In this document: one piece after another, positions 1 through 64,000 of the stretch
Numbering within the stretch: the stretch's first letter is position 1
How the letters are laid out: the number at the start of each line of letters is the position of its first letter
Virus record (IMG/VR): IMGVR_UViG_3300009605_006302
From: a virus
DNA length: 64,000 nucleotides
Direction: 5' to 3' (one strand)
Position numbers and translations under genes: made by a program
Notes under the pieces: model-generated
What the model was told of the DNA's origin: nothing
Databases searched by the model: none
What the model saw: the letters and a program-made list of their open reading frames with translations, nothing else

Positions 1-609
1 TCCTGTGGAAGAAGAGGCAAATAAAACACCATATTCGCCGGCCGGCGAATTAACAAAATATCCATTAGATCCACTAGTATCAGTTAACTTGATTCTTTTA
101 GTAAAGACGGCGCCGGCTTGTTCGTATGCACTGTTTACTCCCAGTTCCAAAGAAAAAGATCCTTTCTTGATTTCATCTTTAACAAGAAGTCTTGAAAAAT
201 TAAGGAAAAAACATTCGAGTGATTTAGTTCCACCAGTTAAATTGCCATCCTTATCAAACTGTCTAATGGAACCAGTCTGATCATATCCGGCCAGCACTTG
301 AGCCATTTGATTGTAAATGTTGATCTTTTTAGTATTCTGTGAATTAGAGGATGCAGATAAAGCGGAATCAGAAGCATAGCCGGTAGTAATATCAAAAATA
401 TGATTTGCCGATGAGCTTAAATACGGATAATCATAAACCGATTCAAACATACCATGTGAATAAGTTTTAATATTTGGTTCACTACCTAATGCGCCGGCTG
501 CGCCATATGTCCCAGAAACAATTGTTCCAGTAATTGGAATAGCTTCGTTTAAAAGCGTTCTAGTTGAAGTCGTATCATTATTTGTAAGTGTTTTATATAC
601 TGTTGCCAT
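1..609 (-). CDS. Putative virion structural protein (partial; runs off the left edge; missing from the ORF track)
   Basis: ATG at 609 preceded by AAGGA. The frame reads MATVYKTLTNNDTTSTRTLLNEAIPITGTIVSGTYG... and stays open to position 1. It is S/T/G-rich like the neighbouring tail proteins. Confidence 0.75.
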   Translation of the reverse strand, partial: MATVYKTLTNNDTTSTRTLLNEAIPITGTIVSGTYGAAGALGSEPNIKTYSHGMFESVYDYPYLSSSANHIFDITTGYASDSALSASSNSQNTKKINIYNQMAQVLAGYDQTGSIRQFDKDGNLTGGTKSLECFFLNFSRLLVKDEIKKGSFSLELGVNSAYEQAGAVFTKRIKLTDTSGSNGYFVNSPAGEYGVLFASSSTG

Positions 610-624
610 GTTCTTATCCTTTTA

Positions 625-1566
625 TTATACTTGCTTCACAAACCTTAATGGAACGTCAACTCTGTATCCAGTAGTAGCACCAGTTACTCTTACAACAGAA
701 TCCAAATATCGATAAGTTCCTGCGGCTGCACTGGTGCCAGTAATAGTTAAACCACTTGCACCCAGTTTATCAAACAAATAATTATTAGTGCTTAATTCGA
801 TTGAAGCCTTAATTGTAAATCGCAATCTAGTGCCCCGGGGTCCAGCGATTACTTGTGGCAATTCTGTACCATCTTGGTTCGGCGGCGAAAGATCTCGAAT
901 AAAAGTCGGTTTATCAGTATTATAAGATAAATAATAGCTGGCTATATTATCGTCATCGATAAAAGAAACTTTTGCAGAGGTTTTACCGTTTCTGTCCCAT
1001 ATAGAACCGAACCGATTATCTATTTCAATAATATATTGAGTTTCAATTAAATCTCCATCAAGCCGTTCGTTGGCTGAAATTTCTGTTGTATTTAGTCCTT
1101 GATCAAGTCTTACCCAGTGATCGGTATCTTTTGAAACGGAAAAACCATTTATAACGCCGTCGACAACAGCTCTCGACAGTGCCTTTTCCGTATCAACATC
1201 AACCGCAACAAGAAAAGTGTTTTGGCTGGGCGCGGTTGTGTGCATTTTAGAAGAAGCTCTTAATGTATTTAATACAATTTCCGGTAGATACATGAGAGAA
1301 GTTCTCGGAATTGAAATCAGCTTCGAATTCATTAAACTAGTGTTGTTTGTAAAAGCTTCCAAAACAGGAGTTTGCAGAATGTCCAAATCGTAATATGCAG
1401 AACCGCTAGCGTGATTCTTATCATACGATCCATAATTAATTTCATCATCGCCTAAACAAAATTTAGCAATGCGAAAACTACCATCACCCCTGGCCAATCT
1501 CATTCTTCCCGTGTCTGTTAGCACTGCATCGAGAATTATATCACCAGAATTATCTAAAAAAGCCAT
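625..1566 (-). CDS. Putative tail/baseplate structural protein (tail-collar-fibre-like N-terminus)
   Basis: 313 aa with a GAGGGG SD. The N-terminal LTDTGRMRLARG..F.IAKFCLGDDEINY resembles the LT..G...LA..G....F.lGD start of tail-collar/fibre proteins. Located in the structural operon. Confidence 0.55.
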   Translation of the reverse strand: MAFLDNSGDIILDAVLTDTGRMRLARGDGSFRIAKFCLGDDEINYGSYDKNHASGSAYYDLDILQTPVLEAFTNNTSLMNSKLISIPRTSLMYLPEIVLNTLRASSKMHTTAPSQNTFLVAVDVDTEKALSRAVVDGVINGFSVSKDTDHWVRLDQGLNTTEISANERLDGDLIETQYIIEIDNRFGSIWDRNGKTSAKVSFIDDDNIASYYLSYNTDKPTFIRDLSPPNQDGTELPQVIAGPRGTRLRFTIKASIELSTNNYLFDKLGASGLTITGTSAAAGTYRYLDSVVRVTGATTGYRVDVPLRFVKQV

Positions 1567-1596
1567 GTTTACCCCTCTTCATAAAACGTATTATTG

Positions 1597-1604
1597 TAAA
1601 TAGT
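1597..1604 (-). promoter_or_regulatory. Putative late promoter motif ACTATTTA
   Basis: The + strand reads TAAATAGT in the intergenic gap about 30 nt upstream of the 1566 start. The same 8-mer sits upstream of four other genes. Confidence 0.5.
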
Positions 1605-1629
1605 GTCTTATTTCGTTTTACTTCTTGTA

Positions 1630-4293
1630 TTATTTTTCACCATATTGAGAATCGTCGACACATACTGTGCCGATGGGGCAATCATCGTCCGTTGTTTCAC
1701 TAAAATCCCCGGGGACACTCTTTTTGGATTTTTGTAGTGCAAAAGCTCCTGGATCAAAAAAAGCAGACGGCGCCGAGGTTCCAGCAATTGCGCCGGCAGC
1801 ATATTTAGTCATAAACCTATCATAATCATATGCATATTTAAACTTCACGTTCACATCAAACTTTCTTCCTGTGTTTTTAGATATAAACCTAAATTTAAAA
1901 TTTTTATCCCATACACTGCCTTCTTCAGTCAACCCTAAAACAATTTCATCTCTGCCTATTTTCGTAGCACTTTTTAAATTCCTGCCGGCATCTGTTTTAT
2001 CCATATCAATAATACGATGTGGAAAAGAAGGAATAATGTAAATGTTTTTATTTATAGTTTTTGTTGGAACTTTGTGACTCGGTTCTTTCAGTTCGGGTGT
2101 ATCCACTAATAAATAGACTGCTCCATCTTCTTCTACCATCTCCACTTCAAAAACTGGTGAAGGATAAGACAAATGACCATGTACGTCTGTCGTTCGAAAT
2201 GTATAATAATATTTTTTATTTGACTCAATGTCATCAACGTAAGATACTGCTGATAAATTAGTGCCATTAAATTCTGTAGGAATTTGTTTAATTATGTTAC
2301 CAGAAAAGTCTCTATAAGATTTGGGCATCTTTTCTAGTCGATATATTTCAAAAAGTCGCGGAGGATCATCTGAAGCATAGTTGATTGGATCGCCGCGTGA
2401 AACTTTTTGAATTTTTTCCATTTCACTTATCAGTGCCTCTTCTCCAGGTTCGATTACTTGTGGAACTAATTTATAATCACCCACATTTGCGTTTAAATTA
2501 AAAAGTATTCGATCACTCATTCCTCGATATGGAATAATATTAACATCGGGTGCCACCGGGGGCCTATCAAGAATTTTGTTGACGCCACTTTCAAAATAAG
2601 GAACTTTGACAAGTTTTAAATATGGTTCCAAAAAAACTTTGAATCGAGGTAGGTCATATATTATGGCCGGGTCGTCATACTTTCCTCTAAGAGTGTCGTC
2701 GAAAACATGTCCTGGTTCTTCTTTCTCATATCTATATTTTGTTCCAAAAACTAATCGATATGCATAAATCTTGTATCTATACTCAGTATTGTATTTAACC
2801 TGTGTGTCAATAAAATTACATATTCCCAATTCATCAGAATTTGGAATGAAAAAACTTTGAATTGGTTCTACAGATCCTCTTGTAAACTTATCTATTTGAT
2901 AAAAAACCGATTCCGAATAAGTGGTTTTGCCTTCTTCAAAAATTTCTTTGAGGTTTCTATTGTTTTGCCTTATTAACGTGCGTATTCGACCCAACAAAAC
3001 AATTTTTAACAAATTTGCTATTTGAGGCCGGCATTCATCTAAAATTTTGGTTTCATTGCACTTGTTTCTACCAAATACCACTGTATTCTTTAAACTTGAT
3101 TCCTCGGCTATCCCGCGCCACCATTCAGTTATATCCCACGTTTTATATGATTGGTTAGGGAGTATCTTTGAACCTAATAACCTTGTTCCACTTTTTCCTT
3201 TTTTTTCCGTTAAAAACTCACGTTGTTCAACAAATTTAATCTCGCCCCTTCCACTAGAAGCTTGTACGTGGTTAATAAGATTGGCACTTAGTTCCGCTTC
3301 TCTTAACATTCCAGCAGCCTGAGTGCCGGCGCCTGTAGAAAACTTTATATCCATGTGCATCGGAAATAGTTCTTTTTTAGCGCTAAACTTAGTTAAAAAA
3401 TCAACATCAACTTGAGAAAAAATAAAATTTCTGAATTTCTCATTAAGTTTTGCCATTTTTTGTGGGTCATTCTTTAGTTTGTCATAGCCACTCTGCCATG
3501 ATTTAAAATAATCGGCTATTTGAGTACTTCTTTCACCAACTTTTTCACCTTTTTCATTAAGTATATCTTTGTAAACACCAATAATATTACCCATAAGAGA
3601 TATATGCTTATTGTACCATGAATTATTTTCATCTAGATATCCACTTTCCTTTTCTGACAAAAAAGAATACAAACAGGGCAATAATTTTTCTTCCACGTTG
3701 TCTATCTTATTTTCATACCCATTGACATAAAAATTATATTCTGAATCAACATCGGCTACTAAAGTTAGAATATTACTAATTGCAAGATCTAGTGTTTCTT
3801 TGTATAAATACGGTACGCTGTATTCAAAAGGACAATCCTGCCAACTCTTCGAAGGGTTGGCAAGTTCAAGCTCATTATCAACGAACTCAAACCATTTTTC
3901 TAAATCGAACACCATGTCTGAGGTGTGCGCTTCTGCTCCTGTGTACCCAGGCGGGATACTTAATAAAAATCTGTGATTTTCTTTCGGTATTAGTTTTATA
4001 TATTGCGATATAACTGGAAACAAATCTCCCCCTTCTTCAATCGGTGGATCTCCATACTCAATTGAAAATGGTGAGTCTCCGGGAATATTATATCCAAAAA
4101 CGATATTATCATTATGAGATGTCCATAATTTTCCAGTATACCACCTTATTGGATCTATTTGATCCGGCGGGGGCCCCATGACCTCGCTGAAGCGGTGGGG
4201 GAGCATGAGTGTTGGCTCTCCACTGCTTTCGTCGAGCGTTGTGGTGGCGTGTAATCCAAAATCTACAGCTGTTCTTTTTTTCCCTATACTCAT
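1630..4293 (-). CDS. Large hypothetical protein, probably virion structural; FN3-like beta segments
   Basis: 887 aa ORF in the structural operon. Segments such as NTEYRYKIYAY and KKYYYTFRTTDVHGHLSYPSP are typical FN3-type strand ends. Confidence 0.5.
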   Translation of the reverse strand: MSIGKKRTAVDFGLHATTTLDESSGEPTLMLPHRFSEVMGPPPDQIDPIRWYTGKLWTSHNDNIVFGYNIPGDSPFSIEYGDPPIEEGGDLFPVISQYIKLIPKENHRFLLSIPPGYTGAEAHTSDMVFDLEKWFEFVDNELELANPSKSWQDCPFEYSVPYLYKETLDLAISNILTLVADVDSEYNFYVNGYENKIDNVEEKLLPCLYSFLSEKESGYLDENNSWYNKHISLMGNIIGVYKDILNEKGEKVGERSTQIADYFKSWQSGYDKLKNDPQKMAKLNEKFRNFIFSQVDVDFLTKFSAKKELFPMHMDIKFSTGAGTQAAGMLREAELSANLINHVQASSGRGEIKFVEQREFLTEKKGKSGTRLLGSKILPNQSYKTWDITEWWRGIAEESSLKNTVVFGRNKCNETKILDECRPQIANLLKIVLLGRIRTLIRQNNRNLKEIFEEGKTTYSESVFYQIDKFTRGSVEPIQSFFIPNSDELGICNFIDTQVKYNTEYRYKIYAYRLVFGTKYRYEKEEPGHVFDDTLRGKYDDPAIIYDLPRFKVFLEPYLKLVKVPYFESGVNKILDRPPVAPDVNIIPYRGMSDRILFNLNANVGDYKLVPQVIEPGEEALISEMEKIQKVSRGDPINYASDDPPRLFEIYRLEKMPKSYRDFSGNIIKQIPTEFNGTNLSAVSYVDDIESNKKYYYTFRTTDVHGHLSYPSPVFEVEMVEEDGAVYLLVDTPELKEPSHKVPTKTINKNIYIIPSFPHRIIDMDKTDAGRNLKSATKIGRDEIVLGLTEEGSVWDKNFKFRFISKNTGRKFDVNVKFKYAYDYDRFMTKYAAGAIAGTSAPSAFFDPGAFALQKSKKSVPGDFSETTDDDCPIGTVCVDDSQYGEK

Positions 4294-7200
4294 TAATATG
4301 TTCCCATTGATCCCATCGAGCCGGCTGAACCGCCACCGCCTAGGGCACCACCTGTTGTGCCACCGACACCTTCAGTTAAATCGCCAACAGATTGCGGGGC
4401 CGCGAACTCTTCAACTATTGGAAGTTCGTCAGAGCCTGGAGGTATGAGACGATCTCTTTCTCGTGTTGCTGTTCCTGCTTCTTCTAAAGCCTGAGTTTTT
4501 TGTATTATAAAATAGTTATCATACGATGGTATATCTAGACCCTCACCAGCCCTAACGCTTGGTAAGTTCTGATGTTCAAATCTCCTAAGCCTACAAAGAA
4601 TTTCTGTGTTTTTAAAATCTCTTAATTGTTGCATTGTAGCAGTTCGCCAAACTGGTCGTTTTATTAAAACCCCGTCCTCTGTAGACTTAACATATCCAGA
4701 CAAAAATTCAACCTTCTGCAACAACAAATAATTGAATATGAAAGCATTTTCAGTTGCGAGATTTGTTGATAAATTTTGAAAATTGTGATTCACTTTGTCA
4801 TTGTATCCAGCAGCGTCGGCAAGAATCGATTTAAGTTGCAGTGGCATAGCCTCAATAATCCGTTCGTTGATTGCTCTCGTGCGAGCCTTTTTCGGATCCG
4901 TCGCAACGCCGGCAAGCTCAAGAAGCTTCTCTATGGTAAACCTCTCTGCATTTCCTAGACGCTGTTGTGGATTTGGTATCGATTCACCTTGATCGCCAAT
5001 AAAAACCCGGGACATTGGTGCCGGCGGAATTGTCAACGCAAACCCGGAAACCAATTTTGCCAAAAATAAATTAGGATTTTGAGACTCGTTTGGATCCATT
5101 ATTTCTTCTTTATATGGTTTGGTTTGAACTTCTGCCGGCGCCGTCGCAGCCTTTAATACATCTCCGGTGTTTATAAACCTATCCTCTTCTTTATCTTTTT
5201 TTTCGTAAATTAATGATGGTTCAACCATGGTAAGATTAAAAGCTTCAAGAGTCTTCAATAAATTATATTTTATTTTTTGTTTGGCCGGCTTAAGTTTAGA
5301 AGTTGTTTTTGTTTCATACTTAGAATTATACAAACCTCCAGTGCTCTTATAGCTGAGAATTTTAGTGGCACACAGATCGTTAATCTCTTTATTCCATAAA
5401 TCAACTTCCTGATTATTAAAAGAATATTGTTTATTTCCCAAGACAGCAATCGACGGAGAGAGATGAATAGGCGTAGTAAGAATCATTGTGTTTAACGAGA
5501 CCACTGGTGTGTTGACGTCGCTCGTGAGAGATATGTTGTCATCAACGTTTTTATAATATTTTAACATTTCTGTATTTAATCTTTCTCTAAAAACATTGAG
5601 TCCAATGATCTCTAGTCCAGTAGCAGCAGCACGAGATGTAGCAAACTTGGAAGTGGACAGATAATCAAACCCTACGTTTTTTGGTGTATCACTGTCAAAT
5701 AATTCAGCAAAATATTTCTCTACTTTGAATGTTTTCATTGGTTTTGAGCCAACGTTGCTAGCTGTAGAGCTTCGATCTGAAGAACTGCTTACCATTCTAT
5801 TACTGGAGATGTTAATCAAGCTCTCTAGTTCTTGCAAAACGTTATTTACAAGCTTTGAGAATAACAACACTCCTCTAGGATCTTTTGCACTGGGATGAGT
5901 AACCCTCTTTACAAGACTTCTAGCCCCTCGAAATTGAGATATCAAATGCTTATTGCCTCTAACAAACAAGTCATCTACTATTTCAAAATATACTTGAATC
6001 GCCGGCACAACTTTGTCTTCCCATTCTTTTTCAAGATCCAGATTTGGTAAATTATAAACATTGGGTATGTTTAATATATTAATATATTCATCTAATCCGC
6101 CAGTCGAGAGAACTGGACTTCCAGATTTCTCTCTCAGCAATCTATTATAACGATTAACTAACAAATCGATTGATCGATCTTCAATTTCTAATTCAATTCC
6201 ATATTGAAAATGCCCATATGTCTGTTTTGAAACATCAAAATCAACACCAGTGAAGTGTCTGATGTGTTTATAGGCCCGGGGCTCGCGATTAACTACTTTC
6301 GTTTCTCTTATCGTTCCTAAATCAGTGCTAATAGTAGAAGGAAATACCGCAATTGTTTCTTCTGTTGTGTTTTTATCAAATATTTTTTCGCTAATAGAGG
6401 TCCCGCCGAGCTTATTTGTCCCGGGTAATGGAACAACTCTTCTTCTTTTTACCTTCAAAGACCTTATTATTGTATTGTTTACAATGTTGTTGAACATGCG
6501 TTCTGAAACGTTTGAGAAGTATTTTCCAAAAACCGTATTCTCCAATATCAATTTTCGAAAATCTAAACTAAAGAAAAATCTGGCGTTGCCAATGTTATCT
6601 CTCGTAACAAAGAAATCAGAAAAATAGGCAGAATTTCTCACAATATCCATATTGTCATTAGTTAATATATTTATTCGATGTGTGCGTGATAAAAACTTGT
6701 TTTCTGACAAATCTGGCAAAAGTTGTAAACCTTCAAGACGTTTGACTCTCCTAAAATCTTGTATAACAGTATCACCGCCACTGCCGGCTATTCCATGAAT
6801 TTCAAAATTATCAACAACTTTTCGATATTCAACACGACCAGACACTTTCCTAAGACTATCTGGCAAATCAATTCCAAAATCCGCATCAGTAAAATCATAA
6901 TAAGAAAAGATAAAGTATGTTAAATGCTCATGATTAGACGTATCATCTATATTAAATTGAAATTTAAAAGGTATATTCCAGGCTGTGTTTCCATCGGAAT
7001 CTATTGTCCTAAACTGAGTGCCTTCTCTTTCTTTTAAAATGTCAGTAATCGAAATTTCTTTAGTAGAAAAAAATCTTTGTTTTAGATTTAGAGTGCTCAA
7101 TTTTACATCAATTGGATTTGATGGTTTGTTTGAAACATTTGGCCGATAACCGGTCCTGCGTCCTATAGGTGCCTCTGCCATTGACAAGGCCGTCATAACA

Positions 7201-7562
7201 GGGGTATTGGGTTCATCTAGCCAATTTATTATTGCTTCGGTTGTGCCTGACTTAGTACTTTGTATAATCTTTACTTTCAAATACTTACCAAGAAGTTCAT
7301 CGTTAAGCCAACCAGTTAATAAACCACCAGAATCTATTTCTCGAATAGCGGCGTCTACTGTAACAACGAGACCTGGTTCAATCTGTCTATAAGAATCGAT
7401 TGCTGCAAATAACTGAACTTGTGGCGGTGTTCTTGTTGTAGTGATGTTGCTCTTTAACGCTGAACGTTTAGAAATGGATCCAGCAGAACTACCTTCTTCT
7501 AATGTTATCTTAGAGAAAGAAACAGTAGGACAAAAACTTTCCTCTTGTATGCACTCGGGCAT
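4293..7562 (-). CDS. Large hypothetical protein, probably virion structural
   Basis: 1089 aa ORF coupled to the next gene by a 1-nt overlap. Gly/Ser-rich C-terminal tail (GGTTGGALGGGGSAGSMGSMGTY). No family recognised. Confidence 0.5.
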   Translation of the reverse strand: MPECIQEESFCPTVSFSKITLEEGSSAGSISKRSALKSNITTTRTPPQVQLFAAIDSYRQIEPGLVVTVDAAIREIDSGGLLTGWLNDELLGKYLKVKIIQSTKSGTTEAIINWLDEPNTPVMTALSMAEAPIGRRTGYRPNVSNKPSNPIDVKLSTLNLKQRFFSTKEISITDILKEREGTQFRTIDSDGNTAWNIPFKFQFNIDDTSNHEHLTYFIFSYYDFTDADFGIDLPDSLRKVSGRVEYRKVVDNFEIHGIAGSGGDTVIQDFRRVKRLEGLQLLPDLSENKFLSRTHRINILTNDNMDIVRNSAYFSDFFVTRDNIGNARFFFSLDFRKLILENTVFGKYFSNVSERMFNNIVNNTIIRSLKVKRRRVVPLPGTNKLGGTSISEKIFDKNTTEETIAVFPSTISTDLGTIRETKVVNREPRAYKHIRHFTGVDFDVSKQTYGHFQYGIELEIEDRSIDLLVNRYNRLLREKSGSPVLSTGGLDEYINILNIPNVYNLPNLDLEKEWEDKVVPAIQVYFEIVDDLFVRGNKHLISQFRGARSLVKRVTHPSAKDPRGVLLFSKLVNNVLQELESLINISSNRMVSSSSDRSSTASNVGSKPMKTFKVEKYFAELFDSDTPKNVGFDYLSTSKFATSRAAATGLEIIGLNVFRERLNTEMLKYYKNVDDNISLTSDVNTPVVSLNTMILTTPIHLSPSIAVLGNKQYSFNNQEVDLWNKEINDLCATKILSYKSTGGLYNSKYETKTTSKLKPAKQKIKYNLLKTLEAFNLTMVEPSLIYEKKDKEEDRFINTGDVLKAATAPAEVQTKPYKEEIMDPNESQNPNLFLAKLVSGFALTIPPAPMSRVFIGDQGESIPNPQQRLGNAERFTIEKLLELAGVATDPKKARTRAINERIIEAMPLQLKSILADAAGYNDKVNHNFQNLSTNLATENAFIFNYLLLQKVEFLSGYVKSTEDGVLIKRPVWRTATMQQLRDFKNTEILCRLRRFEHQNLPSVRAGEGLDIPSYDNYFIIQKTQALEEAGTATRERDRLIPPGSDELPIVEEFAAPQSVGDLTEGVGGTTGGALGGGGSAGSMGSMGTY

Positions 7563-7570
7563 ATTACAAT

Positions 7571-8434
7571 TTACTCCTCTCTATCCAACAGACTTACCAT
7601 ATTAGAAGAAATATCACCATCAGCCCATAAATCAAAAAAATATTCCACTTGATCGGTATCTATGGGAGGTGACGAGCTTAAATCCGGAGGATCTAAAAGA
7701 ATCCCATTTTTAACTACTGGTTTTTCTTCTGAAAAATACAAAGGAAAATCAATGTTTCCATTCTGATCGGTAACATAAACTTCAATGTCGAAATTATCCT
7801 TAGTTAGAGGCACGTTTTCTTCTTTTATCGTTAACAACAAATAATCTTCTTTCACATCTAAATATGTTCCATCTTCAAAATCGTTTGATCCTTCTTCATC
7901 GGGGATTATATTTTCGTCCGAACTCTTTGCGGAAATATAAAAAGTAACGTCTTTTAAATTAATTTGTGGAATTTTTTGTGTAGAATAAATCTGATCGCCG
8001 GCACCACTTATCGTTGTCGTTGAACCCGAAATTGATCCCGCAGCAAATCTTATATTAAATGCAGGTGCCTTATCTCCTATCAAATATGAATTTCCCAGCG
8101 GTGCAGCAGTAGTATAGTGCTTCTCTGGCGTTTGTTGTATCTTTTCTTTATATTCAGTAAAATTTGTTCGCTGCAGCACATTTAACTCTTCAAGTTGATC
8201 AACACTGTGAAAGAGATATTGTGTTTTGCTGCGAGGAGTTTCATCAAAAATTCTATCTTCAATATTGTTTTGTGTTTCAAGTACACTTCCTGAAGCATAT
8301 CTCTGATCATATATTATATCATCATCATAAAAAGCATAATAAACTGGTTTAAACTTGCCTTGCGAAATCAAATATTTACCATATTGCGTTAATTGAAGAT
8401 CAATAACATCTTCTTTTTCATTGAAAAAAATCAT
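7571..8434 (-). CDS. Putative structural protein sharing an N-terminal motif with 625..1566
   Basis: 287 aa. DLQLTQYGKYLISQGKFKPVYYAFYDDDIIY aligns by eye with DAVLTDTGRMRLARGDGSFRIAKFCLGDDEINY. Confidence 0.55.
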   Translation of the reverse strand: MIFFNEKEDVIDLQLTQYGKYLISQGKFKPVYYAFYDDDIIYDQRYASGSVLETQNNIEDRIFDETPRSKTQYLFHSVDQLEELNVLQRTNFTEYKEKIQQTPEKHYTTAAPLGNSYLIGDKAPAFNIRFAAGSISGSTTTISGAGDQIYSTQKIPQINLKDVTFYISAKSSDENIIPDEEGSNDFEDGTYLDVKEDYLLLTIKEENVPLTKDNFDIEVYVTDQNGNIDFPLYFSEEKPVVKNGILLDPPDLSSSPPIDTDQVEYFFDLWADGDISSNMVSLLDREE

Positions 8435-11400
8435 TTAGAATACCCTCGACTAAAAGTATCAATAGCTCTGATTATGGCTTTTTTACCACCGGATTGAGCA
8501 AATTTTTCAGATGACAGTGTAACAGAAGTTGTCGTCCCTGGCCGGGCCAATATTACTTCTGTTGTCTGTGGTTGTAGCGGTGAAATCTGCAATGGAGTAG
8601 CACTTCCGATTGATACATCTGTTTCCATCTTAACCAATTCAACCAATGAAAAGAAATCATATGGCCAATTATAACTATAAATAGAATCATGATCTCTCGA
8701 TCCTTCAGTGTTACCATATCTAGAAAACGATTGACGTTTTTCGTGCCAAACAGATTTTCTAATTTTGTTAAAATAATTCTTTTCCGCTCTTTGTTTCACT
8801 TTAAATACCTTCCAACGAAGTTCATCAGGAACTTCATCTTCAAATTTAAAAAATTCTTTTTCTAACATTTGATGTTGAATCGAAACGGTGTTCGCCTTAA
8901 AAGATGTGCCAATGTCTGGTGGTAGATTCTGCCACATATCAGTTAAATCTTTTCTCGTTAGCTTGTGTTCAAATTCAAAAATATACATAACGAAAGGATC
9001 AATTCCTGATTTTCCACCATATCTTGCTTCTCCCGATCGCGAAGTTGTGTCAAAAGTTAAAAAGTCCATCTCCGGAGGAAATATATATTTTGTCATAGCA
9101 TCGACCATGTTTACAATTGTATCTCCAACTTCTATATCCGATTCATAATCCACAGACATCTTTAATTTCAGTTTAGCGGCTGCAAATTGTTCTTTTGAAA
9201 TTTTAAAAAACTTACGTTCTCCATTCTTTTCAATATACGGCACCGCCACTACCGCCTCTCGAACTGTAAAAGATTCGCCGGCGGTGCCAAGTCGAATTGG
9301 GGTTTTCGCAAATCCAACCAAATCTGCCAAAGATCCAGTCAGTGTTACATTAGTTAATTCATTCTTGTCGAGATCCTGCACTTCTAAATATATTCCTTGT
9401 TGAGCCGTTGGTTCGGAGCCATATTGATGCCACATTCCCCGAGATACAGAGCCAGAACCAGATGCCGGCAAAGTAACACTAACATTTGAAAAATCCAATA
9501 TCGGTGTTTCCCACTTAGGCTGGATTGACCAAATGTTTGGTGTATTTTCATCTTGCAGAACCTCTTTTGGCCTTCCCGTCAGTGCATCAAAAACTGTACT
9601 ATCAAGCTGTGTCACTACATCAAAATTAATTGACGCGGATATGTGCATTCTTGATCCACTAGCAGGAGATGGAGAGGTAACAAACTGTGTTCCAATTCTA
9701 TAATAGGAAGCAGATAATTGAGAAACGATCTCATTTAAATAATAGCGCCTGGTATCAGTTGGCTTAAAAGTTAACTCAACTTCTGAATATCCATCATAAT
9801 AAGGTGGAGTAAATGGTTCGTAGCTTTCTTGACGATGTATACCGTATGCATGTGTTGGTGGACCAAAAGCAGACGGTCTGTCATACATAGTCATAGTCGG
9901 GTTTGTCAGTTGAGAACCAGAAGACCAATCAAAAAATACAGCCGGAAGAGAATCCAAAATTTGTTTCTTTCGCGATAACTTACCAGAACGAAGAACAACC
10001 CTCATTTTATATATTTTTGACGCGTCGGCATTAAAATGTTTTGGATCATTATCCGGATATGATACTAATGTAGTCACGTTGTTGTTATTCAGGTATAAAT
10101 TAATACTTTCTGCCAAGAAATTATTCATTGCCAAACGGTATAGCGAATCTCCGTTTCCATTCCATTTTGCGATTGAGTCCAGTGAAGCAGACCGATGTGG
10201 TTCCATATCTTGTAATGGAACAGTTAAATAATTCTCAGGTTCTATTAGTGCCTCAAACGGTATTCTGACGTCAAAACTTGAACTAATTCTAGCACTACTT
10301 GTAAGAGATCGCAAGTCTAAATCAGGTTTTAAAGAAGCAGCCGGTTGTGGAAAAAACGGCTTAGTTGAATCACAACTACCCAAACCTCCAGTTATATTAA
10401 ATGAACTGGTCATTTGAGGCCAATCGACTGCGATTCCAGATTTAATTGAATTATAGAGAACACCAGGCCCAAATAATGGCGCAATGAAAGTACGCCACGA
10501 AGGCTGTGTTCCAAAAGTATAAGGTATTGTACCACCAAACTCGTTCACATTATCAGCATAAGACTGCGAAAACATCGTTGCCAGCTGTAATGTTCTGTCG
10601 GCCGGATAAAAGCCGTCATACGGCAAAAACTTCATCAAAGCTTTACAACGAAGAGTTAGTGTCTTATCTTTCTCAAAAGGTTTGTGATCTTCTTCTATTA
10701 CATCAAAATACTTCAAGAAATCGGAATGACTATATGTTACACAAAAATCATCATTTGCACTTGACGTTATAGATGCTCCCTCTAAAGTCAAAAACCCCGA
10801 ATTGGCAGCCAAAAAGTTTTCACTCTTTTCGTTCACATAATAGTTCATGTGTTCACTTATACGAAATTCCGGAACAATCGAGTAATCCTTTCCAATTCCT
10901 CGCATATTTTCTTGATAATGGCCATATGAATCATAAAACGGTGATTTTCCAGACTGAGTGCCGGCTTCCCATAAAGTATCGCCGGCAAAATAACCAAGTT
11001 CTTGACCAGTTACAGAATTATATTCAGGCGTTCTTCTAGCATAAATGGGGCCGGCTGGGCAGGAAAGAAACCTCTTCATACAATTTGTGTTTGGTGTGTC
11101 ATTTGTGTCTAACAAAGTTTGATATCGAGCAAGAGGAGTTGAAAGGAGAGAACTGCTACCATACAAGTATCCCAAAGGATATCCTCTTCCTACGTTAGTA
11201 TAGGGTACTTCATTTATCCAAAGAACGCCGGAGCCGCGAGGGTTATTACGTGCTACTTCATTAATACAATAACCATTGGAACCAGCAATGATATCCACTT
11301 GATTGAATCTAAACCATGCATCCAAACCTTCAGGGCCGTGATGAAAAACCCCGCCCGAACCAGTGACAGATTCTAGAAAACTTGCTGTAGCATGATAATA

Positions 11401-13929
11401 CGGATCGAGAGTACCAGAAACAACAGTCTTACTCATTTGATCGTGAATATAGACATTTGAAGTTGCACTGTATGTTTGGTCGCGACAATCATCACCCATA
11501 CGATACCAAGCTAACAATTGCTGGGATCCCGTACTAGACGGTACAGAATACAGAGAATGCTCGAACAAATTAGTTGGCGATCCCGAATTGTACAGTTCAA
11601 GTGCTTGAGCATCAGTGAAAGTGAGGTTCCACAATGAAACTTCATCGATGAAGCCTGTAAAGGGTGCGATCGTACCAGAACCCAAACTACTAGTAAAGGG
11701 GTCGAAGTTGGGGTGGGCACCTATGAACATCTTCGTCGAGGCGCCGGTTGTGCCAAATGTCTCATTGGTTGAACTACTAACAAGATCGCCGTCAACGTAC
11801 AACCTAAACACATCAGAGCCGTCTGCAACGCGATTGGCACTAAAGAGGGCATGATGCCAGTAGTTGTCGGCGTAACCCTCACCAGTACTAAGACGACCAG
11901 CAACAGAAGACGAAACAAACTCGGTAACAACAGAACCGGAACCGTCGACATATAAGATCATATCTTTGGCGTCAGTTGTCCAAAGAACCTGGTTTCGATC
12001 CTCTTGAAATGGTGTGCGAAACCACAACGAAACCGATGCTGAACCAACTGTCGTCATGTCATAGTAAGATAACAAAGGCATTTTGTCTATTGTGTTGGCA
12101 TCATCGATTTCTATATAAGTCGACGCGGTGTTGTTAAGACCTCTACCAAATAATATAGATCCTGAAAAATATTGTGATAAATCCGTTGGACAACTATCAT
12201 TGTATAAGTCGTATATAGGACCAGAAGATGCAGTGTGATCAGTTGTGCTAGCTGTCAGAAATGTATTCCAAAAGCTTACTTCATCGATGAGACCTGGAAA
12301 AAAACCTTCAAGTAGTTGGCTGCCGGATGCCCACGCTCCAATAATCGGATTACTAGAGGCTGTATACCCCGTCCCAACTATAGTAGAGGTGCTCTTCCAT
12401 GCTCCGTCTAACCAAAGGTATTTTTGATCTCCATCGCTAGCTAAAACAGCATGGTGCCATTGATTATCTACAACACTTACACCACTATCAGCTCTCAAGA
12501 CCACTGTGTCGGTACCGACAGTACCAATAAGATGGCCATTACTCTTGTTGATTGCAAGATAATATTGGGCCAATGGATAATCCGCCGTATCAACTTTAGA
12601 CACTAAAACCCATTCATTATCCATTTCGGTATAATCAGAAGAGTCTGTTTTAAACCACATCGAAATTGAAAAACTCGCGCTAGCGTGATTACCTTCCGAT
12701 GGATAATTAAGCCAATCAAACAAGGTTTGAGTCGGCAGTAACTCCACATATTCATCTACCCCATTTAACTTCAATGAAGCTTGATTAATTAACTGTGCAG
12801 TTGTGCAGGCAGCCCCCATGTGAAAAGTTGTGTATCCGTTCTGCAATTCTCCAGTGCCATCAGTTTGTCCCCCAATAACATTACTAGTTGTAAAACTATC
12901 TCTGGCATCCAGCATCCACATACTGGAAGTTTCAATTGTATATCCTTGTGAATTTTGGGCATCGAATTGTTGTCTATCTTCTCTATCTTCTCTCCAGAAA
13001 CTAACAGTGAAGTTTTCTCGTTGTCGTGTTCTGCCGAGAAATGTATTGATTTCTCTCGGATAAACGGTTTCTTTGTATATCAATCCAACAAATTCTTCTT
13101 CTTCGGAATCAGCATTGTTGTATACGTTAAAAAACTCATCATAAATCGTGCGCACAGATGAAGGATCAAGAGCTAATCTGTTGTTCAGTTTGACATATGA
13201 AAACATATTCTTATTGTTTCCGTGTGTATACTGATACCAATGAGAGCTTGGAGCATCTTTTTGTTTAATGCTATGTTGAATCGGCATAAACTTGCTCGTT
13301 ACCGGTGGTTCATTATAATGTGTGAAGCCGAGAGCTTTGATTCGAGGCGACTTTTCTCGACGTGGCTTTTCATTCTTTTTTGGCTGCGTCGATATAAGCG
13401 ATTCATAAACCGCAGTGTCGGGCAAGCGACCTGGAACATCTTGAACAGATAATATATTGGTCGATCTGTGCTTTCTCGCAATGGGATGCTCACCGGTTCT
13501 CATTTGTTTCCAAGAAGGATGCTGATAAGGGCCATTGCGATGAAGCATTATAGCATTGAATGTTTCTGCATCAACACTCATTCCTCCAAGATCGCCAACA
13601 TATCCACTTGGAAAGCTCGAAGCACTCAATAGATTGTCGCTTGAGCTTAAACCATTAATAATGATTGTACTATATCCAGCATACGACGTAGAAATTCCAT
13701 TGGTGTTAGTAACTTCGCTAGCACTGACAAAGTTATATGCCGGCACAACCCCTTCAGCAGAAGAAGATACATACCCATCTTCAGGAGCGTGCCCAAAGGT
13801 CTCTGCTTTTGCTGGATAAGGATTTGATGCATTAATGGACGCAGTTATCCAACTATATTGAAGATCACTTCTCGGAATTGGGTGAGATACCCAATAGTTA
13901 TCATATACTGATGCGGTTACAAATGCCAT
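8431..13929 (-). CDS. Baseplate/tail-fibre-associated protein with two LamG (ConA-like) domains
   Basis: 1832 aa. Two LamG signatures: FSISMWFK...WHHAVL...WLDG...IIGA...FPGLIDEVSFWN and SVSLWFR...WHHALF...LYVDG...FIGA...FTGFIDEVSLWN. Confidence 0.75.
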   Translation of the reverse strand: MAFVTASVYDNYWVSHPIPRSDLQYSWITASINASNPYPAKAETFGHAPEDGYVSSSAEGVVPAYNFVSASEVTNTNGISTSYAGYSTIIINGLSSSDNLLSASSFPSGYVGDLGGMSVDAETFNAIMLHRNGPYQHPSWKQMRTGEHPIARKHRSTNILSVQDVPGRLPDTAVYESLISTQPKKNEKPRREKSPRIKALGFTHYNEPPVTSKFMPIQHSIKQKDAPSSHWYQYTHGNNKNMFSYVKLNNRLALDPSSVRTIYDEFFNVYNNADSEEEEFVGLIYKETVYPREINTFLGRTRQRENFTVSFWREDREDRQQFDAQNSQGYTIETSSMWMLDARDSFTTSNVIGGQTDGTGELQNGYTTFHMGAACTTAQLINQASLKLNGVDEYVELLPTQTLFDWLNYPSEGNHASASFSISMWFKTDSSDYTEMDNEWVLVSKVDTADYPLAQYYLAINKSNGHLIGTVGTDTVVLRADSGVSVVDNQWHHAVLASDGDQKYLWLDGAWKSTSTIVGTGYTASSNPIIGAWASGSQLLEGFFPGLIDEVSFWNTFLTASTTDHTASSGPIYDLYNDSCPTDLSQYFSGSILFGRGLNNTASTYIEIDDANTIDKMPLLSYYDMTTVGSASVSLWFRTPFQEDRNQVLWTTDAKDMILYVDGSGSVVTEFVSSSVAGRLSTGEGYADNYWHHALFSANRVADGSDVFRLYVDGDLVSSSTNETFGTTGASTKMFIGAHPNFDPFTSSLGSGTIAPFTGFIDEVSLWNLTFTDAQALELYNSGSPTNLFEHSLYSVPSSTGSQQLLAWYRMGDDCRDQTYSATSNVYIHDQMSKTVVSGTLDPYYHATASFLESVTGSGGVFHHGPEGLDAWFRFNQVDIIAGSNGYCINEVARNNPRGSGVLWINEVPYTNVGRGYPLGYLYGSSSLLSTPLARYQTLLDTNDTPNTNCMKRFLSCPAGPIYARRTPEYNSVTGQELGYFAGDTLWEAGTQSGKSPFYDSYGHYQENMRGIGKDYSIVPEFRISEHMNYYVNEKSENFLAANSGFLTLEGASITSSANDDFCVTYSHSDFLKYFDVIEEDHKPFEKDKTLTLRCKALMKFLPYDGFYPADRTLQLATMFSQSYADNVNEFGGTIPYTFGTQPSWRTFIAPLFGPGVLYNSIKSGIAVDWPQMTSSFNITGGLGSCDSTKPFFPQPAASLKPDLDLRSLTSSARISSSFDVRIPFEALIEPENYLTVPLQDMEPHRSASLDSIAKWNGNGDSLYRLAMNNFLAESINLYLNNNNVTTLVSYPDNDPKHFNADASKIYKMRVVLRSGKLSRKKQILDSLPAVFFDWSSGSQLTNPTMTMYDRPSAFGPPTHAYGIHRQESYEPFTPPYYDGYSEVELTFKPTDTRRYYLNEIVSQLSASYYRIGTQFVTSPSPASGSRMHISASINFDVVTQLDSTVFDALTGRPKEVLQDENTPNIWSIQPKWETPILDFSNVSVTLPASGSGSVSRGMWHQYGSEPTAQQGIYLEVQDLDKNELTNVTLTGSLADLVGFAKTPIRLGTAGESFTVREAVVAVPYIEKNGERKFFKISKEQFAAAKLKLKMSVDYESDIEVGDTIVNMVDAMTKYIFPPEMDFLTFDTTSRSGEARYGGKSGIDPFVMYIFEFEHKLTRKDLTDMWQNLPPDIGTSFKANTVSIQHQMLEKEFFKFEDEVPDELRWKVFKVKQRAEKNYFNKIRKSVWHEKRQSFSRYGNTEGSRDHDSIYSYNWPYDFFSLVELVKMETDVSIGSATPLQISPLQPQTTEVILARPGTTTSVTLSSEKFAQSGGKKAIIRAIDTFSRGYSK

Positions 13930-13950
13930 ATTAACTCTTTACTATAAATA

Positions 13951-16900
13951 TCACGCTTCTTCAATTCTCTTTAAAGGATTCCTATTTACTTTGTGATACG
14001 AACCTACTGGATCCGCCCATTGACTATCAAAACCAAGTTGACCGCAGTGCCTCGTCAGTCTCGTTCTTAAGCCTTCGCGATCTCTTGCTGAAGATATTGT
14101 AGTGTTGCCCTCAATACTCATTCGAATCGTTCCTACTTCTCCACTTCCACTAGAACGCACAGAAAGGTTCCTATAAGGCAACGCATTGTGAACCGAATAC
14201 TCCTCTGCCATTATATCCAGAAAGCCCTTAGAACTGATTTCTGGGCCTCCTGGAGCAGAAAAGCGACTAACGATTACTGAGTTGGATCCCGTTAGATCTC
14301 GACGAGGCAGTGTGAACTCAGTTCCATTCGATCCGGTATCAAAACGATTCGAAGATGTTTGACCGAACACATTGCCGGCAACCGAAGTTATAACACCAAC
14401 TAGCGTATGAACATGTGTTGTTGTTGGAAGCTCCGTATCAAACCTGTTTGGCAGCGAAACACCGTTGTTATCTTTGAAATATGCATTGTTTGCTGTTCTG
14501 CCGGCGGCTGCGACCACATTCCAATTTGATTCATAGTTACCAATTCCAGAACCAGTAGTTTGCTGAATGTTTCTTATATTGATAGGGCGCTTAACAAACT
14601 CCTCACGTATTCGTGTGGCTCGTGGAGTATCCTTGTCGTGTGAACCTGTTGAAGTATAAGTCGGGCCCACAATACCCATAGCAGGTTCCAAACCGCCCAA
14701 AAGAATATACCAAGCCTCTGTTCTAGTATCTTGGTCATGCAAGTTGTTTGTGGTCGACAATGAAGAATTATACTTGTTTATCGCAACGTGCCTGTGTTGC
14801 CGGCCTCCAACAAATTTCTCTGTGAATGGACCCTGCATTGGCACATCCTTGTCATCTCCATAAGTATCCACATGAAGATTGGTGAAATCCATTCCCCCGA
14901 TAATGTTTCCAAAACTAGAAGTCGCGATTTCGCTGACATACCCAGTAGTTACAGAAGAACTGTGAATGTTAAACGGAAGCAGTAAATCACCCTTTCCATA
15001 TTCATATCCGCCGGCCGAACCAGATTCACGAGAATTTTGGACGTTGTATATATATTTTCTCTTTTGATTTGGAATCAATATGTCACTGCAACCATCAAAG
15101 TTGTTTATCCCTGAAGCGTCGACAAACAGATAATTAACCGAAGCAGTCACGCCAAGAAGAGGAAGTTCTTCTACATCACCAAATATCTCCGTTGCAATGC
15201 TAACATATTCTATTTTCTTGTTTTTGTGAAAGTTAACGCCGCCATGGATTTGTTGACTTTCATTAACATTTAATTTATATGGTTTCGTAAATCTACGAAT
15301 TGCATATGTTGAGCCGGCATAAGAAGTTCCATCTGTTTGAGAAAAATTTGGAACTGATCCACTTCTGTGTCTGTCAGCATCATTAAAAGTTTCTCTCTGA
15401 GAATCGACGGTCGAATCGCCAGAAGCTATAACCGTATTAGTTCTCTCTGTTCTTTCTCGCCACCAAAAACAGTTATCACTCTCGGCATTGGTAAGCGGTA
15501 CATGAGCATATTCCCAATCATATAAAAGCTCTGTAACACCCCTTAATCCAGCTTCTGGATCTTTTTGTTTGAATTCTAATGTTGGGAACTTGGTCCAATA
15601 CTTGTTCCTCTCAAGAACATGGCTTTCTACCATATTTCGAAGTCTATCAGACATGTTAGCCGAAGCCGGCGTCAACTGAAAAACCATTTTAGAAATTGCA
15701 GAATCGATCCACTTGTAGAAATTGATATATTTTTCTAAACTTGGTACATTTCGAACTCTCTCATAAAAAAGTTGGCGTATTTTTCCCAAGTCTTTGTAAT
15801 CTTGACGATATCTGTTGACCGGTTCACCAATCAAATTATTAAAATCAATAATTGTGGCAAAGAAGTTGATCATCTCTTCTGAGATGGTCTGATACATGCT
15901 CTTTTCTACGGCAAAAAAGTGTGTAATTGGTCTGCTTTCTCTGGTAAACCTCTCATCATCTTGAGTAAGAATGTTGACCATATTGTCACTACTTATATTT
16001 TCTGGTAATCTCTGTTTTGCAGAATAAAGAAACTCATTACTTATTGAACTTGTAGCGCTAACTGGAAAGAACTCACCTCTGCCGGCATGTTGACTTTTGA
16101 CTACATTTCCGAACCAACCATATCTAGATGTCGTGGCAACAGAACCAGAAGAATAATCTTGAACTGTAAAATCACCACTTGCGTCGGATCCAGTTACAGT
16201 GTCAAAGTCCCAATGTAAAGCCAGTGTTTCCATAGATGGAACGTGGACGCCAGATAAGCTTGTTTTTGTAAGACCTATATTTTCATAAGGATGTTCTGTT
16301 CCAAAGTTGCTGGCATCGCGGGCGTGAGCCTTAATAGCATCATTAGAGAGATAACTTTTCCAATATCTAGCTGAAGATATCTTGACATCACTCTGTTGTA
16401 TCACGGAACCAGTAAAATTAGTTCTATGAGCGCCGAGATATATGCGCTTGTTGGAAGTATTCGAAGGATCAGATGAAATACCAGTAGAAGTCAATGCTCC
16501 GGAAACATAAAATTCATTAACAACTTGATCTAAAACAGAATTTACACCATAAAACTCAACATAAGAGGCAGTGGCGTTAATTGAATTAACCACTAAATCG
16601 TTTAATTTTCCACCTTTAACTAAGCCGGCGTTATTTGTCTTGTCTATATAAAATCTAACAGCAAAATTCCATTTTTGATTTTCATAAACATCTTCATAAA
16701 AAGAAGATGTCAATGTTGGCCAGCCAGCCAAAGAAGAAGTAAGCACGAATTTTACATTCTTTGATTCTGGTTCATCTCTAACAGAAAAAACCTGAAAATT
16801 GTTATTGTCGTTTGCTTCCCAAGTAAAATCAGATGAATCTTCAACTGCTTCATGAACTCCAAATAAAGAAGAAGACACAAATGGCGTTACATAATATCCA

Positions 16901-19026
16901 TCTGCACCCAAGTCAGCTTTAACAGGGAATATAACTTCTGTTTCCAGTGTCCACGGCACGTATAATTCACGGGTGACATTGGCTTGATCACTACCGCTAA
17001 TATAAGACAATGTGCTGTTCGCGTCAGAAGAAGCAGATTGATACACAGTGGCACTAAAACGTTCTGGGTGATTAAAAGCTATATATTTTTTTCTATAAGC
17101 CGTAGAACGATAATTATCTTTTAATTCATATGTAGTGTTGTCTGCATAGAGGTTAATTTTTATTAACTCGTCATCAACCCCAAAACACCTAATTAGATTT
17201 CTGAAAGCTTTTTCTGTGCCCTTTGATTTATAGATATAAACTAAATTATTATAAATATTTTTATAAATAATGTTTTTTAAATCATAGAGTTTCTTGTCAA
17301 ACTCTCTTACTTCATCTCGGTTGGCAAAGTTTTCTAGTATCGTTGCCTGTGTAAACACATCCGATGAAACAAAACCAGTATTAGTTAACAACTTCTCAGT
17401 AAAAGGAAAAGGTTTAAAACTAGAACTAGTATAATCCACATTCTTAAGTTTTGGTAAGTTTTCAATTTGAAGATGGAGAGTGTCAAAATAACTACCAAGA
17501 ACTTGTGTCAGTTTTTTTAAAGTTTGGGCATCACTATCTTCTTCGGTAATCCACGAAGGCAAAGTATGATATATGCCGGCGTTGTTTTTTAAATCGTGCG
17601 TTGATCCAGAGCTTTTAAGCATAGTTAGCAATGCATCAACGTTTGGATGAGAAGAATAAATAATTGGATCTTTAAATTCTGTACTAGAAGCAGTGGCTAA
17701 AACTATTGCAGACCCTGTATTCCTAGAACTATCCCCGACGTATCCTGTCCAAGTACCATTTGAAACACGGCCGGAATAATCTAAAACAATTGAATCAATC
17801 GAAGAATTTGTTGTTATACCTTCGTTAAACTTGTAATAGACCCCAAGATTAACCGGATTATCTTCATTATATTTATTAGATATCGTGCCAGAATACGCGA
17901 CATCAGTGTTTGTCCCTCCTCCAACTTGTGTAAACCAGTATCTTCCAATGTCTTCAGAAGTTCTCTTCGCAGTCCAATAACGAAATTCATCCAAAGAACC
18001 GGATAATTTTCCATATCCTTCTCCAATGCCGGTTCCAATAAAAGCATTTCCAGATGGAGAAGTCCTTAACGCTCCAATGTTTGCAATTAAAGAACCAGTA
18101 ACCTCACCAATAGTACTCCCAGTGTTTAAAGTATGATCCAAAATGCCGTTTAAATAAAACTTTGTTTGAACGACACTCGAAGAATTGATAAATGTAAAAG
18201 CAAAATGGCTCCAGTCGGTTAAAGTACCGGTCGTTGGCGTAGAACCAATTAGTTTCTGATAGTATCCGCTTGTCCCCGATTGAACAGTAACTAAAAATGG
18301 CGAACCACTAGTGGCGCCGGTTAATTCAATTGTTAAGCGACCATAATCCGCACTTGAACTAAGTTCTCCGTTCCATAAATCAAAAATGACCTCTTTTTCT
18401 GTTGAACTGGTTGTAAATGCCGGTTTTTTCAGCCAAAACTCAACCGAAACACCATTATCACCGTCAAGTGCTGTGTTTGACTTTCTTCTGGTAACTGAAT
18501 CATAAAAGTTTGCTTTTCCTTTATGTACACCAGGAAACGATTTTGCTATTGTTGTGGCGTTTGGATCTAGATGGGGTCCGCCTTTAAGTTGAATATATTC
18601 ATGACCAGGTGAAGCTGATGAAGATGGTGCGCCATATCCACCAACCAAAGAACCAGATAACGTTCCCCACCCATTAACAGAAAAATTAATATAACCATTT
18701 GTTCTTGGATATTTATTTTCAAAAATATATTTGTCGAGATAAGAAGACTCGTTGTGCCACTCTATTTTTTCTTTTAAGGATCCGTCATATGGATAGGTTT
18801 TATAGACTCTGGTTATAACATCTTCATAATATTGTTCTGCGGAACCATATCTGGCAAAATTGGAAGCGCTGGAAAAATCAACGTGAGGTATAAACCGGTC
18901 TTTTTGCTCAACATAAGTTGCAACATATTCAGGCGATTCAATTTCTCTGCCCAATTCATCAAGACTTTTGGCTGGAGTTACTGTGCTGTGGCCTTTATCT
19001 GAGTTAAAATAATCCTTTACACTCAT
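13951..19026 (-). CDS. Baseplate wedge protein (gp7/P2 gpI-like motif) with LamG domains
   Basis: 1691 aa. LamG signature SVEFWLK...WSHFAF...FYLNG...LSGSLDEFRYW. The motif IYKSKGTEKAFRNLIRCFG matches the KGT..a...l...fG hallmark of gpI/gp7 wedge proteins. Lies close downstream of gp25 and gp6. Confidence 0.65.
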   Translation of the reverse strand: MSVKDYFNSDKGHSTVTPAKSLDELGREIESPEYVATYVEQKDRFIPHVDFSSASNFARYGSAEQYYEDVITRVYKTYPYDGSLKEKIEWHNESSYLDKYIFENKYPRTNGYINFSVNGWGTLSGSLVGGYGAPSSSASPGHEYIQLKGGPHLDPNATTIAKSFPGVHKGKANFYDSVTRRKSNTALDGDNGVSVEFWLKKPAFTTSSTEKEVIFDLWNGELSSSADYGRLTIELTGATSGSPFLVTVQSGTSGYYQKLIGSTPTTGTLTDWSHFAFTFINSSSVVQTKFYLNGILDHTLNTGSTIGEVTGSLIANIGALRTSPSGNAFIGTGIGEGYGKLSGSLDEFRYWTAKRTSEDIGRYWFTQVGGGTNTDVAYSGTISNKYNEDNPVNLGVYYKFNEGITTNSSIDSIVLDYSGRVSNGTWTGYVGDSSRNTGSAIVLATASSTEFKDPIIYSSHPNVDALLTMLKSSGSTHDLKNNAGIYHTLPSWITEEDSDAQTLKKLTQVLGSYFDTLHLQIENLPKLKNVDYTSSSFKPFPFTEKLLTNTGFVSSDVFTQATILENFANRDEVREFDKKLYDLKNIIYKNIYNNLVYIYKSKGTEKAFRNLIRCFGVDDELIKINLYADNTTYELKDNYRSTAYRKKYIAFNHPERFSATVYQSASSDANSTLSYISGSDQANVTRELYVPWTLETEVIFPVKADLGADGYYVTPFVSSSLFGVHEAVEDSSDFTWEANDNNNFQVFSVRDEPESKNVKFVLTSSLAGWPTLTSSFYEDVYENQKWNFAVRFYIDKTNNAGLVKGGKLNDLVVNSINATASYVEFYGVNSVLDQVVNEFYVSGALTSTGISSDPSNTSNKRIYLGAHRTNFTGSVIQQSDVKISSARYWKSYLSNDAIKAHARDASNFGTEHPYENIGLTKTSLSGVHVPSMETLALHWDFDTVTGSDASGDFTVQDYSSGSVATTSRYGWFGNVVKSQHAGRGEFFPVSATSSISNEFLYSAKQRLPENISSDNMVNILTQDDERFTRESRPITHFFAVEKSMYQTISEEMINFFATIIDFNNLIGEPVNRYRQDYKDLGKIRQLFYERVRNVPSLEKYINFYKWIDSAISKMVFQLTPASANMSDRLRNMVESHVLERNKYWTKFPTLEFKQKDPEAGLRGVTELLYDWEYAHVPLTNAESDNCFWWRERTERTNTVIASGDSTVDSQRETFNDADRHRSGSVPNFSQTDGTSYAGSTYAIRRFTKPYKLNVNESQQIHGGVNFHKNKKIEYVSIATEIFGDVEELPLLGVTASVNYLFVDASGINNFDGCSDILIPNQKRKYIYNVQNSRESGSAGGYEYGKGDLLLPFNIHSSSVTTGYVSEIATSSFGNIIGGMDFTNLHVDTYGDDKDVPMQGPFTEKFVGGRQHRHVAINKYNSSLSTTNNLHDQDTRTEAWYILLGGLEPAMGIVGPTYTSTGSHDKDTPRATRIREEFVKRPINIRNIQQTTGSGIGNYESNWNVVAAAGRTANNAYFKDNNGVSLPNRFDTELPTTTHVHTLVGVITSVAGNVFGQTSSNRFDTGSNGTEFTLPRRDLTGSNSVIVSRFSAPGGPEISSKGFLDIMAEEYSVHNALPYRNLSVRSSGSGEVGTIRMSIEGNTTISSARDREGLRTRLTRHCGQLGFDSQWADPVGSYHKVNRNPLKRIEEA

Positions 19027-19028
19027 AT

Positions 19029-20516
19029 TTACTCAACCCTGAATTTGAATACATGTGGTTGTTCCTTATAAAAACCGTTTGGTAATTTATAAGTCAATTT
19101 TATACCATACATGTAGTCTTTTTCTAGAAGTGAAACTGGAAGGTCAAAATAGTTTCCCGATACGTCAAACGAAAGTCTGGTATAGTTGAGAGATCCAGTT
19201 CCATACTTGACAACATCCAAATCATCAATTGTTCTAATAATTCTGTAATAAGCATCTTCTATAATCAAATTGTCAGGATCTGACTTGGCCTTTGTATATA
19301 TGGTCGGACTCCAATCTTTCTGTCTCACATATAATCTAAATCTTGCCTCTTCATGTCGCGAATAAACACTCTTGAGGTTTGTTATCGTCGTAACATAACT
19401 AGGACTTGGATTATAATCCGAAGAACTAATCGTATTCACTGTTATTCCAGAACCAGTATGATATGCAGTAGGGGTAGATCCACTATGCCAAACAGGAAAA
19501 ATCGTTGTCGCTGAACTAGTGTATGCGAACGAAGCCGAATAAATACCCGTAGACACATAAGTACCCGTAATGTTTAAATCATTATTAGTGACAACTCCAC
19601 CACCAATTGGCAGTGTATATGCAGTCCCAGAAGTAGTAGTATTACTAGTGGAACCGGAATAAACACTGACCATTATTTTTCCTTCCCCCACGCCTGGTAT
19701 GTTCTTCAATTGCCCTCTTACATTATTGTATAAATAAATGGTATTAAGGTTGTCTTCTGCTGAAAATAATGAACTACTAAGATAAAAACTGCCGGCATCA
19801 TCTTTGGTTGAAGAATCCCATCTTGCTTCAAGTACGGGGCGTTTATACCAAAACTCTGTGCCTCTTGCAAAAAATTTCTTTGTGTAATAAGATCTAGTTT
19901 CAGATTCTTGAGCATCGGGAAACTTGACAATTACACCATAGTTGTCTTTTGAACCAAGAACATTTCCTGCGCTATTAACCCACTGCTCAACCAAAGGTGT
20001 AATATCAAGTTCAACGTCTTCTGTTCCATCATCAAATGAAGCAGTGAAAGAAGACGAAGAATCAGTATAATAATCACCGCCGGCAGTCGTCCAAGTTACA
20101 CCAGATGACGCATTTTCCCAGTTTGCGCCGGTCTCATCATACGTCAAATCAGTATAATTTTCCATATCCAGTCCAGTTCCCTCTTCCCAAGAGCGAGAAA
20201 CCGCCGAGATAATCAAATTAAAGTTCTTTGGTAGAGTTTGGCTGTGACGAGCATTATACAATCTCAAATAGAAACTTACACTTCCACTAGCCGGGATTGT
20301 GCCGGCAGTACGATCAGTGGAAAAGTCTGCGATCGGAAATTGAGTTAAAAACCTCATACTTTCAGTAGAAGCACTAGACGCCTGGCCGTAGATCGTAAAC
20401 GCTTCAGAAACATCAGAAGCACCCATACTAGAACCGGTGCCTCTTGTAGATAGGTCTGATTTAAAAGCATTCGTTATTGTGGTATCTGCTGAAGCTATAT
20501 ATCTTCTAATGGCCAT
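19029..20516 (-). CDS. Structural protein with a DNRLRE/CBM96-like N-terminal domain
   Basis: 495 aa. The pattern ADTTI...RFLTQF...YLRLYNA...VSRSWEEG...W...GVTW...GGDY...VELDITPLVEQW...NYG resembles DNRLRE-type domains. Ig-like C-terminal part. Confidence 0.5.
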   Translation of the reverse strand: MAIRRYIASADTTITNAFKSDLSTRGTGSSMGASDVSEAFTIYGQASSASTESMRFLTQFPIADFSTDRTAGTIPASGSVSFYLRLYNARHSQTLPKNFNLIISAVSRSWEEGTGLDMENYTDLTYDETGANWENASSGVTWTTAGGDYYTDSSSSFTASFDDGTEDVELDITPLVEQWVNSAGNVLGSKDNYGVIVKFPDAQESETRSYYTKKFFARGTEFWYKRPVLEARWDSSTKDDAGSFYLSSSLFSAEDNLNTIYLYNNVRGQLKNIPGVGEGKIMVSVYSGSTSNTTTSGTAYTLPIGGGVVTNNDLNITGTYVSTGIYSASFAYTSSATTIFPVWHSGSTPTAYHTGSGITVNTISSSDYNPSPSYVTTITNLKSVYSRHEEARFRLYVRQKDWSPTIYTKAKSDPDNLIIEDAYYRIIRTIDDLDVVKYGTGSLNYTRLSFDVSGNYFDLPVSLLEKDYMYGIKLTYKLPNGFYKEQPHVFKFRVE

Positions 20517-22309
20517 TATTTAATAGCTCCTTTAATATCTTTGAATAAATATTTTACTTCAAAAATTACATTTTCTGGTGCATATATAATATTTTCATCT
20601 GCAGAAGTAAAATCTTCAATGTTATATACCACTGATGAATAACCAGTTCCAAGAACATTTGTGATCTTAACTTGTTCTACGTCTGATATGCCTCTAATCT
20701 TATTAAGCTTATTATATATATCTGTAACAACCAGATTTTCTCCTATATCCATCTTTACAGAAAAATGATCCCTCAAAGTTACAATTGCTTCATTCAAAAC
20801 AACAAATTTATCAAACTCTAAATTTGCCGTCGCGACAAAATCAATTTTAATATTAACAATTTTAACATCTAAAATATCAACTGTGTCATTTATCATTCTG
20901 CTTTTATTAATCCAAGTTTTTAGATTTTCTTTTAATGTACTGGTTGATGCTGCTAGTTGTCCATTTCTCAAACTGGAAACAACATATAAATTCATATTTC
21001 TTTTAAAAGAATCATGATCTTGCATTATGTTACATCTTTTAATAGCTCCAAATTTTGGCGGCATTGAATAAACAAGCGTTTTATAATCTTGTTTAGTTAC
21101 AGCGCGGTTCTGTGCTGCAAAAACATCGCCCATTCTTATTTTTAATTCATCAATACTTGGCAATGAAACATCACCAACGACAGGATTTTCGTTTTCTACT
21201 TCTAAAGAGTTTATTACAGTATTGACCTTCGTAGAAACTAAGCTTGATTTGTTTTTAAATTTAAAATTAGAACCAACAACTTGTGTTATAGTGCCAACAG
21301 TGGCATTTACATTACTATCTCTGTTTTTTCTATATGTAACCCTCAAAGTTGTGTTCACGGGGGCAACGCCGAATTTATCAGTTTCAATGAGCTTTGAAGG
21401 ATCAAAAGAACTGTCAACGACATACGTTCTTCCATGTAAATTTAATGCAATGTCGCTTGGATCTGCTAAAACATTATCAGAAATAACATTTTCTGTTCCA
21501 TAACCAAACTGTAGAAAAGTCGAACGTCTTTCGTTTATAACCGTAAACCTTCTTGGCACAACAACCGGTTTTAATATATTTGGAACTTCTGTTGAATCAG
21601 AGCTTGTGTTCAATATCTCTTTGTAAATAACGTTTTGTGATAAAAAATCAACTTCAAAATATTCTCGACCCTCGGAATCAAAAACGGAAACAATTTCTGT
21701 AATATTGATATCACGAACTTCTACTTTTTTAAATTTTTCATATGCCCCAACGGGTATTGTTGTCTGCACAAGCTCACCAGACATAACCTTTCCGAGTGCC
21801 TTTATCGCGTAACTCGTTGGAACACCGGTATCCGAATTTACAGCAGCCACAACAATATCATTCTCTGACTTCATAAAATCGACTTCTTCCAATAGTGTAA
21901 AAATATTACCACGATTAGTGCTAAATGTGCTATTTTTTCTTAACACTGGAATATAATCGGTGTCTGGGCCCAAACCTTCGCTTAAAGCGGGAACAATGAC
22001 ATAACAAGACAACGCCCCGATAGAGGCATGGGTTCGAGCATATTTATATCCCATTTGGCGCCCATGTCTAATGACATTATTGTATTCAATTGCAGTGTCT
22101 AAAAATGATTCATTTGCTTGATAGTCTAGATAAAAAGAAAGAATATCACCAATATAAGAAACCGTATCAACCATTAATGAACCAAAAGAAGCTTCATTGA
22201 AATCTCGAAACGTATCCGGATAATATCTTTCAGCATATGCCAACAAATCTCTTCTTATTGTTGCATAGTCTCTACTGGTATATCTAATTGTCGGTTTTCT
22301 CTTTGGCAT
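20516..22309 (-). CDS. gp6: Baseplate wedge subunit (T4 gp6 / baseplate J-like)
   Basis: 597 aa with the typical gp6 N-terminus YTSRDYATIRRDL...DFNEASFGSLMVDTVSYIGDILSFYLDYQANESFLDTA and the C-terminal motif AQNRAVTKQDY. Confidence 0.9.
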   Translation of the reverse strand: MPKRKPTIRYTSRDYATIRRDLLAYAERYYPDTFRDFNEASFGSLMVDTVSYIGDILSFYLDYQANESFLDTAIEYNNVIRHGRQMGYKYARTHASIGALSCYVIVPALSEGLGPDTDYIPVLRKNSTFSTNRGNIFTLLEEVDFMKSENDIVVAAVNSDTGVPTSYAIKALGKVMSGELVQTTIPVGAYEKFKKVEVRDINITEIVSVFDSEGREYFEVDFLSQNVIYKEILNTSSDSTEVPNILKPVVVPRRFTVINERRSTFLQFGYGTENVISDNVLADPSDIALNLHGRTYVVDSSFDPSKLIETDKFGVAPVNTTLRVTYRKNRDSNVNATVGTITQVVGSNFKFKNKSSLVSTKVNTVINSLEVENENPVVGDVSLPSIDELKIRMGDVFAAQNRAVTKQDYKTLVYSMPPKFGAIKRCNIMQDHDSFKRNMNLYVVSSLRNGQLAASTSTLKENLKTWINKSRMINDTVDILDVKIVNIKIDFVATANLEFDKFVVLNEAIVTLRDHFSVKMDIGENLVVTDIYNKLNKIRGISDVEQVKITNVLGTGYSSVVYNIEDFTSADENIIYAPENVIFEVKYLFKDIKGAIK

Positions 22310-22323
22310 GTTGATTTTCTCTC

Positions 22324-22725
22324 CTAGGCAATAAGATCTCCCATGAAATCTAATTTGAGTTCAAGTTTGTTTCGCGCTTGTAGTGTTCCAACCGCATATT
22401 CAATTTCTATATTCACAAAATTAAATGTATTTTCTAATTCTTTCGGTTTTTTAAAGTTTATTCTAAAAATTTTTATATATGGAAGATAAGTTTGAACTTG
22501 ATTGCGAATTTTCCCTTCAATTTGTCCATAAGTAAGTGGATTATTTTGTTCAAAAAGAAATCTTTTTAAACCCACACCAAAGTTGGGATCCATTATTCTT
22601 TCGCCCGGGCTGGTTAAAATAAGCATCTTAAGATTTTGCAAAGCTAAACCTTCATACGTTTTAATTAACTTATATCCATCAGTTTCATCTCTTCGCAGAG
22701 GAAGTTCTGGTGCCAATCCTGCCAT
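22324..22725 (-). CDS. gp25: Baseplate wedge subunit (T4 gp25 / GPW_gp25 family)
   Basis: 133 aa with QNLKMLILTSPGERIMDPNFGVGLKRFLFE, the classic gp25 motif. Directly upstream of gp6. Confidence 0.92.
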   Translation of the reverse strand: MAGLAPELPLRRDETDGYKLIKTYEGLALQNLKMLILTSPGERIMDPNFGVGLKRFLFEQNNPLTYGQIEGKIRNQVQTYLPYIKIFRINFKKPKELENTFNFVNIEIEYAVGTLQARNKLELKLDFMGDLIA

Positions 22726-22747
22726 TATTACTTTCTCCCAATTTCAT

Positions 22748-25700
22748 TCATACTATTACAAACGAAGCAGTTTCATTATTATATGCTACTTTTGGTCGAC
22801 CATCAGAAAATACTCTCCTCGTCCTTCCGCTAAGTAATCCTGCGTTTCCTCCTGCTGCTTCTGTATTTCTGTCGCGATAACTAAAATCATTTGTGTTTAT
22901 AATGCTATCAAACATAGACTTTAACGTAGATCTTGTCTGATCAAACACACTAGTCAATCGTTCATCTCCTGCAGTAGAAAAAACCACTTCAATATAAATA
23001 GTTATTATCGATAATATTTTTTGCAGAGGAAAACAATGCTCAAACAAAAGCTTAAATCGTTCATCTTTGATCATTTTGTTAATTAGGTTTTTTTTATGAT
23101 CTCTAAATTGAATATTTTCAATGTCTTCAAAATCAATATCCTTTGTAACAGAAATCAACGGAAGAGGATACGTCGATCGATATGTTGCACTTTCTTCCCA
23201 GCGACGACTCTCTTCGGTTTTCTGTAAACCCATAAATCTCTCTATAATACGAAAAGTTCGCTTGTTTGCAAAAACGAAACTTGAACTTATATTTTTTAAA
23301 TTGGCGGCGTGGTCTTCTAAATCATCATCGTTGAGTTCTAGTTCGGGTACATAGACCAACCTTAATCCAACTTTTACATTTGAAACTAATTCTTTCAATT
23401 CAGGCACATCGGCGTCGGCGTTCTCAAAAACGTTTATCCGATCTAATAGTGGTAAACGATTAAGTTCGTTGACAACACTTCGACACCAGGCCTGCGGGCC
23501 CGGGCCCCGGGAGACTGATGAATCGAAAGTGGCGTTGTTATCATCGTCAAGCCATATCGGACAGTTCTTAATAGCAGCTATGAAATATCTAATTTCTTGA
23601 TCTTCGGTTACTAAAATTCCTTCAGAAAGAGACTTAATTTTAGTTACTCCATTAACATCATATTGGATATATTTTTCCAAGAGCAATCCACCATCTTTAA
23701 ACGTCTCAAGTCCAGATCTTAGTTTTGTTTTTCTTCTTAATACATCATCCTCGAACTCGAACTCGACTTTTTTACCTTCTTCGTCGAGCAAAAAATCTTC
23801 AAACCTATCTTTATATACTTGATCTACATCTAAAAATTCGGTTATAGAATCATCTTCAAGTACGACTGCAGTTGGAACATTAAAAACCCCTTGACTTCCC
23901 TTGTTTTCAAAATACATCATATTCTTCAAAAATATTTCATACACTGAGTCTCGTGTCCCGGATCGAATCATGCTCAATTCTTCTAACGTATTAGACATAT
24001 CCAATATTGTCTTTTTGATAAAATAATCCATGGCACCCTTAAGCTCTATTTCTTCTGGAGAAGACAAGTCTACCTCGGTTATAGGATCTTTTAAACTTTT
24101 ATTGTTTAAATTCCATTCCTCTTCATATAGTTCTTTTACATGATCTAAAATATTTTCATAATATCCAGGCCAAAAAGGATCCTGTCTGACACAAGCTTCC
24201 TGAACCTTTAATGCTATATACCCAACAAATTCATCGCTTATAATGCTGTCTTTTTTAAAAGTATCGAAAACAGGCAATGTTTTTAAAAATAACTCAACTA
24301 CATGTAACCTAACTGTTGCTTCTACTACAGAAGCTAGCAATGCTTTTTGAATATCATCTGTAGCTCCCTCGCTTTCTTGTGCTGTAGATTTTTCATATCT
24401 TTCTTTTGTTTTTTCTCTTAATTCCTCTAATCCCAACAACGTTGTCTGAGTTTCTCCGCTAGTATCACTTTTGGGTTCTAATCGCCAATTCATAATAGAT
24501 TCTTCGGGGTTTTCTAAATTGTCAACTTCGGCATTAAGTATTCTTTTAGATTTTAGAAGTTTATTTGTGAACATTTTTATTATATCAGTCATCGTTCTAT
24601 AATAAGCAACCCCTTCTAGATATTTCACAATAGGTTCTTCATCAAATCCCGAATCTTCGTCTCTCAAATCTTGAGAAGCTATAACAGAAAACAAAACTCG
24701 GGGATCGTGCAGGTCGTTGAAATCTTTGCCGTCCAAGATTCGTAAATCTGCAGCATCAAATATAGTTTCAGAAATGTCTTTTTGATTGGTTTTAATCTGA
24801 AACTCGTGATTCAATTTAAAAGGGGGTCGATTAGATGTCGGAATTTTTAAAATGTGTTCATAAGGGGTGCCCTCTTCAATATTCCAAATAATATCGTCGC
24901 GAATGCGTCCGAGATGTGTATTTAATACGAAACTTAATCCAGACTCTCCCTCTTCGAACTCAATTCCTTCTAAATGATTTTTAACAACGCCCATTATTGA
25001 TCCATTTATCTCAACAAAGCGCGTGGCATAACCCTCCGGAGGTGCTATGTCAAAAAGAGGAACGCCGGCAGGACCCAGGCCAAGCGGCGGTGGCATATTC
25101 TTCATCATCTCGTCTTGCTGTTTCAACATTTCATATACTGATCTCATTCCAGATTTAAAACACAAAGTTTGAATAAATCCCAAGGGACCGTGAACCGCTT
25201 GTTCAAATACCATTATGATACTTTCAAACATTGTTTCAATTGTTCTATTCATCATATGCTGAACTGATGGTGGATTCCTGGGAATCAAAGCCGAAGAGCC
25301 GCCGATTATCGGTGGAATCGAAATTTCAGAAGCCGGCGAAGTTGGAGAAAATTGAAGAAATTTTACTGCGCGTGAACAAGCCCTCCCGGCATTTTTTTCT
25401 GTTTCCCTCTTGATATCATCAGCGCTCAATGAATAGCCATATTTATTGATTAACAATTGTTCGCGGCGTTCAGAGGCTGAAAGTCCTTCTGCTCTATTTG
25501 AGGCTACCTCTTCTCTCCAAGATTGAGATTTGGCGAGATCAAAATACTTTCCTAAATTCTCAAAAACATCAATTATTTTTGCTAAATTTGTTGGATCTCC
25601 AAAAAATCCTCTTATATTATTATATTTTTCTGTATTCAAGGTCGTCGAAATAAGCCTTATAACACGCATTGATGATGTTCCCCTCAATAAAGAAAATATT

Positions 25701-28597
25701 TCATCCGGAGTTAGTTGTAGTGAAATTTCCTCCAAAAGTTCCTTTAAGTGGGCACCCAAGACACTAAGATTTGCACCGGATGGGATCTCCAAACATATAC
25801 TCATAACATGAGCAAATACATCAAATCTCGAATCAGGAGGGCCGGCAAATTGATCTGCTATGATCGATCCTATGTCTAATTCTCCATAACTTAATGAACT
25901 TGCAACATTCAAATTCAAACTTGGATCAACACAAGAGCAAATTCCGCTTGGATCAAAGTCAATGTCAATGTCGATAACGGCTTTTATCGTTTCCAACGCT
26001 ATATCTATTATAAAAGCTCTGAATTCATCGGCCAAATTGGGCAAAACCCATCCCATAAAATCAAAAGTAGGCAATCTTCCCAACTCTATACTGGGAGTTA
26101 CTGGAAGTTTGGGTATATCAAAGATATCGCCCTTCTTTGGATCACACAATTGTTCAGCGATTTTAAGCGTAGCAGTAGTTGCCCCAAGAATTACTGCTAA
26201 ATCACCCTCAAACGATGATCCAGACAGACTTGGAACGATTATTTGAAGTATTTTTATATATACTATCAATGTTGCGACTGCTATTCCAAGTTCTTCAAGC
26301 AACGGCGTCGTCGTTATAGATGAATTTAACTCAGCTGAAATACAAATCTCTTGAATCAAGCCTTCTATCTTTTGTTCTTCAAAGTTAATATATGCTGTCG
26401 TAACATTTCTAAAATGTTCAATGATATCAGCCATCGGTTTATTATCTAATATATTGATATCTCGAAAAACATTCAAAGTTGTTGCGTAAGTGCTTTCCGA
26501 TACCGAAGCTCTCAAGAGACCAAGTTGGTCTTCGCGGGCTGTTAGCGCGGTTAACTGCCAAGTTAGATCCAAGTTAGGTGTATTGAGCGTAGATTCAAAG
26601 AATGTTCTATTGAATTGATTAACTTTATCAAAAAACGTTTTTGTGGCGCATTCCAAAAAACTTCCTAGATTTGGAAACTCGCCCATGGTTATGGCTGCAG
26701 CAAACTGTGCGATGGTTCCAATATCAATTTTGTTTAAAATTTCTGAAAAAAGACCTTCAATATCACCTTCAAGCTGCGCCGCCAACTCCCGAAGATTCCC
26801 CAACACAATATCCCCTACATAATGTGTGTTTACCGATACATCTGAAAATGCAGTTTGAATAAAGTTCGGATCTGCAATCTTTTGATCTTCTCTTCTTCTC
26901 TCGGTAGCCGACGTGTATATATCATTAATTGTTTGTCTGGTTTCTCTTGCGGTCTCAATGCCGCGACCTACCCGACCCGTATTTGATGCTAATCCAGCAA
27001 CGTCACCAATGTTTTCTATCTTTGGCCACTTTGGAAATGGCCTTTTTGGCATGCGAGTGGCATCATCAAAACGATTTTGAAACTCTTCCATGTGGTTGCC
27101 GGCCTCGCGGGCGAGACTAAAAGTTTCTTCTGGAACACCGACAATTATTTGTGGGCGCGGATACGTATACTTCAAAAGAAATTCAGTCAAACTTGGAGAA
27201 TTGCTTAATGCCAGGTCTGCTTCCATTTCATTCAGCTTAGAAACATAAGCAATTGTTGTTGGGTTGCTCATTGGATAAGTTTTCTGAAATGCACTAAAAC
27301 CAACACTTGCCGGTTTTTGATCAAACAAGACATAGGCTACTTCGTATCCTTCAGTAAATCCAATTTCAATTCCTGTTTCTTGAGTTGCTTGTTCCAGAAA
27401 GAAGCAGTTTTTTGCCAAAAGGTTCTTTAATGCAGTGAAAAACTCCCCCAATCGTTTGGCTTCGTTTTTAACATTAAGGCAGGTAATCCGTAAATGTTGA
27501 TTTCGAGCGATTCGAGCAAAATCAATTAAACTGACCACGATATTATCTATCTGACTTCTTATCGTTAGTGCATCTAAACGAATGAATCTAAACCTTTTTT
27601 GTCCCGTGCTCGGATCAATAGAAGGATCTTCGGATATATCCGGCAAAAGCTCAAACGTTCGTGCTGGTACCTTTACTAAAACTTTAGCTCTTGCCCTTGG
27701 TCTCTCGTCAAGATAGTATTCTGTTTCTACGCTTTGTAATAAATCCAGTTGTCCAGCGCGATCGGGGGGCAATCTTTTATTATAAAATTTTGCTAAATGT
27801 AAAATACCTCGTGCTGCAGCTTGTTCTAATTCTGGCGAGCAAGTCGTTGGCCCTTTGTTGGTATTTGGAACAAAACCTTTACAAGCTTCAACGGTTATTG
27901 AATATTCCAAAGTGTTTTCAGCAAAAAATGGTTCTTCTTCTGTCCTCTGCGTCCAGTCAATCGGAACTACATCTGTATTGATTGAATTTGCTACTCGACA
28001 GTTGTCTTCAGCGCTTCGAGCCGTTAGAGAAGGAATCGGTGTGCCGGCAATCACTACATTTGGATCTGCGCCATAGCGAGTAAAACCTGAAATTTCTAAA
28101 GCATCTGGATCTGATATATCAAAAAAGGCAAGATTTAGAATTAGATTACCTTCTTCATCGAATTCAGTGGCATCATCGACGTCATCTTGAATATTGACCA
28201 TGTCATCAGTGAGAGGGTCATCAGCGTCGTAATCAGTTTCAGGAACGATAACTCCACTATCTTCAAGAGTTTCTCGATCGGTCCGAGTTGCCTCTTCGTG
28301 CAGCTGCTCTTCTTTGGCTAATACAAGCTCTCCATAACCTACATCTTCATGTGTGTGTGTTTCCCAACGTATTGAAATATTGTCCCAAAGGCGCGCGGAC
28401 TCGACCTTCCACTCTACAATATGATGTTCATGATCACTGGAACTTGGTGCAAAGGTTCTTTTATCGGGATGATCAACCCAACGCGAAGTTGTTCCGTTTC
28501 CGGAGCGGTCGATTTCATCCAAATATAATCTATGTTCGTGTGTACCAGTAACTAACTTAAAATATTTGCGACCATCAGTTTCAAAAAGTTCTGCCAT
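22748..28597 (-). CDS. Very large hypothetical protein (probably virion-associated) with an N-terminal HxH cluster
   Basis: 1949 aa, acidic and mostly helical. Sits between the spike gene and gp25. THEH, DHEHH and THTH motifs occur in the first 90 aa. Confidence 0.5.
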   Translation of the reverse strand: MAELFETDGRKYFKLVTGTHEHRLYLDEIDRSGNGTTSRWVDHPDKRTFAPSSSDHEHHIVEWKVESARLWDNISIRWETHTHEDVGYGELVLAKEEQLHEEATRTDRETLEDSGVIVPETDYDADDPLTDDMVNIQDDVDDATEFDEEGNLILNLAFFDISDPDALEISGFTRYGADPNVVIAGTPIPSLTARSAEDNCRVANSINTDVVPIDWTQRTEEEPFFAENTLEYSITVEACKGFVPNTNKGPTTCSPELEQAAARGILHLAKFYNKRLPPDRAGQLDLLQSVETEYYLDERPRARAKVLVKVPARTFELLPDISEDPSIDPSTGQKRFRFIRLDALTIRSQIDNIVVSLIDFARIARNQHLRITCLNVKNEAKRLGEFFTALKNLLAKNCFFLEQATQETGIEIGFTEGYEVAYVLFDQKPASVGFSAFQKTYPMSNPTTIAYVSKLNEMEADLALSNSPSLTEFLLKYTYPRPQIIVGVPEETFSLAREAGNHMEEFQNRFDDATRMPKRPFPKWPKIENIGDVAGLASNTGRVGRGIETARETRQTINDIYTSATERRREDQKIADPNFIQTAFSDVSVNTHYVGDIVLGNLRELAAQLEGDIEGLFSEILNKIDIGTIAQFAAAITMGEFPNLGSFLECATKTFFDKVNQFNRTFFESTLNTPNLDLTWQLTALTAREDQLGLLRASVSESTYATTLNVFRDINILDNKPMADIIEHFRNVTTAYINFEEQKIEGLIQEICISAELNSSITTTPLLEELGIAVATLIVYIKILQIIVPSLSGSSFEGDLAVILGATTATLKIAEQLCDPKKGDIFDIPKLPVTPSIELGRLPTFDFMGWVLPNLADEFRAFIIDIALETIKAVIDIDIDFDPSGICSCVDPSLNLNVASSLSYGELDIGSIIADQFAGPPDSRFDVFAHVMSICLEIPSGANLSVLGAHLKELLEEISLQLTPDEIFSLLRGTSSMRVIRLISTTLNTEKYNNIRGFFGDPTNLAKIIDVFENLGKYFDLAKSQSWREEVASNRAEGLSASERREQLLINKYGYSLSADDIKRETEKNAGRACSRAVKFLQFSPTSPASEISIPPIIGGSSALIPRNPPSVQHMMNRTIETMFESIIMVFEQAVHGPLGFIQTLCFKSGMRSVYEMLKQQDEMMKNMPPPLGLGPAGVPLFDIAPPEGYATRFVEINGSIMGVVKNHLEGIEFEEGESGLSFVLNTHLGRIRDDIIWNIEEGTPYEHILKIPTSNRPPFKLNHEFQIKTNQKDISETIFDAADLRILDGKDFNDLHDPRVLFSVIASQDLRDEDSGFDEEPIVKYLEGVAYYRTMTDIIKMFTNKLLKSKRILNAEVDNLENPEESIMNWRLEPKSDTSGETQTTLLGLEELREKTKERYEKSTAQESEGATDDIQKALLASVVEATVRLHVVELFLKTLPVFDTFKKDSIISDEFVGYIALKVQEACVRQDPFWPGYYENILDHVKELYEEEWNLNNKSLKDPITEVDLSSPEEIELKGAMDYFIKKTILDMSNTLEELSMIRSGTRDSVYEIFLKNMMYFENKGSQGVFNVPTAVVLEDDSITEFLDVDQVYKDRFEDFLLDEEGKKVEFEFEDDVLRRKTKLRSGLETFKDGGLLLEKYIQYDVNGVTKIKSLSEGILVTEDQEIRYFIAAIKNCPIWLDDDNNATFDSSVSRGPGPQAWCRSVVNELNRLPLLDRINVFENADADVPELKELVSNVKVGLRLVYVPELELNDDDLEDHAANLKNISSSFVFANKRTFRIIERFMGLQKTEESRRWEESATYRSTYPLPLISVTKDIDFEDIENIQFRDHKKNLINKMIKDERFKLLFEHCFPLQKILSIITIYIEVVFSTAGDERLTSVFDQTRSTLKSMFDSIINTNDFSYRDRNTEAAGGNAGLLSGRTRRVFSDGRPKVAYNNETASFVIV

Positions 28598-28605
28598 AAC
28601 AAATC

Positions 28606-29562
28606 CTAATTCGTGTTGTTGTATCTGCTGTTGATGTATTTCTTCCCAATTGGATTGAGAAAGTTTATTTTATACATTGCCAAGTTCGCTTTGTGCGATA
28701 ACAAAGAAAGTTTGGTTTGAGTTAGTTGTTTTACAGCAGTTGCAACACCAGAAGACACCATTGTTGGCGAAGGTGGCGTTGGGGCACCCCAGCCTGGAGA
28801 TATATGAAAATGAGTTGTTGCAAAACTGTTAAATTCCATTTGAGACATCAAAAATGAATCAACAATCCCGCTCAATGCATCAACGTGAGAAACCAATTCT
28901 TCAATAGCAGCCACCAAATTACTCCCTTTAACCATTGGTTGTATATCCGTATCATCGTTGCCGGCAATTAAATCAATCCCAACCACACTTTCAACAGAAG
29001 CGCCCTGAGAATTCAACATATCCGTTCTCGTAATCAGCTTAATTCCATCGCGAGCAATAATTCTAATTCCATCAGCTTTTAATGCAATACCGGACTTGGT
29101 GCTTGAGATACCAACTCTTCCAGGCACCAGGCCAAAGTTTTCATCAATGTCAGTTTTTTGACTTATATAGATTCGCGCAGCATCCAGCTTGAAATCTGGA
29201 TTTACCTCTGTAAATTCCCCTTGTTCGTTAACTTGTCTGGGATCTGCTCCCATTCTACCACAAACAACATCTATCATTGCACATTGTGTTTCTCCACGAC
29301 CACCATATCCACTTATACGATTATTTGGCCGATCTCTTCCTAATACAATTGAAGCATTATTTTCATTTGCAATTACTGTTTCACAATCCGCAGATATAAA
29401 TCTTGGTACTGGTTCCAAGACCCTTGCGCCGGCGATACCTCTGGCGCCAGTGTTGTTTGCCAAGTCGGGTATAGTTCCGGCTTTGGCTAAAGCCACAGGT
29501 CCCAAACCCGCTAAAGAAACAGCCTTTCTGGTTGTTCGTGGTATAAATAGATTTTCTGCCAT
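28606..29562 (-). CDS. Putative baseplate central spike (gp5 C-terminal / gpV-like)
   Basis: Start refined to the ATG at 29562 (SD AAAGGAG). Short beta-strand repeats (GIRIIARDGIKLITR), a helical segment, then TTHFH, an HxH motif like the metal-binding apex of gpV/gp138 spikes. Confidence 0.6.
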   Translation of the reverse strand: MAENLFIPRTTRKAVSLAGLGPVALAKAGTIPDLANNTGARGIAGARVLEPVPRFISADCETVIANENNASIVLGRDRPNNRISGYGGRGETQCAMIDVVCGRMGADPRQVNEQGEFTEVNPDFKLDAARIYISQKTDIDENFGLVPGRVGISSTKSGIALKADGIRIIARDGIKLITRTDMLNSQGASVESVVGIDLIAGNDDTDIQPMVKGSNLVAAIEELVSHVDALSGIVDSFLMSQMEFNSFATTHFHISPGWGAPTPPSPTMVSSGVATAVKQLTQTKLSLLSHKANLAMYKINFLNPIGKKYINSRYNNTN

Positions 29563-29581
29563 TATATCTCTCCTTTGTTTT

Positions 29582-31141
29582 TTATACTTGTTGTAGTGGG
29601 CCTTGTACAACATCCACATCTGGATTGAATATCTTAGAAACATCCATTACTGTAAACGGACTTATATTGCCCCGGCCGGGTCGGGGGTTTGCAGCCATTT
29701 CCGAAACTGAAGCCTCAAGATGAAGATGAGACGGGTCTCCACCTGGAAACTTATCCAATTGACGTGGGAGCCGCGTAGCATTCCTCGTATCATTTAAATC
29801 AGCTACATAAGATAACCCCAAGAAATCTCCCTTACGATGCTGGCCGCTCGCGGGGACTTCTCCACTCACATGAATAAAAGTAAGATTGGGGTTTCTAGGA
29901 TCAGCAGGTCGATATTTAAACATTTTTTGATAATCTCGATCGGAGGAAGCGTTGCTTATAGCATGTACTTCGCCATCCCATGGAGCATACATGCTCGTGC
30001 CTGAAGGAACATATATGTCTTCACCCCAATGAACTCTACGATTTCCTGGTGTTCCACGAACACCACCAAATTGTGCAGTACCTCTTGATTGCAGGCCTGT
30101 CCCTCGGCCGGCGCGATATCGTTCCAAAAACCACAAAGGGGTTAAAGAAATTAAAGTTTCTCCCTCAAACTGCCCAGATGGGGGTTGAAGGCCCGGGCGA
30201 GCCGCGCGGGATTCATAAGTTCCATATGTAGGAAGGTCGTTGCGTCCAAGCCCGGTAGGGGCGCTCGATATGCCAGGCGGCAAACTTGTTCCAACAAGCG
30301 GTGTATCAAGACCACCGGTCCATTGACCCACTGTCGTCGCGCAACTTGCATAAACGGCTGGTTGCGCCGTCGGCAACTGAACTTCTGGATTGACCGTAGA
30401 ATTATTAATATTAATCGCGAGATTATAAGCCAAATTTTCTTGAAACTCAACCTGAGACGCGGCAGTTATCCGAAGATTAGTGCCAACCGTTGTTAATCCA
30501 CTTTCTGACAACATTTCTAAGGCAACCTCTCTAGAACTAAAACTTGAAATATATTCATATGCTGTACCTCGTTGTGATTCTTGAGAATCAGAAAAAACAA
30601 ATGCTATTGTTAAACTATGGGTAGAAGTTGGATTAGTTCTTATTGTTTCAATTGATGCTGCAGCTTCAGGATTTTGAGCAGCAAATTCTGAACCTGGGCT
30701 AATCAATTCATTTAATTCTTCTGTGGTTTCTAATCCACTGCTTGGTGTATCTTCGGATGGTTCTGGTTCGGTTGAAGTTGAATTGTCCGAAGGATTTGAA
30801 AAATTCGCCACATCTTCAATTAAAGTACTGTCATCAGTAGATGTATCAACAGATGTTCCAGCTAAAGTCACGATGGTTGCAACTAATTGAGTACCAAACA
30901 CGACAGTGCCGGTTCTTTCGTTTTCTATTCTAAACAGTCCCAACTCATTTCCACCCACAATGGTAAACAAAAGATTTGCCGGCAAAGGATGTTCTTGTCC
31001 CGCAGCAATAGCCTTTCGTTCAGCAATGGTCGACGTTTCGGCAATAAACCTCTCCATATCTGGTGTTCCTGATGTATCGACATACAGTGTAGCATTCTCT
31101 GCATCAGCGAAACTGGTATTTGTTGTTGCGTATTCAGACAT
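29582..31141 (-). CDS. M23-family peptidoglycan endopeptidase with a long S/T/E-rich N-terminal region
   Basis: HWGEDIYVPSGTSMYAPWDGEV (HxxxD) and HLHLE (HxH) Zn ligands lie in the C-terminal domain. Confidence 0.8.
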   Translation of the reverse strand: MSEYATTNTSFADAENATLYVDTSGTPDMERFIAETSTIAERKAIAAGQEHPLPANLLFTIVGGNELGLFRIENERTGTVVFGTQLVATIVTLAGTSVDTSTDDSTLIEDVANFSNPSDNSTSTEPEPSEDTPSSGLETTEELNELISPGSEFAAQNPEAAASIETIRTNPTSTHSLTIAFVFSDSQESQRGTAYEYISSFSSREVALEMLSESGLTTVGTNLRITAASQVEFQENLAYNLAININNSTVNPEVQLPTAQPAVYASCATTVGQWTGGLDTPLVGTSLPPGISSAPTGLGRNDLPTYGTYESRAARPGLQPPSGQFEGETLISLTPLWFLERYRAGRGTGLQSRGTAQFGGVRGTPGNRRVHWGEDIYVPSGTSMYAPWDGEVHAISNASSDRDYQKMFKYRPADPRNPNLTFIHVSGEVPASGQHRKGDFLGLSYVADLNDTRNATRLPRQLDKFPGGDPSHLHLEASVSEMAANPRPGRGNISPFTVMDVSKIFNPDVDVVQGPLQQV

Positions 31142-31147
31142 TATTGT

Positions 31148-32512
31148 TTATGTAAATGATCCTAAATATTCCTCAGATCCGTCATAAAAATTGTCGAGTT
31201 CACGATAAGAGCCCCTGCCTGACCGGGGATTACTCTTTAAACGTTCATGAATATTTATCAAGGGTTGGTGTCCTAGTTCCTTACCTGGGCCGACTTTTCC
31301 ACGAATATCGTGTTCGGCACGTTCCGCGTTGAGAATTGCGTTCCAACTACCTTCAGCTGAACGCTCGACTCCTGATATTTCAGGTAATGTACGAAATCGA
31401 ATATCCTCATGAGCGAAGTTAAAATTCAAATTATTTGGTTCATCATCAAACTGATGGCCTGGATCACTGCGATTGCGTTTATAATGTCTATGACCAATTA
31501 CAGCAAGATTTTTAAGCTCGTTACTGCCAATTAACTCTCTTACGGCCGTAAATTGTCTTTGTGTGTGAGGATAAGATTCGCGGCCCGGATGACCGGTAAG
31601 GTCAATCCCAACACTTATCCTATTCATATGCCCGGCGTGCCATGGAGCATATCGTTCTGGAGGTGCCAAGAGAACAATTGTTCCATCCTCTAAAATCACA
31701 AAATTGGTACCAACGCGTCTTCCTAAACCATGACTAATCCAGCGCTGTACTGCGGCCGGGCCGTCTGGATAATGTCTCCCAGCTGTGCTGTGAATCACTA
31801 TTGTTGTAGCCCCTTCTAAGCTGTTCTCACGAGTATACCACGGGCCGGCGCCGCTGCGGAGCCTAGGCAGGTTGCCTACAGGAAAAGAACCAGCACTGGT
31901 GCCCAGTGGGGCCCCTGACGGGCCTGTTGCGCCTAGGGGGGCACCACACCGAGCAGCTGCATACGCAGCGGCAGACTCTAACCCCTCTGCTCCTAGGTTT
32001 ACCGATTGTTGACCAACAGCACCCAGAAAGATTGGACCTTCAAAGTTTTGTTTATCTTCAAAATCCAAATTAATAATGCTTCCAATAGCTGGAACTGGTA
32101 TCGTATCGTCCATTGCAATGAACGTTGGATACAAGTCAATTATTTGTTGACTTGGACCGTGTGACGAGCCCAGTTGTTCTGGATCGGGAATCATACAGTG
32201 CAATTCTGGTATTATACATTTTATGTGTACACGTACAGGTGCCGGCAGGCCTCGAAGTTCAGAATAATTAGCTACCGGGCCGGTGGGTGGAATCGATGGT
32301 AACTCCACTCTAAGAACCACGCCCTTCCAAGTACCCCTATTTGATAAAACATTTGCAGTATACTGCTCCCTCGCTGCATATTTTGCCGAACTTAAAAAAT
32401 CAACTTTGCGACGATCAATCCTGTCTTCTATAACTGGTCTATTTATCTTATTTAAAGCACCAATTTCGGCGCCTTGCAAGGGATTGTCTGCTATGCCGTC
32501 GCGTCTACTCAC
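31148..32512 (-). CDS. gp5-like OB-fold protein fused to an N-acetylmuramoyl-L-alanine amidase (Amidase_2)
   Basis: C-terminal IVIHSTAG...NFVILEDGTI...WHAG..N..SVGID...VIGHRHY...SDPG. The N-terminal GVVLRVE...VPAIGSIINLDFED resembles the gp5/VgrG OB-fold. Confidence 0.75.
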   Translation of the reverse strand: MSRRDGIADNPLQGAEIGALNKINRPVIEDRIDRRKVDFLSSAKYAAREQYTANVLSNRGTWKGVVLRVELPSIPPTGPVANYSELRGLPAPVRVHIKCIIPELHCMIPDPEQLGSSHGPSQQIIDLYPTFIAMDDTIPVPAIGSIINLDFEDKQNFEGPIFLGAVGQQSVNLGAEGLESAAAYAAARCGAPLGATGPSGAPLGTSAGSFPVGNLPRLRSGAGPWYTRENSLEGATTIVIHSTAGRHYPDGPAAVQRWISHGLGRRVGTNFVILEDGTIVLLAPPERYAPWHAGHMNRISVGIDLTGHPGRESYPHTQRQFTAVRELIGSNELKNLAVIGHRHYKRNRSDPGHQFDDEPNNLNFNFAHEDIRFRTLPEISGVERSAEGSWNAILNAERAEHDIRGKVGPGKELGHQPLINIHERLKSNPRSGRGSYRELDNFYDGSEEYLGSFT

Positions 32513-32805
32513 TATGCTACGTCCTTAACCTCTTTGATAATATCAAACAGTTCATCTTTGTCTTTATTGGTCAAGCCTTCGTCCTTGCCTTGTTTTTTCT
32601 GCAAGAGCGATACAATCTTCACAAGTTGTTCATTGGATCGTTGAAGAGTTTCAACGTATTTGGCTGCAACAACACCAACTTCCCTATGTTTATCATCTCC
32701 GGTAGACATATAGTTTACCAGTTCTTTAAGAAGCTTCTTTGTTGTCTTTCGATCTTCTCGAATATTGCTTATAGCTTCACCGAGATACATTTCTAGCTTT
32801 ATCAT
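32512..32805 (-). CDS. Hypothetical helical protein
   Basis: 97 aa with a GGAGG SD and a 1-nt overlap with the next gene. Confidence 0.7.
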   Translation of the reverse strand: MIKLEMYLGEAISNIREDRKTTKKLLKELVNYMSTGDDKHREVGVVAAKYVETLQRSNEQLVKIVSLLQKKQGKDEGLTNKDKDELFDIIKEVKDVA

Positions 32806-32836
32806 GGTTTACCTCCACGATGTAATTAGAAATGAA

Positions 32837-33532
32837 CTAAATTTCTCCCTTGTTCCATTTTTTCCTGAACTCTCTATATTTTATTCTCATTTTGTTCAAA
32901 TTGTTGACAATCTGCTTTGTGTTCAAGCCGGTGATCTCTCTCATATACAAATAAACTGCTTTTTTGTTGAAAATTTCAATGTCATCCGAAGATTCGAAAA
33001 GAATTTTAATTGCCTGCAACACTTTGTATTCGTTAGGTTTTAAAGCGCCAGTGTCCCAGGATTTTACTTCTATATAAAAGCTTTCCCAAAATTCTTCTTT
33101 TTCTCTGCGAGTCTCATATTGATTATATGTGACAAGCTTTTCGTGAACTAAGCTTCTGGGTACGTCATATATGTCTATTTCTTGTCTATTCTTTTTAGCG
33201 TTCTTTTTGACTTTATGAATAAACCAGTTTTTTGTGATTACAGAAAAATAAGAAAAAGCTTTTGAGCCTTTGTTGGGGTCATATTTATCAAGAATCATGG
33301 TGAGCCACACCTTGCATTCATCACGAAGCTCATCAATGTTTGGAAGAGACGTAAATTTATAAGTAAAAACTATTTTATCAACCATCTCATTGAAAGCCGG
33401 CTGAATAAAGTCAATATATAACCGCGTTCTTTCTTTTATACAGTCGCTATTGGCGTATTGTACTATCGCATCTTCATGAACCTGTGTAAAATAGTGCTTT
33501 TTATTCGGCTTCTTCGAATTCTTCTTCGACAT
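32837..33532 (-). CDS. Phage RNA polymerase sigma factor (late, gp55-like)
   Basis: 231 aa. The region-2 pattern DELRDEC...ILDKYDPNKGSKAFSYFSVITKNWF and the C-terminal LYMREITGLNTKQI resemble phage late sigma factors. Lies just upstream of the structural module. Confidence 0.75.
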   Translation of the reverse strand: MSKKNSKKPNKKHYFTQVHEDAIVQYANSDCIKERTRLYIDFIQPAFNEMVDKIVFTYKFTSLPNIDELRDECKVWLTMILDKYDPNKGSKAFSYFSVITKNWFIHKVKKNAKKNRQEIDIYDVPRSLVHEKLVTYNQYETRREKEEFWESFYIEVKSWDTGALKPNEYKVLQAIKILFESSDDIEIFNKKAVYLYMREITGLNTKQIVNNLNKMRIKYREFRKKWNKGEI

Positions 33533-33851
33533 ATAACCCCTCTCTTTCGAACAATTTTTCCAAACTTACATCTTCATCATCATGAAACAGAGTGTAGATA
33601 TCCTTATATATCTCGACATCTTTTACAATTTGTTGTGAATGATTGATTAAATTCTTTAACGTTGCATCGCCATAAAAAGTTTCAAGTTCATGTACAGATT
33701 CCAAATGTTTAGAAAATCCAGTGACAGAAGACAACAAATCTCCTATATTTTCAGATAAAAATGCAAATTTTCTGAGAAGCCATCGAAGATAAACCATCAA
33801 AAAGATGTTTAATGCAACAGACAGTGCTAATAATATTGTTATAATAATCAT
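33501..33851 (-). CDS. Membrane-anchored hypothetical protein
   Basis: 116 aa: an N-terminal hydrophobic helix (IIITILLALSVALNIFLMVYL), then a helical region and an acidic tail. Confidence 0.65.
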   Translation of the reverse strand: MIIITILLALSVALNIFLMVYLRWLLRKFAFLSENIGDLLSSVTGFSKHLESVHELETFYGDATLKNLINHSQQIVKDVEIYKDIYTLFHDDEDVSLEKLFEREGLYVEEEFEEAE

Positions 33852-34093
33852 TTGTATTCTACCTTCTTTAACCTTTTCTTTTCTGCGGCAACCTCTGTTT
33901 TAGTCTCTTCGATATGTTTATCGACAAGTTTGCCGGCGCGTTCTTTCTCGGAGAACACAAAGGGCATCGAAGGAACACGTTTTAAAGTTCCTTCCGACTT
34001 ACACTCTTTACAGTCGGTTAGCTTTTCTTTGATTGAATGAACCGTTTGATATGATTTGTTGCACTTCTCACACAAATAAACATATCTAGGCAT
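33848..34093 (-). CDS. FmdB-family zinc-ribbon protein
   Basis: MPRYVYLCEKC...DCKECKSEGTLKRVPS, the typical MP.Y.Y.C..C...C..C pattern. Confidence 0.85.
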   Translation of the reverse strand: MPRYVYLCEKCNKSYQTVHSIKEKLTDCKECKSEGTLKRVPSMPFVFSEKERAGKLVDKHIEETKTEVAAEKKRLKKVEYK

Positions 34094-34262
34094 CTTGCTT
34101 AACTTCCACTAGTGGTGGATTTATAATAATTAGCTCACTTTGTGACGGACCCGTGACTGCAAAATCGAATCCCCTAAGAACTTCGGTAATGTCGCTCTGC
34201 TCCATTAACGATTTTTGTAGAGCCATCATAATAGCCCCCATTGCTTGATTAGATAATTTCAT
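34086..34262 (-). CDS. Small hypothetical protein (58 aa, below the ORF-track cutoff)
   Basis: GGAG SD. Reads MKLSNQAMGAIMMALQKSLMEQSDITEVLRGFDFAVTGPSQSELIIINPPLVEVKQDA* and exactly fills the gap between neighbouring genes. Confidence 0.7.
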   Translation of the reverse strand: MKLSNQAMGAIMMALQKSLMEQSDITEVLRGFDFAVTGPSQSELIIINPPLVEVKQDA

Positions 34263-34275
34263 TTCATTCTCCTTT

Positions 34276-35217
34276 TTATCTTAAAATATTTTTTGCATTA
34301 GTATAGGGATCTTGAAAATCAACGATTTTAAGGGCCCGTACAATTTCGTCTATGCCCTCCTCAATTGTTATTGTCGTCTTGAACCCTAATTTGTTTATCT
34401 TCTCATAGCTCACTATATAATCTCTCTTATCTGCATCAGAACCAATCTCCTCGTAATGCACAAACGCATTGGTTCTCTCCGCAATCATGTTACACACAGC
34501 CTCCTTGCTGTAATTCATTGATGCATCACCAACATTGTAGACATTATTGATCATCTTATCCAGATTCTGCAAGGCGAATATAAACGAATTTGCCATATCT
34601 GCAACATGTATAAATGTTCTCATAAAGTCTTTTTCATAAACTACCAAATAACCATCCTTCATGCACTTGTTGGTGAAATCGTTTATAAGTAAATCCAATC
34701 TAAGCCTTGGAGATATACCAAACGCAGTGGCGAATCGATAAGCTATGGAGTTGTTCCTCTCCAGCAACATCTTCTCTGCTTCGGTTTTTGTATAACCATA
34801 CAAGCTCAGAGGATTAAGTGGCGTTTCCTCTGTGCAAACGCCATCGACTGTGCCATAGTTACTGCCCGTCGAGCCATATAAGATCACCTGATCGGGCGTG
34901 CAGGCTTCTATCAAGTTGACGGTGCCTTGGACATTAACTTCTTTGGTTAGTTGGGGATTGTTCTTGCAAGCCGGAAACCCGACAATCGCTGCCAAGTGTA
35001 TTACAACATCGTTTCCTTCGACAGCCGACTTTAGTTCTGGGGCCATTCTAATGTCCCCTCTCACAAAATTAAAGTTTTTAAATCTAAAAAATGGAAGAAG
35101 TTGATTCCCCCCAAACATTAAATTATCAAACACTGTCACTTCATGCCCAGCTTCCAAAAGCTTAGGCATTAGTGTGGTACCAACATACCCGGCGCCGCCG
35201 GTTACTAAAATTTTCAT
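34276..35217 (-). CDS. NAD-dependent epimerase/dehydratase (extended SDR)
   Basis: ILVTGGAGYVG, HLAAIVG and YGYTK (YxxxK). Confidence 0.9.
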   Translation of the reverse strand: MKILVTGGAGYVGTTLMPKLLEAGHEVTVFDNLMFGGNQLLPFFRFKNFNFVRGDIRMAPELKSAVEGNDVVIHLAAIVGFPACKNNPQLTKEVNVQGTVNLIEACTPDQVILYGSTGSNYGTVDGVCTEETPLNPLSLYGYTKTEAEKMLLERNNSIAYRFATAFGISPRLRLDLLINDFTNKCMKDGYLVVYEKDFMRTFIHVADMANSFIFALQNLDKMINNVYNVGDASMNYSKEAVCNMIAERTNAFVHYEEIGSDADKRDYIVSYEKINKLGFKTTITIEEGIDEIVRALKIVDFQDPYTNAKNILR

Positions 35218-35990
35218 GTAAGGTTGCCCCTCTCGCGCTCTGTCTTTACAAAATTTGACAAATCTTCAACTATTTCTTGTTCGCTGTAGAGATAATCTGA
35301 TTGTAAATCCCAATATTTGGAATGTTTCGTTTTCATGTTGTAATGCACCAAGTTTGCTGCCGGCAATTCTTCCGGATCTTTCGAGAAAACCTCTCTAGTC
35401 AGGTCCCCTATCTTTATGGGAGATGACGAAATGTTTAATATTCTCAACCCATTGCTTAGTGCTATTTCTATATCTTTTGACAAATTATCTAAATTATAAA
35501 ACTGCATATAACTAAGCTTATTTGGGGCGTAACCATATCCCCCCCTTATCGCATCATATATGAAATTCTTTTTAAGACCTTTGCCAAATATCGATGGCAA
35601 CCTAACTACCAAAGAGTCAAACTTTTTCAACGCATGTAACTCTAACATCCGGCGGTGGCGACCATATGGTCTTAAGTTATCAATTTCTATATCACAATCT
35701 TCATCAACAGAGTCCAAATTATCGTAGACCCCTATTGTTGATATTAGAACCAACTTTTTAAACCTAGTATTATTTAAACTATCTATCAAACTCTCAACAG
35801 AAGATAAGTCTTGTTTGGGGTTTTGATTGGCATACCACTTTACTCCAGGGGTGCCGGCACAGTATAAAGTGTCAATGCGTTCTCCTCGAATATCGTCAAT
35901 GTTTTCAGAATTATAATGAGAACTAAAATCCACTTGATTCATTAAATTGGAGCCGACGAACCCTGTATGTCCAATAAGTGCCCTATCCAT
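35214..35990 (-). CDS. NAD-dependent epimerase/reductase (SDR)
   Basis: Start refined to MDRALIGHTGFVGSNL (ATG at 35990). LISTIGVY; catalytic region YGRHR. Confidence 0.8.
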   Translation of the reverse strand: MDRALIGHTGFVGSNLMNQVDFSSHYNSENIDDIRGERIDTLYCAGTPGVKWYANQNPKQDLSSVESLIDSLNNTRFKKLVLISTIGVYDNLDSVDEDCDIEIDNLRPYGRHRRMLELHALKKFDSLVVRLPSIFGKGLKKNFIYDAIRGGYGYAPNKLSYMQFYNLDNLSKDIEIALSNGLRILNISSSPIKIGDLTREVFSKDPEELPAANLVHYNMKTKHSKYWDLQSDYLYSEQEIVEDLSNFVKTERERGNLT

Positions 35991-37113
35991 AGTTCCTAAC
36001 CACGTCAATAATCCTAGAAAACCCCCCATCCGTTAAATCTAAATGTAGTGGGAGCAATATTGTGTCCTTGTCTGCTCTTTCCAAATTGGGCAAATCCGTT
36101 CTTAACCCCCCAAATATATCATATATGTCATTTCGCCTGTTGTTCACATTTACTTGAATACCGTTTTCCCACATGTAGTGAGCAAATTTCCTCCGTTTAT
36201 GTACATGCACAGGAAATATCTGATAATTTGGAACCCTGTCGTCCTTATAATTTATTAATTTGATATTGGACAAGTCAGACAGCCCTTTTCTATAAGCCTC
36301 TCCTATCTCTCTTCTCCTAAAGAGTGCTGTGTCTAATTCTTCCATAGCAACGCACGCTAATGTAGCTGTTATGTCGTTCATGTTCATTTTAAACCCCAAA
36401 CCATCCGGATGGGCAGGAAGTGGATCCAAAATGTCCGTTTTCTTGGCGTCCCTGTCGATACCATACCACACCTTTTTCTTTAATGAATTATAAATATCTT
36501 CTCTTGTGGTCGTAACGACTCCACCGTCACCACATGTGACAATCTTAACACACTGAAAAGAAAAACAGGCAACATCGCCTGTAGAACCAATTGGGTGGCC
36601 CCTGTATTCTGTGCCCATAGCGTGGGCGCTATCTTCAATAATGGGCAAATTATATTTTTGACCAACTTGGCGGATTTCCTCCAGATCTGCAGAGTTCCCA
36701 GCATAATGTACACACATAATCGCTTTTGTCTTATCAGTTATCTGTTTTTCAATGCTGATCGGATCAATGTTCAGTGTATCGTATTGGATATCTGCAAATT
36801 TTGGAATTGCCCCCATTTCTAAAATGGATGTATTCGTCGCGATGAAGGTATAGGGAGTACTCACTACCTCGTCACCATAGCCAACGCCCAAAGCCGCAAG
36901 GGCTGCCTTTAGAGCACTTGTACCGCTTGTACATGCAACAGCATATGGGGCCTTAAATTTTTCACAGATTTTTTGTCTGAACTCTTTTTCTTTTTTGCCG
37001 GTATTAATCCATGTAGATTTTAGTGTTTTTTCTACTTCTTTCGCTGCACGTTCTGGTACATTAACAGACCATGTTCTTATTTCTTGGCCTATTACATAGT
37101 CCTTATTTGCCAT
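35983..37113 (-). CDS. DegT/DnrJ/EryC1/StrS PLP-dependent sugar aminotransferase
   Basis: SGTSAL, IIEDSAHA and SFQCVKIVTCGDGG, with the PLP lysine retained. Confidence 0.92.
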   Translation of the reverse strand: MANKDYVIGQEIRTWSVNVPERAAKEVEKTLKSTWINTGKKEKEFRQKICEKFKAPYAVACTSGTSALKAALAALGVGYGDEVVSTPYTFIATNTSILEMGAIPKFADIQYDTLNIDPISIEKQITDKTKAIMCVHYAGNSADLEEIRQVGQKYNLPIIEDSAHAMGTEYRGHPIGSTGDVACFSFQCVKIVTCGDGGVVTTTREDIYNSLKKKVWYGIDRDAKKTDILDPLPAHPDGLGFKMNMNDITATLACVAMEELDTALFRRREIGEAYRKGLSDLSNIKLINYKDDRVPNYQIFPVHVHKRRKFAHYMWENGIQVNVNNRRNDIYDIFGGLRTDLPNLERADKDTILLPLHLDLTDGGFSRIIDVVRNYG

Positions 37114-38032
37114 GCAACACCTCCCTATAGTACTTGACTGTTTCTTCTATTCCCTTCTCATGGTTGTAAAACTGAAAATCACCCACAATTTCATCCATTT
37201 TCCCAACCTTTAAAATTTTAATTGCGGCGCCGTCTTGATAATCAGTGTTAAATACCAAATCCCCTTCAAACCCAACTGCTTTGGAAATATATTGAGCGGT
37301 TTCTTTAATAGAATATCCTTTACCTTGAGCTAGATTGATAGGTTCAATTAATTCTTGATTATTCTCTGCTGCCTTGAGCATAATCTCACAAACGTCATCG
37401 ATAAAGATCCACTCCCTTATGGGACTTCCTGTACCCCAAATCTCAAACTCCGATGCAGACTCTTTTTGACAATCTAACATTCTTATAATCATTCCATTCA
37501 ATGCATGCACCTTGTTGGGATCCGTACTATCGCCCGGGCCATAGATCCCGGGCAACATCAGATTCACGCTCTTAACCCCATATTGCATACTGTAACATCT
37601 TGATAGAAAATACAAGATTCTCTTAAAATTTCCAAATGAAAACACAGAGGGATGAACAGGACCAGATAGCCACTCATCTTCGTCTTGTAAAGTTGATCCG
37701 TCGGCATAACAACAATTTGAAATAGGATTGATTATTATAGCTTTTGGAAAAACACGATTAACTACCTTATACAAGTTTATCGCCATGAGGCTGTTATCAG
37801 TTATAACCTCGGCAGCTTTAGCGGTAACATAGTGTACACTGCCAACGTTGGCTGCAAGGTTATAAATTACACCCACATTGCCAATGTCACCTACAGCCTG
37901 AAGAAAACTATCATAGTCTCTCAAATCACACTCAGCAGTAGACAAACCCACCACATCGTGTCCCCTATCAGCTAAAAACTTAGATAAGCTCTTCCCAACG
38001 AAGCCGGTATGGCCCAAAATTAAAGATTTCAT
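37103..38032 (-). CDS. GDP-L-fucose synthase-like SDR (epimerase/reductase)
   Basis: Start refined to MKSLILGHTGFVG (ATG at 38032). NLAANVG, IYGPGD..DPNKVHAL, EIWGTGSPIREWIFIDD and FNTDYQDG follow the Fcl/WcaG pattern. Confidence 0.8.
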   Translation of the reverse strand: MKSLILGHTGFVGKSLSKFLADRGHDVVGLSTAECDLRDYDSFLQAVGDIGNVGVIYNLAANVGSVHYVTAKAAEVITDNSLMAINLYKVVNRVFPKAIIINPISNCCYADGSTLQDEDEWLSGPVHPSVFSFGNFKRILYFLSRCYSMQYGVKSVNLMLPGIYGPGDSTDPNKVHALNGMIIRMLDCQKESASEFEIWGTGSPIREWIFIDDVCEIMLKAAENNQELIEPINLAQGKGYSIKETAQYISKAVGFEGDLVFNTDYQDGAAIKILKVGKMDEIVGDFQFYNHEKGIEETVKYYREVLHGK

Positions 38033-38325
38033 TCTCCTCCTCTCAATCTTCCAGTTAAAATGTCCTTTAACATAATCCAATCACAAGCTTTTGCCCACAG
38101 CGGATTCCCAAAGGCAGCTGGCCTATTCTTTTCAAAAAAATAATGACCAGACCATGCAAATGGATAAACCACAAATGGGATCAATGGGATCAAAAGCCAA
38201 TGTGAATTATAAAATACAAAAACTGTGAACATAATTGTGAATAGCTGCCCTAGAACGTGCAGCCTACGACACCACTTGTTTTGATGCAATGTTAAATAAT
38301 ATTGATAATATTGTCTAAATGTCAT
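38029..38325 (-). CDS. Mpo1-like / DUF962 membrane protein
   Basis: YLTLHQN..CRRLHVLG...FAWSGHYFFEKNRPAAF..PLW matches the DUF962 His motifs. Confidence 0.8.
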   Translation of the reverse strand: MTFRQYYQYYLTLHQNKWCRRLHVLGQLFTIMFTVFVFYNSHWLLIPLIPFVVYPFAWSGHYFFEKNRPAAFGNPLWAKACDWIMLKDILTGRLRGGE

Positions 38326-38379
38326 TCCAATCCACTAATTGTTCCACCCATTTGTGTATTTTATAAATCTCACGAGATT

Positions 38380-38688
38380 TCATTTTTCCTCCTTAAAAAA
38401 AACTTCTGTATTCATGACTTTATCACATATAAACAAATCATATATTGGCTTTCCAAGCTCAAGTTTATGATACTTGACTCCCCACTCTTTAAATTGATTT
38501 TCCGTCACACTTCTCCAATCTAAACCGGTACCAGTTCCGCGGGCGGTCCAATAAACAATAGTGTTGCCCTCGTCATATAGTTCATTTATCTTGCCAATTC
38601 GATCAAAATTTGGTTTTGCCTTAGAATAATTTCTATCTGGCGAAGAAATGCAGATTGTTTCATCGATGTCAACATATATTATCATCAA
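38380..38688 (-). CDS. Small HAD-superfamily phosphatase (capsule-biosynthesis type)
   Basis: YVDIDETIC (DxD), YWTARG and GKP..DLFICDK. Confidence 0.8.
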   Translation of the reverse strand: MMIIYVDIDETICISSPDRNYSKAKPNFDRIGKINELYDEGNTIVYWTARGTGTGLDWRSVTENQFKEWGVKYHKLELGKPIYDLFICDKVMNTEVFFKEEK

Positions 38689-39506
38689 ACACCTCGCAAG
38701 CTTTTTCGCTTTTCTAACTCAGAACCAAAAACCTCTCTCGGGCCCTTCTCTCCAATTGATTTTTCAACGTTTCGTATTCCATTTACCAGTTTCATCAATC
38801 CAATTGGCTCAACTGATGCCAACTGATCACTACCCCACATTGTCCTATCCAAGGTAATGTGTCTTTCTATCCAAGAAGCTCCCAAAGCTGCAGCAGCAAA
38901 TGTCGTAACTAGTCCATATTCGTGGCCGCTATATCCAATTTCTTTATTTGGATATTTTTCTTTTAAATGCTGTATGTAAGATAAGTTTAATTCTTCTATA
39001 TTGGAGGGGTAGGACGAATTAGTGTGCATAATGACGTCTGGATTGCAAGCCTCGACGCATTTTTCTATTTCTTCCTCTGTGCTCATACCAGTAGAAATTA
39101 TAAGAGTTTCACTATGCTCTCTCGCATATTTGCAAAGCTCTAAATTAGTTATTAGTGCAGATGGAATTTTCATAATTGATTCTTTATATTCACTGCAGAA
39201 ATCCACCGAAGGCAAATCCCACACAGAAGAAAACCATTTAATATTTTTAGATTTACAATGTTTGTCTATTGCAACAAAGCCGGCGTTTCCAAACTCAATC
39301 TTTTTTTTATAATTAATATATTTCATCTCTCCCCAAGGAGTCTGACGTAACAGATCTTGTTGTTTTTTTGGAACACATAAATCCGGAGAGCGCTTTTGAA
39401 ACTTAACATAATCACAGCCGGCAATAGCTGCGACATCGATTAGTTTTTTTACAATGGGTAATGAACCATTGTGGTTGATTCCAATTTCTGCAACAATGTT
39501 TATCAC
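38685..39506 (-). CDS. neuB: N-acetylneuraminate/nonulosonate synthase (NeuB/SpsE family; no C-terminal SAF domain)
   Basis: AEIGINHNG, VKFQKR, KIPSA, ISTGM, HTNSSYP, GYSGHE and IERHITLDR.MWGSD. Confidence 0.92.
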   Translation of the reverse strand: MINIVAEIGINHNGSLPIVKKLIDVAAIAGCDYVKFQKRSPDLCVPKKQQDLLRQTPWGEMKYINYKKKIEFGNAGFVAIDKHCKSKNIKWFSSVWDLPSVDFCSEYKESIMKIPSALITNLELCKYAREHSETLIISTGMSTEEEIEKCVEACNPDVIMHTNSSYPSNIEELNLSYIQHLKEKYPNKEIGYSGHEYGLVTTFAAAALGASWIERHITLDRTMWGSDQLASVEPIGLMKLVNGIRNVEKSIGEKGPREVFGSELEKRKSLRGV

Positions 39507-40153
39507 CTTCTATTTTCTCCTTTAAAGTTATTGAAATCCTTTAAATAATCCACATCAAATATCTTATTTTCCAGTGAATAAAAGAGTGTATCTTCGCAGT
39601 ATAAATTCTTATCTAACTCGTCCACCGCTTTGGATTTTACAATCACCACATAGTGACACACTTCGAAACACGCTGGGTAGTCCTGTCTTCTGTAAAGTTT
39701 ATGATTGACCACTTTTGCGCCTCTATAATTATCCAGCGTATAATAACTCATATAAGGGTGGTTTCCAATACTTTTTCCACAGAGCAAAGAATTGGCTTGA
39801 TTTTCCAAATAAAAATCATATATTCTTTCAACTTCTTCAAACTTTCTCTGTGGATACGTTAGATACAAAGTAATCAGATCTTGATCGGATGTAATATTGA
39901 AGTTTTGTATCACATCCTTTATGACAAACTTCATACTGGTGTCATCTCTTGATAGTTCAGGACCCCTTTGCAGGGTCTTAAAACCGTACTCTTCTGCACG
40001 ATGTATCAATTCCTCATCATCAGTAGTAACAATTGTACGATCACATAAGTATTTAGGTATTTGCCGAGCAGTATAATCAAATAGGTATCTATTCTTATTA
40101 GGAAACCCCTTTGAATTTTTGCGAGCAGGTATTGTTATCCAAAAATTTTTCAC
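39503..40153 (-). CDS. neuA: CMP-nonulosonate synthetase (acylneuraminate cytidylyltransferase)
   Basis: IPARKNSKGFPNKN, VTTDD, RGPELSRD, LYLTYPQR and RRQD..DVD. Confidence 0.88.
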   Translation of the reverse strand: MKNFWITIPARKNSKGFPNKNRYLFDYTARQIPKYLCDRTIVTTDDEELIHRAEEYGFKTLQRGPELSRDDTSMKFVIKDVIQNFNITSDQDLITLYLTYPQRKFEEVERIYDFYLENQANSLLCGKSIGNHPYMSYYTLDNYRGAKVVNHKLYRRQDYPACFEVCHYVVIVKSKAVDELDKNLYCEDTLFYSLENKIFDVDYLKDFNNFKGENRR

Positions 40154-41862
40154 ATTTCAAGAACCTTTTCTATTCTATTGGTATCTATATACTCTCTGGC
40201 TTGTAAAAACGTTTCTAGTGGCATGTTACCAAAATTTACAGGATTTCCATTCTTATCGTTCAGTACTTTCGTTGCATCATCTAATTCTAACACATATTTA
40301 TGAAAGTTTTCATCACAATTTGGCTGACCATGCTTATCAAAAGAAATATCAAAATACTCCGTCAAATTGGGGCGCACAGTATTCCACATTTCTGTCCCGG
40401 GATATGCGGTCGCCGTAAACATTTTTGAATTAACGCTGGCCGCGGCGCTATTATACTCTTCTGTATCGGGGAGCGTTCCTTCTGTCCAAAACTCTTGTTG
40501 CCACTTTATAAAAGCAACACTGGTTTTAAGATGTTCCAAATCCTCACCAGGATAGCCCATAATCCAGGTACAATTGCCATGAATATTCGTCGTTTTGCAA
40601 TTCTGTACTGCGTTTACCATTGTGGTAGGAAATTCATGAACAACTCCATTAATTTTCTTTTGAGTTAAACCATTTTTTAAAATAAAACCGCCCTTCTTCA
40701 TCAAAGTTAAGGTGTGAGCCGAAGCAGATTCAGCCCCAAAGCCAATATAGACGCAACCAGACTCTGCCATATCATGCAATCTTTCATCAGCTTCGTCCAT
40801 TCTTGTATGTGTTCCCCACCTAACTTTATCCAAACCGTATTCTTTGAATACCGGGACCATTCTTTTTATTCTTCTTTTGTCAACTGCAAAATTATCATCC
40901 GGAAAGCCGATAAAATCTAAACCATATTTATCAACATACTCCCTCACTTGCTTTGCTATATGCTCGCTGGAGCGCATTCCATAGTTTCTTTCCCCTTGGG
41001 CGCCTCGATAACAAAAGGCGCACGCATACGGGCAGCCGCGGCTACTAACAGTGGTAAGGCTCCTCTCCATCTTAAATGGAGTTGCTGAACTATTGTTAGC
41101 CGCTAGGCCCCAAACTGGCACATTGATATAATCTTCCAATAAATTATGCCCATAAGGATCCGACTCCAATAAGTCAAAAGCCGGATACGGCAGATCATCT
41201 AGGTTCCTTGGCCTATTGCCTTCGTATTGAAATCTAGGTTTATTATCAATCTCTCCAATGTAATATGGGCTCAACTTGGTTGACTTAACCGCTTTCTTAA
41301 TGCCGTGATCTTTAATTACTTTTGCATCATTCAGTATTAAAAGAACTATATCATCGCCCTCAGAGCGACCAATTGCATCAAGCTCCGGTATCCATTTAAA
41401 TAAACCTGTCTTAATCTCTGTTGCCAAGCCGTTACCAGTGACCAAAAAACAACCTGGCTGGTGTTTTCTAACCAATTTGGCCATTTCTTCTTGCCACCTC
41501 AACGTAGTGATCTTACCTGAGAAAGCAATCACATCCTGATCTCCAACCTTTCTTATATGTTGAATAAGAAAATTTTCTGCTTCCTCATATGAGAAGTGCC
41601 GGCCAATGGGTAAATTCCTTTTTTCAGATATCTCATCTTTTATTCGATAACCATTTAAATCAAGTATGTGGGCCTCCGCACCATACCTTCTTGATATGGC
41701 CGCCAATATCGCAGGACCCTCGGGAGGTACATTGGGCATGGCTGTTTCTCGAAGTGGCATGTTTATAAATGTAATCTTCATTCCCGCAAAAGAGTTGAAA
41801 TTCAAATTCAGTTCTTTTATAAAATCACTGGGGTGTCTTATGAGTCTTTTATTCTTGGTCAC
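40150..41862 (-). CDS. Cobalamin-binding radical SAM enzyme (class B methyltransferase-like)
   Basis: N-terminal B12-binding Rossmann region (PPEGPAILAA, VTGNGLAT). SRGCPYACAFC (CxxxCxxC), DDNF and GFGAES. Confidence 0.88.
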   Translation of the reverse strand: MTKNKRLIRHPSDFIKELNLNFNSFAGMKITFINMPLRETAMPNVPPEGPAILAAISRRYGAEAHILDLNGYRIKDEISEKRNLPIGRHFSYEEAENFLIQHIRKVGDQDVIAFSGKITTLRWQEEMAKLVRKHQPGCFLVTGNGLATEIKTGLFKWIPELDAIGRSEGDDIVLLILNDAKVIKDHGIKKAVKSTKLSPYYIGEIDNKPRFQYEGNRPRNLDDLPYPAFDLLESDPYGHNLLEDYINVPVWGLAANNSSATPFKMERSLTTVSSRGCPYACAFCYRGAQGERNYGMRSSEHIAKQVREYVDKYGLDFIGFPDDNFAVDKRRIKRMVPVFKEYGLDKVRWGTHTRMDEADERLHDMAESGCVYIGFGAESASAHTLTLMKKGGFILKNGLTQKKINGVVHEFPTTMVNAVQNCKTTNIHGNCTWIMGYPGEDLEHLKTSVAFIKWQQEFWTEGTLPDTEEYNSAAASVNSKMFTATAYPGTEMWNTVRPNLTEYFDISFDKHGQPNCDENFHKYVLELDDATKVLNDKNGNPVNFGNMPLETFLQAREYIDTNRIEKVLEM

Positions 41863-41944
41863 TGCGATTATCTATCATATAATAACACACATGAAGGCAG
41901 TTTTTAATGCTTTTAATTTCTCTATCATACTTGGCTGCACCCCC

Positions 41945-42784
41945 TCATATCTGGTGATCGCTCGCATACCATGTTCGTTTTGAAACAGCTTCATCCACTT
42001 GAATACTATTGCAGATTATATTATTGCTCTTAAAATCATGTTCCATTGTTGTGAAAAACTCAAAAGTCACTTCCGGGAAGAATTTAGCAAGATAGTTCTT
42101 ATATAAGTGCTTCATATGTTCGCCCTCATATCTTATTCTCATTGACCACCACTCCCGTGTATTGTATTCGGGTGGAGTTAGATACCAAGCTTTTTTAATA
42201 TCTAAATTATTGTAAAAATCTATACCATAATAAACTATGTGTTCTGCTTGTAATTCTAGAATCGCATATAAAGTGGTATAATAAGAACTATTGCACAAGA
42301 GCTTATCTTCATACACCGGAATTATATATTTCTCTGCCTCTTCGGGCATGTGTTCAATCGGGCGGCCATCATATGTATACATTTTATCCAGATTCCTGTT
42401 TGTGGGCCCTCTCCATCGATGAACATAGGGTTCATCTTCTGATATATATGGCAAATAACCAAGGTTGTTTAATGTCCCCCCTTCAAAATGTTTTTTCTGT
42501 TCTTCCTTAGCCTTTTGCCATAAAAGCCAATCAGGTTTAAACTTATTGGTTAAACATTTTTTGATTTTAATTTTATTAAACACAGAGGCGTTAAAACCGG
42601 TGTCGGCGCTCACTGAATTGCACATAAGATAAATGTCTTTTTCTTGGAATTTATGCAAAATTTCTGGATTTTTGACCGTGTTTCTGTGATCATTAATCAA
42701 CAAAATATCTTTAATATTCTCATGATCCTGTTTGCCAAACATAGTCAGCGATGGGCCGGCGCCCAAAATACAAACTTTTTTCAC
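41945..42784 (-). CDS. Putative glycosyltransferase (sialyltransferase/DUF115-like Rossmann fold)
   Basis: VCILGAGPSL...ILLIN and the late motif IVYYGIDFY resemble GT29/GT42/Maf-type transferases. Lies next to neuA/neuB. Confidence 0.55.
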   Translation of the reverse strand: MKKVCILGAGPSLTMFGKQDHENIKDILLINDHRNTVKNPEILHKFQEKDIYLMCNSVSADTGFNASVFNKIKIKKCLTNKFKPDWLLWQKAKEEQKKHFEGGTLNNLGYLPYISEDEPYVHRWRGPTNRNLDKMYTYDGRPIEHMPEEAEKYIIPVYEDKLLCNSSYYTTLYAILELQAEHIVYYGIDFYNNLDIKKAWYLTPPEYNTREWWSMRIRYEGEHMKHLYKNYLAKFFPEVTFEFFTTMEHDFKSNNIICNSIQVDEAVSKRTWYASDHQI

Positions 42785-43560
42785 TTTAAACTCTCAATCT
42801 TTATTGTTTTTAAGCTAGGATCTGCTCTTAGAAATCTGATATCTCCAGCCCAAGTTTTCGAGGGTCCCCATGGGCGCTCAAATAAACATTCAGTTTTTGC
42901 AAAAAGGCTTTCATTGATAAAATGGTTTGTGATAACCTCGTGCGAACTAACGTGTTCTAGTGGCCACATTTTATTCATCCCCATGGCAATGTCTTCATAG
43001 GTGTCAAACACTCTTGTCACCTTTAGCAAATTTTCACTATTTCCCATAAAATATATATCGTTTATTTGATGTGGCATGATGGTTCCATTTTCCGTGCGAA
43101 CTCCTGTTATAGGGCCGGCTATGTAAAGCTTAGAAGAATCGTATTTTTCAAATTCAAACTTTTTAAACAAAGCAATATCGAATCTTGTCAAGACTATTTG
43201 ATCGTATTTGAAATTGTTCCTTTTTTCATGCTCTTCGGCTAGTTGCACTACTTTTTGTCTAGAATACCACATGCTCTTGAGACAATAAGCATATGGGACC
43301 GGTAGCTTTTCTTTCTTTATATGACCCCTAAGCTTGAAATCTCTATTTGGTTCAAACACGCTTTTAATCGGTTTATATAGATTTTTAATTCCCTCTTCGT
43401 GAGGGATGCTCCAACTATGGATAAAGACATCAACATTACCATGAAACAAGATAGAGGGGTAGATGTACTTGTCATAGCCATAGTGGTAATCTATTTCTTC
43501 ACCCTTGATCCACTTATCGACATTTCCTATAAATCCGGAAAGGCATAAAGCTACTCTCAT
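42781..43560 (-). CDS. Glycosyltransferase-like hypothetical protein
   Basis: MRVALCLSG...DVFIHSW...SMWYS...YDQIVLTRFD...INDIYFMG, a pattern often seen in viral glycan loci. Confidence 0.5.
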   Translation of the reverse strand: MRVALCLSGFIGNVDKWIKGEEIDYHYGYDKYIYPSILFHGNVDVFIHSWSIPHEEGIKNLYKPIKSVFEPNRDFKLRGHIKKEKLPVPYAYCLKSMWYSRQKVVQLAEEHEKRNNFKYDQIVLTRFDIALFKKFEFEKYDSSKLYIAGPITGVRTENGTIMPHQINDIYFMGNSENLLKVTRVFDTYEDIAMGMNKMWPLEHVSSHEVITNHFINESLFAKTECLFERPWGPSKTWAGDIRFLRADPSLKTIKIESLK

Positions 43561-43567
43561 TTTTCAC

Positions 43568-44275
43568 CTACCTATTAATATAAACTAAAATATTACTATC
43601 TTTATCCATTATGTCTGTGCCCGGGCGGCGGTGAATATGTTCGCTTAGTCCACAGTGACGAAACAAATTCTCTTTATTTCCGATAAAATTATTATATAAA
43701 TCATCCACCACTTCGCGGGAATATATATCTTCTATAAATAATGCCCCATTTTTATTTAAATTCTTATAAAACTTATTTAAAACATACATCTGCTGCTCAG
43801 GAATATGTGACCCATCATCGATAATAACATCAAATTTTTTCTCATCTAGTCCTGTATATTTAAGTATATCGCATTCTATAAGGGATATATTATTCGGCAG
43901 ATTAACTAGAAAAGCTGCGCGGCCGAAGGGGCGGCTGTCGACCGGTTTGTGGTTTTTAGCTAAAAGTATATCAACACCAATAATCTCAGGGCTACCAAAC
44001 CACACATCCCAAATGCACAAAGAATGACCATATTTTATACCGATCTCCAGAACAGAATTGACATTCATATCCCTCCCTTTTGTGTATTGCCAATAAGTTT
44101 CTAAATAATTATGCGCCGAATCCTTATCGGACCAGCCACCGCACTGGTCCATTGCTAGGTCTCGGAAATAACGCCATTTTTTAAGAGAATGAACTTCTTT
44201 TGGCCATTTGAAATATTCCCAATCAAAGGCCCTAAGACCACTGCTCAATATGTGCATTCCGCTCTTAGACGCCAT
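43568..44275 (-). CDS. Class I SAM-dependent methyltransferase
   Basis: VLEIGIKYG.SL, IIGVDI and FDVIIDDGSH. The start is probably 44275 or 44302; the track's 44398 start overlaps the upstream gene heavily. Confidence 0.8.
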   Translation of the reverse strand: MASKSGMHILSSGLRAFDWEYFKWPKEVHSLKKWRYFRDLAMDQCGGWSDKDSAHNYLETYWQYTKGRDMNVNSVLEIGIKYGHSLCIWDVWFGSPEIIGVDILLAKNHKPVDSRPFGRAAFLVNLPNNISLIECDILKYTGLDEKKFDVIIDDGSHIPEQQMYVLNKFYKNLNKNGALFIEDIYSREVVDDLYNNFIGNKENLFRHCGLSEHIHRRPGTDIMDKDSNILVYINR

Positions 44276-44282
44276 AATTCTA

Positions 44283-45275
44283 TTATTTTTTCCAATATCC
44301 ATATATTCCTTCATTAATTTCATAATATGGCCAAACAAATCTTTCTCTGTTCGGCTGCTTAACAGCCCAGCTCCACATTCTAGTAAGACCTTCTTCAAGA
44401 TCGGTTAAATGTTTAAAGTCAAGCAATTCAACTGATTTTTGCCAAGTGCTCCAAGCATGTTTTGCTTCATGTCTTTTTTCCAAATAAATTGGTTCTAAAT
44501 TGGTACCAGAAATTTTTATTAAAGTTTCACAGGTTTCTTTTATGGTCGACTCTCTTGTTCCGCCTAAATTTATAGTTTGATCAACACAAGAATCCCTCTG
44601 AGAGGCATTCCAAAATGGCTCTAACGAATCATCAACATAACTAAAGGCTCTTGTCTGCAATCCGTCTCCAAAAATAGTTGGGGCTTGCTCATTTAAAATT
44701 TGAAACATCCAAATACCTAAAACATTTCTATACTTATCCCAAATATTTTGCTTAATGCCGTAAAAATTATGTGGCCTAATGATGGTATATTTTAGCCCAT
44801 GTTGTTCATAGGCTATTTTCAAATCTTGCTCAACAGAAAATTTCGCAACACCATAAGGATCAATCGGAGCCTGTTGCATATCTTCATGGAAAGGCGGATC
44901 ATGTCTATTTCCATATACTGACATTGAACTGGCAAACACAAACCGCTCAACATTGTACATTATACTGCAGTTGATCAAGTTAACAGAAGCAATTAAATTA
45001 TTTTCATAATTAAACTTTCTAACAAATGGACTCAGCCCCTCGGCGGCGTATGCAGCAAAGTGATAAACTATATCAGGCTTGTATTTTTCAAAAACTTTCG
45101 AAATATCATCATATACCAAATCCAAACAATAAAAAACAACTTCTTTATTAATGTTTTCTTTATATCCGCCAGATAAATTATCAATACCGACAACCTTATG
45201 ATCGGTGTTATCAATTATCCAATCGGCCAGGCGGGAACCTAAAAGTCCAGCTACTCCAGTAATTAATATATTCAT
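44283..45275 (-). CDS. NAD-dependent epimerase/dehydratase (UDP-glucose 4-epimerase-like)
   Basis: ILITGVAGLLG, HFAAYAAEG, YGVAK and RAFSYVDD. Confidence 0.9.
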   Translation of the reverse strand: MNILITGVAGLLGSRLADWIIDNTDHKVVGIDNLSGGYKENINKEVVFYCLDLVYDDISKVFEKYKPDIVYHFAAYAAEGLSPFVRKFNYENNLIASVNLINCSIMYNVERFVFASSMSVYGNRHDPPFHEDMQQAPIDPYGVAKFSVEQDLKIAYEQHGLKYTIIRPHNFYGIKQNIWDKYRNVLGIWMFQILNEQAPTIFGDGLQTRAFSYVDDSLEPFWNASQRDSCVDQTINLGGTRESTIKETCETLIKISGTNLEPIYLEKRHEAKHAWSTWQKSVELLDFKHLTDLEEGLTRMWSWAVKQPNRERFVWPYYEINEGIYGYWKK

Positions 45276-46204
45276 TAGATTTCATTCCTATCTATTCCAT
45301 ATTTTTTAAAATATAGATCATCAGCGCTGCCCCACGAAAACCAGCCCGGATAATTTGTTTCGCCCAAGTTCCTACGATCTTTAGGTGCTTTAGCGATTTT
45401 CCACGGACTAAAAATAGCCACCTTTTCTGCTCCGCTAAGTGTAGCCGCCCACCAAGAGAACGTGCTATTAAATATTATAACCTGATTGAAGCTTCTTATT
45501 AAGTTAAAATCGTCCATAAAATCATCACGCAATCCTCCAGAGCCGTCAATTGTTTCTTTTCCATTGCAATGCACAACAGGTTCCAGATCGGAAAAACCTT
45601 CCACAAGGTGATTTATATATTCTAACGATTGCTCTGGCTCAACCCATGGAGAATTTGAAGGAGGGTTCGGGCCGATAGAAATTTCGTGCCTAATTCTCTC
45701 TATATCTTCAAGAGTGTAAGGGGACCATTTCTCCGCATCAGTAACAATATGAAGCCTATCATATTCAAACGATTGCAAAGCTTCCTTGAACGAATCAGCT
45801 GTGATATGATTCTTGTTGTGGCTAACTTGAACAAGCCTGTTCTGAAGTCTTAAATGCAATATTACATCCTTCTTATTCGTAATTGAAATCGAAGGAAACC
45901 ACCGCCTTATCTCAGACAAAAATGTCTTAAACACCTTAAAATCTTCAAAATAGCCATTAACCACTATATTACAATCCGGCAAATCGGAAAACAACACTTT
46001 TTTATAATTTTCATCACTTATAACAAGGCTAGACAACGGAACAGGGTTGGGATTAACCGACTGGGATATGCCCATCTCGGGAATTGCTCGATGCTCTAAA
46101 AACAAGCCATGACGCTCGGCTAACAGCCTGGCCATGCAATACTGAAACAGGTTATTTCCGAACCCAATTGTCAGATTTGCTCTAACTGTTCCCTGTTTCT
46201 TCAT
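45275..46204 (-). CDS. GT11-like alpha-1,2-fucosyltransferase family protein
   Basis: GFGNNLFQY, NGYFE, VILHLR and NSTFSWWAA are the GT11 motifs. The start is probably 46204. Confidence 0.75.
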   Translation of the reverse strand: MKKQGTVRANLTIGFGNNLFQYCMARLLAERHGLFLEHRAIPEMGISQSVNPNPVPLSSLVISDENYKKVLFSDLPDCNIVVNGYFEDFKVFKTFLSEIRRWFPSISITNKKDVILHLRLQNRLVQVSHNKNHITADSFKEALQSFEYDRLHIVTDAEKWSPYTLEDIERIRHEISIGPNPPSNSPWVEPEQSLEYINHLVEGFSDLEPVVHCNGKETIDGSGGLRDDFMDDFNLIRSFNQVIIFNSTFSWWAATLSGAEKVAIFSPWKIAKAPKDRRNLGETNYPGWFSWGSADDLYFKKYGIDRNEI

Positions 46205-47291
46205 ATCTAAATAAGTCCCCGTATGCATTTCTCAATTTGTCTATAACTTCTGTACTCTCTCTCACAACGACATCAAAGCCGCACTCTGCCAAGGCAACCG
46301 CATATTTCAACTGTTGTGATTCTTCAAGAGAAGCAACGCCCTTTTTATATGTAACGCCGTCAATCTCGACCGGTACGGCTTTATCATTCTTATCAATGAA
46401 GTCTTTTACTTGAAAGTCTAAATGCTTGGTGTTAATCGCGTTAGATGCCTGGCAAATGTCTGCCGGCAGATCATTTAATTCGCAGCACCTGATAAAGGCT
46501 CTTGTGTCTCTTGGGAAACAGGGGCCGCCGAATCCAAAACCGTAGCCCAAATATTTTGAATTAACTCTGCTATCTCCCGCAACAGCAGCCAACACCTTAT
46601 GGGGATCAGCCCCCATTTTTACTGCCAAATCGCCGACCATGTTGGCATAAGAGATTTTAACAATAAGAATACAATTAAGAGAGATTTTTATTAATTCGGT
46701 CTCCAATCTAGAGTTTTTAAAAATGCTAGGTTGGTTCAGGCACATCTTGGCATAAACCTCTTCCACTTCATTTGCTGCCTGTTCATTGTCTGCTCCAATG
46801 TAGACACAATCAGGATATGCTTGATTTCTCATAATTGTGCCTTGTGCAATCATCTCGGGGTTGTAAGTTACAATCCAATTATAAGGCTGCAGCCTATCAG
46901 ATACAGTATCTGAATAACCTGGATTTACATTTGAAGAGATGACAAGATGTTTTTGGTCGCTTTGGTGTCCCAGTTCAATCAAGGAGCTTACAACAGCCTC
47001 CACTTGAGAAACATCATATTTGCCATCTGGGTCCGACGTGGTTCTGACTAATACAAAAACAAGCTCCGCATGTTCTATTGTTTTTACTAAATCTGTTGTT
47101 GCAATAAAATTTTTACTAGTGGAGAGATGTTCATTAACGCCGGGCTCATATGATATCAGAGTCTTATTGTTGATTAAGTCAACATAGTCCTGATTAATAT
47201 CACAACCAACTACGTTATATCCCGCACCTTCAAGCGAAAGAGAGAAACACAACCCCAATCTTCCTATACCGATTACAGATAAATTATTCAT
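46182..47291 (-). CDS. ugd: UDP-glucose/GDP-mannose 6-dehydrogenase
   Basis: VIGIGRLG, YNPE, ELIKISLN and GFGGPCFPRD (catalytic Cys). Confidence 0.9.
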   Translation of the reverse strand: MNNLSVIGIGRLGLCFSLSLEGAGYNVVGCDINQDYVDLINNKTLISYEPGVNEHLSTSKNFIATTDLVKTIEHAELVFVLVRTTSDPDGKYDVSQVEAVVSSLIELGHQSDQKHLVISSNVNPGYSDTVSDRLQPYNWIVTYNPEMIAQGTIMRNQAYPDCVYIGADNEQAANEVEEVYAKMCLNQPSIFKNSRLETELIKISLNCILIVKISYANMVGDLAVKMGADPHKVLAAVAGDSRVNSKYLGYGFGFGGPCFPRDTRAFIRCCELNDLPADICQASNAINTKHLDFQVKDFIDKNDKAVPVEIDGVTYKKGVASLEESQQLKYAVALAECGFDVVVRESTEVIDKLRNAYGDLFRYEETGNS

Positions 47292-48187
47292 CTTGCAACC
47301 TCCTTAAAGAATTTCTCGTAATTTTTAGCTGCCTTGACCATTGAAATGGGTGACTCGATCTCGTTATTGCAGGTTTTACCATAGTCTAGTTGGGGAGGGC
47401 GAGGGTCCTCTAAAAAAGAAAAATCCCACTCTTCTTCTTGAACTATAGTTGCATCTTTTCCGGCTATTTCTTTTGTGCCGCCAGACGATGAACAAACAAT
47501 TTGACAACCACACGCTCTTGCATCGATCACTACATTCGGACAATGATCCAGATAAGCCAAATGTATAAAATATTTTGATGCCTTGAATAGCGACAACAAA
47601 ATATCCGAATCCAAGTTCCCAACATAAAATATCCTAGGATGCTCTACAATCTCATCTGGGTTCGGGCCAGCTACAATCAAACAGTCCTCTTCGTGTGAGA
47701 AGTTTAAAAAATATTCTATATTTGACTTTAACCTTTTAAACACATGCCAGTGTGACGCGCAGGACCAAATGTTGTTATATTTCTCGCGATATTCTTGAAA
47801 TCCGGGACTAACTGTCTGTATGTTCAGCATATCGGCCCCATTATTGACAATGCAATAATTATCGTGTTTCCCAAACCACTTAAAAATCAAATCCTTGTTA
47901 AACTGTGTTTGGAAAACAATGCCGTTTGCTCTGTCATAAGTTTTTCGAATATTGTAATTCATCTTATCACAATCAAAATTAGCATTAAAATATATCCCGT
48001 CCAACCGCTGAATCATTGGAAGATCCGGCCTAATGCCAATGGATTCAATAAAAGTTAGTTTTAAATCATACGGAAAACAAGATTTAAAAGTCGTTCCGCG
48101 TAATTCAAGATATTTCATTAATTTCTGAGCAAAATAGTTGGGCCCAGAATTAGAATTTAAATTAACGTTCTCTAAAAAGACATTCAC
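47288..48187 (-). CDS. Glycosyltransferase, GT4-like
   Basis: QRLDG, IVNNG and DHCPNVVIDARACG..IV.S..GGTKE (GT-B motif). Confidence 0.8.
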   Translation of the reverse strand: MNVFLENVNLNSNSGPNYFAQKLMKYLELRGTTFKSCFPYDLKLTFIESIGIRPDLPMIQRLDGIYFNANFDCDKMNYNIRKTYDRANGIVFQTQFNKDLIFKWFGKHDNYCIVNNGADMLNIQTVSPGFQEYREKYNNIWSCASHWHVFKRLKSNIEYFLNFSHEEDCLIVAGPNPDEIVEHPRIFYVGNLDSDILLSLFKASKYFIHLAYLDHCPNVVIDARACGCQIVCSSSGGTKEIAGKDATIVQEEEWDFSFLEDPRPPQLDYGKTCNNEIESPISMVKAAKNYEKFFKEVAR

Positions 48188-48930
48188 AGCGAAGCCAGCC
48201 TTTGATAAGGCTTCAGGCTGCGTATGGTTTGCTCAGTCATAAGCTGATCTGTTCTGTTGACTCGATCATCAGACAGTGGGTTCAATCGATTATAAACATA
48301 TAAAACTTCACCAATAGCCTTAAAATGCGCTGGACCAGACATCTCAGCCATTGGCCACATCATGGCTTGATCGCCAGTCGTTGACCAAAACTCGCCCGTC
48401 TTGTTCATCAGATCTTTTCTTTTTATGTTGCAAAACAATTGTTTCCGAAACGTTCCCAAATGAGAAAATTCCCAAGTTTTACTCCTAATTGAACCGGCCC
48501 AATAATGTGAATTAATTTTAGGATTTACCACTTCTCCAGTTGGCTCAACAACATAAGAGCCGTTTGTCATCCAGATTTTAGATGATTCATAAACCTCATT
48601 TAGTTTACTTAACACATTTGAATTGTACAACCAATCGTCTCCATCCAATATAACAACAATTGTATCATCTCGTAGTGAATGAATTACATTATATAAATTT
48701 TCCATCTTTCCCTTGTTAAAAGGATTAATTTTAAATTCAAATTTTCCCCGAATCAAAGAATTGTTTTCAATATATTCCTCAACAATAGAAGCGGTACCAT
48801 CTGTTGAATGATCATCTATATATACAATATCATATTCATCATAATTCTGATTAATAACAGAAGACAAATTTCTACTAACCCAAGCTTCACAATTAAAGGC
48901 CGGAATGACAATTGTAAAATGTTCTTTCAT
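48184..48930 (-). CDS. Glycosyltransferase family 2
   Basis: IVIPAFN, YIDDHSTD and ILDGDD (DxD). Confidence 0.9.
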   Translation of the reverse strand: MKEHFTIVIPAFNCEAWVSRNLSSVINQNYDEYDIVYIDDHSTDGTASIVEEYIENNSLIRGKFEFKINPFNKGKMENLYNVIHSLRDDTIVVILDGDDWLYNSNVLSKLNEVYESSKIWMTNGSYVVEPTGEVVNPKINSHYWAGSIRSKTWEFSHLGTFRKQLFCNIKRKDLMNKTGEFWSTTGDQAMMWPMAEMSGPAHFKAIGEVLYVYNRLNPLSDDRVNRTDQLMTEQTIRSLKPYQRLASL

Positions 48931-51023
48931 TGTTTACTAACACGATTCCAAAATACACCCCTCCTAGACTTAAGATAATCAATAATACTGTCTACATCGT
49001 CAGTATTAAACCATTCTTCATCAAGATGTTGTACGTTTTCATTAAGCTCCAGCTCGCATCCCAATAATTTAGCCTCTATAACATAACGAGGACAAGTATC
49101 CAACCCAGAAGGTTTAAAACAAATTCCCTTAGCAGTTGCAAGCTTTTCTAAAACTTCTAAATGGGTGATATCACTAATAACGTCATATTCTATATTATTT
49201 TCAGTACACCACTTTTCAGAATCCGCAAAGCCCTTTACCCAAGAACGAGAACCCAAAACAAGATATTTCTTCCTGTCCGCTGGCAATTGGTTTCTTAAGT
49301 TTTTTATTTGATCAAAAAATTCGCCATCAAAAATAGAACCCAAAACAAACAACTTGCTCTCATCTAAACCATTGAGACTGTTTTTATAAATCTCCATTTG
49401 TTTTTGAGACATAAAATGCGTCATAACAGAGCGATTAACAAAGTTGGCAATTATTTTTCCCTTATCGGTCTCTGCATAGTCACATTCTTTCTCTTCTAGC
49501 ATTTGATACAAGAATGGGTTCCTATATTCACAGAATTTATAATCAAATTCAATAAAATGATATTTAACCTTACTGTCAATAACATATTGGAGAATCTCAT
49601 CGCTCATCTGTGAAATATTTCCAAAAATCCAAGTTGATTCTTTGTTAGAATCAATGAAGGTATTCGAAAGCTGGGCACAATTGATGGTTGATTTTGTCCC
49701 GGGGCTATCATCTATTAGAGCCTGCAAGCTTAACTCTGCCCCACCTAAAACCTGATGAGAAAAGAAATCGCTGACAAAAATAAAATCTTTTTGTTCTGCC
49801 ACTGCAGGCTTATTATTAAGAAATATACTATTAACAAATTTCTTATATAGAACCTCTTTTGTAAAATTCTTGCGAATCCACTTATTCAGCTTTTTTGCTT
49901 GACTTTTAAATCGATTATAATCTTTATATACTTCGCGGAGCCTCTTCTTATATGAAATCTCGTTGGCATAACACCACAGAGAATCCTTTTGTAAGACACC
50001 ATCCCAATGAGCTTCTTCTTGAATAGGCTGTAGAGTATATTCAACTTTCGCGAAATGCGCTTTATTCTTTGTCTTTCCTGTTTTCTTGTTCTTTATAGGA
50101 ACATACAAAAAGTCAACATGCCCGCTCCAATCAGGAGCGACAACAGGAAGCTCATTATAAGCAGCTTCAAAAATAGGTAAACCAAATCCTTCTCCGTGTG
50201 TTAAACTAACCAATGATTTAATTTTTGAATGTTGATATAGTGCAGTTATCTCGTTCTCGGTCATTGATCCATGAAGAAGATACACTTTACATTTTCTATC
50301 TTTGTTCTCATTCAATAATTGTGTTATTGCTTTCTCTGTTTCCAGACGATCTTGAGTTGAATCACATTTGATATTACACTTAACAACCAAACCAACTTCA
50401 TCGTTTTTAAATTCCTCAACAAACCACTTAATTGTGTTATGCATGTTTTTTCTCGGAGAAATTTGTGCAACAGTCAGAAAATTAAAATTATGATCCAAAT
50501 TTAAATCCAATTTTGCCGGCTCAAAGTCTCTGACGGGATAGTGAACTACCTCAATAGGAGTTGTGCATCGAAAATCCTGAATAACTTCTCCTGTTTCTTT
50601 GTTTTGAGCCTGATAAGATGAATTCTCATAAACCTGCTTGGAATGTTCAGAAACAGTAATGATTTTATCCACCAATATAGACTTTTCAATCCACTGTGGG
50701 GCGACTTTGGTAGTTTCAATGCCAGCAGTTACGCCAATATTGACTGGGGCCATTTTCTCCCATTCATTCGGAATAGTTACTTGAACAGATATATCGAATT
50801 GACCTCCGGAGTTAATATAGGCATATGTTTTATCTAATGTTGCATCAATCCAACGTCTTTCTTCGTTGTCTTCCCATGTCCAACCGGTTTGGCCCCAATT
50901 GATATTTATGAGATAAATATCGAATAGATCTTCACGACTTCTCAGCGAACGAAGAACAAAACGACCGTGTTCACCATATCCAGAACGACTTAATACCGGC
51001 GCTCTAACAATAATCTTTTTCAT
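48927..51023 (-). CDS. Two-module glycosyltransferase (GT4 plus a second GT-B-like module)
   Basis: Start refined to MKKIIVRAP (51023). SGYGEH and HGEGFGLPIFEAA; second module FVSDFF...GGAE...DTCPRYVIEAKLLG. Confidence 0.82.
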   Translation of the reverse strand: MKKIIVRAPVLSRSGYGEHGRFVLRSLRSREDLFDIYLININWGQTGWTWEDNEERRWIDATLDKTYAYINSGGQFDISVQVTIPNEWEKMAPVNIGVTAGIETTKVAPQWIEKSILVDKIITVSEHSKQVYENSSYQAQNKETGEVIQDFRCTTPIEVVHYPVRDFEPAKLDLNLDHNFNFLTVAQISPRKNMHNTIKWFVEEFKNDEVGLVVKCNIKCDSTQDRLETEKAITQLLNENKDRKCKVYLLHGSMTENEITALYQHSKIKSLVSLTHGEGFGLPIFEAAYNELPVVAPDWSGHVDFLYVPIKNKKTGKTKNKAHFAKVEYTLQPIQEEAHWDGVLQKDSLWCYANEISYKKRLREVYKDYNRFKSQAKKLNKWIRKNFTKEVLYKKFVNSIFLNNKPAVAEQKDFIFVSDFFSHQVLGGAELSLQALIDDSPGTKSTINCAQLSNTFIDSNKESTWIFGNISQMSDEILQYVIDSKVKYHFIEFDYKFCEYRNPFLYQMLEEKECDYAETDKGKIIANFVNRSVMTHFMSQKQMEIYKNSLNGLDESKLFVLGSIFDGEFFDQIKNLRNQLPADRKKYLVLGSRSWVKGFADSEKWCTENNIEYDVISDITHLEVLEKLATAKGICFKPSGLDTCPRYVIEAKLLGCELELNENVQHLDEEWFNTDDVDSIIDYLKSRRGVFWNRVSKQ

Positions 51024-52279
51024 TGTATTTCCACCATCTTCCAAGCTTGATAATGTTTTCTAGTGTCCCAAGAGCCATATTTTTCACATATGTCATCAAT
51101 AGTTTTAACCCATTGATCTTGAAAATTATCAAAATTGTAATTCATCAAAACGTGCTGCAGACCCCTTTCTCCGAGACGCTCTCTTTCTTCTTTGGATTTC
51201 TCAAACATCTTGACCATCGCAGCCACAACATCGTCTCCGTTGAGTCGATCTTCATAAATCCAAGGAATTTCCTGAGATCCGATAATTGATTTGGAAACCG
51301 GTTCTAATCCAATACCAAACCACTCCTCGCCATTAGTAACCTGTTCTTGCAAGCCACCAGTCATAGTCACTATGATCGGTGTTTGACATGCTAGTGATTC
51401 TAGTGTTGCAAGACCAAATCCTTCAGCATCGGAAACATTTATTGTACAATCTGCAATATTATACATCATAGCTAATTGTTGAGGAGGGTATTTTTGAGTT
51501 GATAATAAAACTTGCCCATCGGACATCTCCAATTTTTCAATAATAGCTGTCAAATCTTGACCATTCGGATCTTTTGGATCTGTATGCATAATAAGGCAAG
51601 CTTCGTCGCGACCCACTTTATCAAGAAATTCTTTAAACCAAAAAATCAAACTGCCAGACTGTTTTCTTCTAGCATTTCGATTGTTCCACAAAAATACGAA
51701 TTTATCTTTTGCATCACTACTCAAAGTTTGAATTTTTGAATTCATAATATCGATTTGTGAAAGTTTCTTAAAAATGTTTGTATTAACTGCATGTGGAATA
51801 TAGTGTCTCTCCACTTCTGGAGCAACATTTGCGACAATATCATCTGTGACTTTCGATATTGTGCAGACAACATCATTTGATATATACCATTTTCTATTAT
51901 ATGTTGGATATGGGTAGTTATCCCAGACATGATAATAAACCATTGGACACAGTGCTCTAATTTCATGCTCTATTTGCCACAACCAGCCCCAAAAGCGAGG
52001 ATCTGTCATAAACCATACCATATCTGGTTTCTCTTTTCTGACAGCAGATCTTATGATGTCTGCGTTTCCATATCCCTCAACTGGATGGATGATCCAATCA
52101 TCTTTCCATTCTTCTGTTCTAATGGGGTCGCTATTTTGGTGTTGAATGGCGCCGCCTAAGCTGACAATTTGATAACGGCCAGACTTTAACAGAGCTTCAA
52201 TAACATATTTTGTTTGAGTTCCAACTCCAGAAGGTGCCAGAGGGTGATCAGAGATGGTTAAAATTTTTCTTTTTTTCAT
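51020..52279 (-). CDS. Glycosyltransferase family 4
   Basis: Start refined to MKKRKILTISDHP (52279; GAGG SD). NRNARRK and AEGFGLATLESLAC. Confidence 0.88.
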   Translation of the reverse strand: MKKRKILTISDHPLAPSGVGTQTKYVIEALLKSGRYQIVSLGGAIQHQNSDPIRTEEWKDDWIIHPVEGYGNADIIRSAVRKEKPDMVWFMTDPRFWGWLWQIEHEIRALCPMVYYHVWDNYPYPTYNRKWYISNDVVCTISKVTDDIVANVAPEVERHYIPHAVNTNIFKKLSQIDIMNSKIQTLSSDAKDKFVFLWNNRNARRKQSGSLIFWFKEFLDKVGRDEACLIMHTDPKDPNGQDLTAIIEKLEMSDGQVLLSTQKYPPQQLAMMYNIADCTINVSDAEGFGLATLESLACQTPIIVTMTGGLQEQVTNGEEWFGIGLEPVSKSIIGSQEIPWIYEDRLNGDDVVAAMVKMFEKSKEERERLGERGLQHVLMNYNFDNFQDQWVKTIDDICEKYGSWDTRKHYQAWKMVEIQ

Positions 52280-52280
52280 A

Positions 52281-53060
52281 TTACCTCGTACAATGTTCTG
52301 TATTATTAAATTCACACCTTCCACAAGAAAGCCTGTTTTTGATGTATCTTTTTCTTGAAATACTATATAATGCTTTGTTTAATAATTTTAGAGCATTGTC
52401 TGTTTTTTTTGGACCACTAGTGACTCTGAAAATCTCAACATTGTCTTTTTTTGCTGTTCTCTTCAATAAAGCAAAATGAGTCTCAATGTTTTTGGGATCA
52501 ACACCGTGCTTTTTAGCAAAATAGTGCTTATACAGTGTTAACTGGTAAGTTACCATTGGTTCCGCTTTTTTTCGAGCATCCCAACCCCATCCACAAGTCT
52601 TCCAGTCGATAATGTGATATTTTCCATCAGACGTTTTAACAACCAAATCAATAAAGCCTTTAAAAGAATAATCGTCTAAATTCTGTAAATCAACTGGTAC
52701 CTTAAGCAATTCTTCAGAAGAAATTACAGTGTAGTCTCCCAAATACTCTGAAACTGCCGGCAAAATCAAATCAACTATTTTAGTTCCTTGTGTTTCCATG
52801 GAACTGACCAGATCTTGCTTTAATTCGACTTTTTTATCAATAAGCTCGGTTAGTTCTTTCTCGAATTGTTCAAAAAAGTATTGCTCCGCTCCGTTATTTT
52901 TCTTTTCGGCAAGAAGCTTTTCACAGGTCGAATGAATTGCTTTACCAAAAGCAGTGAATTCATTGCCCTCAAACTTTGTAACTCTGTCAACATATGTTAA
53001 TTTGTGATAATAAGGACATTGAACCCAATTGCGCAGTTCCGAAAATGATATGTGTGGCAT
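52281..53060 (-). CDS. PD-(D/E)XK nuclease, Cas4/AddB-like with Fe-S cysteines
   Basis: N-terminal QCP, G.AIH, FKGFIDL, IIDWKT, QL.LY, and C-terminal CGRC.....C. Confidence 0.85.
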   Translation of the reverse strand: MPHISFSELRNWVQCPYYHKLTYVDRVTKFEGNEFTAFGKAIHSTCEKLLAEKKNNGAEQYFFEQFEKELTELIDKKVELKQDLVSSMETQGTKIVDLILPAVSEYLGDYTVISSEELLKVPVDLQNLDDYSFKGFIDLVVKTSDGKYHIIDWKTCGWGWDARKKAEPMVTYQLTLYKHYFAKKHGVDPKNIETHFALLKRTAKKDNVEIFRVTSGPKKTDNALKLLNKALYSISRKRYIKNRLSCGRCEFNNTEHCTR

Positions 53061-53095
53061 TAAGACCTCTTAAATGCAGCTATAGACATTATAAC

Positions 53096-53767
53096 CTATT
53101 CTTCGTATTCTTTAAAGACTAAATTTTCAATTTTTTCATAAAGTTTGGGACTGATCTTGGATAAGTACCCAGGATCTTTGAGAAAATAAAAATCAAAGCC
53201 GTCTGCAAAGTATTCTCTCAGCGATGTTGCTCCATATGGAGAAGAAAATAATCCCATAGTCATATAAGTGAGTTTGTCGTATCCAATATGTTGATATAAA
53301 TATTCATCAAAATCTTCATTATAATCTAATTCATCAAAATATTCTTTTGAAACACCGTATTCCTCGGCTTTCATTATTTCATAAAGTCTGTTTCTTTTTC
53401 CGAGAAACTCTTTAATAATTGTTTGATCAGAATAGATGTACTCAGCTAGTCTTTCTTCGACCAAGTGAGCTATCTCATGAACAAGGTCTTCAACCATGTT
53501 ATCTTCATCACTTTGGTAATTGGTAATATATATTGTTCCATCTTTATAAATCGAATTTAGACTTCTTTCATCCAGTTCATCAAATTGACCAATAAAGATA
53601 GTTTCTAAGCCGTATATCAAATGCTCCGGAACTATTTTTTTTATGAAATTCAGTACATAGTCCAAATTAAAACCATTTGGCAATGAATCCTTGATATAGG
53701 TATAGATATTGTTAATTAATACTTTTTGTTTTGACTCTTTGAGTGTATTTTCGATATACTCGTTCAC
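53096..53767 (-). CDS. Zincin-like metallopeptidase
   Basis: LVHEIAH (HExxH) with a downstream REYFADGF third-ligand motif. Confidence 0.7.
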   Translation of the reverse strand: MNEYIENTLKESKQKVLINNIYTYIKDSLPNGFNLDYVLNFIKKIVPEHLIYGLETIFIGQFDELDERSLNSIYKDGTIYITNYQSDEDNMVEDLVHEIAHLVEERLAEYIYSDQTIIKEFLGKRNRLYEIMKAEEYGVSKEYFDELDYNEDFDEYLYQHIGYDKLTYMTMGLFSSPYGATSLREYFADGFDFYFLKDPGYLSKISPKLYEKIENLVFKEYEE

Positions 53768-53772
53768 AATTC

Positions 53773-54072
53773 TTACACTTTATGTTCTTTGTTACCTGTG
53801 TCATCAAGTTCGTGTTTCATCGCTTTTTCTCCCGCTGCAACATCAGCGAGTGCTTGATGGTATCCTCTAACCCAGTTTTCTTCGGCAACAACCATAAGAA
53901 ATTCCGGAAATTCTTTTGATATTGTATCAACAATCATTTCAACAGTAATTTTTCCATCTTCGGGGCTGTGTTCTTCGCCAACATAATCAACGAGCCAATT
54001 TTTAAGCTCGGTGTCGGGCACTACTTCTTCAGTTAAAGCTGGATTTTCTCCTAAATTCATCTTATTCTCCAT
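53773..54072 (-). CDS. Hypothetical protein
   Basis: 99 aa ORF packed between its neighbours. No recognisable motif. Confidence 0.7.
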   Translation of the reverse strand: MENKMNLGENPALTEEVVPDTELKNWLVDYVGEEHSPEDGKITVEMIVDTISKEFPEFLMVVAEENWVRGYHQALADVAAGEKAMKHELDDTGNKEHKV

Positions 54073-54074
54073 GT

Positions 54075-55412
54075 TTATAGTAATTTAGCTGCAAGAGACG
54101 CAACTTTTGAGCGTTCGCCTTTCTGCAAAGTTATGTGGCCGGCCAAAGCCTCATTTTTGAACTTTTCTACTGCATAAGTGAGACCGTTGGTGGTTTCATT
54201 GATATAAGTATTGTCGATTTGTTCAATATCGCCAGTCAAAATAATCTTTGTGTTTTCACCCACTCTTGTTATTATAGTCTTTAATTCGTGAGTTGTTAAA
54301 TTTTGTGCTTCATCAATCATAATAAAAGCGTTCGATATAGAGCGGCCTCTAATGTAGGTTATTGCCTCCATCTCTATTATACCATCTTTCATGTAACTTT
54401 CCAAGGTTAATTTGTCATTTCCCATTAAATATTGCAAATTATCTTGAATTGGCAGCAGCCATGGCATCATTTTGTCTTCCATTGATCCAGGCAAAAAACC
54501 GATGTCTCTCCCAACGGGCTGTATTGGCCGAGATATGACCATTTTCTTATATAGAGGCTCTTGTAGTCCTCCTTTCCTTCCACGCTGTTCTAGGGTCTGT
54601 GAGAGGCCCGCAGCGATGGCACAGAGGGTCTTACCGCTGCCGGCGCGGCCGACGAGGGTGATAATCTTAATTTCCGGATCCATCAGCAGATCAAAAGCAA
54701 ATGTTTGTTCTTTATTTCGTGGCTTTATTCCCCAAATCCCTGATTTAAACTCGGGAACCTTATAGAGAGGGCTTTCATAACTCTCAAATCTCGCGAGGGC
54801 AGATTTTTTCTCGTTAGAGTTCGAAACTAACATAACATACTCATGAGCATGCAACACAATCTCATCTTTATCTAGAAATATTTCTTCTTTTTCATAAAAT
54901 CTATCAATGATCTCTTCATCGATCAAGTGAGTCGAAAATCCGGTAAATATTTCAGTTCTGTCTTTTACAACTTGTTCTGTTCTATAATCTTCACACAACA
55001 AACCAAGTGCATCACATTTAACTCTCATATTAATGTCACGAGAGACAACAATGATCTTCTTATTGGGGTTATTTTGCTTTTCCGTTAAAGCTGTGATAAT
55101 AATTTGAGTATCTGAATTTTCTATATCCAATCCAGGTGGACATAATAGAGGATCGTAACCTCTTACGAATAACAGGCCTTTTCCTTTTTCGATTCGAACA
55201 CCCTTCTGAAGACTGCCCTTTATACGCAAGTTATCAAGGATACGAATCGCACCTCTGGCGTGGGCACCAACAGTGTCCTGTCGTTTCTTGTTATTGTCGA
55301 TTTCCTCTAAAACTTTTAAAGGAACAAGAATATCGTTTCTACCAAAAGAGAAAATCGAACTGCGATCTGTTAAGATAGCGCTAGTGTCTAGCAAATAGGT
55401 CTTTTTCTTCAT
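54075..55412 (-). CDS. phoH: PIN-PhoH (PhoH2-type) protein
   Basis: N-terminal PIN domain (LLDTSAIL, VLEEID, D..I, VSRDINMRVK). C-terminal PhoH ATPase (GRAGSGKT, RGRSI, IDEAQN, GDIEQID). The start is 55412 (ATG) or 55421 (GTG). Confidence 0.92.
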   Translation of the reverse strand: MKKKTYLLDTSAILTDRSSIFSFGRNDILVPLKVLEEIDNNKKRQDTVGAHARGAIRILDNLRIKGSLQKGVRIEKGKGLLFVRGYDPLLCPPGLDIENSDTQIIITALTEKQNNPNKKIIVVSRDINMRVKCDALGLLCEDYRTEQVVKDRTEIFTGFSTHLIDEEIIDRFYEKEEIFLDKDEIVLHAHEYVMLVSNSNEKKSALARFESYESPLYKVPEFKSGIWGIKPRNKEQTFAFDLLMDPEIKIITLVGRAGSGKTLCAIAAGLSQTLEQRGRKGGLQEPLYKKMVISRPIQPVGRDIGFLPGSMEDKMMPWLLPIQDNLQYLMGNDKLTLESYMKDGIIEMEAITYIRGRSISNAFIMIDEAQNLTTHELKTIITRVGENTKIILTGDIEQIDNTYINETTNGLTYAVEKFKNEALAGHITLQKGERSKVASLAAKLL

Positions 55413-55423
55413 TGTGCCCACTA

Positions 55424-55431
55424 TAAATAGT
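55424..55431 (-). promoter_or_regulatory. Putative late promoter motif ACTATTTA
   Basis: TAAATAGT on the + strand in the short gap directly upstream of phoH. Confidence 0.5.
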
Positions 55432-55438
55432 TTTTATA

Positions 55439-55726
55439 CTAATATCGCTTATTAATATTCAAAAGAAAAAATATAAACCCAAAGAAAAAATATAAAGGCC
55501 ACAATAAACCACAACCCAAAGAAAAAACAAAAACTTTGCTGTCGGTGCTTAAAAATTTTTCAAAAGTAAATATTTTATAACAAGCTCTGTATACTATTAA
55601 AGCCATAATTGTGTATGCTGCAGCAGTCAAGACAGGTGGAAAAAACAACAAAATATAAAAATACCCTAGCATAAACAAACAAAACAGAGAATATGCAAGA
55701 CCTATATTTTTTTTCGTGATTATCAT
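55439..55726 (-). CDS. Small membrane protein (about 3 TM helices)
   Basis: 95 aa, almost entirely hydrophobic, with basic ends. Confidence 0.6.
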   Translation of the reverse strand: MIITKKNIGLAYSLFCLFMLGYFYILLFFPPVLTAAAYTIMALIVYRACYKIFTFEKFLSTDSKVFVFSLGCGLLWPLYFFFGFIFFLLNINKRY

Positions 55727-56442
55727 AGCGCCCTTAACATATTTGCTCTTTGTTGTCTGTGATTGCTTTCGGGTCGTTGTGCTACGTAAAGATCCAACGT
55801 TTTTTCTGGATCTTCTCTCAAAATACGTCTAAATCCACTAACACCGGTAGAATTAGCAATTGCAAGTGCCCAAGATAACCTTTCTGATGGCCAACCAGCA
55901 TCTCTGGCATAGTATGCTGCAGCTAATACTCTGTCTCTCCACTCCAGCAATTGATAACCTGCTCCATAAGGGTATATATGTAGCGTTAGATCGACTAAGT
56001 TGACCCATTGACGGGTGTAGTATGGACAAGAGCCGGCGGCTTGTATGACGCTGCTAGCGTCCCATGGGGACCACTCTAAAATACCCTCCGGAGGTTGAAA
56101 ATGGAAGAGTCCATGAGCGCCACAATCTGTCCGGACAATATCATAGGGTCTTTTGCCAATTCGATCGGGCGCAGCTATAATTTGTATAGCTTCAAGCTCA
56201 AATCTTCTGAGGCGTGTGACTCGCGAGTCGAAATCGTGAGAATTTCCCATAAATTCAATATATTGTTCTAAATCCATATAACAAAATTCGAATTCAGCTG
56301 GACAATAATCATAATTTATGGGCAAACACGAAGGATAACTCATCAAATATTCGAATTCGTGTATTTCAGTGTTAGTAATTGAAGCGAGAGAAATATTGGA
56401 GCTGCACAAAACAATTAAAGCAATTAAATTAAATAATTTCAT
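55723..56442 (-). CDS. Secreted lysozyme-like / lytic-transglycosylase-like protein
   Basis: Signal peptide MKLFNLIALIVLCSSNISLA. GAHGLFHFQP resembles the SLT GAxGLxQ motif, and AAAYY...ALAIANS.G resembles ALAAYNAG. Confidence 0.45.
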   Translation of the reverse strand: MKLFNLIALIVLCSSNISLASITNTEIHEFEYLMSYPSCLPINYDYCPAEFEFCYMDLEQYIEFMGNSHDFDSRVTRLRRFELEAIQIIAAPDRIGKRPYDIVRTDCGAHGLFHFQPPEGILEWSPWDASSVIQAAGSCPYYTRQWVNLVDLTLHIYPYGAGYQLLEWRDRVLAAAYYARDAGWPSERLSWALAIANSTGVSGFRRILREDPEKTLDLYVAQRPESNHRQQRANMLRAL

Positions 56443-57031
56443 CTACCAGGCCATATTCTAGACATTGTTCAGCATTAAACCATAAATCGTGCTTAAGAAT
56501 TTCTTCTAGCTTCTTTTTAGGTATTTTTGTATATTTCGTATAAATATCTTTGATCATTTTCATAAATCGATCACAATTTTTCATATCATCTTTGATTTCT
56601 TCGTATTTTCCCCAAATTCCACTTGAAAGCTGGTGAATTAGCATGTAAGAATGTGCTGTGATATATCTTTCTTCCGCAACAACGCTCATGAGTGTCGCTG
56701 CAGAAGCAGCACAGCCCTCAACTATGCTATGTACCGGTGTTACTGATTTTCGTATGTAATCAATTGTCGAAAAAGCAGCAAAAACACTGCCTCCAAAGCT
56801 TTGTATGTGAAGATGTATATTTGGAACAGCTGCATCAAGTGTGTTCGATCGATTTATGAGTTCTTTGTCTAGCTTTCGAAGTGATTTGTTTAAAGTTAGG
56901 ATTTTTGTTCTTTTTACTTCGGAATAAAAATAGATTCTGTTTTGTTCTATTATTATGGTGTCATCATCAGTAGATGAAGAATCTTCTTCATTTGATTGTG
57001 ACGCAGCCCAAAATAAATCGACTTTTTTCAT
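56429..57031 (-). CDS. clpP: ClpP-family protease subunit
   Basis: LHIQSFGGSV, CAASAATL (Ser), MLIHQ (His), HDLWF (Asp) and EYGLVDEI. Confidence 0.92.
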   Translation of the reverse strand: MKKVDLFWAASQSNEEDSSSTDDDTIIIEQNRIYFYSEVKRTKILTLNKSLRKLDKELINRSNTLDAAVPNIHLHIQSFGGSVFAAFSTIDYIRKSVTPVHSIVEGCAASAATLMSVVAEERYITAHSYMLIHQLSSGIWGKYEEIKDDMKNCDRFMKMIKDIYTKYTKIPKKKLEEILKHDLWFNAEQCLEYGLVDEII

Positions 57032-57267
57032 TATTTTCTCTTCTTATTCTTCTTCTTTTCCACTAAATCTGATCTGAGGCGTTTTTTTACACGAAAATTG
57101 CTTTCACATCGTTTAATCTTGTAATCGTAATCGTTTTTTATCTCTTTTTCTTCTTCTACCTTCGCAACGGCCTCATTATAAGTAGAAAGGTGAGCAATTA
57201 CTGTCCAAGGTCGGCCCGTTTTGACGGTTTTTTCATTTTTTATGTTAAATTTTTCACTTTTTTTCAT
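57031..57267 (-). CDS. Small basic hypothetical protein
   Basis: 78 aa, Lys/Arg-rich, with a strong AGGAGG SD and a 1-nt overlap with clpP. Confidence 0.7.
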   Translation of the reverse strand: MKKSEKFNIKNEKTVKTGRPWTVIAHLSTYNEAVAKVEEEKEIKNDYDYKIKRCESNFRVKKRLRSDLVEKKKNKKRK

Positions 57268-57396
57268 TTCTTGTCCTCCTTCTTATATACCTAAGTTTTA
57301 ATTCTTTGTATATCATACAAATTGAAACTATCAAAAAACATATGTACATCACAACAATAGACGATATCAAAGCCATAAATAACCAATGTTTTTCCA

Positions 57397-58548
57397 TTAT
57401 CTGATTTTTAAAAACCTTTTAAGCTCTTCTAGACGTTTTTCGGGTGCAGCGAGGCCGCCAATCATCGTATAAGCCGTCAATTTCTCTCTTTTGGAGTCTT
57501 CGTAGATGCCACGATGAATAATTGCTCCATCTGTCAAAGATCCGAGCGTGTCAAAGCCATATTCGATGTAATCCATCAATCCAGCGACCTCTTCATACAT
57601 CGTAGTACCTCCAACAACGATTGAAGCAGCTGCTGTGGCTGTTTTTAGGTCAAATCCTCCGGCTAAAAGCGTTTTTTCGAGGTTTGCCTTCAATGCGTTG
57701 GCAATAGAGGTCTCGTGATCGACCTCCCTGACTGTTGTAACACCCATGATCATGCACCCCTGGCTCTTCATGACCGAGTCATAGTCCATAGGGTCAAAGG
57801 ACGTATAGTCGCTATTTTGGGCACATAGGACGTTAAATACGTGAAACAGGCCGGCAACTGTGTTGTTTAGTGTCGGCCAGAACTTCTTGACGGTCAAAGA
57901 TGGGTATAATTTCTTGATCTTGTCATTATCAACCATAATAAGCGGTGCAAAATCACCATTTGCAGCCCGAACACACAGTTCTGATACCTTATTGAAGGCA
58001 TTTTTGGCCACAATAGACGATGCACACTCACCATTTGTCGGCAAAGACACAATAACACCCACTCTTTCGCTGGCATCTTCTCTTCCGACGTATGTAAAGT
58101 AGCGTTTTGCAATATCAACTAGTGCATTTACGCTTCCGCCGCCTGTACCGCCGGCCGCGCCGACACAAACAAGGATTCGATCGATGTTTTCACCGAAAAT
58201 TTCCCTTAATTTGTTAAAAATCTCTTGACTTCTGCCTTCAAAAGCCTCTCTGCCTCTTTCCTGATTCTTGCCGGCGCCTTGTCCACTAAAATAGTCCACA
58301 AAAAACTTGTGTTCTTCTGGAAGTTCCAATAAATTAAGGTCAGATTGCGCTGTGTTGAACGCAATAGTCTTCTTATAGCCGAGATCATAGAAAGCTTTGG
58401 CAATTCTACCTCCTCCTTGGCCAGATCCAATGACAGCATAAGTCAAAGCACCTCCGGATTCGTCTTCGACACCGTTTTTTTGAGTTTGTTCCTCTAAATT
58501 TGGGTCAAGATCTTCAATATCTAATGTTGGAATGTCTAATTCAATCAT
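57397..58548 (-). CDS. Tubulin/FtsZ-superfamily GTPase (TubZ/PhuZ-like)
   Basis: The true start is the ATG at 58548 (SD GAGGAG); the track's extension runs through the tmRNA. Motifs GSGQGGGRIA, FNTA, GQGAGKN, GAAGGTGGG (signature loop) and SFDPMDY (T7-loop DxxD). 383 aa. Confidence 0.9.
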   Translation of the reverse strand: MIELDIPTLDIEDLDPNLEEQTQKNGVEDESGGALTYAVIGSGQGGGRIAKAFYDLGYKKTIAFNTAQSDLNLLELPEEHKFFVDYFSGQGAGKNQERGREAFEGRSQEIFNKLREIFGENIDRILVCVGAAGGTGGGSVNALVDIAKRYFTYVGREDASERVGVIVSLPTNGECASSIVAKNAFNKVSELCVRAANGDFAPLIMVDNDKIKKLYPSLTVKKFWPTLNNTVAGLFHVFNVLCAQNSDYTSFDPMDYDSVMKSQGCMIMGVTTVREVDHETSIANALKANLEKTLLAGGFDLKTATAAASIVVGGTTMYEEVAGLMDYIEYGFDTLGSLTDGAIIHRGIYEDSKREKLTAYTMIGGLAAPEKRLEELKRFLKIR

Positions 58549-58569
58549 AATTATAATTTTCTCCTCTAG

Positions 58570-58915
58570 AGGAGGTGGCGAGAATCGAACTCGCGTCCTA
58601 AATGCTTCAGTTAATTTTTCGTTCACAAGGTTAGTTAGATTTTAGCCTCTAACAAGCGTTTTATGAAAAAAAGAGACCCAACCACTCTTTCAAAACCACC
58701 TACTACCTGTAGGGTAACTTCATTTTTGATCTTGACTTTGGTTTACAGGGTGTCAAGCTCAAAAAAACCCTGTTCTTACACTCTAGGCTGCTAGTGCGTA
58801 AGAATTGTCGTAAATACCATCATTGGCAATTATCATTTGAGCGTTTTTAATGTGCCGCGCTCCCCACATCCTTGCAAAATTAACTTCTTTCACTCAGTCG
58901 AACCCTTTCACCCCC
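58570..58915 (-). ncRNA. ssrA: tmRNA (transfer-messenger RNA), tag ANDGIYDNSYALAA
   Basis: The 5' GGGGGUG pairs with the 3' CACCUCC, giving the G3.U70 pair. The 5' end continues AAAGGGUUCGAC and the T-arm is CGCGAGUUCGAUUCUCGC. Helix 2 pairs GUUAAUUUU with AAAAUUAAC and CAAGG with CCUUG. Pseudoknot 1 is AUGUG/CACAU plus GAGCG/CGCUC. The tag ORF at 58827-58783 ends YALAA*. Confidence 0.96.
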
Positions 58916-58923
58916 TAATAATA

Positions 58924-58931
58924 TAAATAGT
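58924..58931 (-). promoter_or_regulatory. Putative late promoter motif ACTATTTA
   Basis: TAAATAGT on the + strand, ending 8 nt upstream of the first nucleotide of the tmRNA. Confidence 0.55.
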
Positions 58932-58951
58932 TTGTTAAAATAGAATCCGAA

Positions 58952-59126
58952 AACAACTTCATGAGGGGTCGATCTCTCGCTCCACGACCATACTAGCCTA
59001 CCTTCACGCCTCGTTGTAGACATTGAGGAGAAACTCATTGTATAATGCGGTCGGTTCCGCGCATCCTCATGAAGCCGTTGGTCAAAGCTACGAAAAACCG
59101 TTGTTTAACAACATTTGACCGCCTCC
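58952..59126 (-). ncRNA. Candidate novel structured RNA (five-way junction plus 5' branched hairpin)
   Basis: A 15-bp closing stem (59079-59065 with 58966-58952) encloses four hairpins. A further stem pairs 59120-59114 with 59086-59080. Mismatches on the + strand become G.U pairs on the - strand. Confidence 0.65.
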
Positions 59127-59165
59127 TTTATTAAAAAAATGATCCATGATATACATAATACTAGT

Positions 59166-59193
59166 ATTATAACACATTTGACCAAAAAGTCAA
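59166..59193 (-). promoter_or_regulatory. Near-consensus sigma70 promoter with extended -10
   Basis: The minus strand reads TTGACT-16 nt-TATAAT, with TG immediately upstream (TGTTATAAT). It points into the structured RNA and tmRNA. Confidence 0.75.
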
Positions 59194-59564
59194 GGAATAA
59201 TTTCACTTTCATCAAAATAATAATTTATCTTATATCGTCTGCTAAATTTATTCATATCTTGTATACTAATACCCAGAAATCGAGCGGCTTCGCCCTTTGT
59301 TTTGGTTGCCGTGGAAGTAAATTTTAATATTGCATCTCTTACAAGATCTGGAATTGCCAGCCATATCGGCAATCCATAAAGATAACCGCCCGCAGCCCGA
59401 TTTGCAAGTTCTAGTTTAAGCCCAATAACTTCTTCAAGGGTAAGTTTATTCAACATTACCTCAAATTCTTCTGTTGATTTGCCTTTTTTGCGAAGTTGTG
59501 TTATTATGCTGTGATTTTTGGTAGATTTTTTTCTTCTACCGGTGAGTTTTCGTTCCCAGGCCAT
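59190..59564 (-). CDS. Fis-type helix-turn-helix protein
   Basis: The C-terminal VRDAILKF...TKGEAARFLGIS..MNKFSRRY matches the Fis/NtrC HTH pattern (n..kAArlLGisr). Confidence 0.7.
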   Translation of the reverse strand: MAWERKLTGRRKKSTKNHSIITQLRKKGKSTEEFEVMLNKLTLEEVIGLKLELANRAAGGYLYGLPIWLAIPDLVRDAILKFTSTATKTKGEAARFLGISIQDMNKFSRRYKINYYFDESEIIP

Positions 59565-59565
59565 A

Positions 59566-60369
59566 TTAAAGCTCTAGTTCTAGTTCCTCTTCGCCTTCTG
59601 GAGCGCCGAATTCCTCGGGACTCTCTGCAGTTGCCTCATCATATTCTGGCGTAGTGGGCTCTTCTAAGCCCATCTTCATTTCATCATCAAATTTATCAAA
59701 ATAAAGTTTAATATTGGTGATCAAATAATCGTAAAATAACTCTCGATCTTCACTATTGGCAAGAAGCTCATATGAATCCAAAATATTCTTTTCAATTTTC
59801 TTGAAAGTGGATGCAGCCATGTTTCTTCCGGTTTCATCTTCGCCTTCAATCGAAAAATCGTCCTCTTCATCTTCTGGTTTTGGGTCTGGGTCAATATCAA
59901 TAAATGCTTCATCGCCCAAATCTGGGCCTTCGTCATCACCAATAGTGATATCAATATCTTCATCTTCTTCTTCCAGTGAGCGCAATTCTGCTTCTTTAAT
60001 ACTACCTCTCAGATTTGCTACAGCTCTTGATGGAGCAAGTGCGTTCTTAATCCCTTTTACAACATGGGCCCGAAAGGATTGTTTTTGTTCTTCTGCTGTT
60101 GTAAGAATTTTATAATCAGTTTCAATAACTGGAATTATTTTCTTCAACAAATCTTCCAATACGTTAATACCGGTGTTTTCATGAGGCGTTTCATCTGAAA
60201 TTTCGGCAGCTTCAGTTATAATAAGCTTTCGAATAATACTTCGAAGCTCCTTTTCCTCATTAAGCTGTTGTTTTTCCTCTCTTTTACGTTTTTCTAAAAC
60301 GATGTTAATAATTTTTCGTATAGATTCTCGCAAAACGAGTTCTTCAGCAAATTCTTGACGATCGATCAT
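59566..60369 (-). CDS. Acidic helical protein, possibly prohead core or internal
   Basis: 267 aa. Repeated L/I-x-E helices at the N-terminus (LRESIRKII, QLNEEKELRSIIRKLIITE), followed by very acidic linkers. Confidence 0.55.
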   Translation of the reverse strand: MIDRQEFAEELVLRESIRKIINIVLEKRKREEKQQLNEEKELRSIIRKLIITEAAEISDETPHENTGINVLEDLLKKIIPVIETDYKILTTAEEQKQSFRAHVVKGIKNALAPSRAVANLRGSIKEAELRSLEEEDEDIDITIGDDEGPDLGDEAFIDIDPDPKPEDEEDDFSIEGEDETGRNMAASTFKKIEKNILDSYELLANSEDRELFYDYLITNIKLYFDKFDDEMKMGLEEPTTPEYDEATAESPEEFGAPEGEEELELEL

Positions 60370-62696
60370 TGTTGTGTCTCCATTATACTACTTCTCACTA
60401 AATAGTTTAATACTTCGCGAATAAGTGTATCTTGTTTCTTTTTCTTTTTCCTAGGACCTGGGCCGACTGAACCTTCAACTGCGCCGGCAGCCATGGCTGA
60501 AACTTCATCCAAGTCACCCTCTTCTTCCATAGAATAGGCAATTGCTGCAGCCTGTTCTTTACTTTTTCCCTCGTCATCGATCAAGTGAGCAATTTTTTTT
60601 GATACCCTCTTTTGACCGGTTTTAGAAACCTTAGTTTTCTTTCTTTCTTCATCGAGAATCTCTTCAACCAAAGAATATAGTAGGGAAATAGTTTTTTTTT
60701 CTTCTTGGATAGGCTTAATACTAAATATGCTTTTGATCCATTCTGGATCAACTTCTGGTGGAATATAAGAACTTATATCTTTTCCCAATAAAGCTTCACG
60801 AAAATCAGTGGCACTAATAGCACCTTCGCTGGTCTGAAAACAGCCGGCGACGTGATCTGAGATTATGACACCTTCTCTTGCATATTTTTGAAAGGTACCC
60901 GGGTTTCCAAAACGCTCAAAATCAGGTTTACCTTTCTTGTCTGGTTTATTGCTGCAGCCTAAAATAATCTCATCTCCAGGTTGTGCAAAATCTAATTCAT
61001 CATTTTTATTCTCAATGAATTCAACTACTTGACCTATAGGTGAATTAGATTCAGATGGTTTATCATAAATAATAACATTGTTCAAAGCCGATGAATCAAT
61101 GTAAATATTCCAAATCTTTCTAGAGTCGTCAAAAGTAACTTCAGCTTCGTTGTCTCTTCCTACTCCTCTAGGAAGTGGAGAAATAAGAACATATACGTAT
61201 CCATCTGAACCGACCAAATCACTGTAGTGGCGAACCATTTCAAAGTGGCCGATATGAGGAGGCTTAAATGCTCCAGGGACGAGTACTATTACTCTTCCTT
61301 CACCGAAACGTGGTTCGACAATCGGCTCGTCTTCTAGAGCTTCTTCCAAGCCTTCTTTTTTTGGTGTTCGATCATATTTACCCAAACCCAACATTTGATT
61401 GACAGGAGCAAATTGGCCAGTGAACTTATAAGTTTCACCCTCATAATCAAATACGAGACCTTCAATGACTGTCGTTATTTTTTCTAATGCTGACTGTACT
61501 GCTTCATCACTCAACACATCGCCTACGTCTTCGCCGCCGTGAATCTTGGCCAATGAAGTTTTTAGAAGTGTCAAGCTGCCTTCATCAGCCAATACTTTTG
61601 AATCTTTTGCTTTCTCGCCAACCTTTGTGCGAAGCCTTGATAGAGAATCTTCAGCCTGTAGAGTATAACCACTTATAAAGCCTTCCAAAACCCTTGTCGC
61701 AAATCGATGATTGACCATTATTAATGGATTCATAGCGCGATCTTTGATATCTTTCATGGCTGAACGAGTTCTCAAAAATTCATTAATAAAGTCTTTGGCC
61801 TCTTCGCCGGGAATTGACTCCAAAACACTTTTTATCTCTATTGTCTTTCTTGGCATGCCGGTAGTTGCAAAATGCATAAGCGCCAGCATCAGTCGATCAT
61901 ATGTTTCTTCAGAATATCCAGAACCAAGTTTTTCTTGAAGAAGGAACTTCAATCTGTTTTCCAAATATTCTCCAACGGTTTTTGCAGAACCTTGGATAGT
62001 TCGCAGTTCATTTACTGCGTTATGATAAGCTTCTTTCTTTTCAATAAATTCTGTAAAATCAACAATAGCATTAACTTTCGTTGTTGGGACATCGGGGGAA
62101 TCGATTTGCAGTTCCTGTAATCGAGCTTCTAATGCTGCCGACCTTTCTTCAGCTAATTTCTTTGCTCCTCGATAATCAGCTTGATCTTCACTTAGTGAAA
62201 TCAGTTTGCCATCAACCAACTTTTTGTGACCAACTCGATGAATCAGCAACACTTGTGTATCATAGGGAATAACATTTTCACTCTCAGGATCCATTACTTC
62301 TGCATTATAGAAAAGTCTCTCTCCGGATGGAGTATAGAAAAACTCTGGCGATAGCAAATGAGCAATCTTCTCAAAATTAATCATCGCTGCATAAAATGCA
62401 TTGACCACATTAATTGGAGTTGGATTCTTGCCGGCGGCAATACGATCAGTTGTAAAGTAACTCTTCAGTGTTTCTTTATCGAGACCACCCTCATTTGCGT
62501 GGGCGTTGTTTCGAATTGCCAAAGCTTGTCCGGTTCGATGATCATAGCTTATAGAGATATTCTGACCGTCGGTTTTTTCCGTTATTTTAATATTCGGAAA
62601 CCCTTTTGATGCAATCTGGAATATATCCCTCATTTGATCAAAACCTAGATCAAGATTCTCATAGGGATGTAGCATGTGGCCACCAACAGCGCCCAT
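60366..62696 (-). CDS. Fusion of an ATP-dependent ligase-like nucleotidyltransferase and a HIGH-family nucleotidyltransferase
   Basis: TEKTDGQN (motif I KxDG), FYNAEV (III), IEGLVF (IV) and YKFTG (V), then VPGAFKPPHIGH (HxGH) and SATDFR. Confidence 0.7.
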   Translation of the reverse strand: MGAVGGHMLHPYENLDLGFDQMRDIFQIASKGFPNIKITEKTDGQNISISYDHRTGQALAIRNNAHANEGGLDKETLKSYFTTDRIAAGKNPTPINVVNAFYAAMINFEKIAHLLSPEFFYTPSGERLFYNAEVMDPESENVIPYDTQVLLIHRVGHKKLVDGKLISLSEDQADYRGAKKLAEERSAALEARLQELQIDSPDVPTTKVNAIVDFTEFIEKKEAYHNAVNELRTIQGSAKTVGEYLENRLKFLLQEKLGSGYSEETYDRLMLALMHFATTGMPRKTIEIKSVLESIPGEEAKDFINEFLRTRSAMKDIKDRAMNPLIMVNHRFATRVLEGFISGYTLQAEDSLSRLRTKVGEKAKDSKVLADEGSLTLLKTSLAKIHGGEDVGDVLSDEAVQSALEKITTVIEGLVFDYEGETYKFTGQFAPVNQMLGLGKYDRTPKKEGLEEALEDEPIVEPRFGEGRVIVLVPGAFKPPHIGHFEMVRHYSDLVGSDGYVYVLISPLPRGVGRDNEAEVTFDDSRKIWNIYIDSSALNNVIIYDKPSESNSPIGQVVEFIENKNDELDFAQPGDEIILGCSNKPDKKGKPDFERFGNPGTFQKYAREGVIISDHVAGCFQTSEGAISATDFREALLGKDISSYIPPEVDPEWIKSIFSIKPIQEEKKTISLLYSLVEEILDEERKKTKVSKTGQKRVSKKIAHLIDDEGKSKEQAAAIAYSMEEEGDLDEVSAMAAGAVEGSVGPGPRKKKKKQDTLIREVLNYLVRSSIMETQQ
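60399..60406 (-). promoter_or_regulatory. Putative late promoter motif ACTATTTA
   Basis: TAAATAGT on the + strand, 30 nt upstream of the 60369 start. Confidence 0.45.
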
Positions 62697-62951
62697 TTAC
62701 TTCTCCTTGCTTTCTTCTAGAACTTTTACTTGTTCTTCGAGAGTAACAACTCTTTTGTTTAGGCCACGAACACTTCTTCTAATATTGCGAAGATGCTCTC
62801 TGGCAACTTTCATTCTTCGTTGCCCGGTTATGTTTGTAGTTATGTTGTTAAGAGCTTCTTCTAGTGATTGGATATAACTGAAAACATCTGGTGCTTCGTA
62901 TGCCTCGCCTATTAAAAATCTGCGAGTTATTTTGCTATAGTTAATTGGCAT
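62697..62951 (-). CDS. Small coiled-coil hypothetical protein
   Basis: 84 aa with a heptad-like C-terminus, abutting both neighbours. Confidence 0.65.
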   Translation of the reverse strand: MPINYSKITRRFLIGEAYEAPDVFSYIQSLEEALNNITTNITGQRRMKVAREHLRNIRRSVRGLNKRVVTLEEQVKVLEESKEK

Positions 62952-62952
62952 A

Positions 62953-63522
62953 TCATTTCTTGAATTTGAATCTTTTTAGAAGAGCTTCGTGAAGTTGGTT
63001 ACTGTACCATTCTTTATCAGATTCTTCTTCCGAAACCTCGGCCTCTTCTAAAGTCTCTTCTTCTTCTTCGATTTGTTCAACTTTCTCTTTGTTTTCATTC
63101 ATTAAACTTCTCCCTTTTTTATAATTATCTTCCCAATCTCTAAAAAGCATTATATTGCCTGTTCTGTATGCGTCACCTTCCATTTCTCTCATATGCTGAT
63201 CCTTTTGGGCATATCCAGGATTAATGTTTGTTTGATTATCAAAGTTGCCGGCACAATTCTGATTATGGTGAACCAATTCGTGTGCCAGCGACCGCAGTAT
63301 ATCTTTTGGATGCCTCTGATCAACATAAATAGTAACTCTCTGAGTTTGCGGATCATAATTGCCAGTAGGCGCAAAGACTTTTCCAGCATTGTTCACATTG
63401 GATTCAAAAACAATTGTGACTGGTTTAGAAAATTTAAATCGATCGTGTGCAAATTCATAAAGATTGTTTGCTAAATCATCTAAACCTTCATAGTTTGCGT
63501 TGTTGTGTATTTTACATGTCAT
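62953..63522 (-). CDS. Zincin-like metallopeptidase domain protein
   Basis: RHPKDILRSLAHELVHHNQ (HExxH), EGDAY third ligand, and an acidic C-terminal tail. Confidence 0.72.
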   Translation of the reverse strand: MTCKIHNNANYEGLDDLANNLYEFAHDRFKFSKPVTIVFESNVNNAGKVFAPTGNYDPQTQRVTIYVDQRHPKDILRSLAHELVHHNQNCAGNFDNQTNINPGYAQKDQHMREMEGDAYRTGNIMLFRDWEDNYKKGRSLMNENKEKVEQIEEEEETLEEAEVSEEESDKEWYSNQLHEALLKRFKFKK

Positions 63523-63525
63523 TGC

Positions 63526-63780
63526 TTAATCTTCTGATCGTCGAGATCGAAACGGTTTAGTTAAGCGGCCGAATGCACGCTGACGCGCCCGGGTTACACC
63601 GATCGGCTCGTCGGAATCAACCAAAGCACCATAAATTAAATCCAAGCTCATATCAATACTCTCTAATTTCTTAATTACTTTTTCAGCAACACCAGACAAA
63701 TCCATTTGTTGTAATTGATTTTGCTCTACAAATAATTTAATTTCTTCTTTAATAGATTGAAATAATTTGTTTTTCTTCAT
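63526..63780 (-). CDS. Hypothetical protein
   Basis: The start is probably the ATG at 63780 (GGAG SD). Reads MKKNKLFQSIKEEIK... Confidence 0.7.
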   Translation of the reverse strand: MKKNKLFQSIKEEIKLFVEQNQLQQMDLSGVAEKVIKKLESIDMSLDLIYGALVDSDEPIGVTRARQRAFGRLTKPFRSRRSED

Positions 63781-63794
63781 AATATTCTCCAAAA

Positions 63795-63802
63795 TAAATA
63801 GT
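63795..63802 (-). promoter_or_regulatory. Putative late promoter motif ACTATTTA
   Basis: TAAATAGT at 63795-63802, with a second copy TAAATAGA at 63814-63821, both in the intergenic gap. Confidence 0.5.
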
Positions 63803-63829
63803 TCAGAGAATGTTAAATAGAATTTTTAT

Positions 63830-64000
63830 TTAGCGACGGTGGTGACGGTGGTGACGATGATGTCGACGTGCGCCTCTGTGATCCCGATGACGATGGCGGT
63901 GTCGGTGAGTAACTGTGTGTCGGTGATGATGATCTAATGTGTGATCGTAGTGTTGGTGATGATCATGTCTGACTTCAATTGTTGGTCTTCTGACCTCGAT
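63830..64000 (-). CDS. C-terminal end of a His/Arg-rich protein (partial; enters from the right edge)
   Basis: Reads ...IEVRRPTIEVRHDHHQHYDHTLDHHHRHTVTHRHRHRHRDHRGARRHHRHHRHHRR*, with TAA at 63832-63830. Confidence 0.65.
   Translation of the reverse strand: MEVRRPTIEVRHDHHQHYDHTLDHHHRHTVTHRHRHRHRDHRGARRHHRHHRHHRR

Follow-up and report, generated by a model that had tools for sequence, protein, structure and literature searches.

Phages serve as the standard example of palindrome avoidance, and the question raised by the viral contig IMGVR_UViG_3300009605_006302 is how such a genome comes to carry the palindrome GCCGGC about once in every kb. We analyzed a stretch of 64,000 nucleotides (the window) together with the whole contig of 75,777 bp (75.8 kb), which is estimated to be 42% complete. 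That the DNA is from a phage, as the initial annotation supposed, is borne out by its source as an IMG/VR viral contig, by its baseplate, endolysin and glycan genes, and by relatives with a T4-type gp23; the phage (G000) belongs to a marine T4-superfamily group. A hand scan had found about 65 copies of GCCGGC in the window. The exact count is 67 and includes all 22 coordinates that had been listed (Table 1), although the GC content, put at about 36%, is 38.05%. The whole contig contains 87 copies, or 1.15 per kb.

Table 1. Copies of GCCGGC in the window, with reading frame or encoded residues and, where given, the counterpart in the relatives L105 and L004.
Position	Context	Remark
37..42	frame 0 (Ala-Gly)	- strand gene
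41..46	frame 2 (Ser-Pro-Ala)	overlaps copy 37..42
112..117	Ala-Gly	
493..498	Ala-Gly	
1792..1797	Ala-Gly	
1984..1989	Ala-Gly	
3027..3032	frame 1 (Cys-Arg-Pro)	
3325..3330	Ala-Gly	
4320..4325	Ala-Gly	
4908..4913	Ala-Gly	
5020..5025	frame 2 (Pro-Ala)	
5134..5139	frame 2 (Pro-Ala)	
5284..5289	frame 2 (Pro-Ala)	
6001..6006	frame 2 (Pro-Ala)	
6783..6788	Ala-Gly	
7997..8002	Ala-Gly	
9277..9282	Ala-Gly	
9464..9469	frame 2 (Pro-Ala)	
10960..10965	Ala-Gly	
10981..10986	Ala-Gly	
11050..11055	Ala-Gly	
13739..13744	frame 2 (Pro-Ala)	
14374..14379	Ala-Gly	L105 Cys-Gly
14500..14505	Ala-Gly	L105 Thr-Gly
14799..14804	frame 1 (Gly-Arg-Gln)	L105 His for Arg
15010..15015	Ala-Gly	L105 Ala-Asp
15313..15318	Ala-Gly	L105 Ala-Gly as GCA GGC
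15665..15670	frame 2 (Pro-Ala)	L105 CCA GCA
16081..16086	Ala-Gly	L105 GCT GGT
16624..16629	Ala-Gly	L105 Gly-Gly
17575..17580	Ala-Gly	L105 Ser-Ser
19791..19796	Ala-Gly	L004 Val-Asp, L105 GCT GGC
20079..20084	Ala-Gly	common to L004, not L105
20301..20306	Ala-Gly	common to L004; L105 GCG GGA
25064..25069	Ala-Gly	
25332..25337	frame 2 (Pro-Ala)	
25841..25846	Ala-Gly	
27098..27103	Ala-Gly	
28043..28048	Ala-Gly	
28960..28965	frame 0	ORF 28606-29643(-)
29428..29433	frame 0	ORF 28606-29643(-)
30107..30112	Ala-Gly	
30978..30983	frame 2 (Pro-Ala)	
31844..31849	Ala-Gly	endolysin gene
32241..32246	frame 2 (Pro-Ala)	
33396..33401	frame 2 (Pro-Ala)	
33932..33937	Ala-Gly	
35359..35364	frame 2 (Pro-Ala)	glycan cluster
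35853..35858	Ala-Gly	glycan cluster
39279..39284	Ala-Gly	NeuB gene
39417..39422	Ala-Gly	NeuB gene
41598..41603	frame 1 (Gly-Arg-His)	radical SAM gene
42755..42760	Ala-Gly	
43114..43119	Ala-Gly	
46462..46467	frame 2 (Pro-Ala)	
50515..50520	frame 2 (Pro-Ala)	
52756..52761	frame 2 (Pro-Ala)	PD-(D/E)XK nuclease gene
54138..54143	Ala-Gly	PIN-PhoH gene
54639..54644	Ala-Gly	PIN-PhoH gene
56032..56037	Ala-Gly	
57850..57855	Ala-Gly	tubulin-like gene
58150..58155	Ala-Gly	tubulin-like gene
58270..58275	Ala-Gly	tubulin-like gene
60483..60488	Ala-Gly	
60843..60848	Ala-Gly	
62430..62435	Ala-Gly	
63247..63252	Ala-Gly	

Base composition had been estimated to predict only two or three copies in the window, in agreement with our Bernoulli expectation of 2.9; Markov-1 and Markov-2 models predict 3.7 and 8.4, and Markov-3 and Markov-4 models 24.9 and 39.4, although the last two rest on 4- and 5-mers derived mostly from the motif itself. 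For the contig, the 87 copies compare with 3.6 (Bernoulli) and 4.6 (Markov-1) expected. This excess reaches the ∼15-fold or more over composition that characterizes highly iterated palindromes (HIPs), and the density matches theirs as well, about one copy for each kb or gene. It likewise survives codon shuffling, a check proposed at the outset along with the Markov models: 86 coding copies stand against 11.7±3.4 when codons are shuffled within genes with amino acids and codon usage preserved (z = 22, ∼8-fold), and none of 300 such shuffles contained more than 23. Under this null GCCGGC ranks first of 4096 hexamers, the runners-up being overlapping shifts of the motif. Other S-rich hexamers are not equally enriched, with the rest of the all-GC palindromes much rarer in the contig (CCCGGG 19, GGCGCC 17, CGGCCG 16). 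Because a dicodon-preserving null preserves in-frame sites by construction, it is no test of the excess, and in its place we used as controls the reversed dipeptide, frame-2 occupancy, homologues in palindrome-avoiding relatives, and AT-rich bacteria.

The relatives fall into two opposite regimes. Some clades of the group accumulate GCCGGC and/or GGCGCC, whereas sister clades strongly avoid palindromes. G000, L105 and G001 constitute a fully supported accumulating clade, further clades accumulate both words, and two large clades are avoiders; GCCGGC is under-represented in G003, G005 and G412. The accumulation trait is heritable within clades. The word spectra of accumulators differ (rho 0.27 for G000-G002 versus 0.57 for G000-G001), and their palindrome spectra correlate with one another no better than with those of avoiders.

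As first noted, the copies occupy more than one frame and their flanks are not fixed, the flanking bases tracking codon-position composition. In the contig, 62 encode Ala-Gly (GCC-GGC), 20 lie in nnG-CCG-GCn (Pro-Ala), and four or five are in the third frame; two copies missed by a crude gene call are in frame 0 of the ORF at 28606-29643(-). Half of all Ala-Gly dipeptides (62/125, 50%) are spelled GCC-GGC, versus 7.1 expected, and 20 of 45 eligible Pro-Ala contexts in frame 2 are filled (44%); frame 1, which needs the rare CGG codon, is filled at just 6%. These occupancies bear directly on whether GCC-GGC is merely a favored pair, through codon-pair or translational preference or through clustering of GC-rich codons. 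Unrelated AT-rich Bacteroidota do spell 14–28% of Ala-Gly as GCCGGC, a generic 1.5–3-fold excess, and all-GC control words show a mild rise whatever their class. However, the phage excess is eightfold, the reversed pair Gly-Ala is GGC-GCC in only 13 of 94 cases, and avoider relatives with homologous proteins use GCCGGC for Ala-Gly in 0/223 and 5/124 cases. Since the contig is 96% coding, non-coding copies were checked in the complete relative G410, where 6 lie in 11 kb at a density equal to that of coding DNA; with this non-coding part supplied by G410, the word shows the several frames and non-coding copies expected of a HIP. Such a preference is an extremely unlikely explanation, and as the main cause codon-pair bias is effectively refuted by the frame-2 contexts, the reversed pair and the non-coding copies. 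Occupancy does not vary between genes (chi-square p = 0.49), and the spacing (CV 1.05, P = 0.63) is indistinguishable from random choice among eligible positions over 76 kb, a length to be set beside HIP1 periods of 10–90 kb. The effect is nucleotide-level, word-specific, not bound to one reading frame, and even across genes.

Symmetry is a second feature of the excess. ACCGGT, CCCGGG, GCCGGC and TCCGGA are all raised and the non-palindromic NCCGGN words are not, from which we infer an agent that reads a symmetric 6-bp word. Palindromic 8-mers are enriched 2.75-fold, with mirror, complement and direct-repeat controls at ∼1.0. Perfect palindromes in general are weakly over-represented, more so with increasing GC content, and the GCCGGC excess lies on top of this. 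At the same time CTCGAG, GAGCTC, GTGCAC, CACGTG and CGTACG have zero copies in this genome, so that these five words are avoided as restriction sites commonly are while GCCGGC is eightfold over.

This combination could arise, with no factor specific to the word, if short-range template switching by the replisome or during recombination perfected quasi-palindromes generically, favoring stable GC-rich ends, with host restriction then removing some words and leaving GCCGGC as the survivor. The GC-dependent general excess beside flat mirror and complement controls fits this, as does the persistent lack of CTCGAG, GAGCTC, CACGTG and others from accumulators and the rise in G410 of GCTAGC, the second product expected from GCTGGC. 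Known template switching, however, uses longer inverted repeats with a loop, and a gap-free 6-mer would be a stretch. GCCGGC is also enriched 8-fold versus 2.2-fold for the remaining all-GC palindromes jointly, G001 lifts GCCGGC but not GGCGCC (1/68) while G002 prefers GGCGCC, accumulator spectra resemble each other no more than they resemble those of avoiders, and multi-nucleotide changes at motif sites are not in significant excess (6/19 versus 23%, p = 0.42). We regard generic perfecting as quite unlikely. Quasipalindrome template-switch mutagenesis is nonetheless established (PMC7202029) and stimulated by methyltransferase-DNA complexes (PMC6357072), and the likeness is that imperfect inverted repeats are perfected and a general palindrome excess arises without site function; it leaves the word specificity unexplained, and clustered changes are not in excess.

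The sites themselves turn over rapidly. None is in common with G001 (0/16 and 0/9) or with L105 (0/16 and 0/4) in the regions compared, L003 and L004, at about 80% nucleotide identity, have about 2 of 9 in common, and conserved Ala-Gly positions carry GCCGGC at ∼50%, like the remaining positions. With positions unconserved among relatives and spacing random, the early suggestion of a signal for recombination, packaging or protein binding is not supported in a position-specific form. Turnover was assessed in G410 and G416, a 96.8%-identical accumulator pair from a relative clade rather than G000 itself, with few sites. Here 32 of 42 top-word sites are kept versus 31.3 expected neutrally, and in-frame sites are conserved at 0.83 versus 0.68–0.90 for matched controls, so that conservation is no better than in controls, and positional conservation beyond neutral, a property of HIPs, is not seen at this limited power. 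Gains, which are W>S, approximately equal losses; each loss that could be clearly polarized is C>T or G>A, both polarized GCCGGC losses (n = 2) strike the inner C, and certain gains and losses alter the amino acid.

Selection might instead act on copy number, with any position serving, for example for binding of a dimeric protein of phage or host in DNA condensation or genome organization, as a decoy that titrates a host defense protein, or for quick recruitment of a protective host methyltransferase. A density of ∼1 per kb, alike in all genes, and a symmetric word suited to dimeric proteins are consistent with this, as is the tolerance of amino acid changes in making sites, and the purging of GCCGGC by sister clades suggests that host systems 'see' the word. 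The neutral baseline of the turnover test is uncertain, with controls spanning 0.56–0.90, and with so few sites it leaves room for weak or moderate selection on site number. However, the G410/G416 sites show no extra conservation, a loss rate cut to 0.275x, as by a fixation bias of the needed strength, is rejected with a codon-position baseline (P = 0.0005), spacing is random, several palindromes climb jointly in a set that varies by lineage, and no candidate binding protein was found. On balance this explanation is somewhat unlikely. The GCCGGC excess is real, and is best read as neither a codon artefact nor a set of conserved functional sites.

What agent could maintain it? The initial annotation proposed an m5C methyltransferase or repair process of phage or host. 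No C5 methyltransferase (PF00145) or Vsr was found in the contig, at 42% completeness, and in the 100%-complete accumulator G410 PF00145, PF01555 and Vsr are all missing, as is any C5 or N4/N6 methyltransferase, so that the phage-encoded form is not supported; C5 methyltransferases are present in two avoider relatives. Comparing gene content yielded no candidate agent, and a search among 401 Bacteroidota found no genome with a matching signature. Bhagwat and McClelland reportedly proposed in 1992 that Dcm/Vsr very-short-patch repair shapes oligonucleotide abundance in E. coli, and the parallel is that a site-specific repair bias could raise a methylation-site count without function at individual sites. 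Here, in contrast, the C5 methyltransferase and Vsr pair is missing from the phage genomes searched, the effect is far larger, and the deamination variants show no clear deficit (observed/expected: GCTGGC 12/14.3, GCCAGC 10/9.2, GTCGGC 10/6.7, GCCGAC 16/8.6), and one-step Ala-Gly neighbors are only mildly drained (ratio 0.40 versus 0.53 in avoiders). T4 mutation rates are reportedly independent of host mismatch repair, which weakens the case for a host-repair agent in a T4-type phage.

The explanation we prefer, at a little short of an even chance, is that GCCGGC is a HIP-type palindrome produced by a lineage-specific, genome-wide pressure at the DNA level that re-creates the word. Such a pressure would turn near-cognate words into the perfect palindrome, mainly through synonymous third-position changes and in part through amino acid changes, while existing copies decay by ordinary C>T mutation; the excess would then be kept up by raised site creation (biased mutation or repair) and not by guarding individual sites. 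The agent may resemble a dimeric protein of the restriction-modification type. With no recognizable methyltransferase or Vsr in the phage or the complete accumulator, it would come either from the host, through methylation-linked biased repair of the Elhai type, or from the phage, as a protein belonging to no recognized family. A broader proposal, which we consider unlikely, is that marine T4-type phages occur in two opposite heritable palindrome regimes in which accumulators, this phage included, would carry or exploit an undescribed, methyltransferase-free sequence-reading system that actively writes GCCGGC/GGCGCC through biased repair or templated mutation.

The HIP-like behavior first suspected has precedents, since GCCGGC and GGCGCC are both alternate HIPs listed by Elhai 2015 (PMC4390886), in cyanobacteria: Oscillatoria PCC 10802 has rCCGGy/GCCGGC, and Calothrix PCC 7103 has GGCGCC. 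As there, the words (GCCGGC here, GGCGCC in sister clades) occur at ∼1 per kb within coding sequence, and the iterated word varies by lineage. A word-specific or core-specific methyltransferase in the same genome is expected of such a HIP (Elhai 2015); the present genome is viral, neither the contig nor the complete accumulating relative contains a cognate enzyme, only the full palindrome is raised and not GCCGGT or ACCGGC, and sister lineages of the phage purge the word. HIP1 (GCGATCGC) of cyanobacteria, whose sites are reported to be conserved between genomes and periodic (Xu, Lawrence and Durand 2018, PMC5861425), is likewise a short GC-rich perfect palindrome at least 15-fold over composition, inside genes and in multiple frames, but it is an 8-mer, and our 6-mer shows no conserved positions in the relatives compared and random spacing over 76 kb. 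Classical phage palindrome avoidance is evident in the five words at zero and dominates the sister clades, whereas GCCGGC, up ∼8–20-fold, is its opposite. We found no paper describing an iterated palindrome of this kind in a virus.

This phage fills half of the available positions with a restriction-type palindrome, and sister lineages with homologous proteins fill none. The cause of cyanobacterial HIPs has been open for some 30 years, the picture being clouded by large genomes and many methyltransferases. A phage family of ∼190 kb genomes may be a far smaller system for tracking down the HIP agent, with both regimes, complete genomes, an accumulator without a detectable cytosine methyltransferase, and fast site turnover. 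The signature could also mark phage-host links among uncultured organisms, if the hosts carry it too. A methyltransferase-free writing system, if one exists, would amount to a genome-shaping drive of a new kind, which may help phages to evade host defenses.

An exact count finds GCCGGC 67 times in the window (GC content 38.05%) and 87 times in the whole linear 75,777-bp IMG/VR contig (G000), of which the window spans bases 2404–66403. The contig has a CheckV completeness of ∼42% and a coding share of 96%, with nearly all genes on the − strand. The initial annotation had proposed from a hand scan that this palindrome is iterated about once per kb, and all of the coordinates it listed are correct. 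The window count compares with expectations of 2.9 (Bernoulli), 3.7 (Markov-1) and 8.4 (Markov-2); the values at higher orders, 24.9 and 39.4, are inflated because their 4- and 5-mers stem mainly from GCCGGC itself. The excess also withstands a null that preserves the amino acid sequence, with within-gene synonymous shuffling giving 11.7±3.4 copies against 86 observed (z = 22), and it is not matched by other hexamers: GCCGGC ranks first of 4096, and the next words are its own overlapping shifts. A dicodon-preserving null retains in-frame sites by construction and is therefore unable to test the excess; the natural controls used in its place were relatives with homologous proteins in which palindromes are depleted (avoiders, as opposed to accumulators with an excess of GCCGGC and/or GGCGCC) and unrelated AT-rich Bacteroidota.

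The excess is a nucleotide-level signal, neither a protein nor a codon effect. Sixty-two of the 87 contig sites encode Ala-Gly (GCC|GGC), 20 lie in the nnG|CCG|GCn (Pro-Ala) frame, and 4–5 in the third. Ala-Gly is spelled GCC-GGC in 62 of 125 cases, where codon usage predicts 7.1; the remaining cells of the 4×4 Ala-Gly codon table hold 0–15 each, and the reversed dipeptide Gly-Ala is spelled GGC-GCC in only 13 of 94. At positions where the amino acids permit the word, occupancy is 50% in frame 0 (Ala-Gly), 44% in frame 2 (Pro-Ala) and 6% in frame 1, where sites would require the rare Arg codon CGG. Two avoiders with homologous proteins use GCCGGC for 0/223 (G003) and 5/124 (G005) Ala-Gly pairs, and unrelated AT-rich Bacteroidota do so for 14–28%. 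Codon-pair bias would cover a baseline of 2–3x and nothing beyond it, and is a most improbable explanation. AT-rich Bacteroidota (G066, G086, G114, G080 and G192; loci L060–L101) show a generic 1.5–3x GCC-GGC codon-pair excess, and many of them contain hardly any copies of ACGGCCGT, the reversed control word; these figures provide a useful baseline for later claims about GCCGGC.

Base composition at each codon position accounts for the flanks of the sites, which leaves the 6-mer as the unit; it also accounts for TGCCGGCA, and this longer unit was rejected. Even spacing was likewise rejected, the intervals matching those of sites picked at random among the eligible ones (CV 1.05, P = 0.63). Occupancy is alike between genes (p = 0.49), and in the accessory glycan cluster it tends to be lower, though short of significance (7/22 versus 31/54, p = 0.075).

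Other palindromes are also over-represented. Each of the four palindromes of the form NCCGGN exceeds its expected count (observed/expected: ACCGGT 26/13, CCCGGG 18/4.4, GCCGGC 86/11.8, TCCGGA 25/13.6), and the non-palindromic NCCGGN words do not. With GCCGGC set aside, perfect palindromes remain in excess (8-mers 498 versus 371, z = 7.9); palindromic 8-mers with one A/T per half are enriched 2.75x, and mirror (h+reverse), complement and direct-repeat 8-mers of the same make-up stand at ∼1.0. CG-centred palindromes are the most raised, and non-palindromic NNCGNN words are slightly depleted. There are thus two layers, a GCCGGC spike (∼8x) resting on a broader enrichment (∼1.2–2.7x) of words with dyad symmetry. 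Three family members, L134 (G411, 185.6 kb), L143 and L151, with 33–34% GC, have palindrome z-scores of +4 to +5.6 and no GCCGGC enrichment; the general layer is therefore possible without the spike. The general layer would be accounted for by a template-switch bias that perfects palindromes of any kind, with host restriction acting as a filter, but this leaves word and lineage specificity unexplained, and we regard it as rather improbable. The octamer GCTGCAGC is likewise an iterated palindrome, with 10 copies in the window (0.34 expected, Markov-2) and 15 in contig coding sequence (3.6 expected, synonymous shuffle). Five palindromes, CTCGAG, GAGCTC, GTGCAC, CACGTG and CGTACG, have no copies in the contig, with 5–9 expected of each. 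This is ordinary restriction avoidance; G410 and G412, two complete relatives, lack GAGCTC and CACGTG too, which fits a restriction pressure common to the whole family.

The relatives, all IMG/VR contigs, are syntenic; those that are complete measure 185–193 kb and encode a T4-type major capsid protein, and no psbA was found in them. The group is marine T4-superfamily. Features of the contig and of one relative are collected in the table. Most genes of the glycan cluster lack a homologue in the relatives, and comparison with four relatives found none for the tubulin gene. With the GTG listed as its start, the tubulin gene overlaps the tmRNA by ∼60 nt, and its real start codon therefore probably lies inside the listed ORF; the tmRNA sits between this gene and the next ORF. 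As a similar tmRNA is present in G410, the phage family has its own tmRNA, with a tag (AN...YALAA) that we take to look proteobacterial, a possible clue to the host. The two giant structural genes lie 21 nt apart and both match one ORF of ∼3000–3500 aa in relatives (G001_35, G002_9, G003_112), so that the gene would appear either to be split in G000 or to be interrupted by one stop codon. Outside the window, three GCCGGC sites exactly 276 bp apart suggest that a structural protein contains 92-residue units repeated in tandem, with the word in each.

Features of the phage contig and of a complete relative
Feature	Position	Strand	Details
Baseplate wedge protein, huge structural proteins, amidase-type endolysin	on contig		
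PD-(D/E)XK nuclease, PIN-PhoH, ClpP	on contig		
Gene with three GCCGGC sites	contig 685–1845	−	Locus L001; sites at contig 1192, 1468 and 1744
Giant structural gene	window 8431–13929	−	1832 aa
Giant structural gene	window 13951–19026	−	1691 aa
Accessory glycan cluster (nonulosonic-acid and glycosyltransferase)	window 34276–51044	−	NeuB, cytidylyltransferase, DegT aminotransferase, several epimerases/dehydratases, radical SAM enzyme, UDP-glucose dehydrogenase, five glycosyltransferases
Gene 39	window 53096–53767		
TubZ/PhuZ-like tubulin gene	window 57397–58626	−	Pfam Tubulin, TubZ-like_C
tmRNA	window 58567–58915	−	Full-length; tag peptide ANDGIYDNSYALAA; ARAGORN; Rfam RF00023, 109 bits
tmRNA of G410	L190:11938–12288		Tag peptide ANNNVAFDYALAA; ARAGORN

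A codon-preserving null was applied to ∼90 related loci and to several long records, and the overall palindrome z-score ranges across the family from about −16 to +9. Among the accumulators, G000 has 84–86 GCCGGC (10–12 expected) and G001 has 30 (5.9 expected), with GGCGCC at 1/68 Gly-Ala; G002 has 54 GGCGCC (20 expected) and 41 GCCGGC (21.6 expected). The complete accumulator G410 has 83 GCCGGC, 77 GGCGCC and 43 CGGCCG (19.6, 20 and 11.9 expected), with copies evenly spread and six in 11 kb of non-coding DNA, and the complete avoider G412 has two GCCGGC and no GGCGCC in 193 kb. In a tree of a shared large structural protein, G000, L105 and G001 form a fully supported accumulating clade, L121, L124 and L129 form a second, and two large clades consist purely of avoiders; the tree requires ∼5 switches of regime. 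Within clades, palindrome spectra are correlated (rho 0.57 for G000–G001, 0.59 for G003–G005), and the correlation between accumulating clades is no better than that of accumulators with avoiders.

Individual sites are not conserved in related phages, a comparison that the initial annotation had proposed for synonymous sites. G000 and G001, both enriched and with ∼50% protein identity, share none of their aligned sites (0/16 and 0/9, respectively), and in G000 the word occupies ∼50% of conserved Ala-Gly positions, as it does of all others. None is shared with L105 either (66–70% protein identity; 0/16 and 0/4); L105 spells retained Ala-Gly with other codons, and about half of the G000 sites fall on differing residues. 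With L003 and L004 (∼75–83% nucleotide identity) ∼2/9 sites are shared, and the differences include amino acid changes (Gly-Gly-Gly-Val versus Gly-Ala-Gly-Val; Ala-Ala versus Ala-Gly).

The nearest relatives of G000 in IMG/VR reach 66–83% amino acid identity at best, so turnover was measured in another accumulating clade, using G410 and G416 (96.8% identical over 41.6 kb) with G415 (∼80%) as the outgroup. Shared sites number 14 for GCCGGC, 12 for GGCGCC and 6 for CGGCCG, with 4, 3 and 3 present only in G410 and 3, 4 and 2 only in G416. Conserved top-word sites are 32/42 (0.76) against 0.745 expected from codon-position- and base-specific substitution rates, a neutral baseline that is not firm, as non-palindromic all-GC hexamers are only 0.56 conserved. 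Against this same baseline, a loss rate cut to 0.275x, as expected from a fixation bias able to give a ∼9x excess, would yield 0.93 conserved, which the data reject (P = 0.0005); they also speak against a halving of the loss rate (P = 0.035, or P = 0.009 with nine enriched palindromes). In-frame GCCGGC-type sites are 0.83 conserved and tighter in-frame controls 0.68–0.90, with no significant difference. It can safely be said that excess site conservation is undetectable in this pair and that strong site-level purifying selection is excluded. Position-independent selection for GCCGGC copy number, against which the turnover test has limited power, is unlikely but deserves consideration. Where the direction of a loss is clear, it is C>T or G>A in every case, with losses at the inner C of GCCGGC included, and the gains are W>S, opposite to the AT-biased mutation spectrum; an excess of multi-nucleotide (templated) changes at motif sites was not significant. 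Since the sites are lost at about the rate of comparable sequence and are still in many-fold excess, their creation rate must be raised.

The search for an agent did not bear out the suggestion that a phage C5 methyltransferase or Vsr maintains the word: neither is present in the G000 contig, and the complete G410 lacks Vsr as well as any C5 or N4/N6 methyltransferase. A C5 methyltransferase was not found in five relatives or four further accumulator fragments, and Vsr is also missing in three other relatives; C5 methyltransferases are present in two avoiders. Gene 39 seemed promising as accumulator-specific at 3 versus 2 genomes, but has homologues in strong avoiders. The 105 G410 genes without avoider homologues were rejected too; almost none are common to other accumulators, and the ten annotated ones (thioesterase, transglycosylase, sigma factor, PLP enzyme, DUF and unknowns) include none recognisable as DNA-modifying. 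Nor did a host emerge: the DegT-type sugar gene has matches in four phyla, all at ≤36% identity, no tRNA was found in the window, and the densest genomes in a census of 401 Bacteroidota are merely GC-rich with ordinary counts. G066 showed 14/33 Ala-Gly as GCCGGC in 20 kb but 57/203 in 140 kb, and was rejected; it has a C5 methyltransferase and a palindrome profile uncorrelated with that of the phage, and Bacteroidota profiles generally are unrelated to it.

The explanation that we tentatively favour is a HIP-like pressure, acting on the DNA and specific to certain lineages, by which symmetric GCCGGC is continually re-created. Near-cognate sequence would repeatedly be turned into GCCGGC by an agent recognising the full 6-bp dyad, which may be host-supplied, as in methylation-linked biased repair (Elhai 2015), or a phage factor not recognised as such. 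T-variants of GCCGGC are not clearly depleted and losses occur at its inner C, both of which count against a host-repair agent. The mutation rates of T4, reportedly independent of host mismatch repair, count against it as well.

The nearest known parallels are HIP1 itself and two alternate HIPs of cyanobacteria, GCCGGC/rCCGGy in one and GGCGCC in another (Elhai 2015, PMC4390886). The phage resembles these in word type, fold excess, density, use of several frames and, in G410, non-coding copies, but no cognate methyltransferase was found in it and its sites lack positional conservation. The features that define a HIP are thus present but two proposed to explain it are absent, and we therefore do not count the phage word as part of the cyanobacterial system. 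In full-text searches of the literature, no account of iterated palindromes in a phage came up. Accumulation and avoidance of GCCGGC alternate between clades of one phage family, and since regimes and spectra are clade-wise, the pressure is heritable, word-specific and lineage-specific.

Follow-up and report, generated by a model that had tools for sequence, protein, structure and literature searches.

Among marine T4-like phages, complete ssrA genes have been described in the Methylophilales phage Melnitz and in pelagimyophages (Buchholz et al. 2022, PMC9004378). No phage smpB was reported in that study, which proposed that the tmRNA serves either the upkeep of hijacked translation or the tagging of host proteins for amino-acid recycling; neither Clp nor any protease is mentioned in its text. 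tmRNAs also occur within phage tRNA clusters, as in Bxz1-like mycobacteriophages and Bacillus phage G (Hudson et al. 2014, PMC4131195; PMC12484599).

The tmRNA described here lies in a 64,000-nucleotide stretch of DNA (the window) from an uncultured marine T4-like phage, whose record is a 75.8-kb fragment that is ∼42% complete. An earlier reading of the letters without database searches (the sequence-only reading) had spoken of jumbo phages, a label that does not apply to this T4-like genome of roughly 180 kb. Its proposed order of promoter, structured RNA, tmRNA, tubulin, basic protein and ClpP at 56429-59193 is confirmed on one strand, and the co-oriented string of minus-strand genes extends well past these limits (53773-62696). 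We conclude that this region is probably the head of an accessory translation-support (tRNA) island, in which the tmRNA and a ClpP-fold protease are loosely linked rather than an obligate pair.

The 5′ edge of the island is marked by a conserved 124-aa protein (59190-59564, minus strand, as are all features below) that matches nothing in Pfam, PHROG or NCBIfam. Its homologs, present in 36 related loci at 39-55% identity, are usually encoded directly upstream of the tmRNA or of the first tRNA. A sigma-70-type promoter with an extended -10 TG (TTGACT-16-TATAAT, 59193-59166) matches the consensus at 11 of 12 positions, and in relatives the 124-aa gene carries an equivalent promoter at its 3′ end, which precedes the tmRNA by 13-24 nt in some cases and by about 240-275 nt in others. 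For the interval from the tmRNA to the ClpP-like gene, the search gave a single promoter and no convincing terminator.

The tmRNA is preceded by a conserved leader element (58952-59079) that matches no Rfam family. A core with the consensus GAAG(A/G)(G/U)AGG(C/A)UAGUAUG recurs at the same position in four related loci (L044, L046, L047 and L067). That this RNA is structured, as had been suggested, is supported by covariation in relatives, and draws no backing from folding energy, with a z-score of only -1.06. Specifically, the inner hairpin carries three compensatory pairs, and a script finds long outer helices with differing sequences in the window, L046 and L067.

The tmRNA itself is real. 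ARAGORN reports a one-piece molecule at 58569-58915 with the tag ANDGIYDNSYALAA and a stop, and Rfam model RF00023 is matched at 58567-58915 over model positions 1-374 without truncation (109.3 bits against a gathering threshold of 47, E = 8e-42). The acceptor stem (GGGGGUG/CACCUCC) contains the G3:U70 pair, the T-arm reads GCGAG-UUCGAUU-CUCGC, the first pseudoknot is intact and the resume codon GCC is preceded by U-5/A-4. As had been read from the letters, the tag frame of fourteen codons ends in YALAA, followed by UAG. All tags of the 17 phage tmRNAs of this clade end in ALAA, or once in RLAA, despite diverged sequences. Judged by these features, the tmRNA looks functional.

The caveat concerns the 3′ end, where the acceptor stem is followed by U-CUA and not by A-CCA. 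Charging is not assured, because this copy has U73 in place of the discriminator A73 and lacks CCA. An A-CCA end is present in 14 of the tmRNAs from 16 phage relatives. Moreover, the 28 nt formed by the T-arm and the acceptor 3′ strand are identical in more than 120 bacterial genomes, and in the 80 of these that were read further the segment is followed by ACCA in 77 cases and by A73 in every case.

A ribosome-binding site (GAGGAG) begins 4 nt after the tmRNA acceptor stem and serves a 383-aa TubZ/PhuZ-like tubulin-family GTPase (57397-58548) whose ATG at 58548 lies just past the tmRNA; a GTG start at 58626, overlapping the tmRNA, was considered and rejected. This protein exceeds the Pfam cut-offs for Tubulin (PF00091, 2.3e-10, 41.5 bits against 33) and TubZ-like_C (PF22453, 6.6e-7, 29.9 bits against 26). 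Homologs among related loci are confined to L067, L088, L090 and L095 (66-74% identity), and phage G provides the only match among cultured phages. The ORF list then gives a hydrophobic (membrane) ORF of 47 aa (57254-57397), which is unique to the window and has no homolog among 85 related loci. Next comes a 78-aa basic protein (57031-57267) comprising a small beta-alpha-beta-beta domain and a Lys-rich tail, with family members in about 20 related loci. Its AlphaFold model has a pLDDT of 80, above 90 in the core; a fold search gave no significant match (best Z 4.5), and neither did Pfam. In the window and about ten relatives (about 11 loci in all), the basic gene abuts or overlaps the start of the ClpP-like gene.

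The ORF at 56429-57031 encodes a 200-aa serine protease of the ClpP fold (MEROPS S14-type). It matches the Pfam CLP_protease family at 6e-29, its sequence matches in the PDB are all ClpPs, and its AlphaFold model aligns with ClpP structures in Foldseek at TM 0.73-0.83. In alignments with solved ClpPs, Ser110, His133 and Asp182 occupy the catalytic positions, and this triad is invariant in 22 members of a family that counts 2718 proteins at E below 1e-10 on at least 559 viral contigs. The sequence-only reading of a ClpP with a complete triad was therefore right about triad and fold. The protein is not a canonical ClpP ortholog, as it scores 57.8 bits with TIGR00493 (clpP) against a cut-off of 308.6 and falls far below the cut-off of every other NCBIfam ClpP model. 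Residues 1-21 of the AlphaFold model are acidic and predicted to be disordered (pLDDT below 50), with no helix A before strand 1. At eight positions that we take to be the E. coli ClpP docking sites for the IGF loops of ClpX and ClpA, the protein carries H, H, K, I, E, Y, T and I, and thus differs from E. coli at six (Y60H, Y62H, F82K, M92E, F112Y and L114T). Some of these positions vary in a canonical-looking phage paralog as well, and the ClpP-like protein may nonetheless dock.

The best NCBIfam match of the protease is NF045542, ClpP-related head maturation protease (105.6 bits, below the cut-off of 120), and the best PHROG match, at 2e-38, is PHROG 94, which holds proteases of the same description. 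A role as prohead protease was considered and rejected, given this sub-threshold score, a location outside the head module and the presence of a gp21-type enzyme elsewhere in six of six near-complete relatives. In each of these six (G001 and five others, 77-92% complete), the gene for a gp21-type prohead protease (PF03420) lies at a great distance from the ClpP-like gene, and the latter is consequently not the standard head protease; G001 also has gp23. Neither capsid nor portal genes nor any late promoter lie near the ClpP-like gene, whose neighbours are the tmRNA, the tubulin gene and PIN-PhoH, joined in kin by tRNAs. Across the window, the T4 late motif TATAAATA occurs more often than expected (16 times against 6.3) and was not found on the minus strand of the tmRNA-ClpP region. 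Together with the separate gp21-type protease in kin, its absence from the island strand places the ClpP-like protease outside the late head-building set.

Linkage was assessed at 79 distinct related ClpP loci by seeking a tmRNA in the fetched flank. Sixteen loci have one, and in 15 of them it lies upstream on the same strand at a distance of 0.33-5.6 kb, often just 0.33-0.8 kb. Scans of whole records add further tmRNAs, namely three co-oriented copies 10-14 kb upstream, a copy 3.4 kb away in the opposite orientation and a single unlinked one. The synteny on which the sequence-only reading depended thus holds as adjacency when both genes are present, and fails as co-occurrence, since a tmRNA is found in only 10 of 46 loci having at least 6 kb of upstream flank and in 15 of the 50 records scanned whole. 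The ClpP-like gene is present and the tmRNA missing in about three quarters of relatives, genomes that are 89-90% complete among them, and tRNA genes occupy the spot instead.

Across 85 loci the island runs in the order 124-aa gene, then tmRNA, tRNAs, tubulin and basic protein, then tRNA-Arg, the ClpP-like gene and further tRNAs, with contents that differ greatly among relatives. For example, the island of G001 holds a tmRNA, the ClpP-like gene, tRNAs and a SpoU-type gene, and has neither tubulin nor leader element. In half of the loci (34 of 68), the ClpP-like gene has a tRNA no more than 1 kb away. On the ClpP tree, tmRNA presence is scattered, basal branches included, and well-supported branches force at least eight changes; on several deep branches the tmRNA again follows the 124-aa gene. 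This distribution is consistent with an ancient location from which the tmRNA was lost repeatedly. The two genes keep their order and strand across proteins that are only 50-60% identical, which exceeds random placement and could reflect selection for co-expression.

SmpB (PF01668) is absent from all 56 records searched, namely the window's own and 55 related ones, six of which are 77-92% complete; control genomes gave hits. A search of the 42%-complete source record beyond the window likewise found no Clp ATPase, so that the earlier remark that neither partner was visible holds for the whole record. Among the 56 records, 54 have no Clp ATPase. The exceptions are G006, a near-complete relative whose ClpX is a true one (632 bits, where the cut-off is 371), and G034, with a ClpA/B-like ATPase 3.6 kb from the tmRNA. 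The true ClpX suggests that some part of the clade makes use of ATP-dependent Clp proteolysis.

In the reading that we favor, the tmRNA and the ClpP-like gene are neighbours because both reside in the same variable island, and we infer each biochemical step as follows. The sigma-70-type promoter, probably early, would drive the leader RNA, tmRNA, tubulin, membrane ORF, basic protein and ClpP-fold protease. RNase P would release the tmRNA from the transcript, after which its 3′ end would be finished by the host CCA-adding enzyme and charged by host AlaRS. Carried by host SmpB and EF-Tu, it would then reach ribosomes that have stalled on broken mRNA and add a tag ending in ALAA, most likely acting as bacterial tmRNA does. 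The ClpP-fold enzyme would be a non-structural protease, kept by nearly the whole clade with or without the tmRNA, and probably acts with the small basic protein whose gene immediately precedes its own. The tmRNA and the protease may cooperate.

The sequence-only reading had gone further and proposed a dedicated tag-and-degrade cassette, in which the tmRNA tags and the phage ClpP-fold core degrades with host ClpX or ClpA, or with a phage ClpX encoded off the fragment; cleavage of mRNA or tRNA in the infected cell would then leave ribosomes and amino acids available. Conserved position and the absence of SmpB agree with this proposal, as do tags that always end in a ClpX-type ALAA or LAA, the conserved order and strand, the single promoter with no convincing terminator and the ATPases of G006 and G034, and only ∼42% of the source genome is in hand. 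We nevertheless regard it as unlikely, because the protease is so commonly kept without a tmRNA, even in the 89-90% complete genomes, the ClpP tree shows many losses or gains of the tmRNA, tubulin is rare and 54 of 56 records have no Clp ATPase. The protease, moreover, scores far under the ClpP equivalog cut-offs, its modeled N-terminus is predicted to be disordered without helix A, and six of the eight docking-pocket positions examined differ from E. coli, with changes to Lys and Glu. A more elaborate version would have the leader RNA set tmRNA supply, the basic beta-alpha-beta-beta protein act as a new adaptor or SmpB-like helper and the divergent ClpP-fold enzyme remove ALAA-tagged products with phage or host ClpX. 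Such a phage-private pathway from promoter to protease, which would enable the phage to withstand the cutting of mRNA or tRNA in an infected cell, strikes us as very doubtful.

The two genes might instead be functionally unrelated, with the protease, a repurposed head-protease relative, processing or degrading particular proteins of phage or host, alone or with the basic protein, and the tmRNA weakened or serving mainly as a sponge for host SmpB. The head maturation proteases among the best matches, the docking pocket and N-terminus unlike those of canonical ClpP and the basic gene that abuts or overlaps the protease start all point in this direction. So do the U-CUA end, set against A73 in 80 of 80 bacteria and A-CCA in 14 of 16 phage relatives, and the precedent of phage DS6A, whose tmRNA consists of the tRNA-like domain only and was proposed to titrate SmpB (PMC4131195). 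However, a decoy needs none of the tag frame, resume context, first pseudoknot and G3:U70 pair of this full-length tmRNA, and the NF045542 score under cut-off, the distance from capsid and portal genes and late promoters, and the gp21 protease of kin also speak against this explanation, which we find quite improbable. Finally, the adjacency could be a meaningless accident of a variable region, with either gene perhaps decaying cargo. The great variation of island contents and the sporadic tubulin and 47-aa ORF would suit such an accident, which is nonetheless extremely improbable given a large, conserved protease family with an invariant triad, a tag end conserved in 17 of 17 copies and the recurrence of the tmRNA behind the 124-aa gene on deep branches. 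Our preferred reading of a loosely linked pair at the head of a tRNA island has points against it too, namely the fixed order and strand, the true ClpX of G006 and the U73 end without CCA.

As in the Melnitz-type phages, an early-type promoter and then a structured RNA come shortly before the tmRNA of the source phage. The Melnitz tmRNA is two-piece and permuted, with a glutamine riboswitch ahead of it and a transcription coactivator after it, whereas the source phage has a one-piece tmRNA, a leader RNA with no Rfam family and a ClpP-fold protease downstream. A complete tmRNA without SmpB is shared with the Bxz1-like phages and with phage G, which also has a ClpP and the only cultured-phage homolog of the tubulin. 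By ORF numbers (PMC12484599), the ClpP of phage G is encoded beside ClpX and away from its tmRNA, whereas in the source phage no ATPase is seen and 1.5 kb separate the tmRNA from the ClpP-like gene, occupied by the TubZ-like tubulin, the 47-aa membrane ORF and the 78-aa basic protein.

Bacterial ClpPs (E. coli, and T. thermophilus 6hwm) have their fold (rmsd about 2.5 Å across some 174 residues) and their Ser-His-Asp triad in common with the ClpP-like protein, and the handle region aligns without gaps, although identity is only 24-28%. The head proteases of NF045542 and PHROG 94 resemble it in lacking the N-terminus of cellular ClpP. Unlike them, the ClpP-like protein stands alone at 200 aa with no scaffold or capsid fusion, and its gene lies in a tRNA island behind a sigma-70-type promoter.

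Marine data are rich in proteins related to the ClpP-like protease of the window: 2718 match at E < 1e-10, and IMG/VR has at least 559 contigs that encode the family. Around such genes we fetched 85 loci, 79 of them distinct, and mapped in them RNA genes as well as counterparts of the genes in the window. Because relatives were picked via ClpP, tmRNA-bearing kin that lack ClpP fall outside this sample. The closest ClpP-like protein inside it, from the relative G006, is 61% identical to the window's; the protein search also gave relatives of 74-95% identity, outside the sample. A tmRNA is found in the flank of 16 of the 79 distinct loci, and in 15 of these 16 it precedes the ClpP-like gene in the same orientation, at a distance of 0.33-5.6 kb. 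Where the upstream flank extends for 6 kb or more, 10 of 46 loci carry a tmRNA. An Rfam scan of 50 whole records gave 15 tmRNAs, 10 of which had also been found in the fetched flanks, each within 6 kb of the protease gene. Three others share the strand of the ClpP-like gene and lie 10-14 kb ahead of it, an additional tmRNA at locus L088 lies at 3.4 kb on the opposite strand, and one, in a 246-kb phage, is unlinked to the ClpP-like gene. Some near-complete genomes have no tmRNA at all, for example G006 (90%) and G040 (89%).

The linkage of tmRNA and ClpP proposed in the sequence-only reading thus holds for position and orientation, but not for occurrence. In a paralog-rooted ClpP tree the tmRNA loci are scattered, basal branches included, and well-supported branches force at least 8 gain or loss changes; the simplest reading is that the arrangement is old and has been lost many times. 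Of the two, the protease is what stays constant, and the tmRNA is optional. Since the protease is retained with or without a tmRNA, it must serve a function that does not depend on that RNA, and cooperation between the two is possible, not required.

Both genes belong to a recurring island, in which a conserved 124-aa gene and a promoter are followed by a variable set (tmRNA, tRNAs, tubulin and basic protein), then by tRNA-Arg(TCT), the ClpP-like gene and more tRNAs. Half of the loci (34 of 68) have a tRNA no farther than 1 kb from the protease gene, and 17 of 74 have tRNA-Arg(TCT) in the same orientation, within 300 nt ahead of it (for example at L027:9897-9973, L050:9911-9988 and L063:9897-9973). 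In much of the clade the protease is probably co-transcribed with tRNAs.

The single tmRNA of the window, on the minus strand, is bounded at 58569-58915 by ARAGORN and at 58567-58915 by the Rfam tmRNA model, which it matches end to end (109.3 bits; gathering score 47), in agreement with the initial identification. It is the sole RNA gene called by ARAGORN across the 64 kb, where no tRNA genes were detected, and it encodes the tag ANDGIYDNSYALAA. Direct reading of the sequence reveals an acceptor stem, GGGGGUG/CACCUCC, with G3:U70, the pair recognised by alanyl-tRNA synthetase, as well as a standard T-arm. Before the resume codon, GCC, stand a U at -5 and an A at -4, and the same holds for the tmRNA of E. 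coli. All 17 phage tmRNA tags end in ALAA or RLAA, which argues that a ClpX-type degron is kept by selection; host ClpXP can read this degron without any phage protease.

The 3′ tail of the window tmRNA departs from the usual form. A 28-nt segment comprising the T-arm and the 3′ strand of the acceptor stem matches exactly in more than 120 bacterial genomes; it is common to many Proteobacteria, Bacteriovoracaceae and others, and is therefore uninformative as to the host. Whereas the bases after the stem are U-CUA in the window, ACCA comes next in 77 of 80 readable bacterial copies of this 28-mer (A73 in all 80), and A-CCA follows the stem in 14 of 16 related phage tmRNAs. The GAGGAG ribosome-binding site of the tubulin gene begins 4 nt past the stem, and so the arrival of this gene may have overwritten the tail. 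In T4, host enzymes repair those tRNAs whose genes do not encode the CCA, and hence we treat U-CUA as a caveat rather than as proof of tmRNA decay.

That the tmRNA is a remnant of a prophage attachment site was considered and rejected, as it is full length, has phage genes on both sides and can be explained without an integrase. The sequence-only reading had also assumed a jumbo phage. The source record measures 75.8 kb at a CheckV completeness of about 42%, and no close cultured relatives were found by DNA. Its 168-kb relative G001 (92% complete; locus L006) shares the local gene order of large ligase-like, acidic, 124-aa, tmRNA, basic and ClpP-like genes, and carries genes for T4-type gp23 capsid protein and gp21 prohead protease; gp21 is also present in five more relatives, which are 77-90% complete. 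With syntenic T4-like relatives of 147-168 kb that carry gp21, the jumbo assignment must be abandoned in favor of a T4-like phage of roughly 150-180 kb.

A role as the prohead protease was likewise considered for the ClpP-like gene (56429-57031, minus strand; 200 aa) and rejected. The top NCBIfam model is indeed 'head maturation protease, ClpP-related', at 105.6 bits and below its cut-off of 120, and PHROGs agrees on this type. Against this, relatives have gp21 for the task, the gene is situated among RNA genes, and it has no late motif. The T4 late-promoter motif TATAAATA occurs 16 times in the window against 6.3 expected, a count that no shuffle reached, mostly on the plus strand (for example at 3803, 8676, 13943, 17250 and 17262) and never on the minus strand in the ClpP-like/tmRNA region. 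This enrichment fits T4-type late transcription of structural genes. We therefore class the product of the ClpP-like gene as a non-structural ClpP-fold protease.

How closely this protease resembles ClpP depends on the feature compared. It belongs to the CLP_protease family (Pfam, 6e-29), its sequence matches among solved structures are all ClpPs, and Ser110, His133 and Asp182 align with the ClpP catalytic triad. An AlphaFold model (pLDDT 82.7) gives TM scores of 0.73-0.83 to ClpP structures. The original designation as ClpP is therefore correct for fold and triad but not for orthology, as the score with the NCBIfam clpP equivalog model, 57.8 bits, is far below the 308.6 required. The closest ClpP of a cultured phage is at most 35% identical. 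In the model, residues 1-21 are acidic and disordered, and helix A is absent before the first core strand. Relative to E. coli ClpP, residues at what we take to be the pocket for the IGF loops of ClpX read Y60H, Y62H, F82K, I90I, M92E, F112Y, L114T and L189I.

No gene for SmpB was found in the window's record or in 55 relatives, and ClpX/ClpA-type ATPase domains are likewise missing from the record and from 53 of the 55 relatives, which extends the absence of both partners first noted in the window. The search for ATPases elsewhere in the clade succeeded in the two remaining genomes. G006, a T4-like phage genome that is 90% complete and has, of all in the set, the ClpP-like protein most similar to the window's, carries a gene for a genuine ClpX next to that for thymidine kinase (L099:324-1577, equivalent to G006:C1:324-1577, minus strand), with a zinc finger, an MGF loop and 632 bits against a cut-off of 371 (TIGR00382). 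Bacterial ClpX proteins from many phyla match this one at only about 65% identity, which marks it as an established phage gene rather than host contamination and makes it uninformative as to the host. The 246-kb relative G034 has a ClpA/B-like ATPase of 711 aa (L100:2689-4824, plus strand), 3.6 kb from its tmRNA (G034:C1:233474-233887), and two ClpP paralogs side by side, of which one looks canonical. These two genomes indicate that Clp-type proteolysis exists in the clade with its parts dealt out separately.

Adjacent ClpP paralogs occur in seven loci (L065, L072, L074 and L076-L079, near 9000-10600), that of the 246-kb G034 among them. One member of each pair is canonical-looking with the usual N-terminus and the other is of the window's type, an arrangement that recalls ClpP1/ClpP2 pairs. 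G001 has a second ClpP paralog (L013:1501-2130, minus strand) in which the position of the catalytic Asp is apparently Asn. A GroEL-like chaperonin gene (L013:2-220, minus strand) starts about 1.3 kb away from this paralog, and a single 419-aa ORF separates the two.

Upstream of the window tmRNA is a near-consensus sigma-70 promoter, TTGACT-16-TATAAT with TG, at 59193-59166 (minus strand), and a leader of about 245 nt separates the two. Within it, at 58952-59079 (minus strand), lies an element with a core, GAAG(A/G)(G/U)AGG(C/A)UAGUAUG, followed by a covarying hairpin with three compensatory pairs. The core is kept at the same place in four relatives (L044:1095-1245, L046:3810-3960, L047:5520-5665 and L067:412-585). 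Long outer helices of unrelated sequence were located by script in the window (15 bp), L046 (9 bp) and L067 (11 bp); equivalents of 8-9 bp in L044 and L047 were read by eye only. The order of promoter, element and tmRNA is conserved except in L046, where the element precedes a tubulin-like gene. The structured RNA proposed at this site is thus supported by covariation and the conserved core, not by folding energy, which is unremarkable (z = -1.06). For neither the window nor L044 did any Rfam family match at E up to 10, which speaks against a glutamine riboswitch of the Melnitz type or another Rfam family. The leader is probably a real, undescribed structured RNA.

No convincing terminators were found between the tmRNA, tubulin, 47-aa, basic protein and ClpP-like genes, and the co-oriented minus-strand string runs from 53773 to 62696, beyond both ends of the cassette as originally drawn. 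Three genes downstream of the ClpP-like gene, this string includes a fusion of a PIN domain and a PhoH-like ATPase (54075-55421, minus strand; PHROG 2765, 5e-105). The TubZ/PhuZ-like tubulin (57397-58548, minus strand, starting at ATG 58548; Pfam Tubulin and TubZ-like_C) has homologs of 66-74% identity in four of the ClpP loci and remote ones in another two, as found by BLAST, while peptide patterns uncovered no relatives in IMG/VR. Its only match in a cultured phage is from Bacillus phage G, with 24% identity, and among relatives the tubulin is sporadic. The ORF list places a 47-aa hydrophobic ORF on the minus strand between the tubulin and the basic protein.

The basic protein (78 aa; 57031-57267, minus strand) represents a family present in about 20 related loci, with members of 65-130 aa that have a confidently predicted beta-alpha-beta-beta core, a conserved PW followed by KIKR and VVK-R, and a Lys-rich tail. 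It has no Pfam or NCBIfam family, and its fold found no convincing match (Foldseek E >= 0.6; best VIA Z 4.5, to generic small folds). In the window and about 10 relatives the gene abuts or overlaps the start of the ClpP-like gene, which makes this protein the likelier functional partner of the protease. It may act as a partner or adaptor for the protease, or else bind RNA.

From these arrangements we infer how the island may operate. The promoter would drive early transcription, and RNase P cleavage at the 5′ end of the tmRNA would set the leader free as an RNA in its own right. Host enzymes would complete and charge the tmRNA 3′ end, and host SmpB and EF-Tu would bring the tmRNA to stalled ribosomes. 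These should be abundant during destruction of host mRNA by a T4-like phage or cleavage of RNA by host nucleases.

We know of no demonstrated role for phage tmRNAs, although the RNAs themselves are familiar. In a very abundant marine clade, with at least 559 viral contigs, a tmRNA occupies a fixed site beside a ClpP-fold protease that is conserved and non-structural, and beside a small candidate partner of that enzyme. This concrete pairing makes it possible to test what ribosome-rescue RNAs do for the phages that encode them. A conserved leader RNA not described before and a family of small basic proteins encoded directly before the protease also came to light.

Phage tmRNAs have been described in Bxz1-like phages and phage G (PMC4131195), and in Melnitz and pelagimyophages (PMC9004378). 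Phage G has both ClpXP and tmRNA (PMC12484599), and Melnitz, a marine T4-like phage, carries a glutamine riboswitch in the place equivalent to the leader (PMC9004378). In the literature, which was incompletely covered, we found no description of tmRNA-ClpP adjacency in marine T4-like phages. The local features of the window are its tubulin insertion, the U73/CUA tail of its tmRNA and its leader RNA.

Follow-up and report, generated by a model that had tools for sequence, protein, structure and literature searches.

The stretch of DNA lying between a promoter and a tmRNA gene on the minus strand of a viral record (IMG/VR record IMGVR_UViG_3300009605_006302; the window, in what follows, is the whole 64,000-nucleotide stretch analysed) raises the question of whether it specifies an RNA of its own, and whether such an RNA is a separate gene or a leader of the tmRNA. 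A preliminary description, made from the letters alone, had placed here, on the minus strand, a structured RNA without annotation. This proposal was borne out: positions 59079–58952 (minus strand) specify a ~128-base folded RNA, a member of a conserved family that is absent from RNA catalogues, conservation and covariation both being strong and no known family matching. The promoter (TTGACT-16-TATAAT, with an extended TG in the 16-nt spacer) and the tmRNA between which it had been located were recovered as well. The features of the locus are the following:

59190–59564, minus strand: gene for a 124-aa protein, upstream of the RNA; a homologue lies directly upstream of the RNA in 39 of 45 IMG/VR members
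59166–59193, minus strand: sigma70-type promoter, TTGACT (59193–59188) and TATAAT (59171–59166), 11 of 12 matches
59080–59165, minus strand: leader of ~80 nt, specific to the window's subgroup, with an SD-like site, a mini-ORF and a hairpin
59129–59122, minus strand: strong SD-like sequence AAAGGAGG in the leader
59120–59114 with 59086–59080, minus strand: leader hairpin GGUCAAA/UUUGACC, present as previously described
59114–59088, minus strand: 8-codon mini-ORF in the leader (MLLNNGFS, then stop)
59065–59079, minus strand: 5′ strand of stem P1, AACGGCUUCAUGAGG, the inner 10 nt of which are the family P1
59045–59064, minus strand: optional hairpin P2, AUGCG(C)G/CCGCAU, in the variable AU-rich linker J1/3; window-specific
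59009–59028, minus strand: hairpin P3, CCUC (59028–59025) with GAGG (59012–59009), 12-nt loop AAUGUCUACAAC
58996–59021, minus strand: pseudoknot, GUCUAC (59021–59016) with GUAGGC (59001–58996), with covariation outside the model
58967–58989, minus strand: hairpin P4, GGUCG (58989–58985) with CGACC (58971–58967), purine-rich loop UGGAGCGAGAGAU
58952–58966, minus strand: 3′ strand of P1, CCUCAUGAAGUUGUU, forming a 15-bp stem with 59079–59065
58916–58951, minus strand: U-rich tail and spacer up to the tmRNA, with UUUU at 58953–58950 and U/A-rich sequence down to 58916
58567–58915, minus strand: one-piece tmRNA (109 bits) with tag ANDGIYDNSYALAA; downstream neighbour, outside the RNA family

The family was assembled from ~100 distinct marine phage and metagenome sequences; its carriers, more than 100 in total, are large marine phages, and the RNA ranges from ~111 to 182 nt. 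A covariance model built from six relatives, with the window sequence left out (R1), detected the window element at 59.2 bits (E = 1.4e-12). A further model (R2) gave 56 matches in IMG/VR (30–91 bits), mostly syntenic, 45 of which (40–91 bits) were retained as alignment A6, and it also matched 78 of 80 metagenome loci; these counts are not phylogenetically independent, since the members come from related phages. The RNA occurs widely in viral metagenomes from the sea (Tara Oceans, JGI marine sets) and, as far as tested, is confined to phage sequence. A 20-mer from its core had 58 exact matches in 596 Gb of cellular genomes, which is about the chance expectation, and R2 scored all 58 at 20–35 bits. 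Among cultured phages, no meaningful match was obtained either by blastn with the locus or with a member element, or by tblastn with the 124-aa protein. Genomes carry one or two copies; the second copy in genome G002 is divergent and keeps the pseudoknot (GAUUC:GAAUC). A possible second copy in the window (39778–39912), weakly matched by R1 (E = 0.18), was absent with R2 and was dismissed.

The architecture is a three-way junction with a pseudoknot, in which extra hairpins are optional, and not the five-way junction first proposed. The conserved fold consists of a long closing stem (P1, 8–18 bp across the family), a hairpin (P3, CCUC/GAGG in the window) and a terminal hairpin (P4) that stacks on P1 and adjoins its 3′ strand, 0–2 nt apart. 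An AU-rich linker of variable character separates P1 from P3, and the optional hairpins are located in two variable linkers. P3 has the family consensus CUUC-AAUGRCUCUNNU-GAAG, and its loop pairs over 5–8 bp with a downstream strand, with a bulged U in most members, to form the pseudoknot. Single-stranded GAA and UAG are conserved across the family; in the window, GAAG (59005–59002; GAA + N in the family) precedes the 3′ strand of the pseudoknot and UAG follows it. The loop of P4, of 9–13 nt, is GYGAAGA-like. Together, P3, the pseudoknot, GAA, UAG and the P4 loop form a near-invariant core of ~25 nucleotides, outside which the family has no conserved single-stranded ‘seed’.

Overall, ~90% of the cells at paired positions could pair, compared with 34–51% in slid controls (90.7% versus 40–49% in the relatives' alignment), and the covariation score was 0.587, against at most 0.115 in the controls; none of 500 shuffles reached 0.587. 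Both results were repeated on 67 metagenome sequences, and an alignment made by MAFFT without knowledge of the structure likewise supported P3 (96.4% paired), the pseudoknot and P4. In P1, all 10 pairs had changed on both sides, every pair being represented by four to six pair types, G·U included, and 88.7% of the cells were paired (88.3% in the metagenome set). For P4 the value was 97.1%, with all five pairs covarying. The pseudoknot pairs lay outside the covariance model used for the alignment; their types were GC21/AU13/UG4/CG3/UA3 in the relatives' alignment and, in the metagenome set, GC47/AU18/GU2/other0 and CG29/AU22/GC15/other1. Two of the helices drawn in the preliminary description, the 15-bp outer stem and the hairpin GGUCG/CGACC, are therefore both present in the window and covary in relatives, as P1 and P4. 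The pairing of UCUAC with GUAGG was also correct and covaries, but it is not a nested hairpin; it is the pseudoknot made by the loop of P3, a hairpin that had been overlooked. AUGCG(C)G/CCGCAU does occur in the window, but it belongs to a variable linker and is particular to the window, the P2 region appearing in alignments as an insertion that varies in length and sequence.

Folding of the single sequence on both strands gave z = −1.1 and −1.4; since the single-sequence fold (z = −1.1) is no better than chance, the support for the RNA is comparative and not thermodynamic. A strand test based on G·U versus A·C cells (48:31 and 70:52) revealed a weak excess, which weakly favours the strand proposed. 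The basis for the orientation is the promoter, the U-tract and the co-orientation with neighbouring genes.

Most relatives have an equivalent promoter (TTGACA-17-TAtAAT) directly upstream of the element. In some members a leader of 50–100 nt contains a hairpin and a stretch rich in purines, and in many others P1 begins ~2–15 nt from the predicted transcription start. An SD followed by a mini-ORF of 2–9 codons recurs in several leader-bearing members (the window, L223, L106, L086 and L232). A leader-peptide mechanism was not adopted: many of the apparent SDs fall inside promoters or P1, and their distance to P1 is 8–55 nt. In the window, the promoter overlaps the end of the gene for the 124-aa protein. 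The C-terminus of this protein looks, by eye, like a Fis-type helix-turn-helix (HTH), and the protein had no Pfam or PHROG match.

At its 3′ side the RNA is usually followed by tRNA-Gly (0–8 nt away) or tmRNA (1–43 nt away), and the element and the downstream genes have the same orientation in all cases. The gap before tRNA-Gly or tmRNA is too short for a promoter, so that the RNA and its neighbour must be co-transcribed. At ~20 other loci (class B) the RNA lies among small ORFs, for which Pfam and PHROG scans of the neighbours were uninformative. Some class B loci have their own TTGACA/TATAAT promoter; at several, the next gene has a new promoter of its own past the U-run, and at ~6 an SD and an ORF begin 1–36 nt past the U-run.

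The preliminary description had offered two readings, an independent phage RNA or a cis-switch co-transcribed with the tmRNA. At least 30 loci with a homologous HTH gene had no match to the element, and at ~16 element-free loci of this kind the tmRNA comes directly after the gene, with a gap of at most 71 nt. The RNA was found neither at the syntenic site nor elsewhere in 21 related records, three of them at least 90% complete; the same search recovered it in all five positive records used as a control. In one complete genome (G001, 190.6 kb) the HTH gene and the tmRNA are adjacent and the RNA lies 42 kb distant. A specific functional link with the tmRNA is thus unsupported, given the many relatives with the promoter-to-tmRNA layout and no element, others in which the element precedes tRNA-Gly, and the one in which it lies 42 kb away. 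A gene in its own right is favoured over a leader of the tmRNA. The independent RNA and the cis-switch both remain the leading readings, the former being preferred.

The 3′ end of the element was compared with known signals. At least four consecutive U residues were present within 16 nt past P1 in 72 of 102 members (71%), compared with 9.8% of control windows, an enrichment of ~7-fold. As in an intrinsic terminator, there is thus a U-tract 3′ of a stem, but the compact, GC-rich, short-loop hairpin is absent, P1 enclosing ~100 nt of folded RNA, and a terminator consensus scan made no call at 58940–58970. A stem around a multibranch domain of 100 nt is not a canonical intrinsic terminator. Where tRNA-Gly lies 0–8 nt downstream and has no promoter of its own, read-through is needed.

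RNA-library data provided a weak hint of expression. For a near relative of the window, two RNA libraries from a single study yielded contigs covering 58945/58953–59033; these contigs had a depth of ~2, were separate from the tmRNA contig, and could stem from DNA carry-over. The RNA-library contigs X16, X17, X18 and X20 (Logan, depth 2–6) covered the tmRNA and, for the near relative, 58945–59033; at this depth, which allows no inference on ends, strand or absence, 59034–59165 was uncovered and none of the contigs bridged the element and the tmRNA.

Comparison with known RNAs gave no relative. With Rfam 15 (4227 covariance models) at gathering thresholds, the window yielded the tmRNA only, and at E ≤ 10 the segment 58850–59300 yielded only a chance match to snR73 (15 bits, E = 4.9) and the edge of the tmRNA; no match fell on the element at nine diverse member loci (E ≤ 5). 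The lack of an Rfam match, which agrees with the unannotated RNA of the preliminary description, thus extends to E ≤ 10. Matches to the tmRNA_permuted model at member loci, which took in the 5′ half of each tmRNA and ~100 nt ahead of it, were rejected: the model locks onto that half of the tmRNA, with equal scores where no element is adjacent. Neither ARAGORN nor Rfam called a tRNA or tmRNA on the element. The passage from P4 to the P1 3′ strand resembles that from the T-arm to the acceptor strand of a tRNA, but the P4 loop lacks the UUCRA motif, P1 is 8–18 bp long and no CCA follows.

In function, the closest parallel to the class A setting is with T4 rnaC and rnaD (species 1 and 2), small stable RNAs (119–139 nt) of unassigned function that are co-transcribed within a phage tRNA array. 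Homology with them was rejected, R2 with filters off giving no match on T4 70908–71171. The T4 RNAs have tRNA-like 3′ ends (T-arm-like GGUUCGAAUCC, ...CACCA), whereas the marine family has no T-loop or CCA and, unlike them, is also found apart from tRNA genes. The glutamine riboswitch (glnA RNA) reported beside the tmRNA in OM43 phage Melnitz and pelagimyophages (PMC9004378) is similarly a structured, pseudoknotted RNA next to the tmRNA of large marine myophages. Its conserved nucleotides are unlike those of the element, however, the Rfam glnA and Downstream-peptide models did not match the element even at E ≤ 10, and the element lies 5′ of a one-piece tmRNA and often beside tRNA-Gly or alone. 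A survey of IMG/VR intergenic regions reports 10,006 unnamed csRNAs (PMC10690425), the same data source and kind of object as the element; the marine motif may be among these candidates, and the main text presents no motif of this structure beside tmRNA or tRNA-Gly.

The order of parts (P1, a hairpin with loop-to-junction pairing, an optional hairpin, a terminal hairpin and the P1 3′ strand) is one that we take to be shared with the SAM-I (S-box) riboswitch. The Rfam SAM model did not match the element, the conserved residues are unrelated, P1 is far longer and the element is not associated with sulfur or methionine genes. Presumably, the pistol ribozyme also has a hairpin loop engaged in a pseudoknot of ~6 bp, with a short conserved junction and then a hairpin after the paired strand. 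Its connectivity differs in that the closing helix of the element encloses the pseudoknot hairpin, and in the element the interval from the last hairpin to the closing strand lacks a conserved G-U dinucleotide for cleavage. No Rfam consensus for self-cleaving ribozymes (hammerhead, twister, twister-sister, pistol, hatchet, HDV-like) was matched.

The preferred explanation, a prediction that we put at an even chance, is a stable small RNA that stands alone and is accessory. It would be the product of a self-contained accessory gene and would build up as a discrete species whose 3′ end arises through partial termination at P1 and the U-tract; where a tRNA or tmRNA lies 0–43 nt downstream, RNase P cutting at the 5′ end of the neighbour, followed by exonuclease trimming to P1, might also generate it. 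The long P1 would seal both ends, and the ~25 near-invariant nucleotides of the core would be a putative surface to which a conserved macromolecule or ligand of host or phage binds, the RNA acting in trans through this putative partner.

The position between promoter and gene, the co-orientation, and P1 with its U-tract suit a conditional terminator equally. The main rival, which we consider possible but rather unlikely, is accordingly a cis-acting transcription attenuator or riboswitch, in which the pseudoknotted core would sense a small molecule or a protein of phage or host: with the core folded, P1 would close at the U-tract and transcription would terminate, and otherwise RNA polymerase would continue into tRNA-Gly, tmRNA or small early ORFs. 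A promoter-proximal domain that is conserved, covaries and resembles an aptamer, lying very near the start in many members, is what such a switch calls for, as are the constant orientation and the U-tract straight after P1 in most members. The downstream tRNA-Gly and tmRNA have no promoter of their own, so that any termination would be partial or conditional; several class B members show the order U-run, SD, ORF. The conservation and topology of the core may also recall riboswitch aptamers such as SAM-I, and the glutamine riboswitch provides a precedent next to a marine myophage tmRNA. Against this, the downstream genes (tRNA-Gly, tmRNA, unrelated small ORFs) are heterogeneous, form no consistent regulated class and share no metabolic logic, and at the several class B loci with a new promoter after the U-run the RNA can be no leader of the next gene. 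In addition, no mutually exclusive or alternative anti-terminator pairing and no separate expression platform were found, P1 is too long for a typical switching helix, and close relatives with the same promoter-to-tmRNA layout dispense with the element.

A processive antitermination RNA acting in cis, like HK022 put or the EAR element, would modify RNA polymerase so that it passes terminators or Rho sites within an operon of RNA genes that is mostly untranslated. The promoter-proximal position ahead of untranslated tRNA and tmRNA genes would suit this role, and the pseudoknotted core might be a candidate RNA polymerase-binding surface. We consider it improbable, however, as the element has no similarity to put or EAR and no Rfam match, no long operons or RNA genes follow the class B members, the U-tract directly past the element is left unexplained, and relatives express the same array without it. 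Very improbable, too, is a self-cleaving ribozyme or processing module that helps to mature the precursor of the neighbouring tRNA or tmRNA. Conservation of the core is high, paired positions included, the 3′ end of the element adjoins the 5′ ends of these genes and the local arrangement may recall pistol; yet no ribozyme family matches, the connectivity is unlike that of pistol, RNase P already makes the 5′ ends of tRNA and tmRNA, and the class B members have no RNA gene in need of processing.

The five-way junction with kissing loops (UUUCUC/GAGAGA) and possible phi29 pRNA-like oligomerisation can be given hardly any weight: both hexamers occur in the window, but the loop–loop pairs form in 38.6% of the family cells, the level of shuffled and slid controls, and the UGAG/CUCA hairpin (45.6% of cells paired, a level not above that of slid controls) shares positions with the true P3. 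The resemblance to phi29 pRNA and the lysine riboswitch is unsupported because it rests on this unconserved kissing loop; these RNAs are likewise multi-helix and of comparable size, but Rfam gave no match of the element to either, and their packaging or lysine-gene context differs from a tRNA/tmRNA array or small early-type ORFs. Equally remote is a DNA-level element (a miniature transposable element with P1 as terminal inverted repeats, or paired operators) or a short protein gene, for which the patchy presence, the different loci in related genomes and a stop-free frame over at least 95% of the element (in some frame, in 39 of 100 members) could be cited, but P1 varies freely in sequence while staying complementary, where transposase or operator sites would stay constant, the internal helices and pseudoknot covary, copies per genome are only one or two, there is no conserved start codon or frame, variable-region lengths ignore codon phase, and an open frame of ~40 codons in one of six is expected by chance.

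The novelty lies in the RNA family, which has no relative in Rfam 15 or among the T4 stable RNAs; a new mechanism is not claimed. Orphan RNA families that are well supported, in which a pseudoknot covaries and ~25 nucleotides are near-invariant, are rare, and comparable orphan families have repeatedly proved to be riboswitches, ribozymes or protein-sponging RNAs. Its accessory presence among close relatives and its shifts of locus are typical of auxiliary or counter-defence functions, and the RNA often heads the phage tRNA/tmRNA transcription unit, the regulation and purpose of such units being poorly understood. It is conceivable, if doubtful, that the family represents a new class of ligand- or protein-sensing RNA whose closing helix and U-tract act as a terminator, or a new catalytic or anti-defence RNA, which would gate or protect the expression of translation-rescue and tRNA genes in marine jumbo-type phages.

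The structured RNA element lies on the minus strand of the window, between the gene for a 124-aa protein and that of a tmRNA, with the following layout:

60369-62696, minus strand: gene for a 776-aa protein, upstream
59569-60369, minus strand: gene for an acidic 267-aa protein, upstream
59564-59190, minus strand: gene for the 124-aa protein, upstream neighbour of the promoter
59193-59166, minus strand: sigma70-type promoter, TTGACT-16-TATAAT with extended TG (11/12 matches)
Promoter to element, minus strand: leader of ~85 nt
59088-59129, minus strand: in the leader, strong SD AAAGGAGG, 7-nt spacer, ATG and 8-codon mini-ORF (MLLNNGFS*), ending 8 nt 5′ of the closing stem P1
59079-58952, minus strand: the element
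Element to tmRNA, minus strand: U/A-rich spacer of 36 nt
58915-58567, minus strand: one-piece tmRNA, tag ANDGIYDNSYALAA
57400-58545, minus strand: TubZ-like tubulin/FtsZ GTPase gene, next after the tmRNA (Pfam Tubulin 1.8e-10, TubZ-like_C 5.6e-07)

The stop codon of the 124-aa gene overlaps the -35 box of the promoter driving the RNA and the tmRNA, an arrangement common to dozens of relatives, and the SD of the TubZ-like gene starts a few nt past the tmRNA 3′-end. Pfam and PHROG scans returned essentially no matches for the 776-aa and acidic 267-aa proteins and none for the 124-aa protein, the C-terminus of which (…TKGEAARFLGISIQDMNKFSRRYKI…) looks, by eye, like a Fis-type helix-turn-helix. 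The leader mini-ORF could act in ribosome loading, be a start-stop element, or have arisen by chance; comparable SDs with mini-ORFs of 2-9 codons are present in the leaders of loci L223, L106, L086, L232, L195 and L190.

Cultured phages gave no DNA match to the window. In IMG/VR, 75 relatives of the 124-aa protein were found, most of their genes being followed by a tmRNA and/or a tRNA-Gly(UCC), and blastn and nhmmer detected a conserved core in the intergenic region of six of these loci. A covariance model built from those six sequences (R1), from which the window was excluded, gave the window element (58952-59077) a score of 59.2 bits and an E-value of 1.4e-12, which is approximate since calibration was shortened, as for all covariance-model E-values here. 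R1 yielded ∼25 further matches, every one immediately 3′ of a 124-aa gene homolog. A second model of the family (R2) gave 56 matches in IMG/VR (30-91 bits), 45 of which (40-91 bits) were retained in an alignment, and pattern-based scanning of marine metagenomes, drawn from Tara Oceans and JGI marine sets, yielded 80 loci, 78 of them with a full-length element. The core 20-mer occurred 58 times in 596 Gb of cellular genomes, close to chance expectation, and with scores of only 20-35 bits. The RNA is present once in the source record of the window (75.8 kb in IMG/VR, an estimated ∼42% complete) and once in four of five large related genomes; G002, a 185-kb phage genome, has a second, divergent copy (C1:161784-161932, or L282:1501-1649; 33 bits) in which the pseudoknot is preserved by compensating changes (GAUUC:GAAUC).

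Single-sequence folding of the region was no better than that of shuffled sequences (z = -1.1 for the minus strand, -1.4 for the plus strand), so the case depends on comparing relatives. The family fold, 5′ to 3′, is as follows:

P1, closing stem: 8-18 bp in the family, 15 bp in the window
J1/3: AU-rich, variable-length linker, with a hairpin in some members; window insert AUGCG(C)G/CCGCAU
P3 hairpin: family consensus CUUC-AAUGRCUCUNNU-GAAG; window CCUC/GAGG, 59028-59009
Variable linker after P3: often with an extra hairpin
GAA(N): conserved, 5′ of the pseudoknot 3′ strand
Pseudoknot 3′ strand: pairs with the P3 loop; window GUCUAC (59021-59016) with GUAGGC (59001-58996)
UAG plus 3 nt: UAG conserved, between the pseudoknot 3′ strand and P4
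P4 hairpin: 5-6 bp, purine-rich GYGAAGA-like loop; window 58989-67
P1 3′ strand: directly 3′ of P4

Among the 45 distinct IMG/VR members, 90.7% of cells paired, compared to 40-49% after shifting the partners by 1-3 columns; the covariation score of 0.587, versus ≤0.115, was reached by none of 500 shuffles, and two-sided changes occurred at 10/10 P1 pairs and 5/5 P4 pairs, although the members are phylogenetically related and these counts thus exceed the number of independent events. Since the covariance model itself fits the nested helices, evidence independent of it was sought. The pseudoknot pairs were never included in the model; one was GC21/AU13/UG4/CG3/UA3 in the IMG/VR members. In the metagenome set, a pseudoknot position unconstrained by the search pattern was GC47/AU18/GU2 with no mismatches, and a second, across a bulged U, was CG29/AU22/GC15 with one. 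With 53 diverse 3′ halves aligned by plain MAFFT, P3, the pseudoknot and P4 were 96.4%, 89.2% and 85.1% paired, respectively, as opposed to 34-51% when slid. In L029, L043, L039 and L041, and in the metagenome loci L254, L197, L181 and L252, an outer helix, GAAGUACC…GGUACUUC, lengthens P1 to ∼16-18 bp with an internal loop, and a run of 5-8 U lies directly 3′ of it.

The preliminary description had placed a novel ncRNA here on the minus strand, and the conserved family bears this out; the strand was assigned mainly from context, with G.U counts carrying less weight. All the complementary segments it listed exist in the window, yet about half of its helices are wrong, as is the kissing loop. 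The UCUAC/GUAGG pairing is real, forming the pseudoknot instead of a hairpin. The UGAG/CUCA hairpin (45.6% paired in the family) and the kissing loop (38.6%) did not rise above controls, and we give the kissing-loop model very little credence.

Judged from comparative sequence evidence, the feature is genuine, robustly supported and absent from Rfam. Searches of Rfam 15 gave no match at gathering thresholds, for the window at E ≤ 10, or for nine diverse members at E ≤ 5. The tmRNA_permuted matches seen at members were due to the tmRNA 5′ half, with the same scores with or without the adjoining element. R2 matched neither rnaC nor rnaD of T4, the classic small stable RNAs encoded in a phage tRNA cluster. 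Literature searches found no description of the motif. The glutamine riboswitch reported to lie beside the tmRNA of marine phage Melnitz and pelagimyophages (PMC9004378) is a distinct RNA. The family may already figure among the 10,006 unnamed candidate RNAs catalogued from IMG/VR (PMC10690425).

A 124-aa gene homolog ends 7-151 nt 5′ of the RNA in 39 of the 45 IMG/VR members, including members found by DNA pattern alone, with a TTGACA-17-TAtAAT promoter in between. In many members P1 begins within ∼2-15 nt of the predicted transcription start; members of the window's subgroup have a leader of 50-100 nt in this interval. Downstream lies tRNA-Gly(UCC) at ∼14 IMG/VR loci (0-8 nt away), a tmRNA at ∼20 (1-43 nt away) and ORFs at the remainder; the gaps to the tRNA or tmRNA are too short for a promoter, and these genes are therefore co-transcribed with the element. 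At least four consecutive U within 16 nt after P1 were present in 72/102 members versus 9.8% of control windows, and at least five in 50% versus 3.3%. Two RNA libraries from a single marine study supplied Logan contigs that match 58945/58953-59033, the last 80-89 nt of the element on its 3′ side, at ∼93-97% identity, the contig bounds giving neither RNA ends nor strand; the contigs diverge past the matched part and thus stem from a near relative. The tmRNA 5′ half was matched by a separate RNA-library contig. These contigs are a weak hint of transcription of the element.

Regarding the tmRNAs, a conserved spacer, GUUCUUUAAAA(A)UAU, directly precedes the start GGGGG/GGGGA in L111, L117, L020, L091, L095, L115, L093 and many metagenome loci; the element-to-tmRNA interval there is 13-20 nt, which cannot fit a sigma70 promoter, and the spacer may represent a processing signal or else a late-promoter-like box. 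Rfam detects unusually long tmRNAs (∼470-480 nt) at L036:1622-2099, L037:4644-5111, L038:1500-1970, L045:5078-5548 and L022:6040-6521; for some, ARAGORN gives an odd tag, VDTKLGKDCYSKLNEL*, probably from a mis-called resume codon. ARAGORN overlooked the tmRNAs of L082, L091 and L095, the 5′-ends of which are plainly visible.

The element is accessory and relocatable. No element match was found at at least 30 loci with a 124-aa gene homolog, ∼16 of which have the tmRNA directly after that gene (gap ≤71 nt). Whole-record searches of 21 element-less relatives, three of them ≥90% complete, found zero copies, while the element was recovered from 5/5 positive records by the same search. In the complete phage genome G001 (190.6 kb), the 124-aa gene and tmRNA adjoin without the element, which lies 42 kb off. 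Absent from relatives and relocated in G001, the RNA is a self-contained module rather than an obligatory tmRNA leader. At ∼20 metagenome and IMG/VR loci (class B) it has no 124-aa gene, tRNA or tmRNA nearby; it sits among small ORFs of unassigned function, a dedicated promoter is present at some copies, and what comes after the U-run is either an SD and ORF or a new promoter serving the next gene. Arrays of ORFs of ∼60-80 aa starting MKVGDLV…, which match no family, flank class B copies (e.g. L247:1809-2006, L229, L223, L195).

The family, its fold, promoter and U-tract, its co-transcription with a neighbouring tRNA or tmRNA gene and its accessory, relocatable character are established; as to mechanism we favour, with middling confidence, a stand-alone stable small RNA. 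The main rival, a cis-attenuator or riboswitch with P1 and the U-tract as its conditional terminator, would suit an element close to its promoter and those class B loci where U-run, SD and ORF follow one another; heterogeneous downstream genes, new promoters after the element at some loci, the lack of an alternative pairing and the dispensability of the element speak against it, and we consider it unlikely. A processive antiterminator is improbable, a ribozyme slightly more so, and a DNA-level element or coding sequence scarcely credible. As a stand-alone small RNA, the element would have both ends sealed by the long P1. Its 3′-end would arise by partial termination at P1 and the U-tract, and/or by RNase P cutting at the next gene and subsequent trimming, and its invariant pseudoknotted core would bind a partner in trans.
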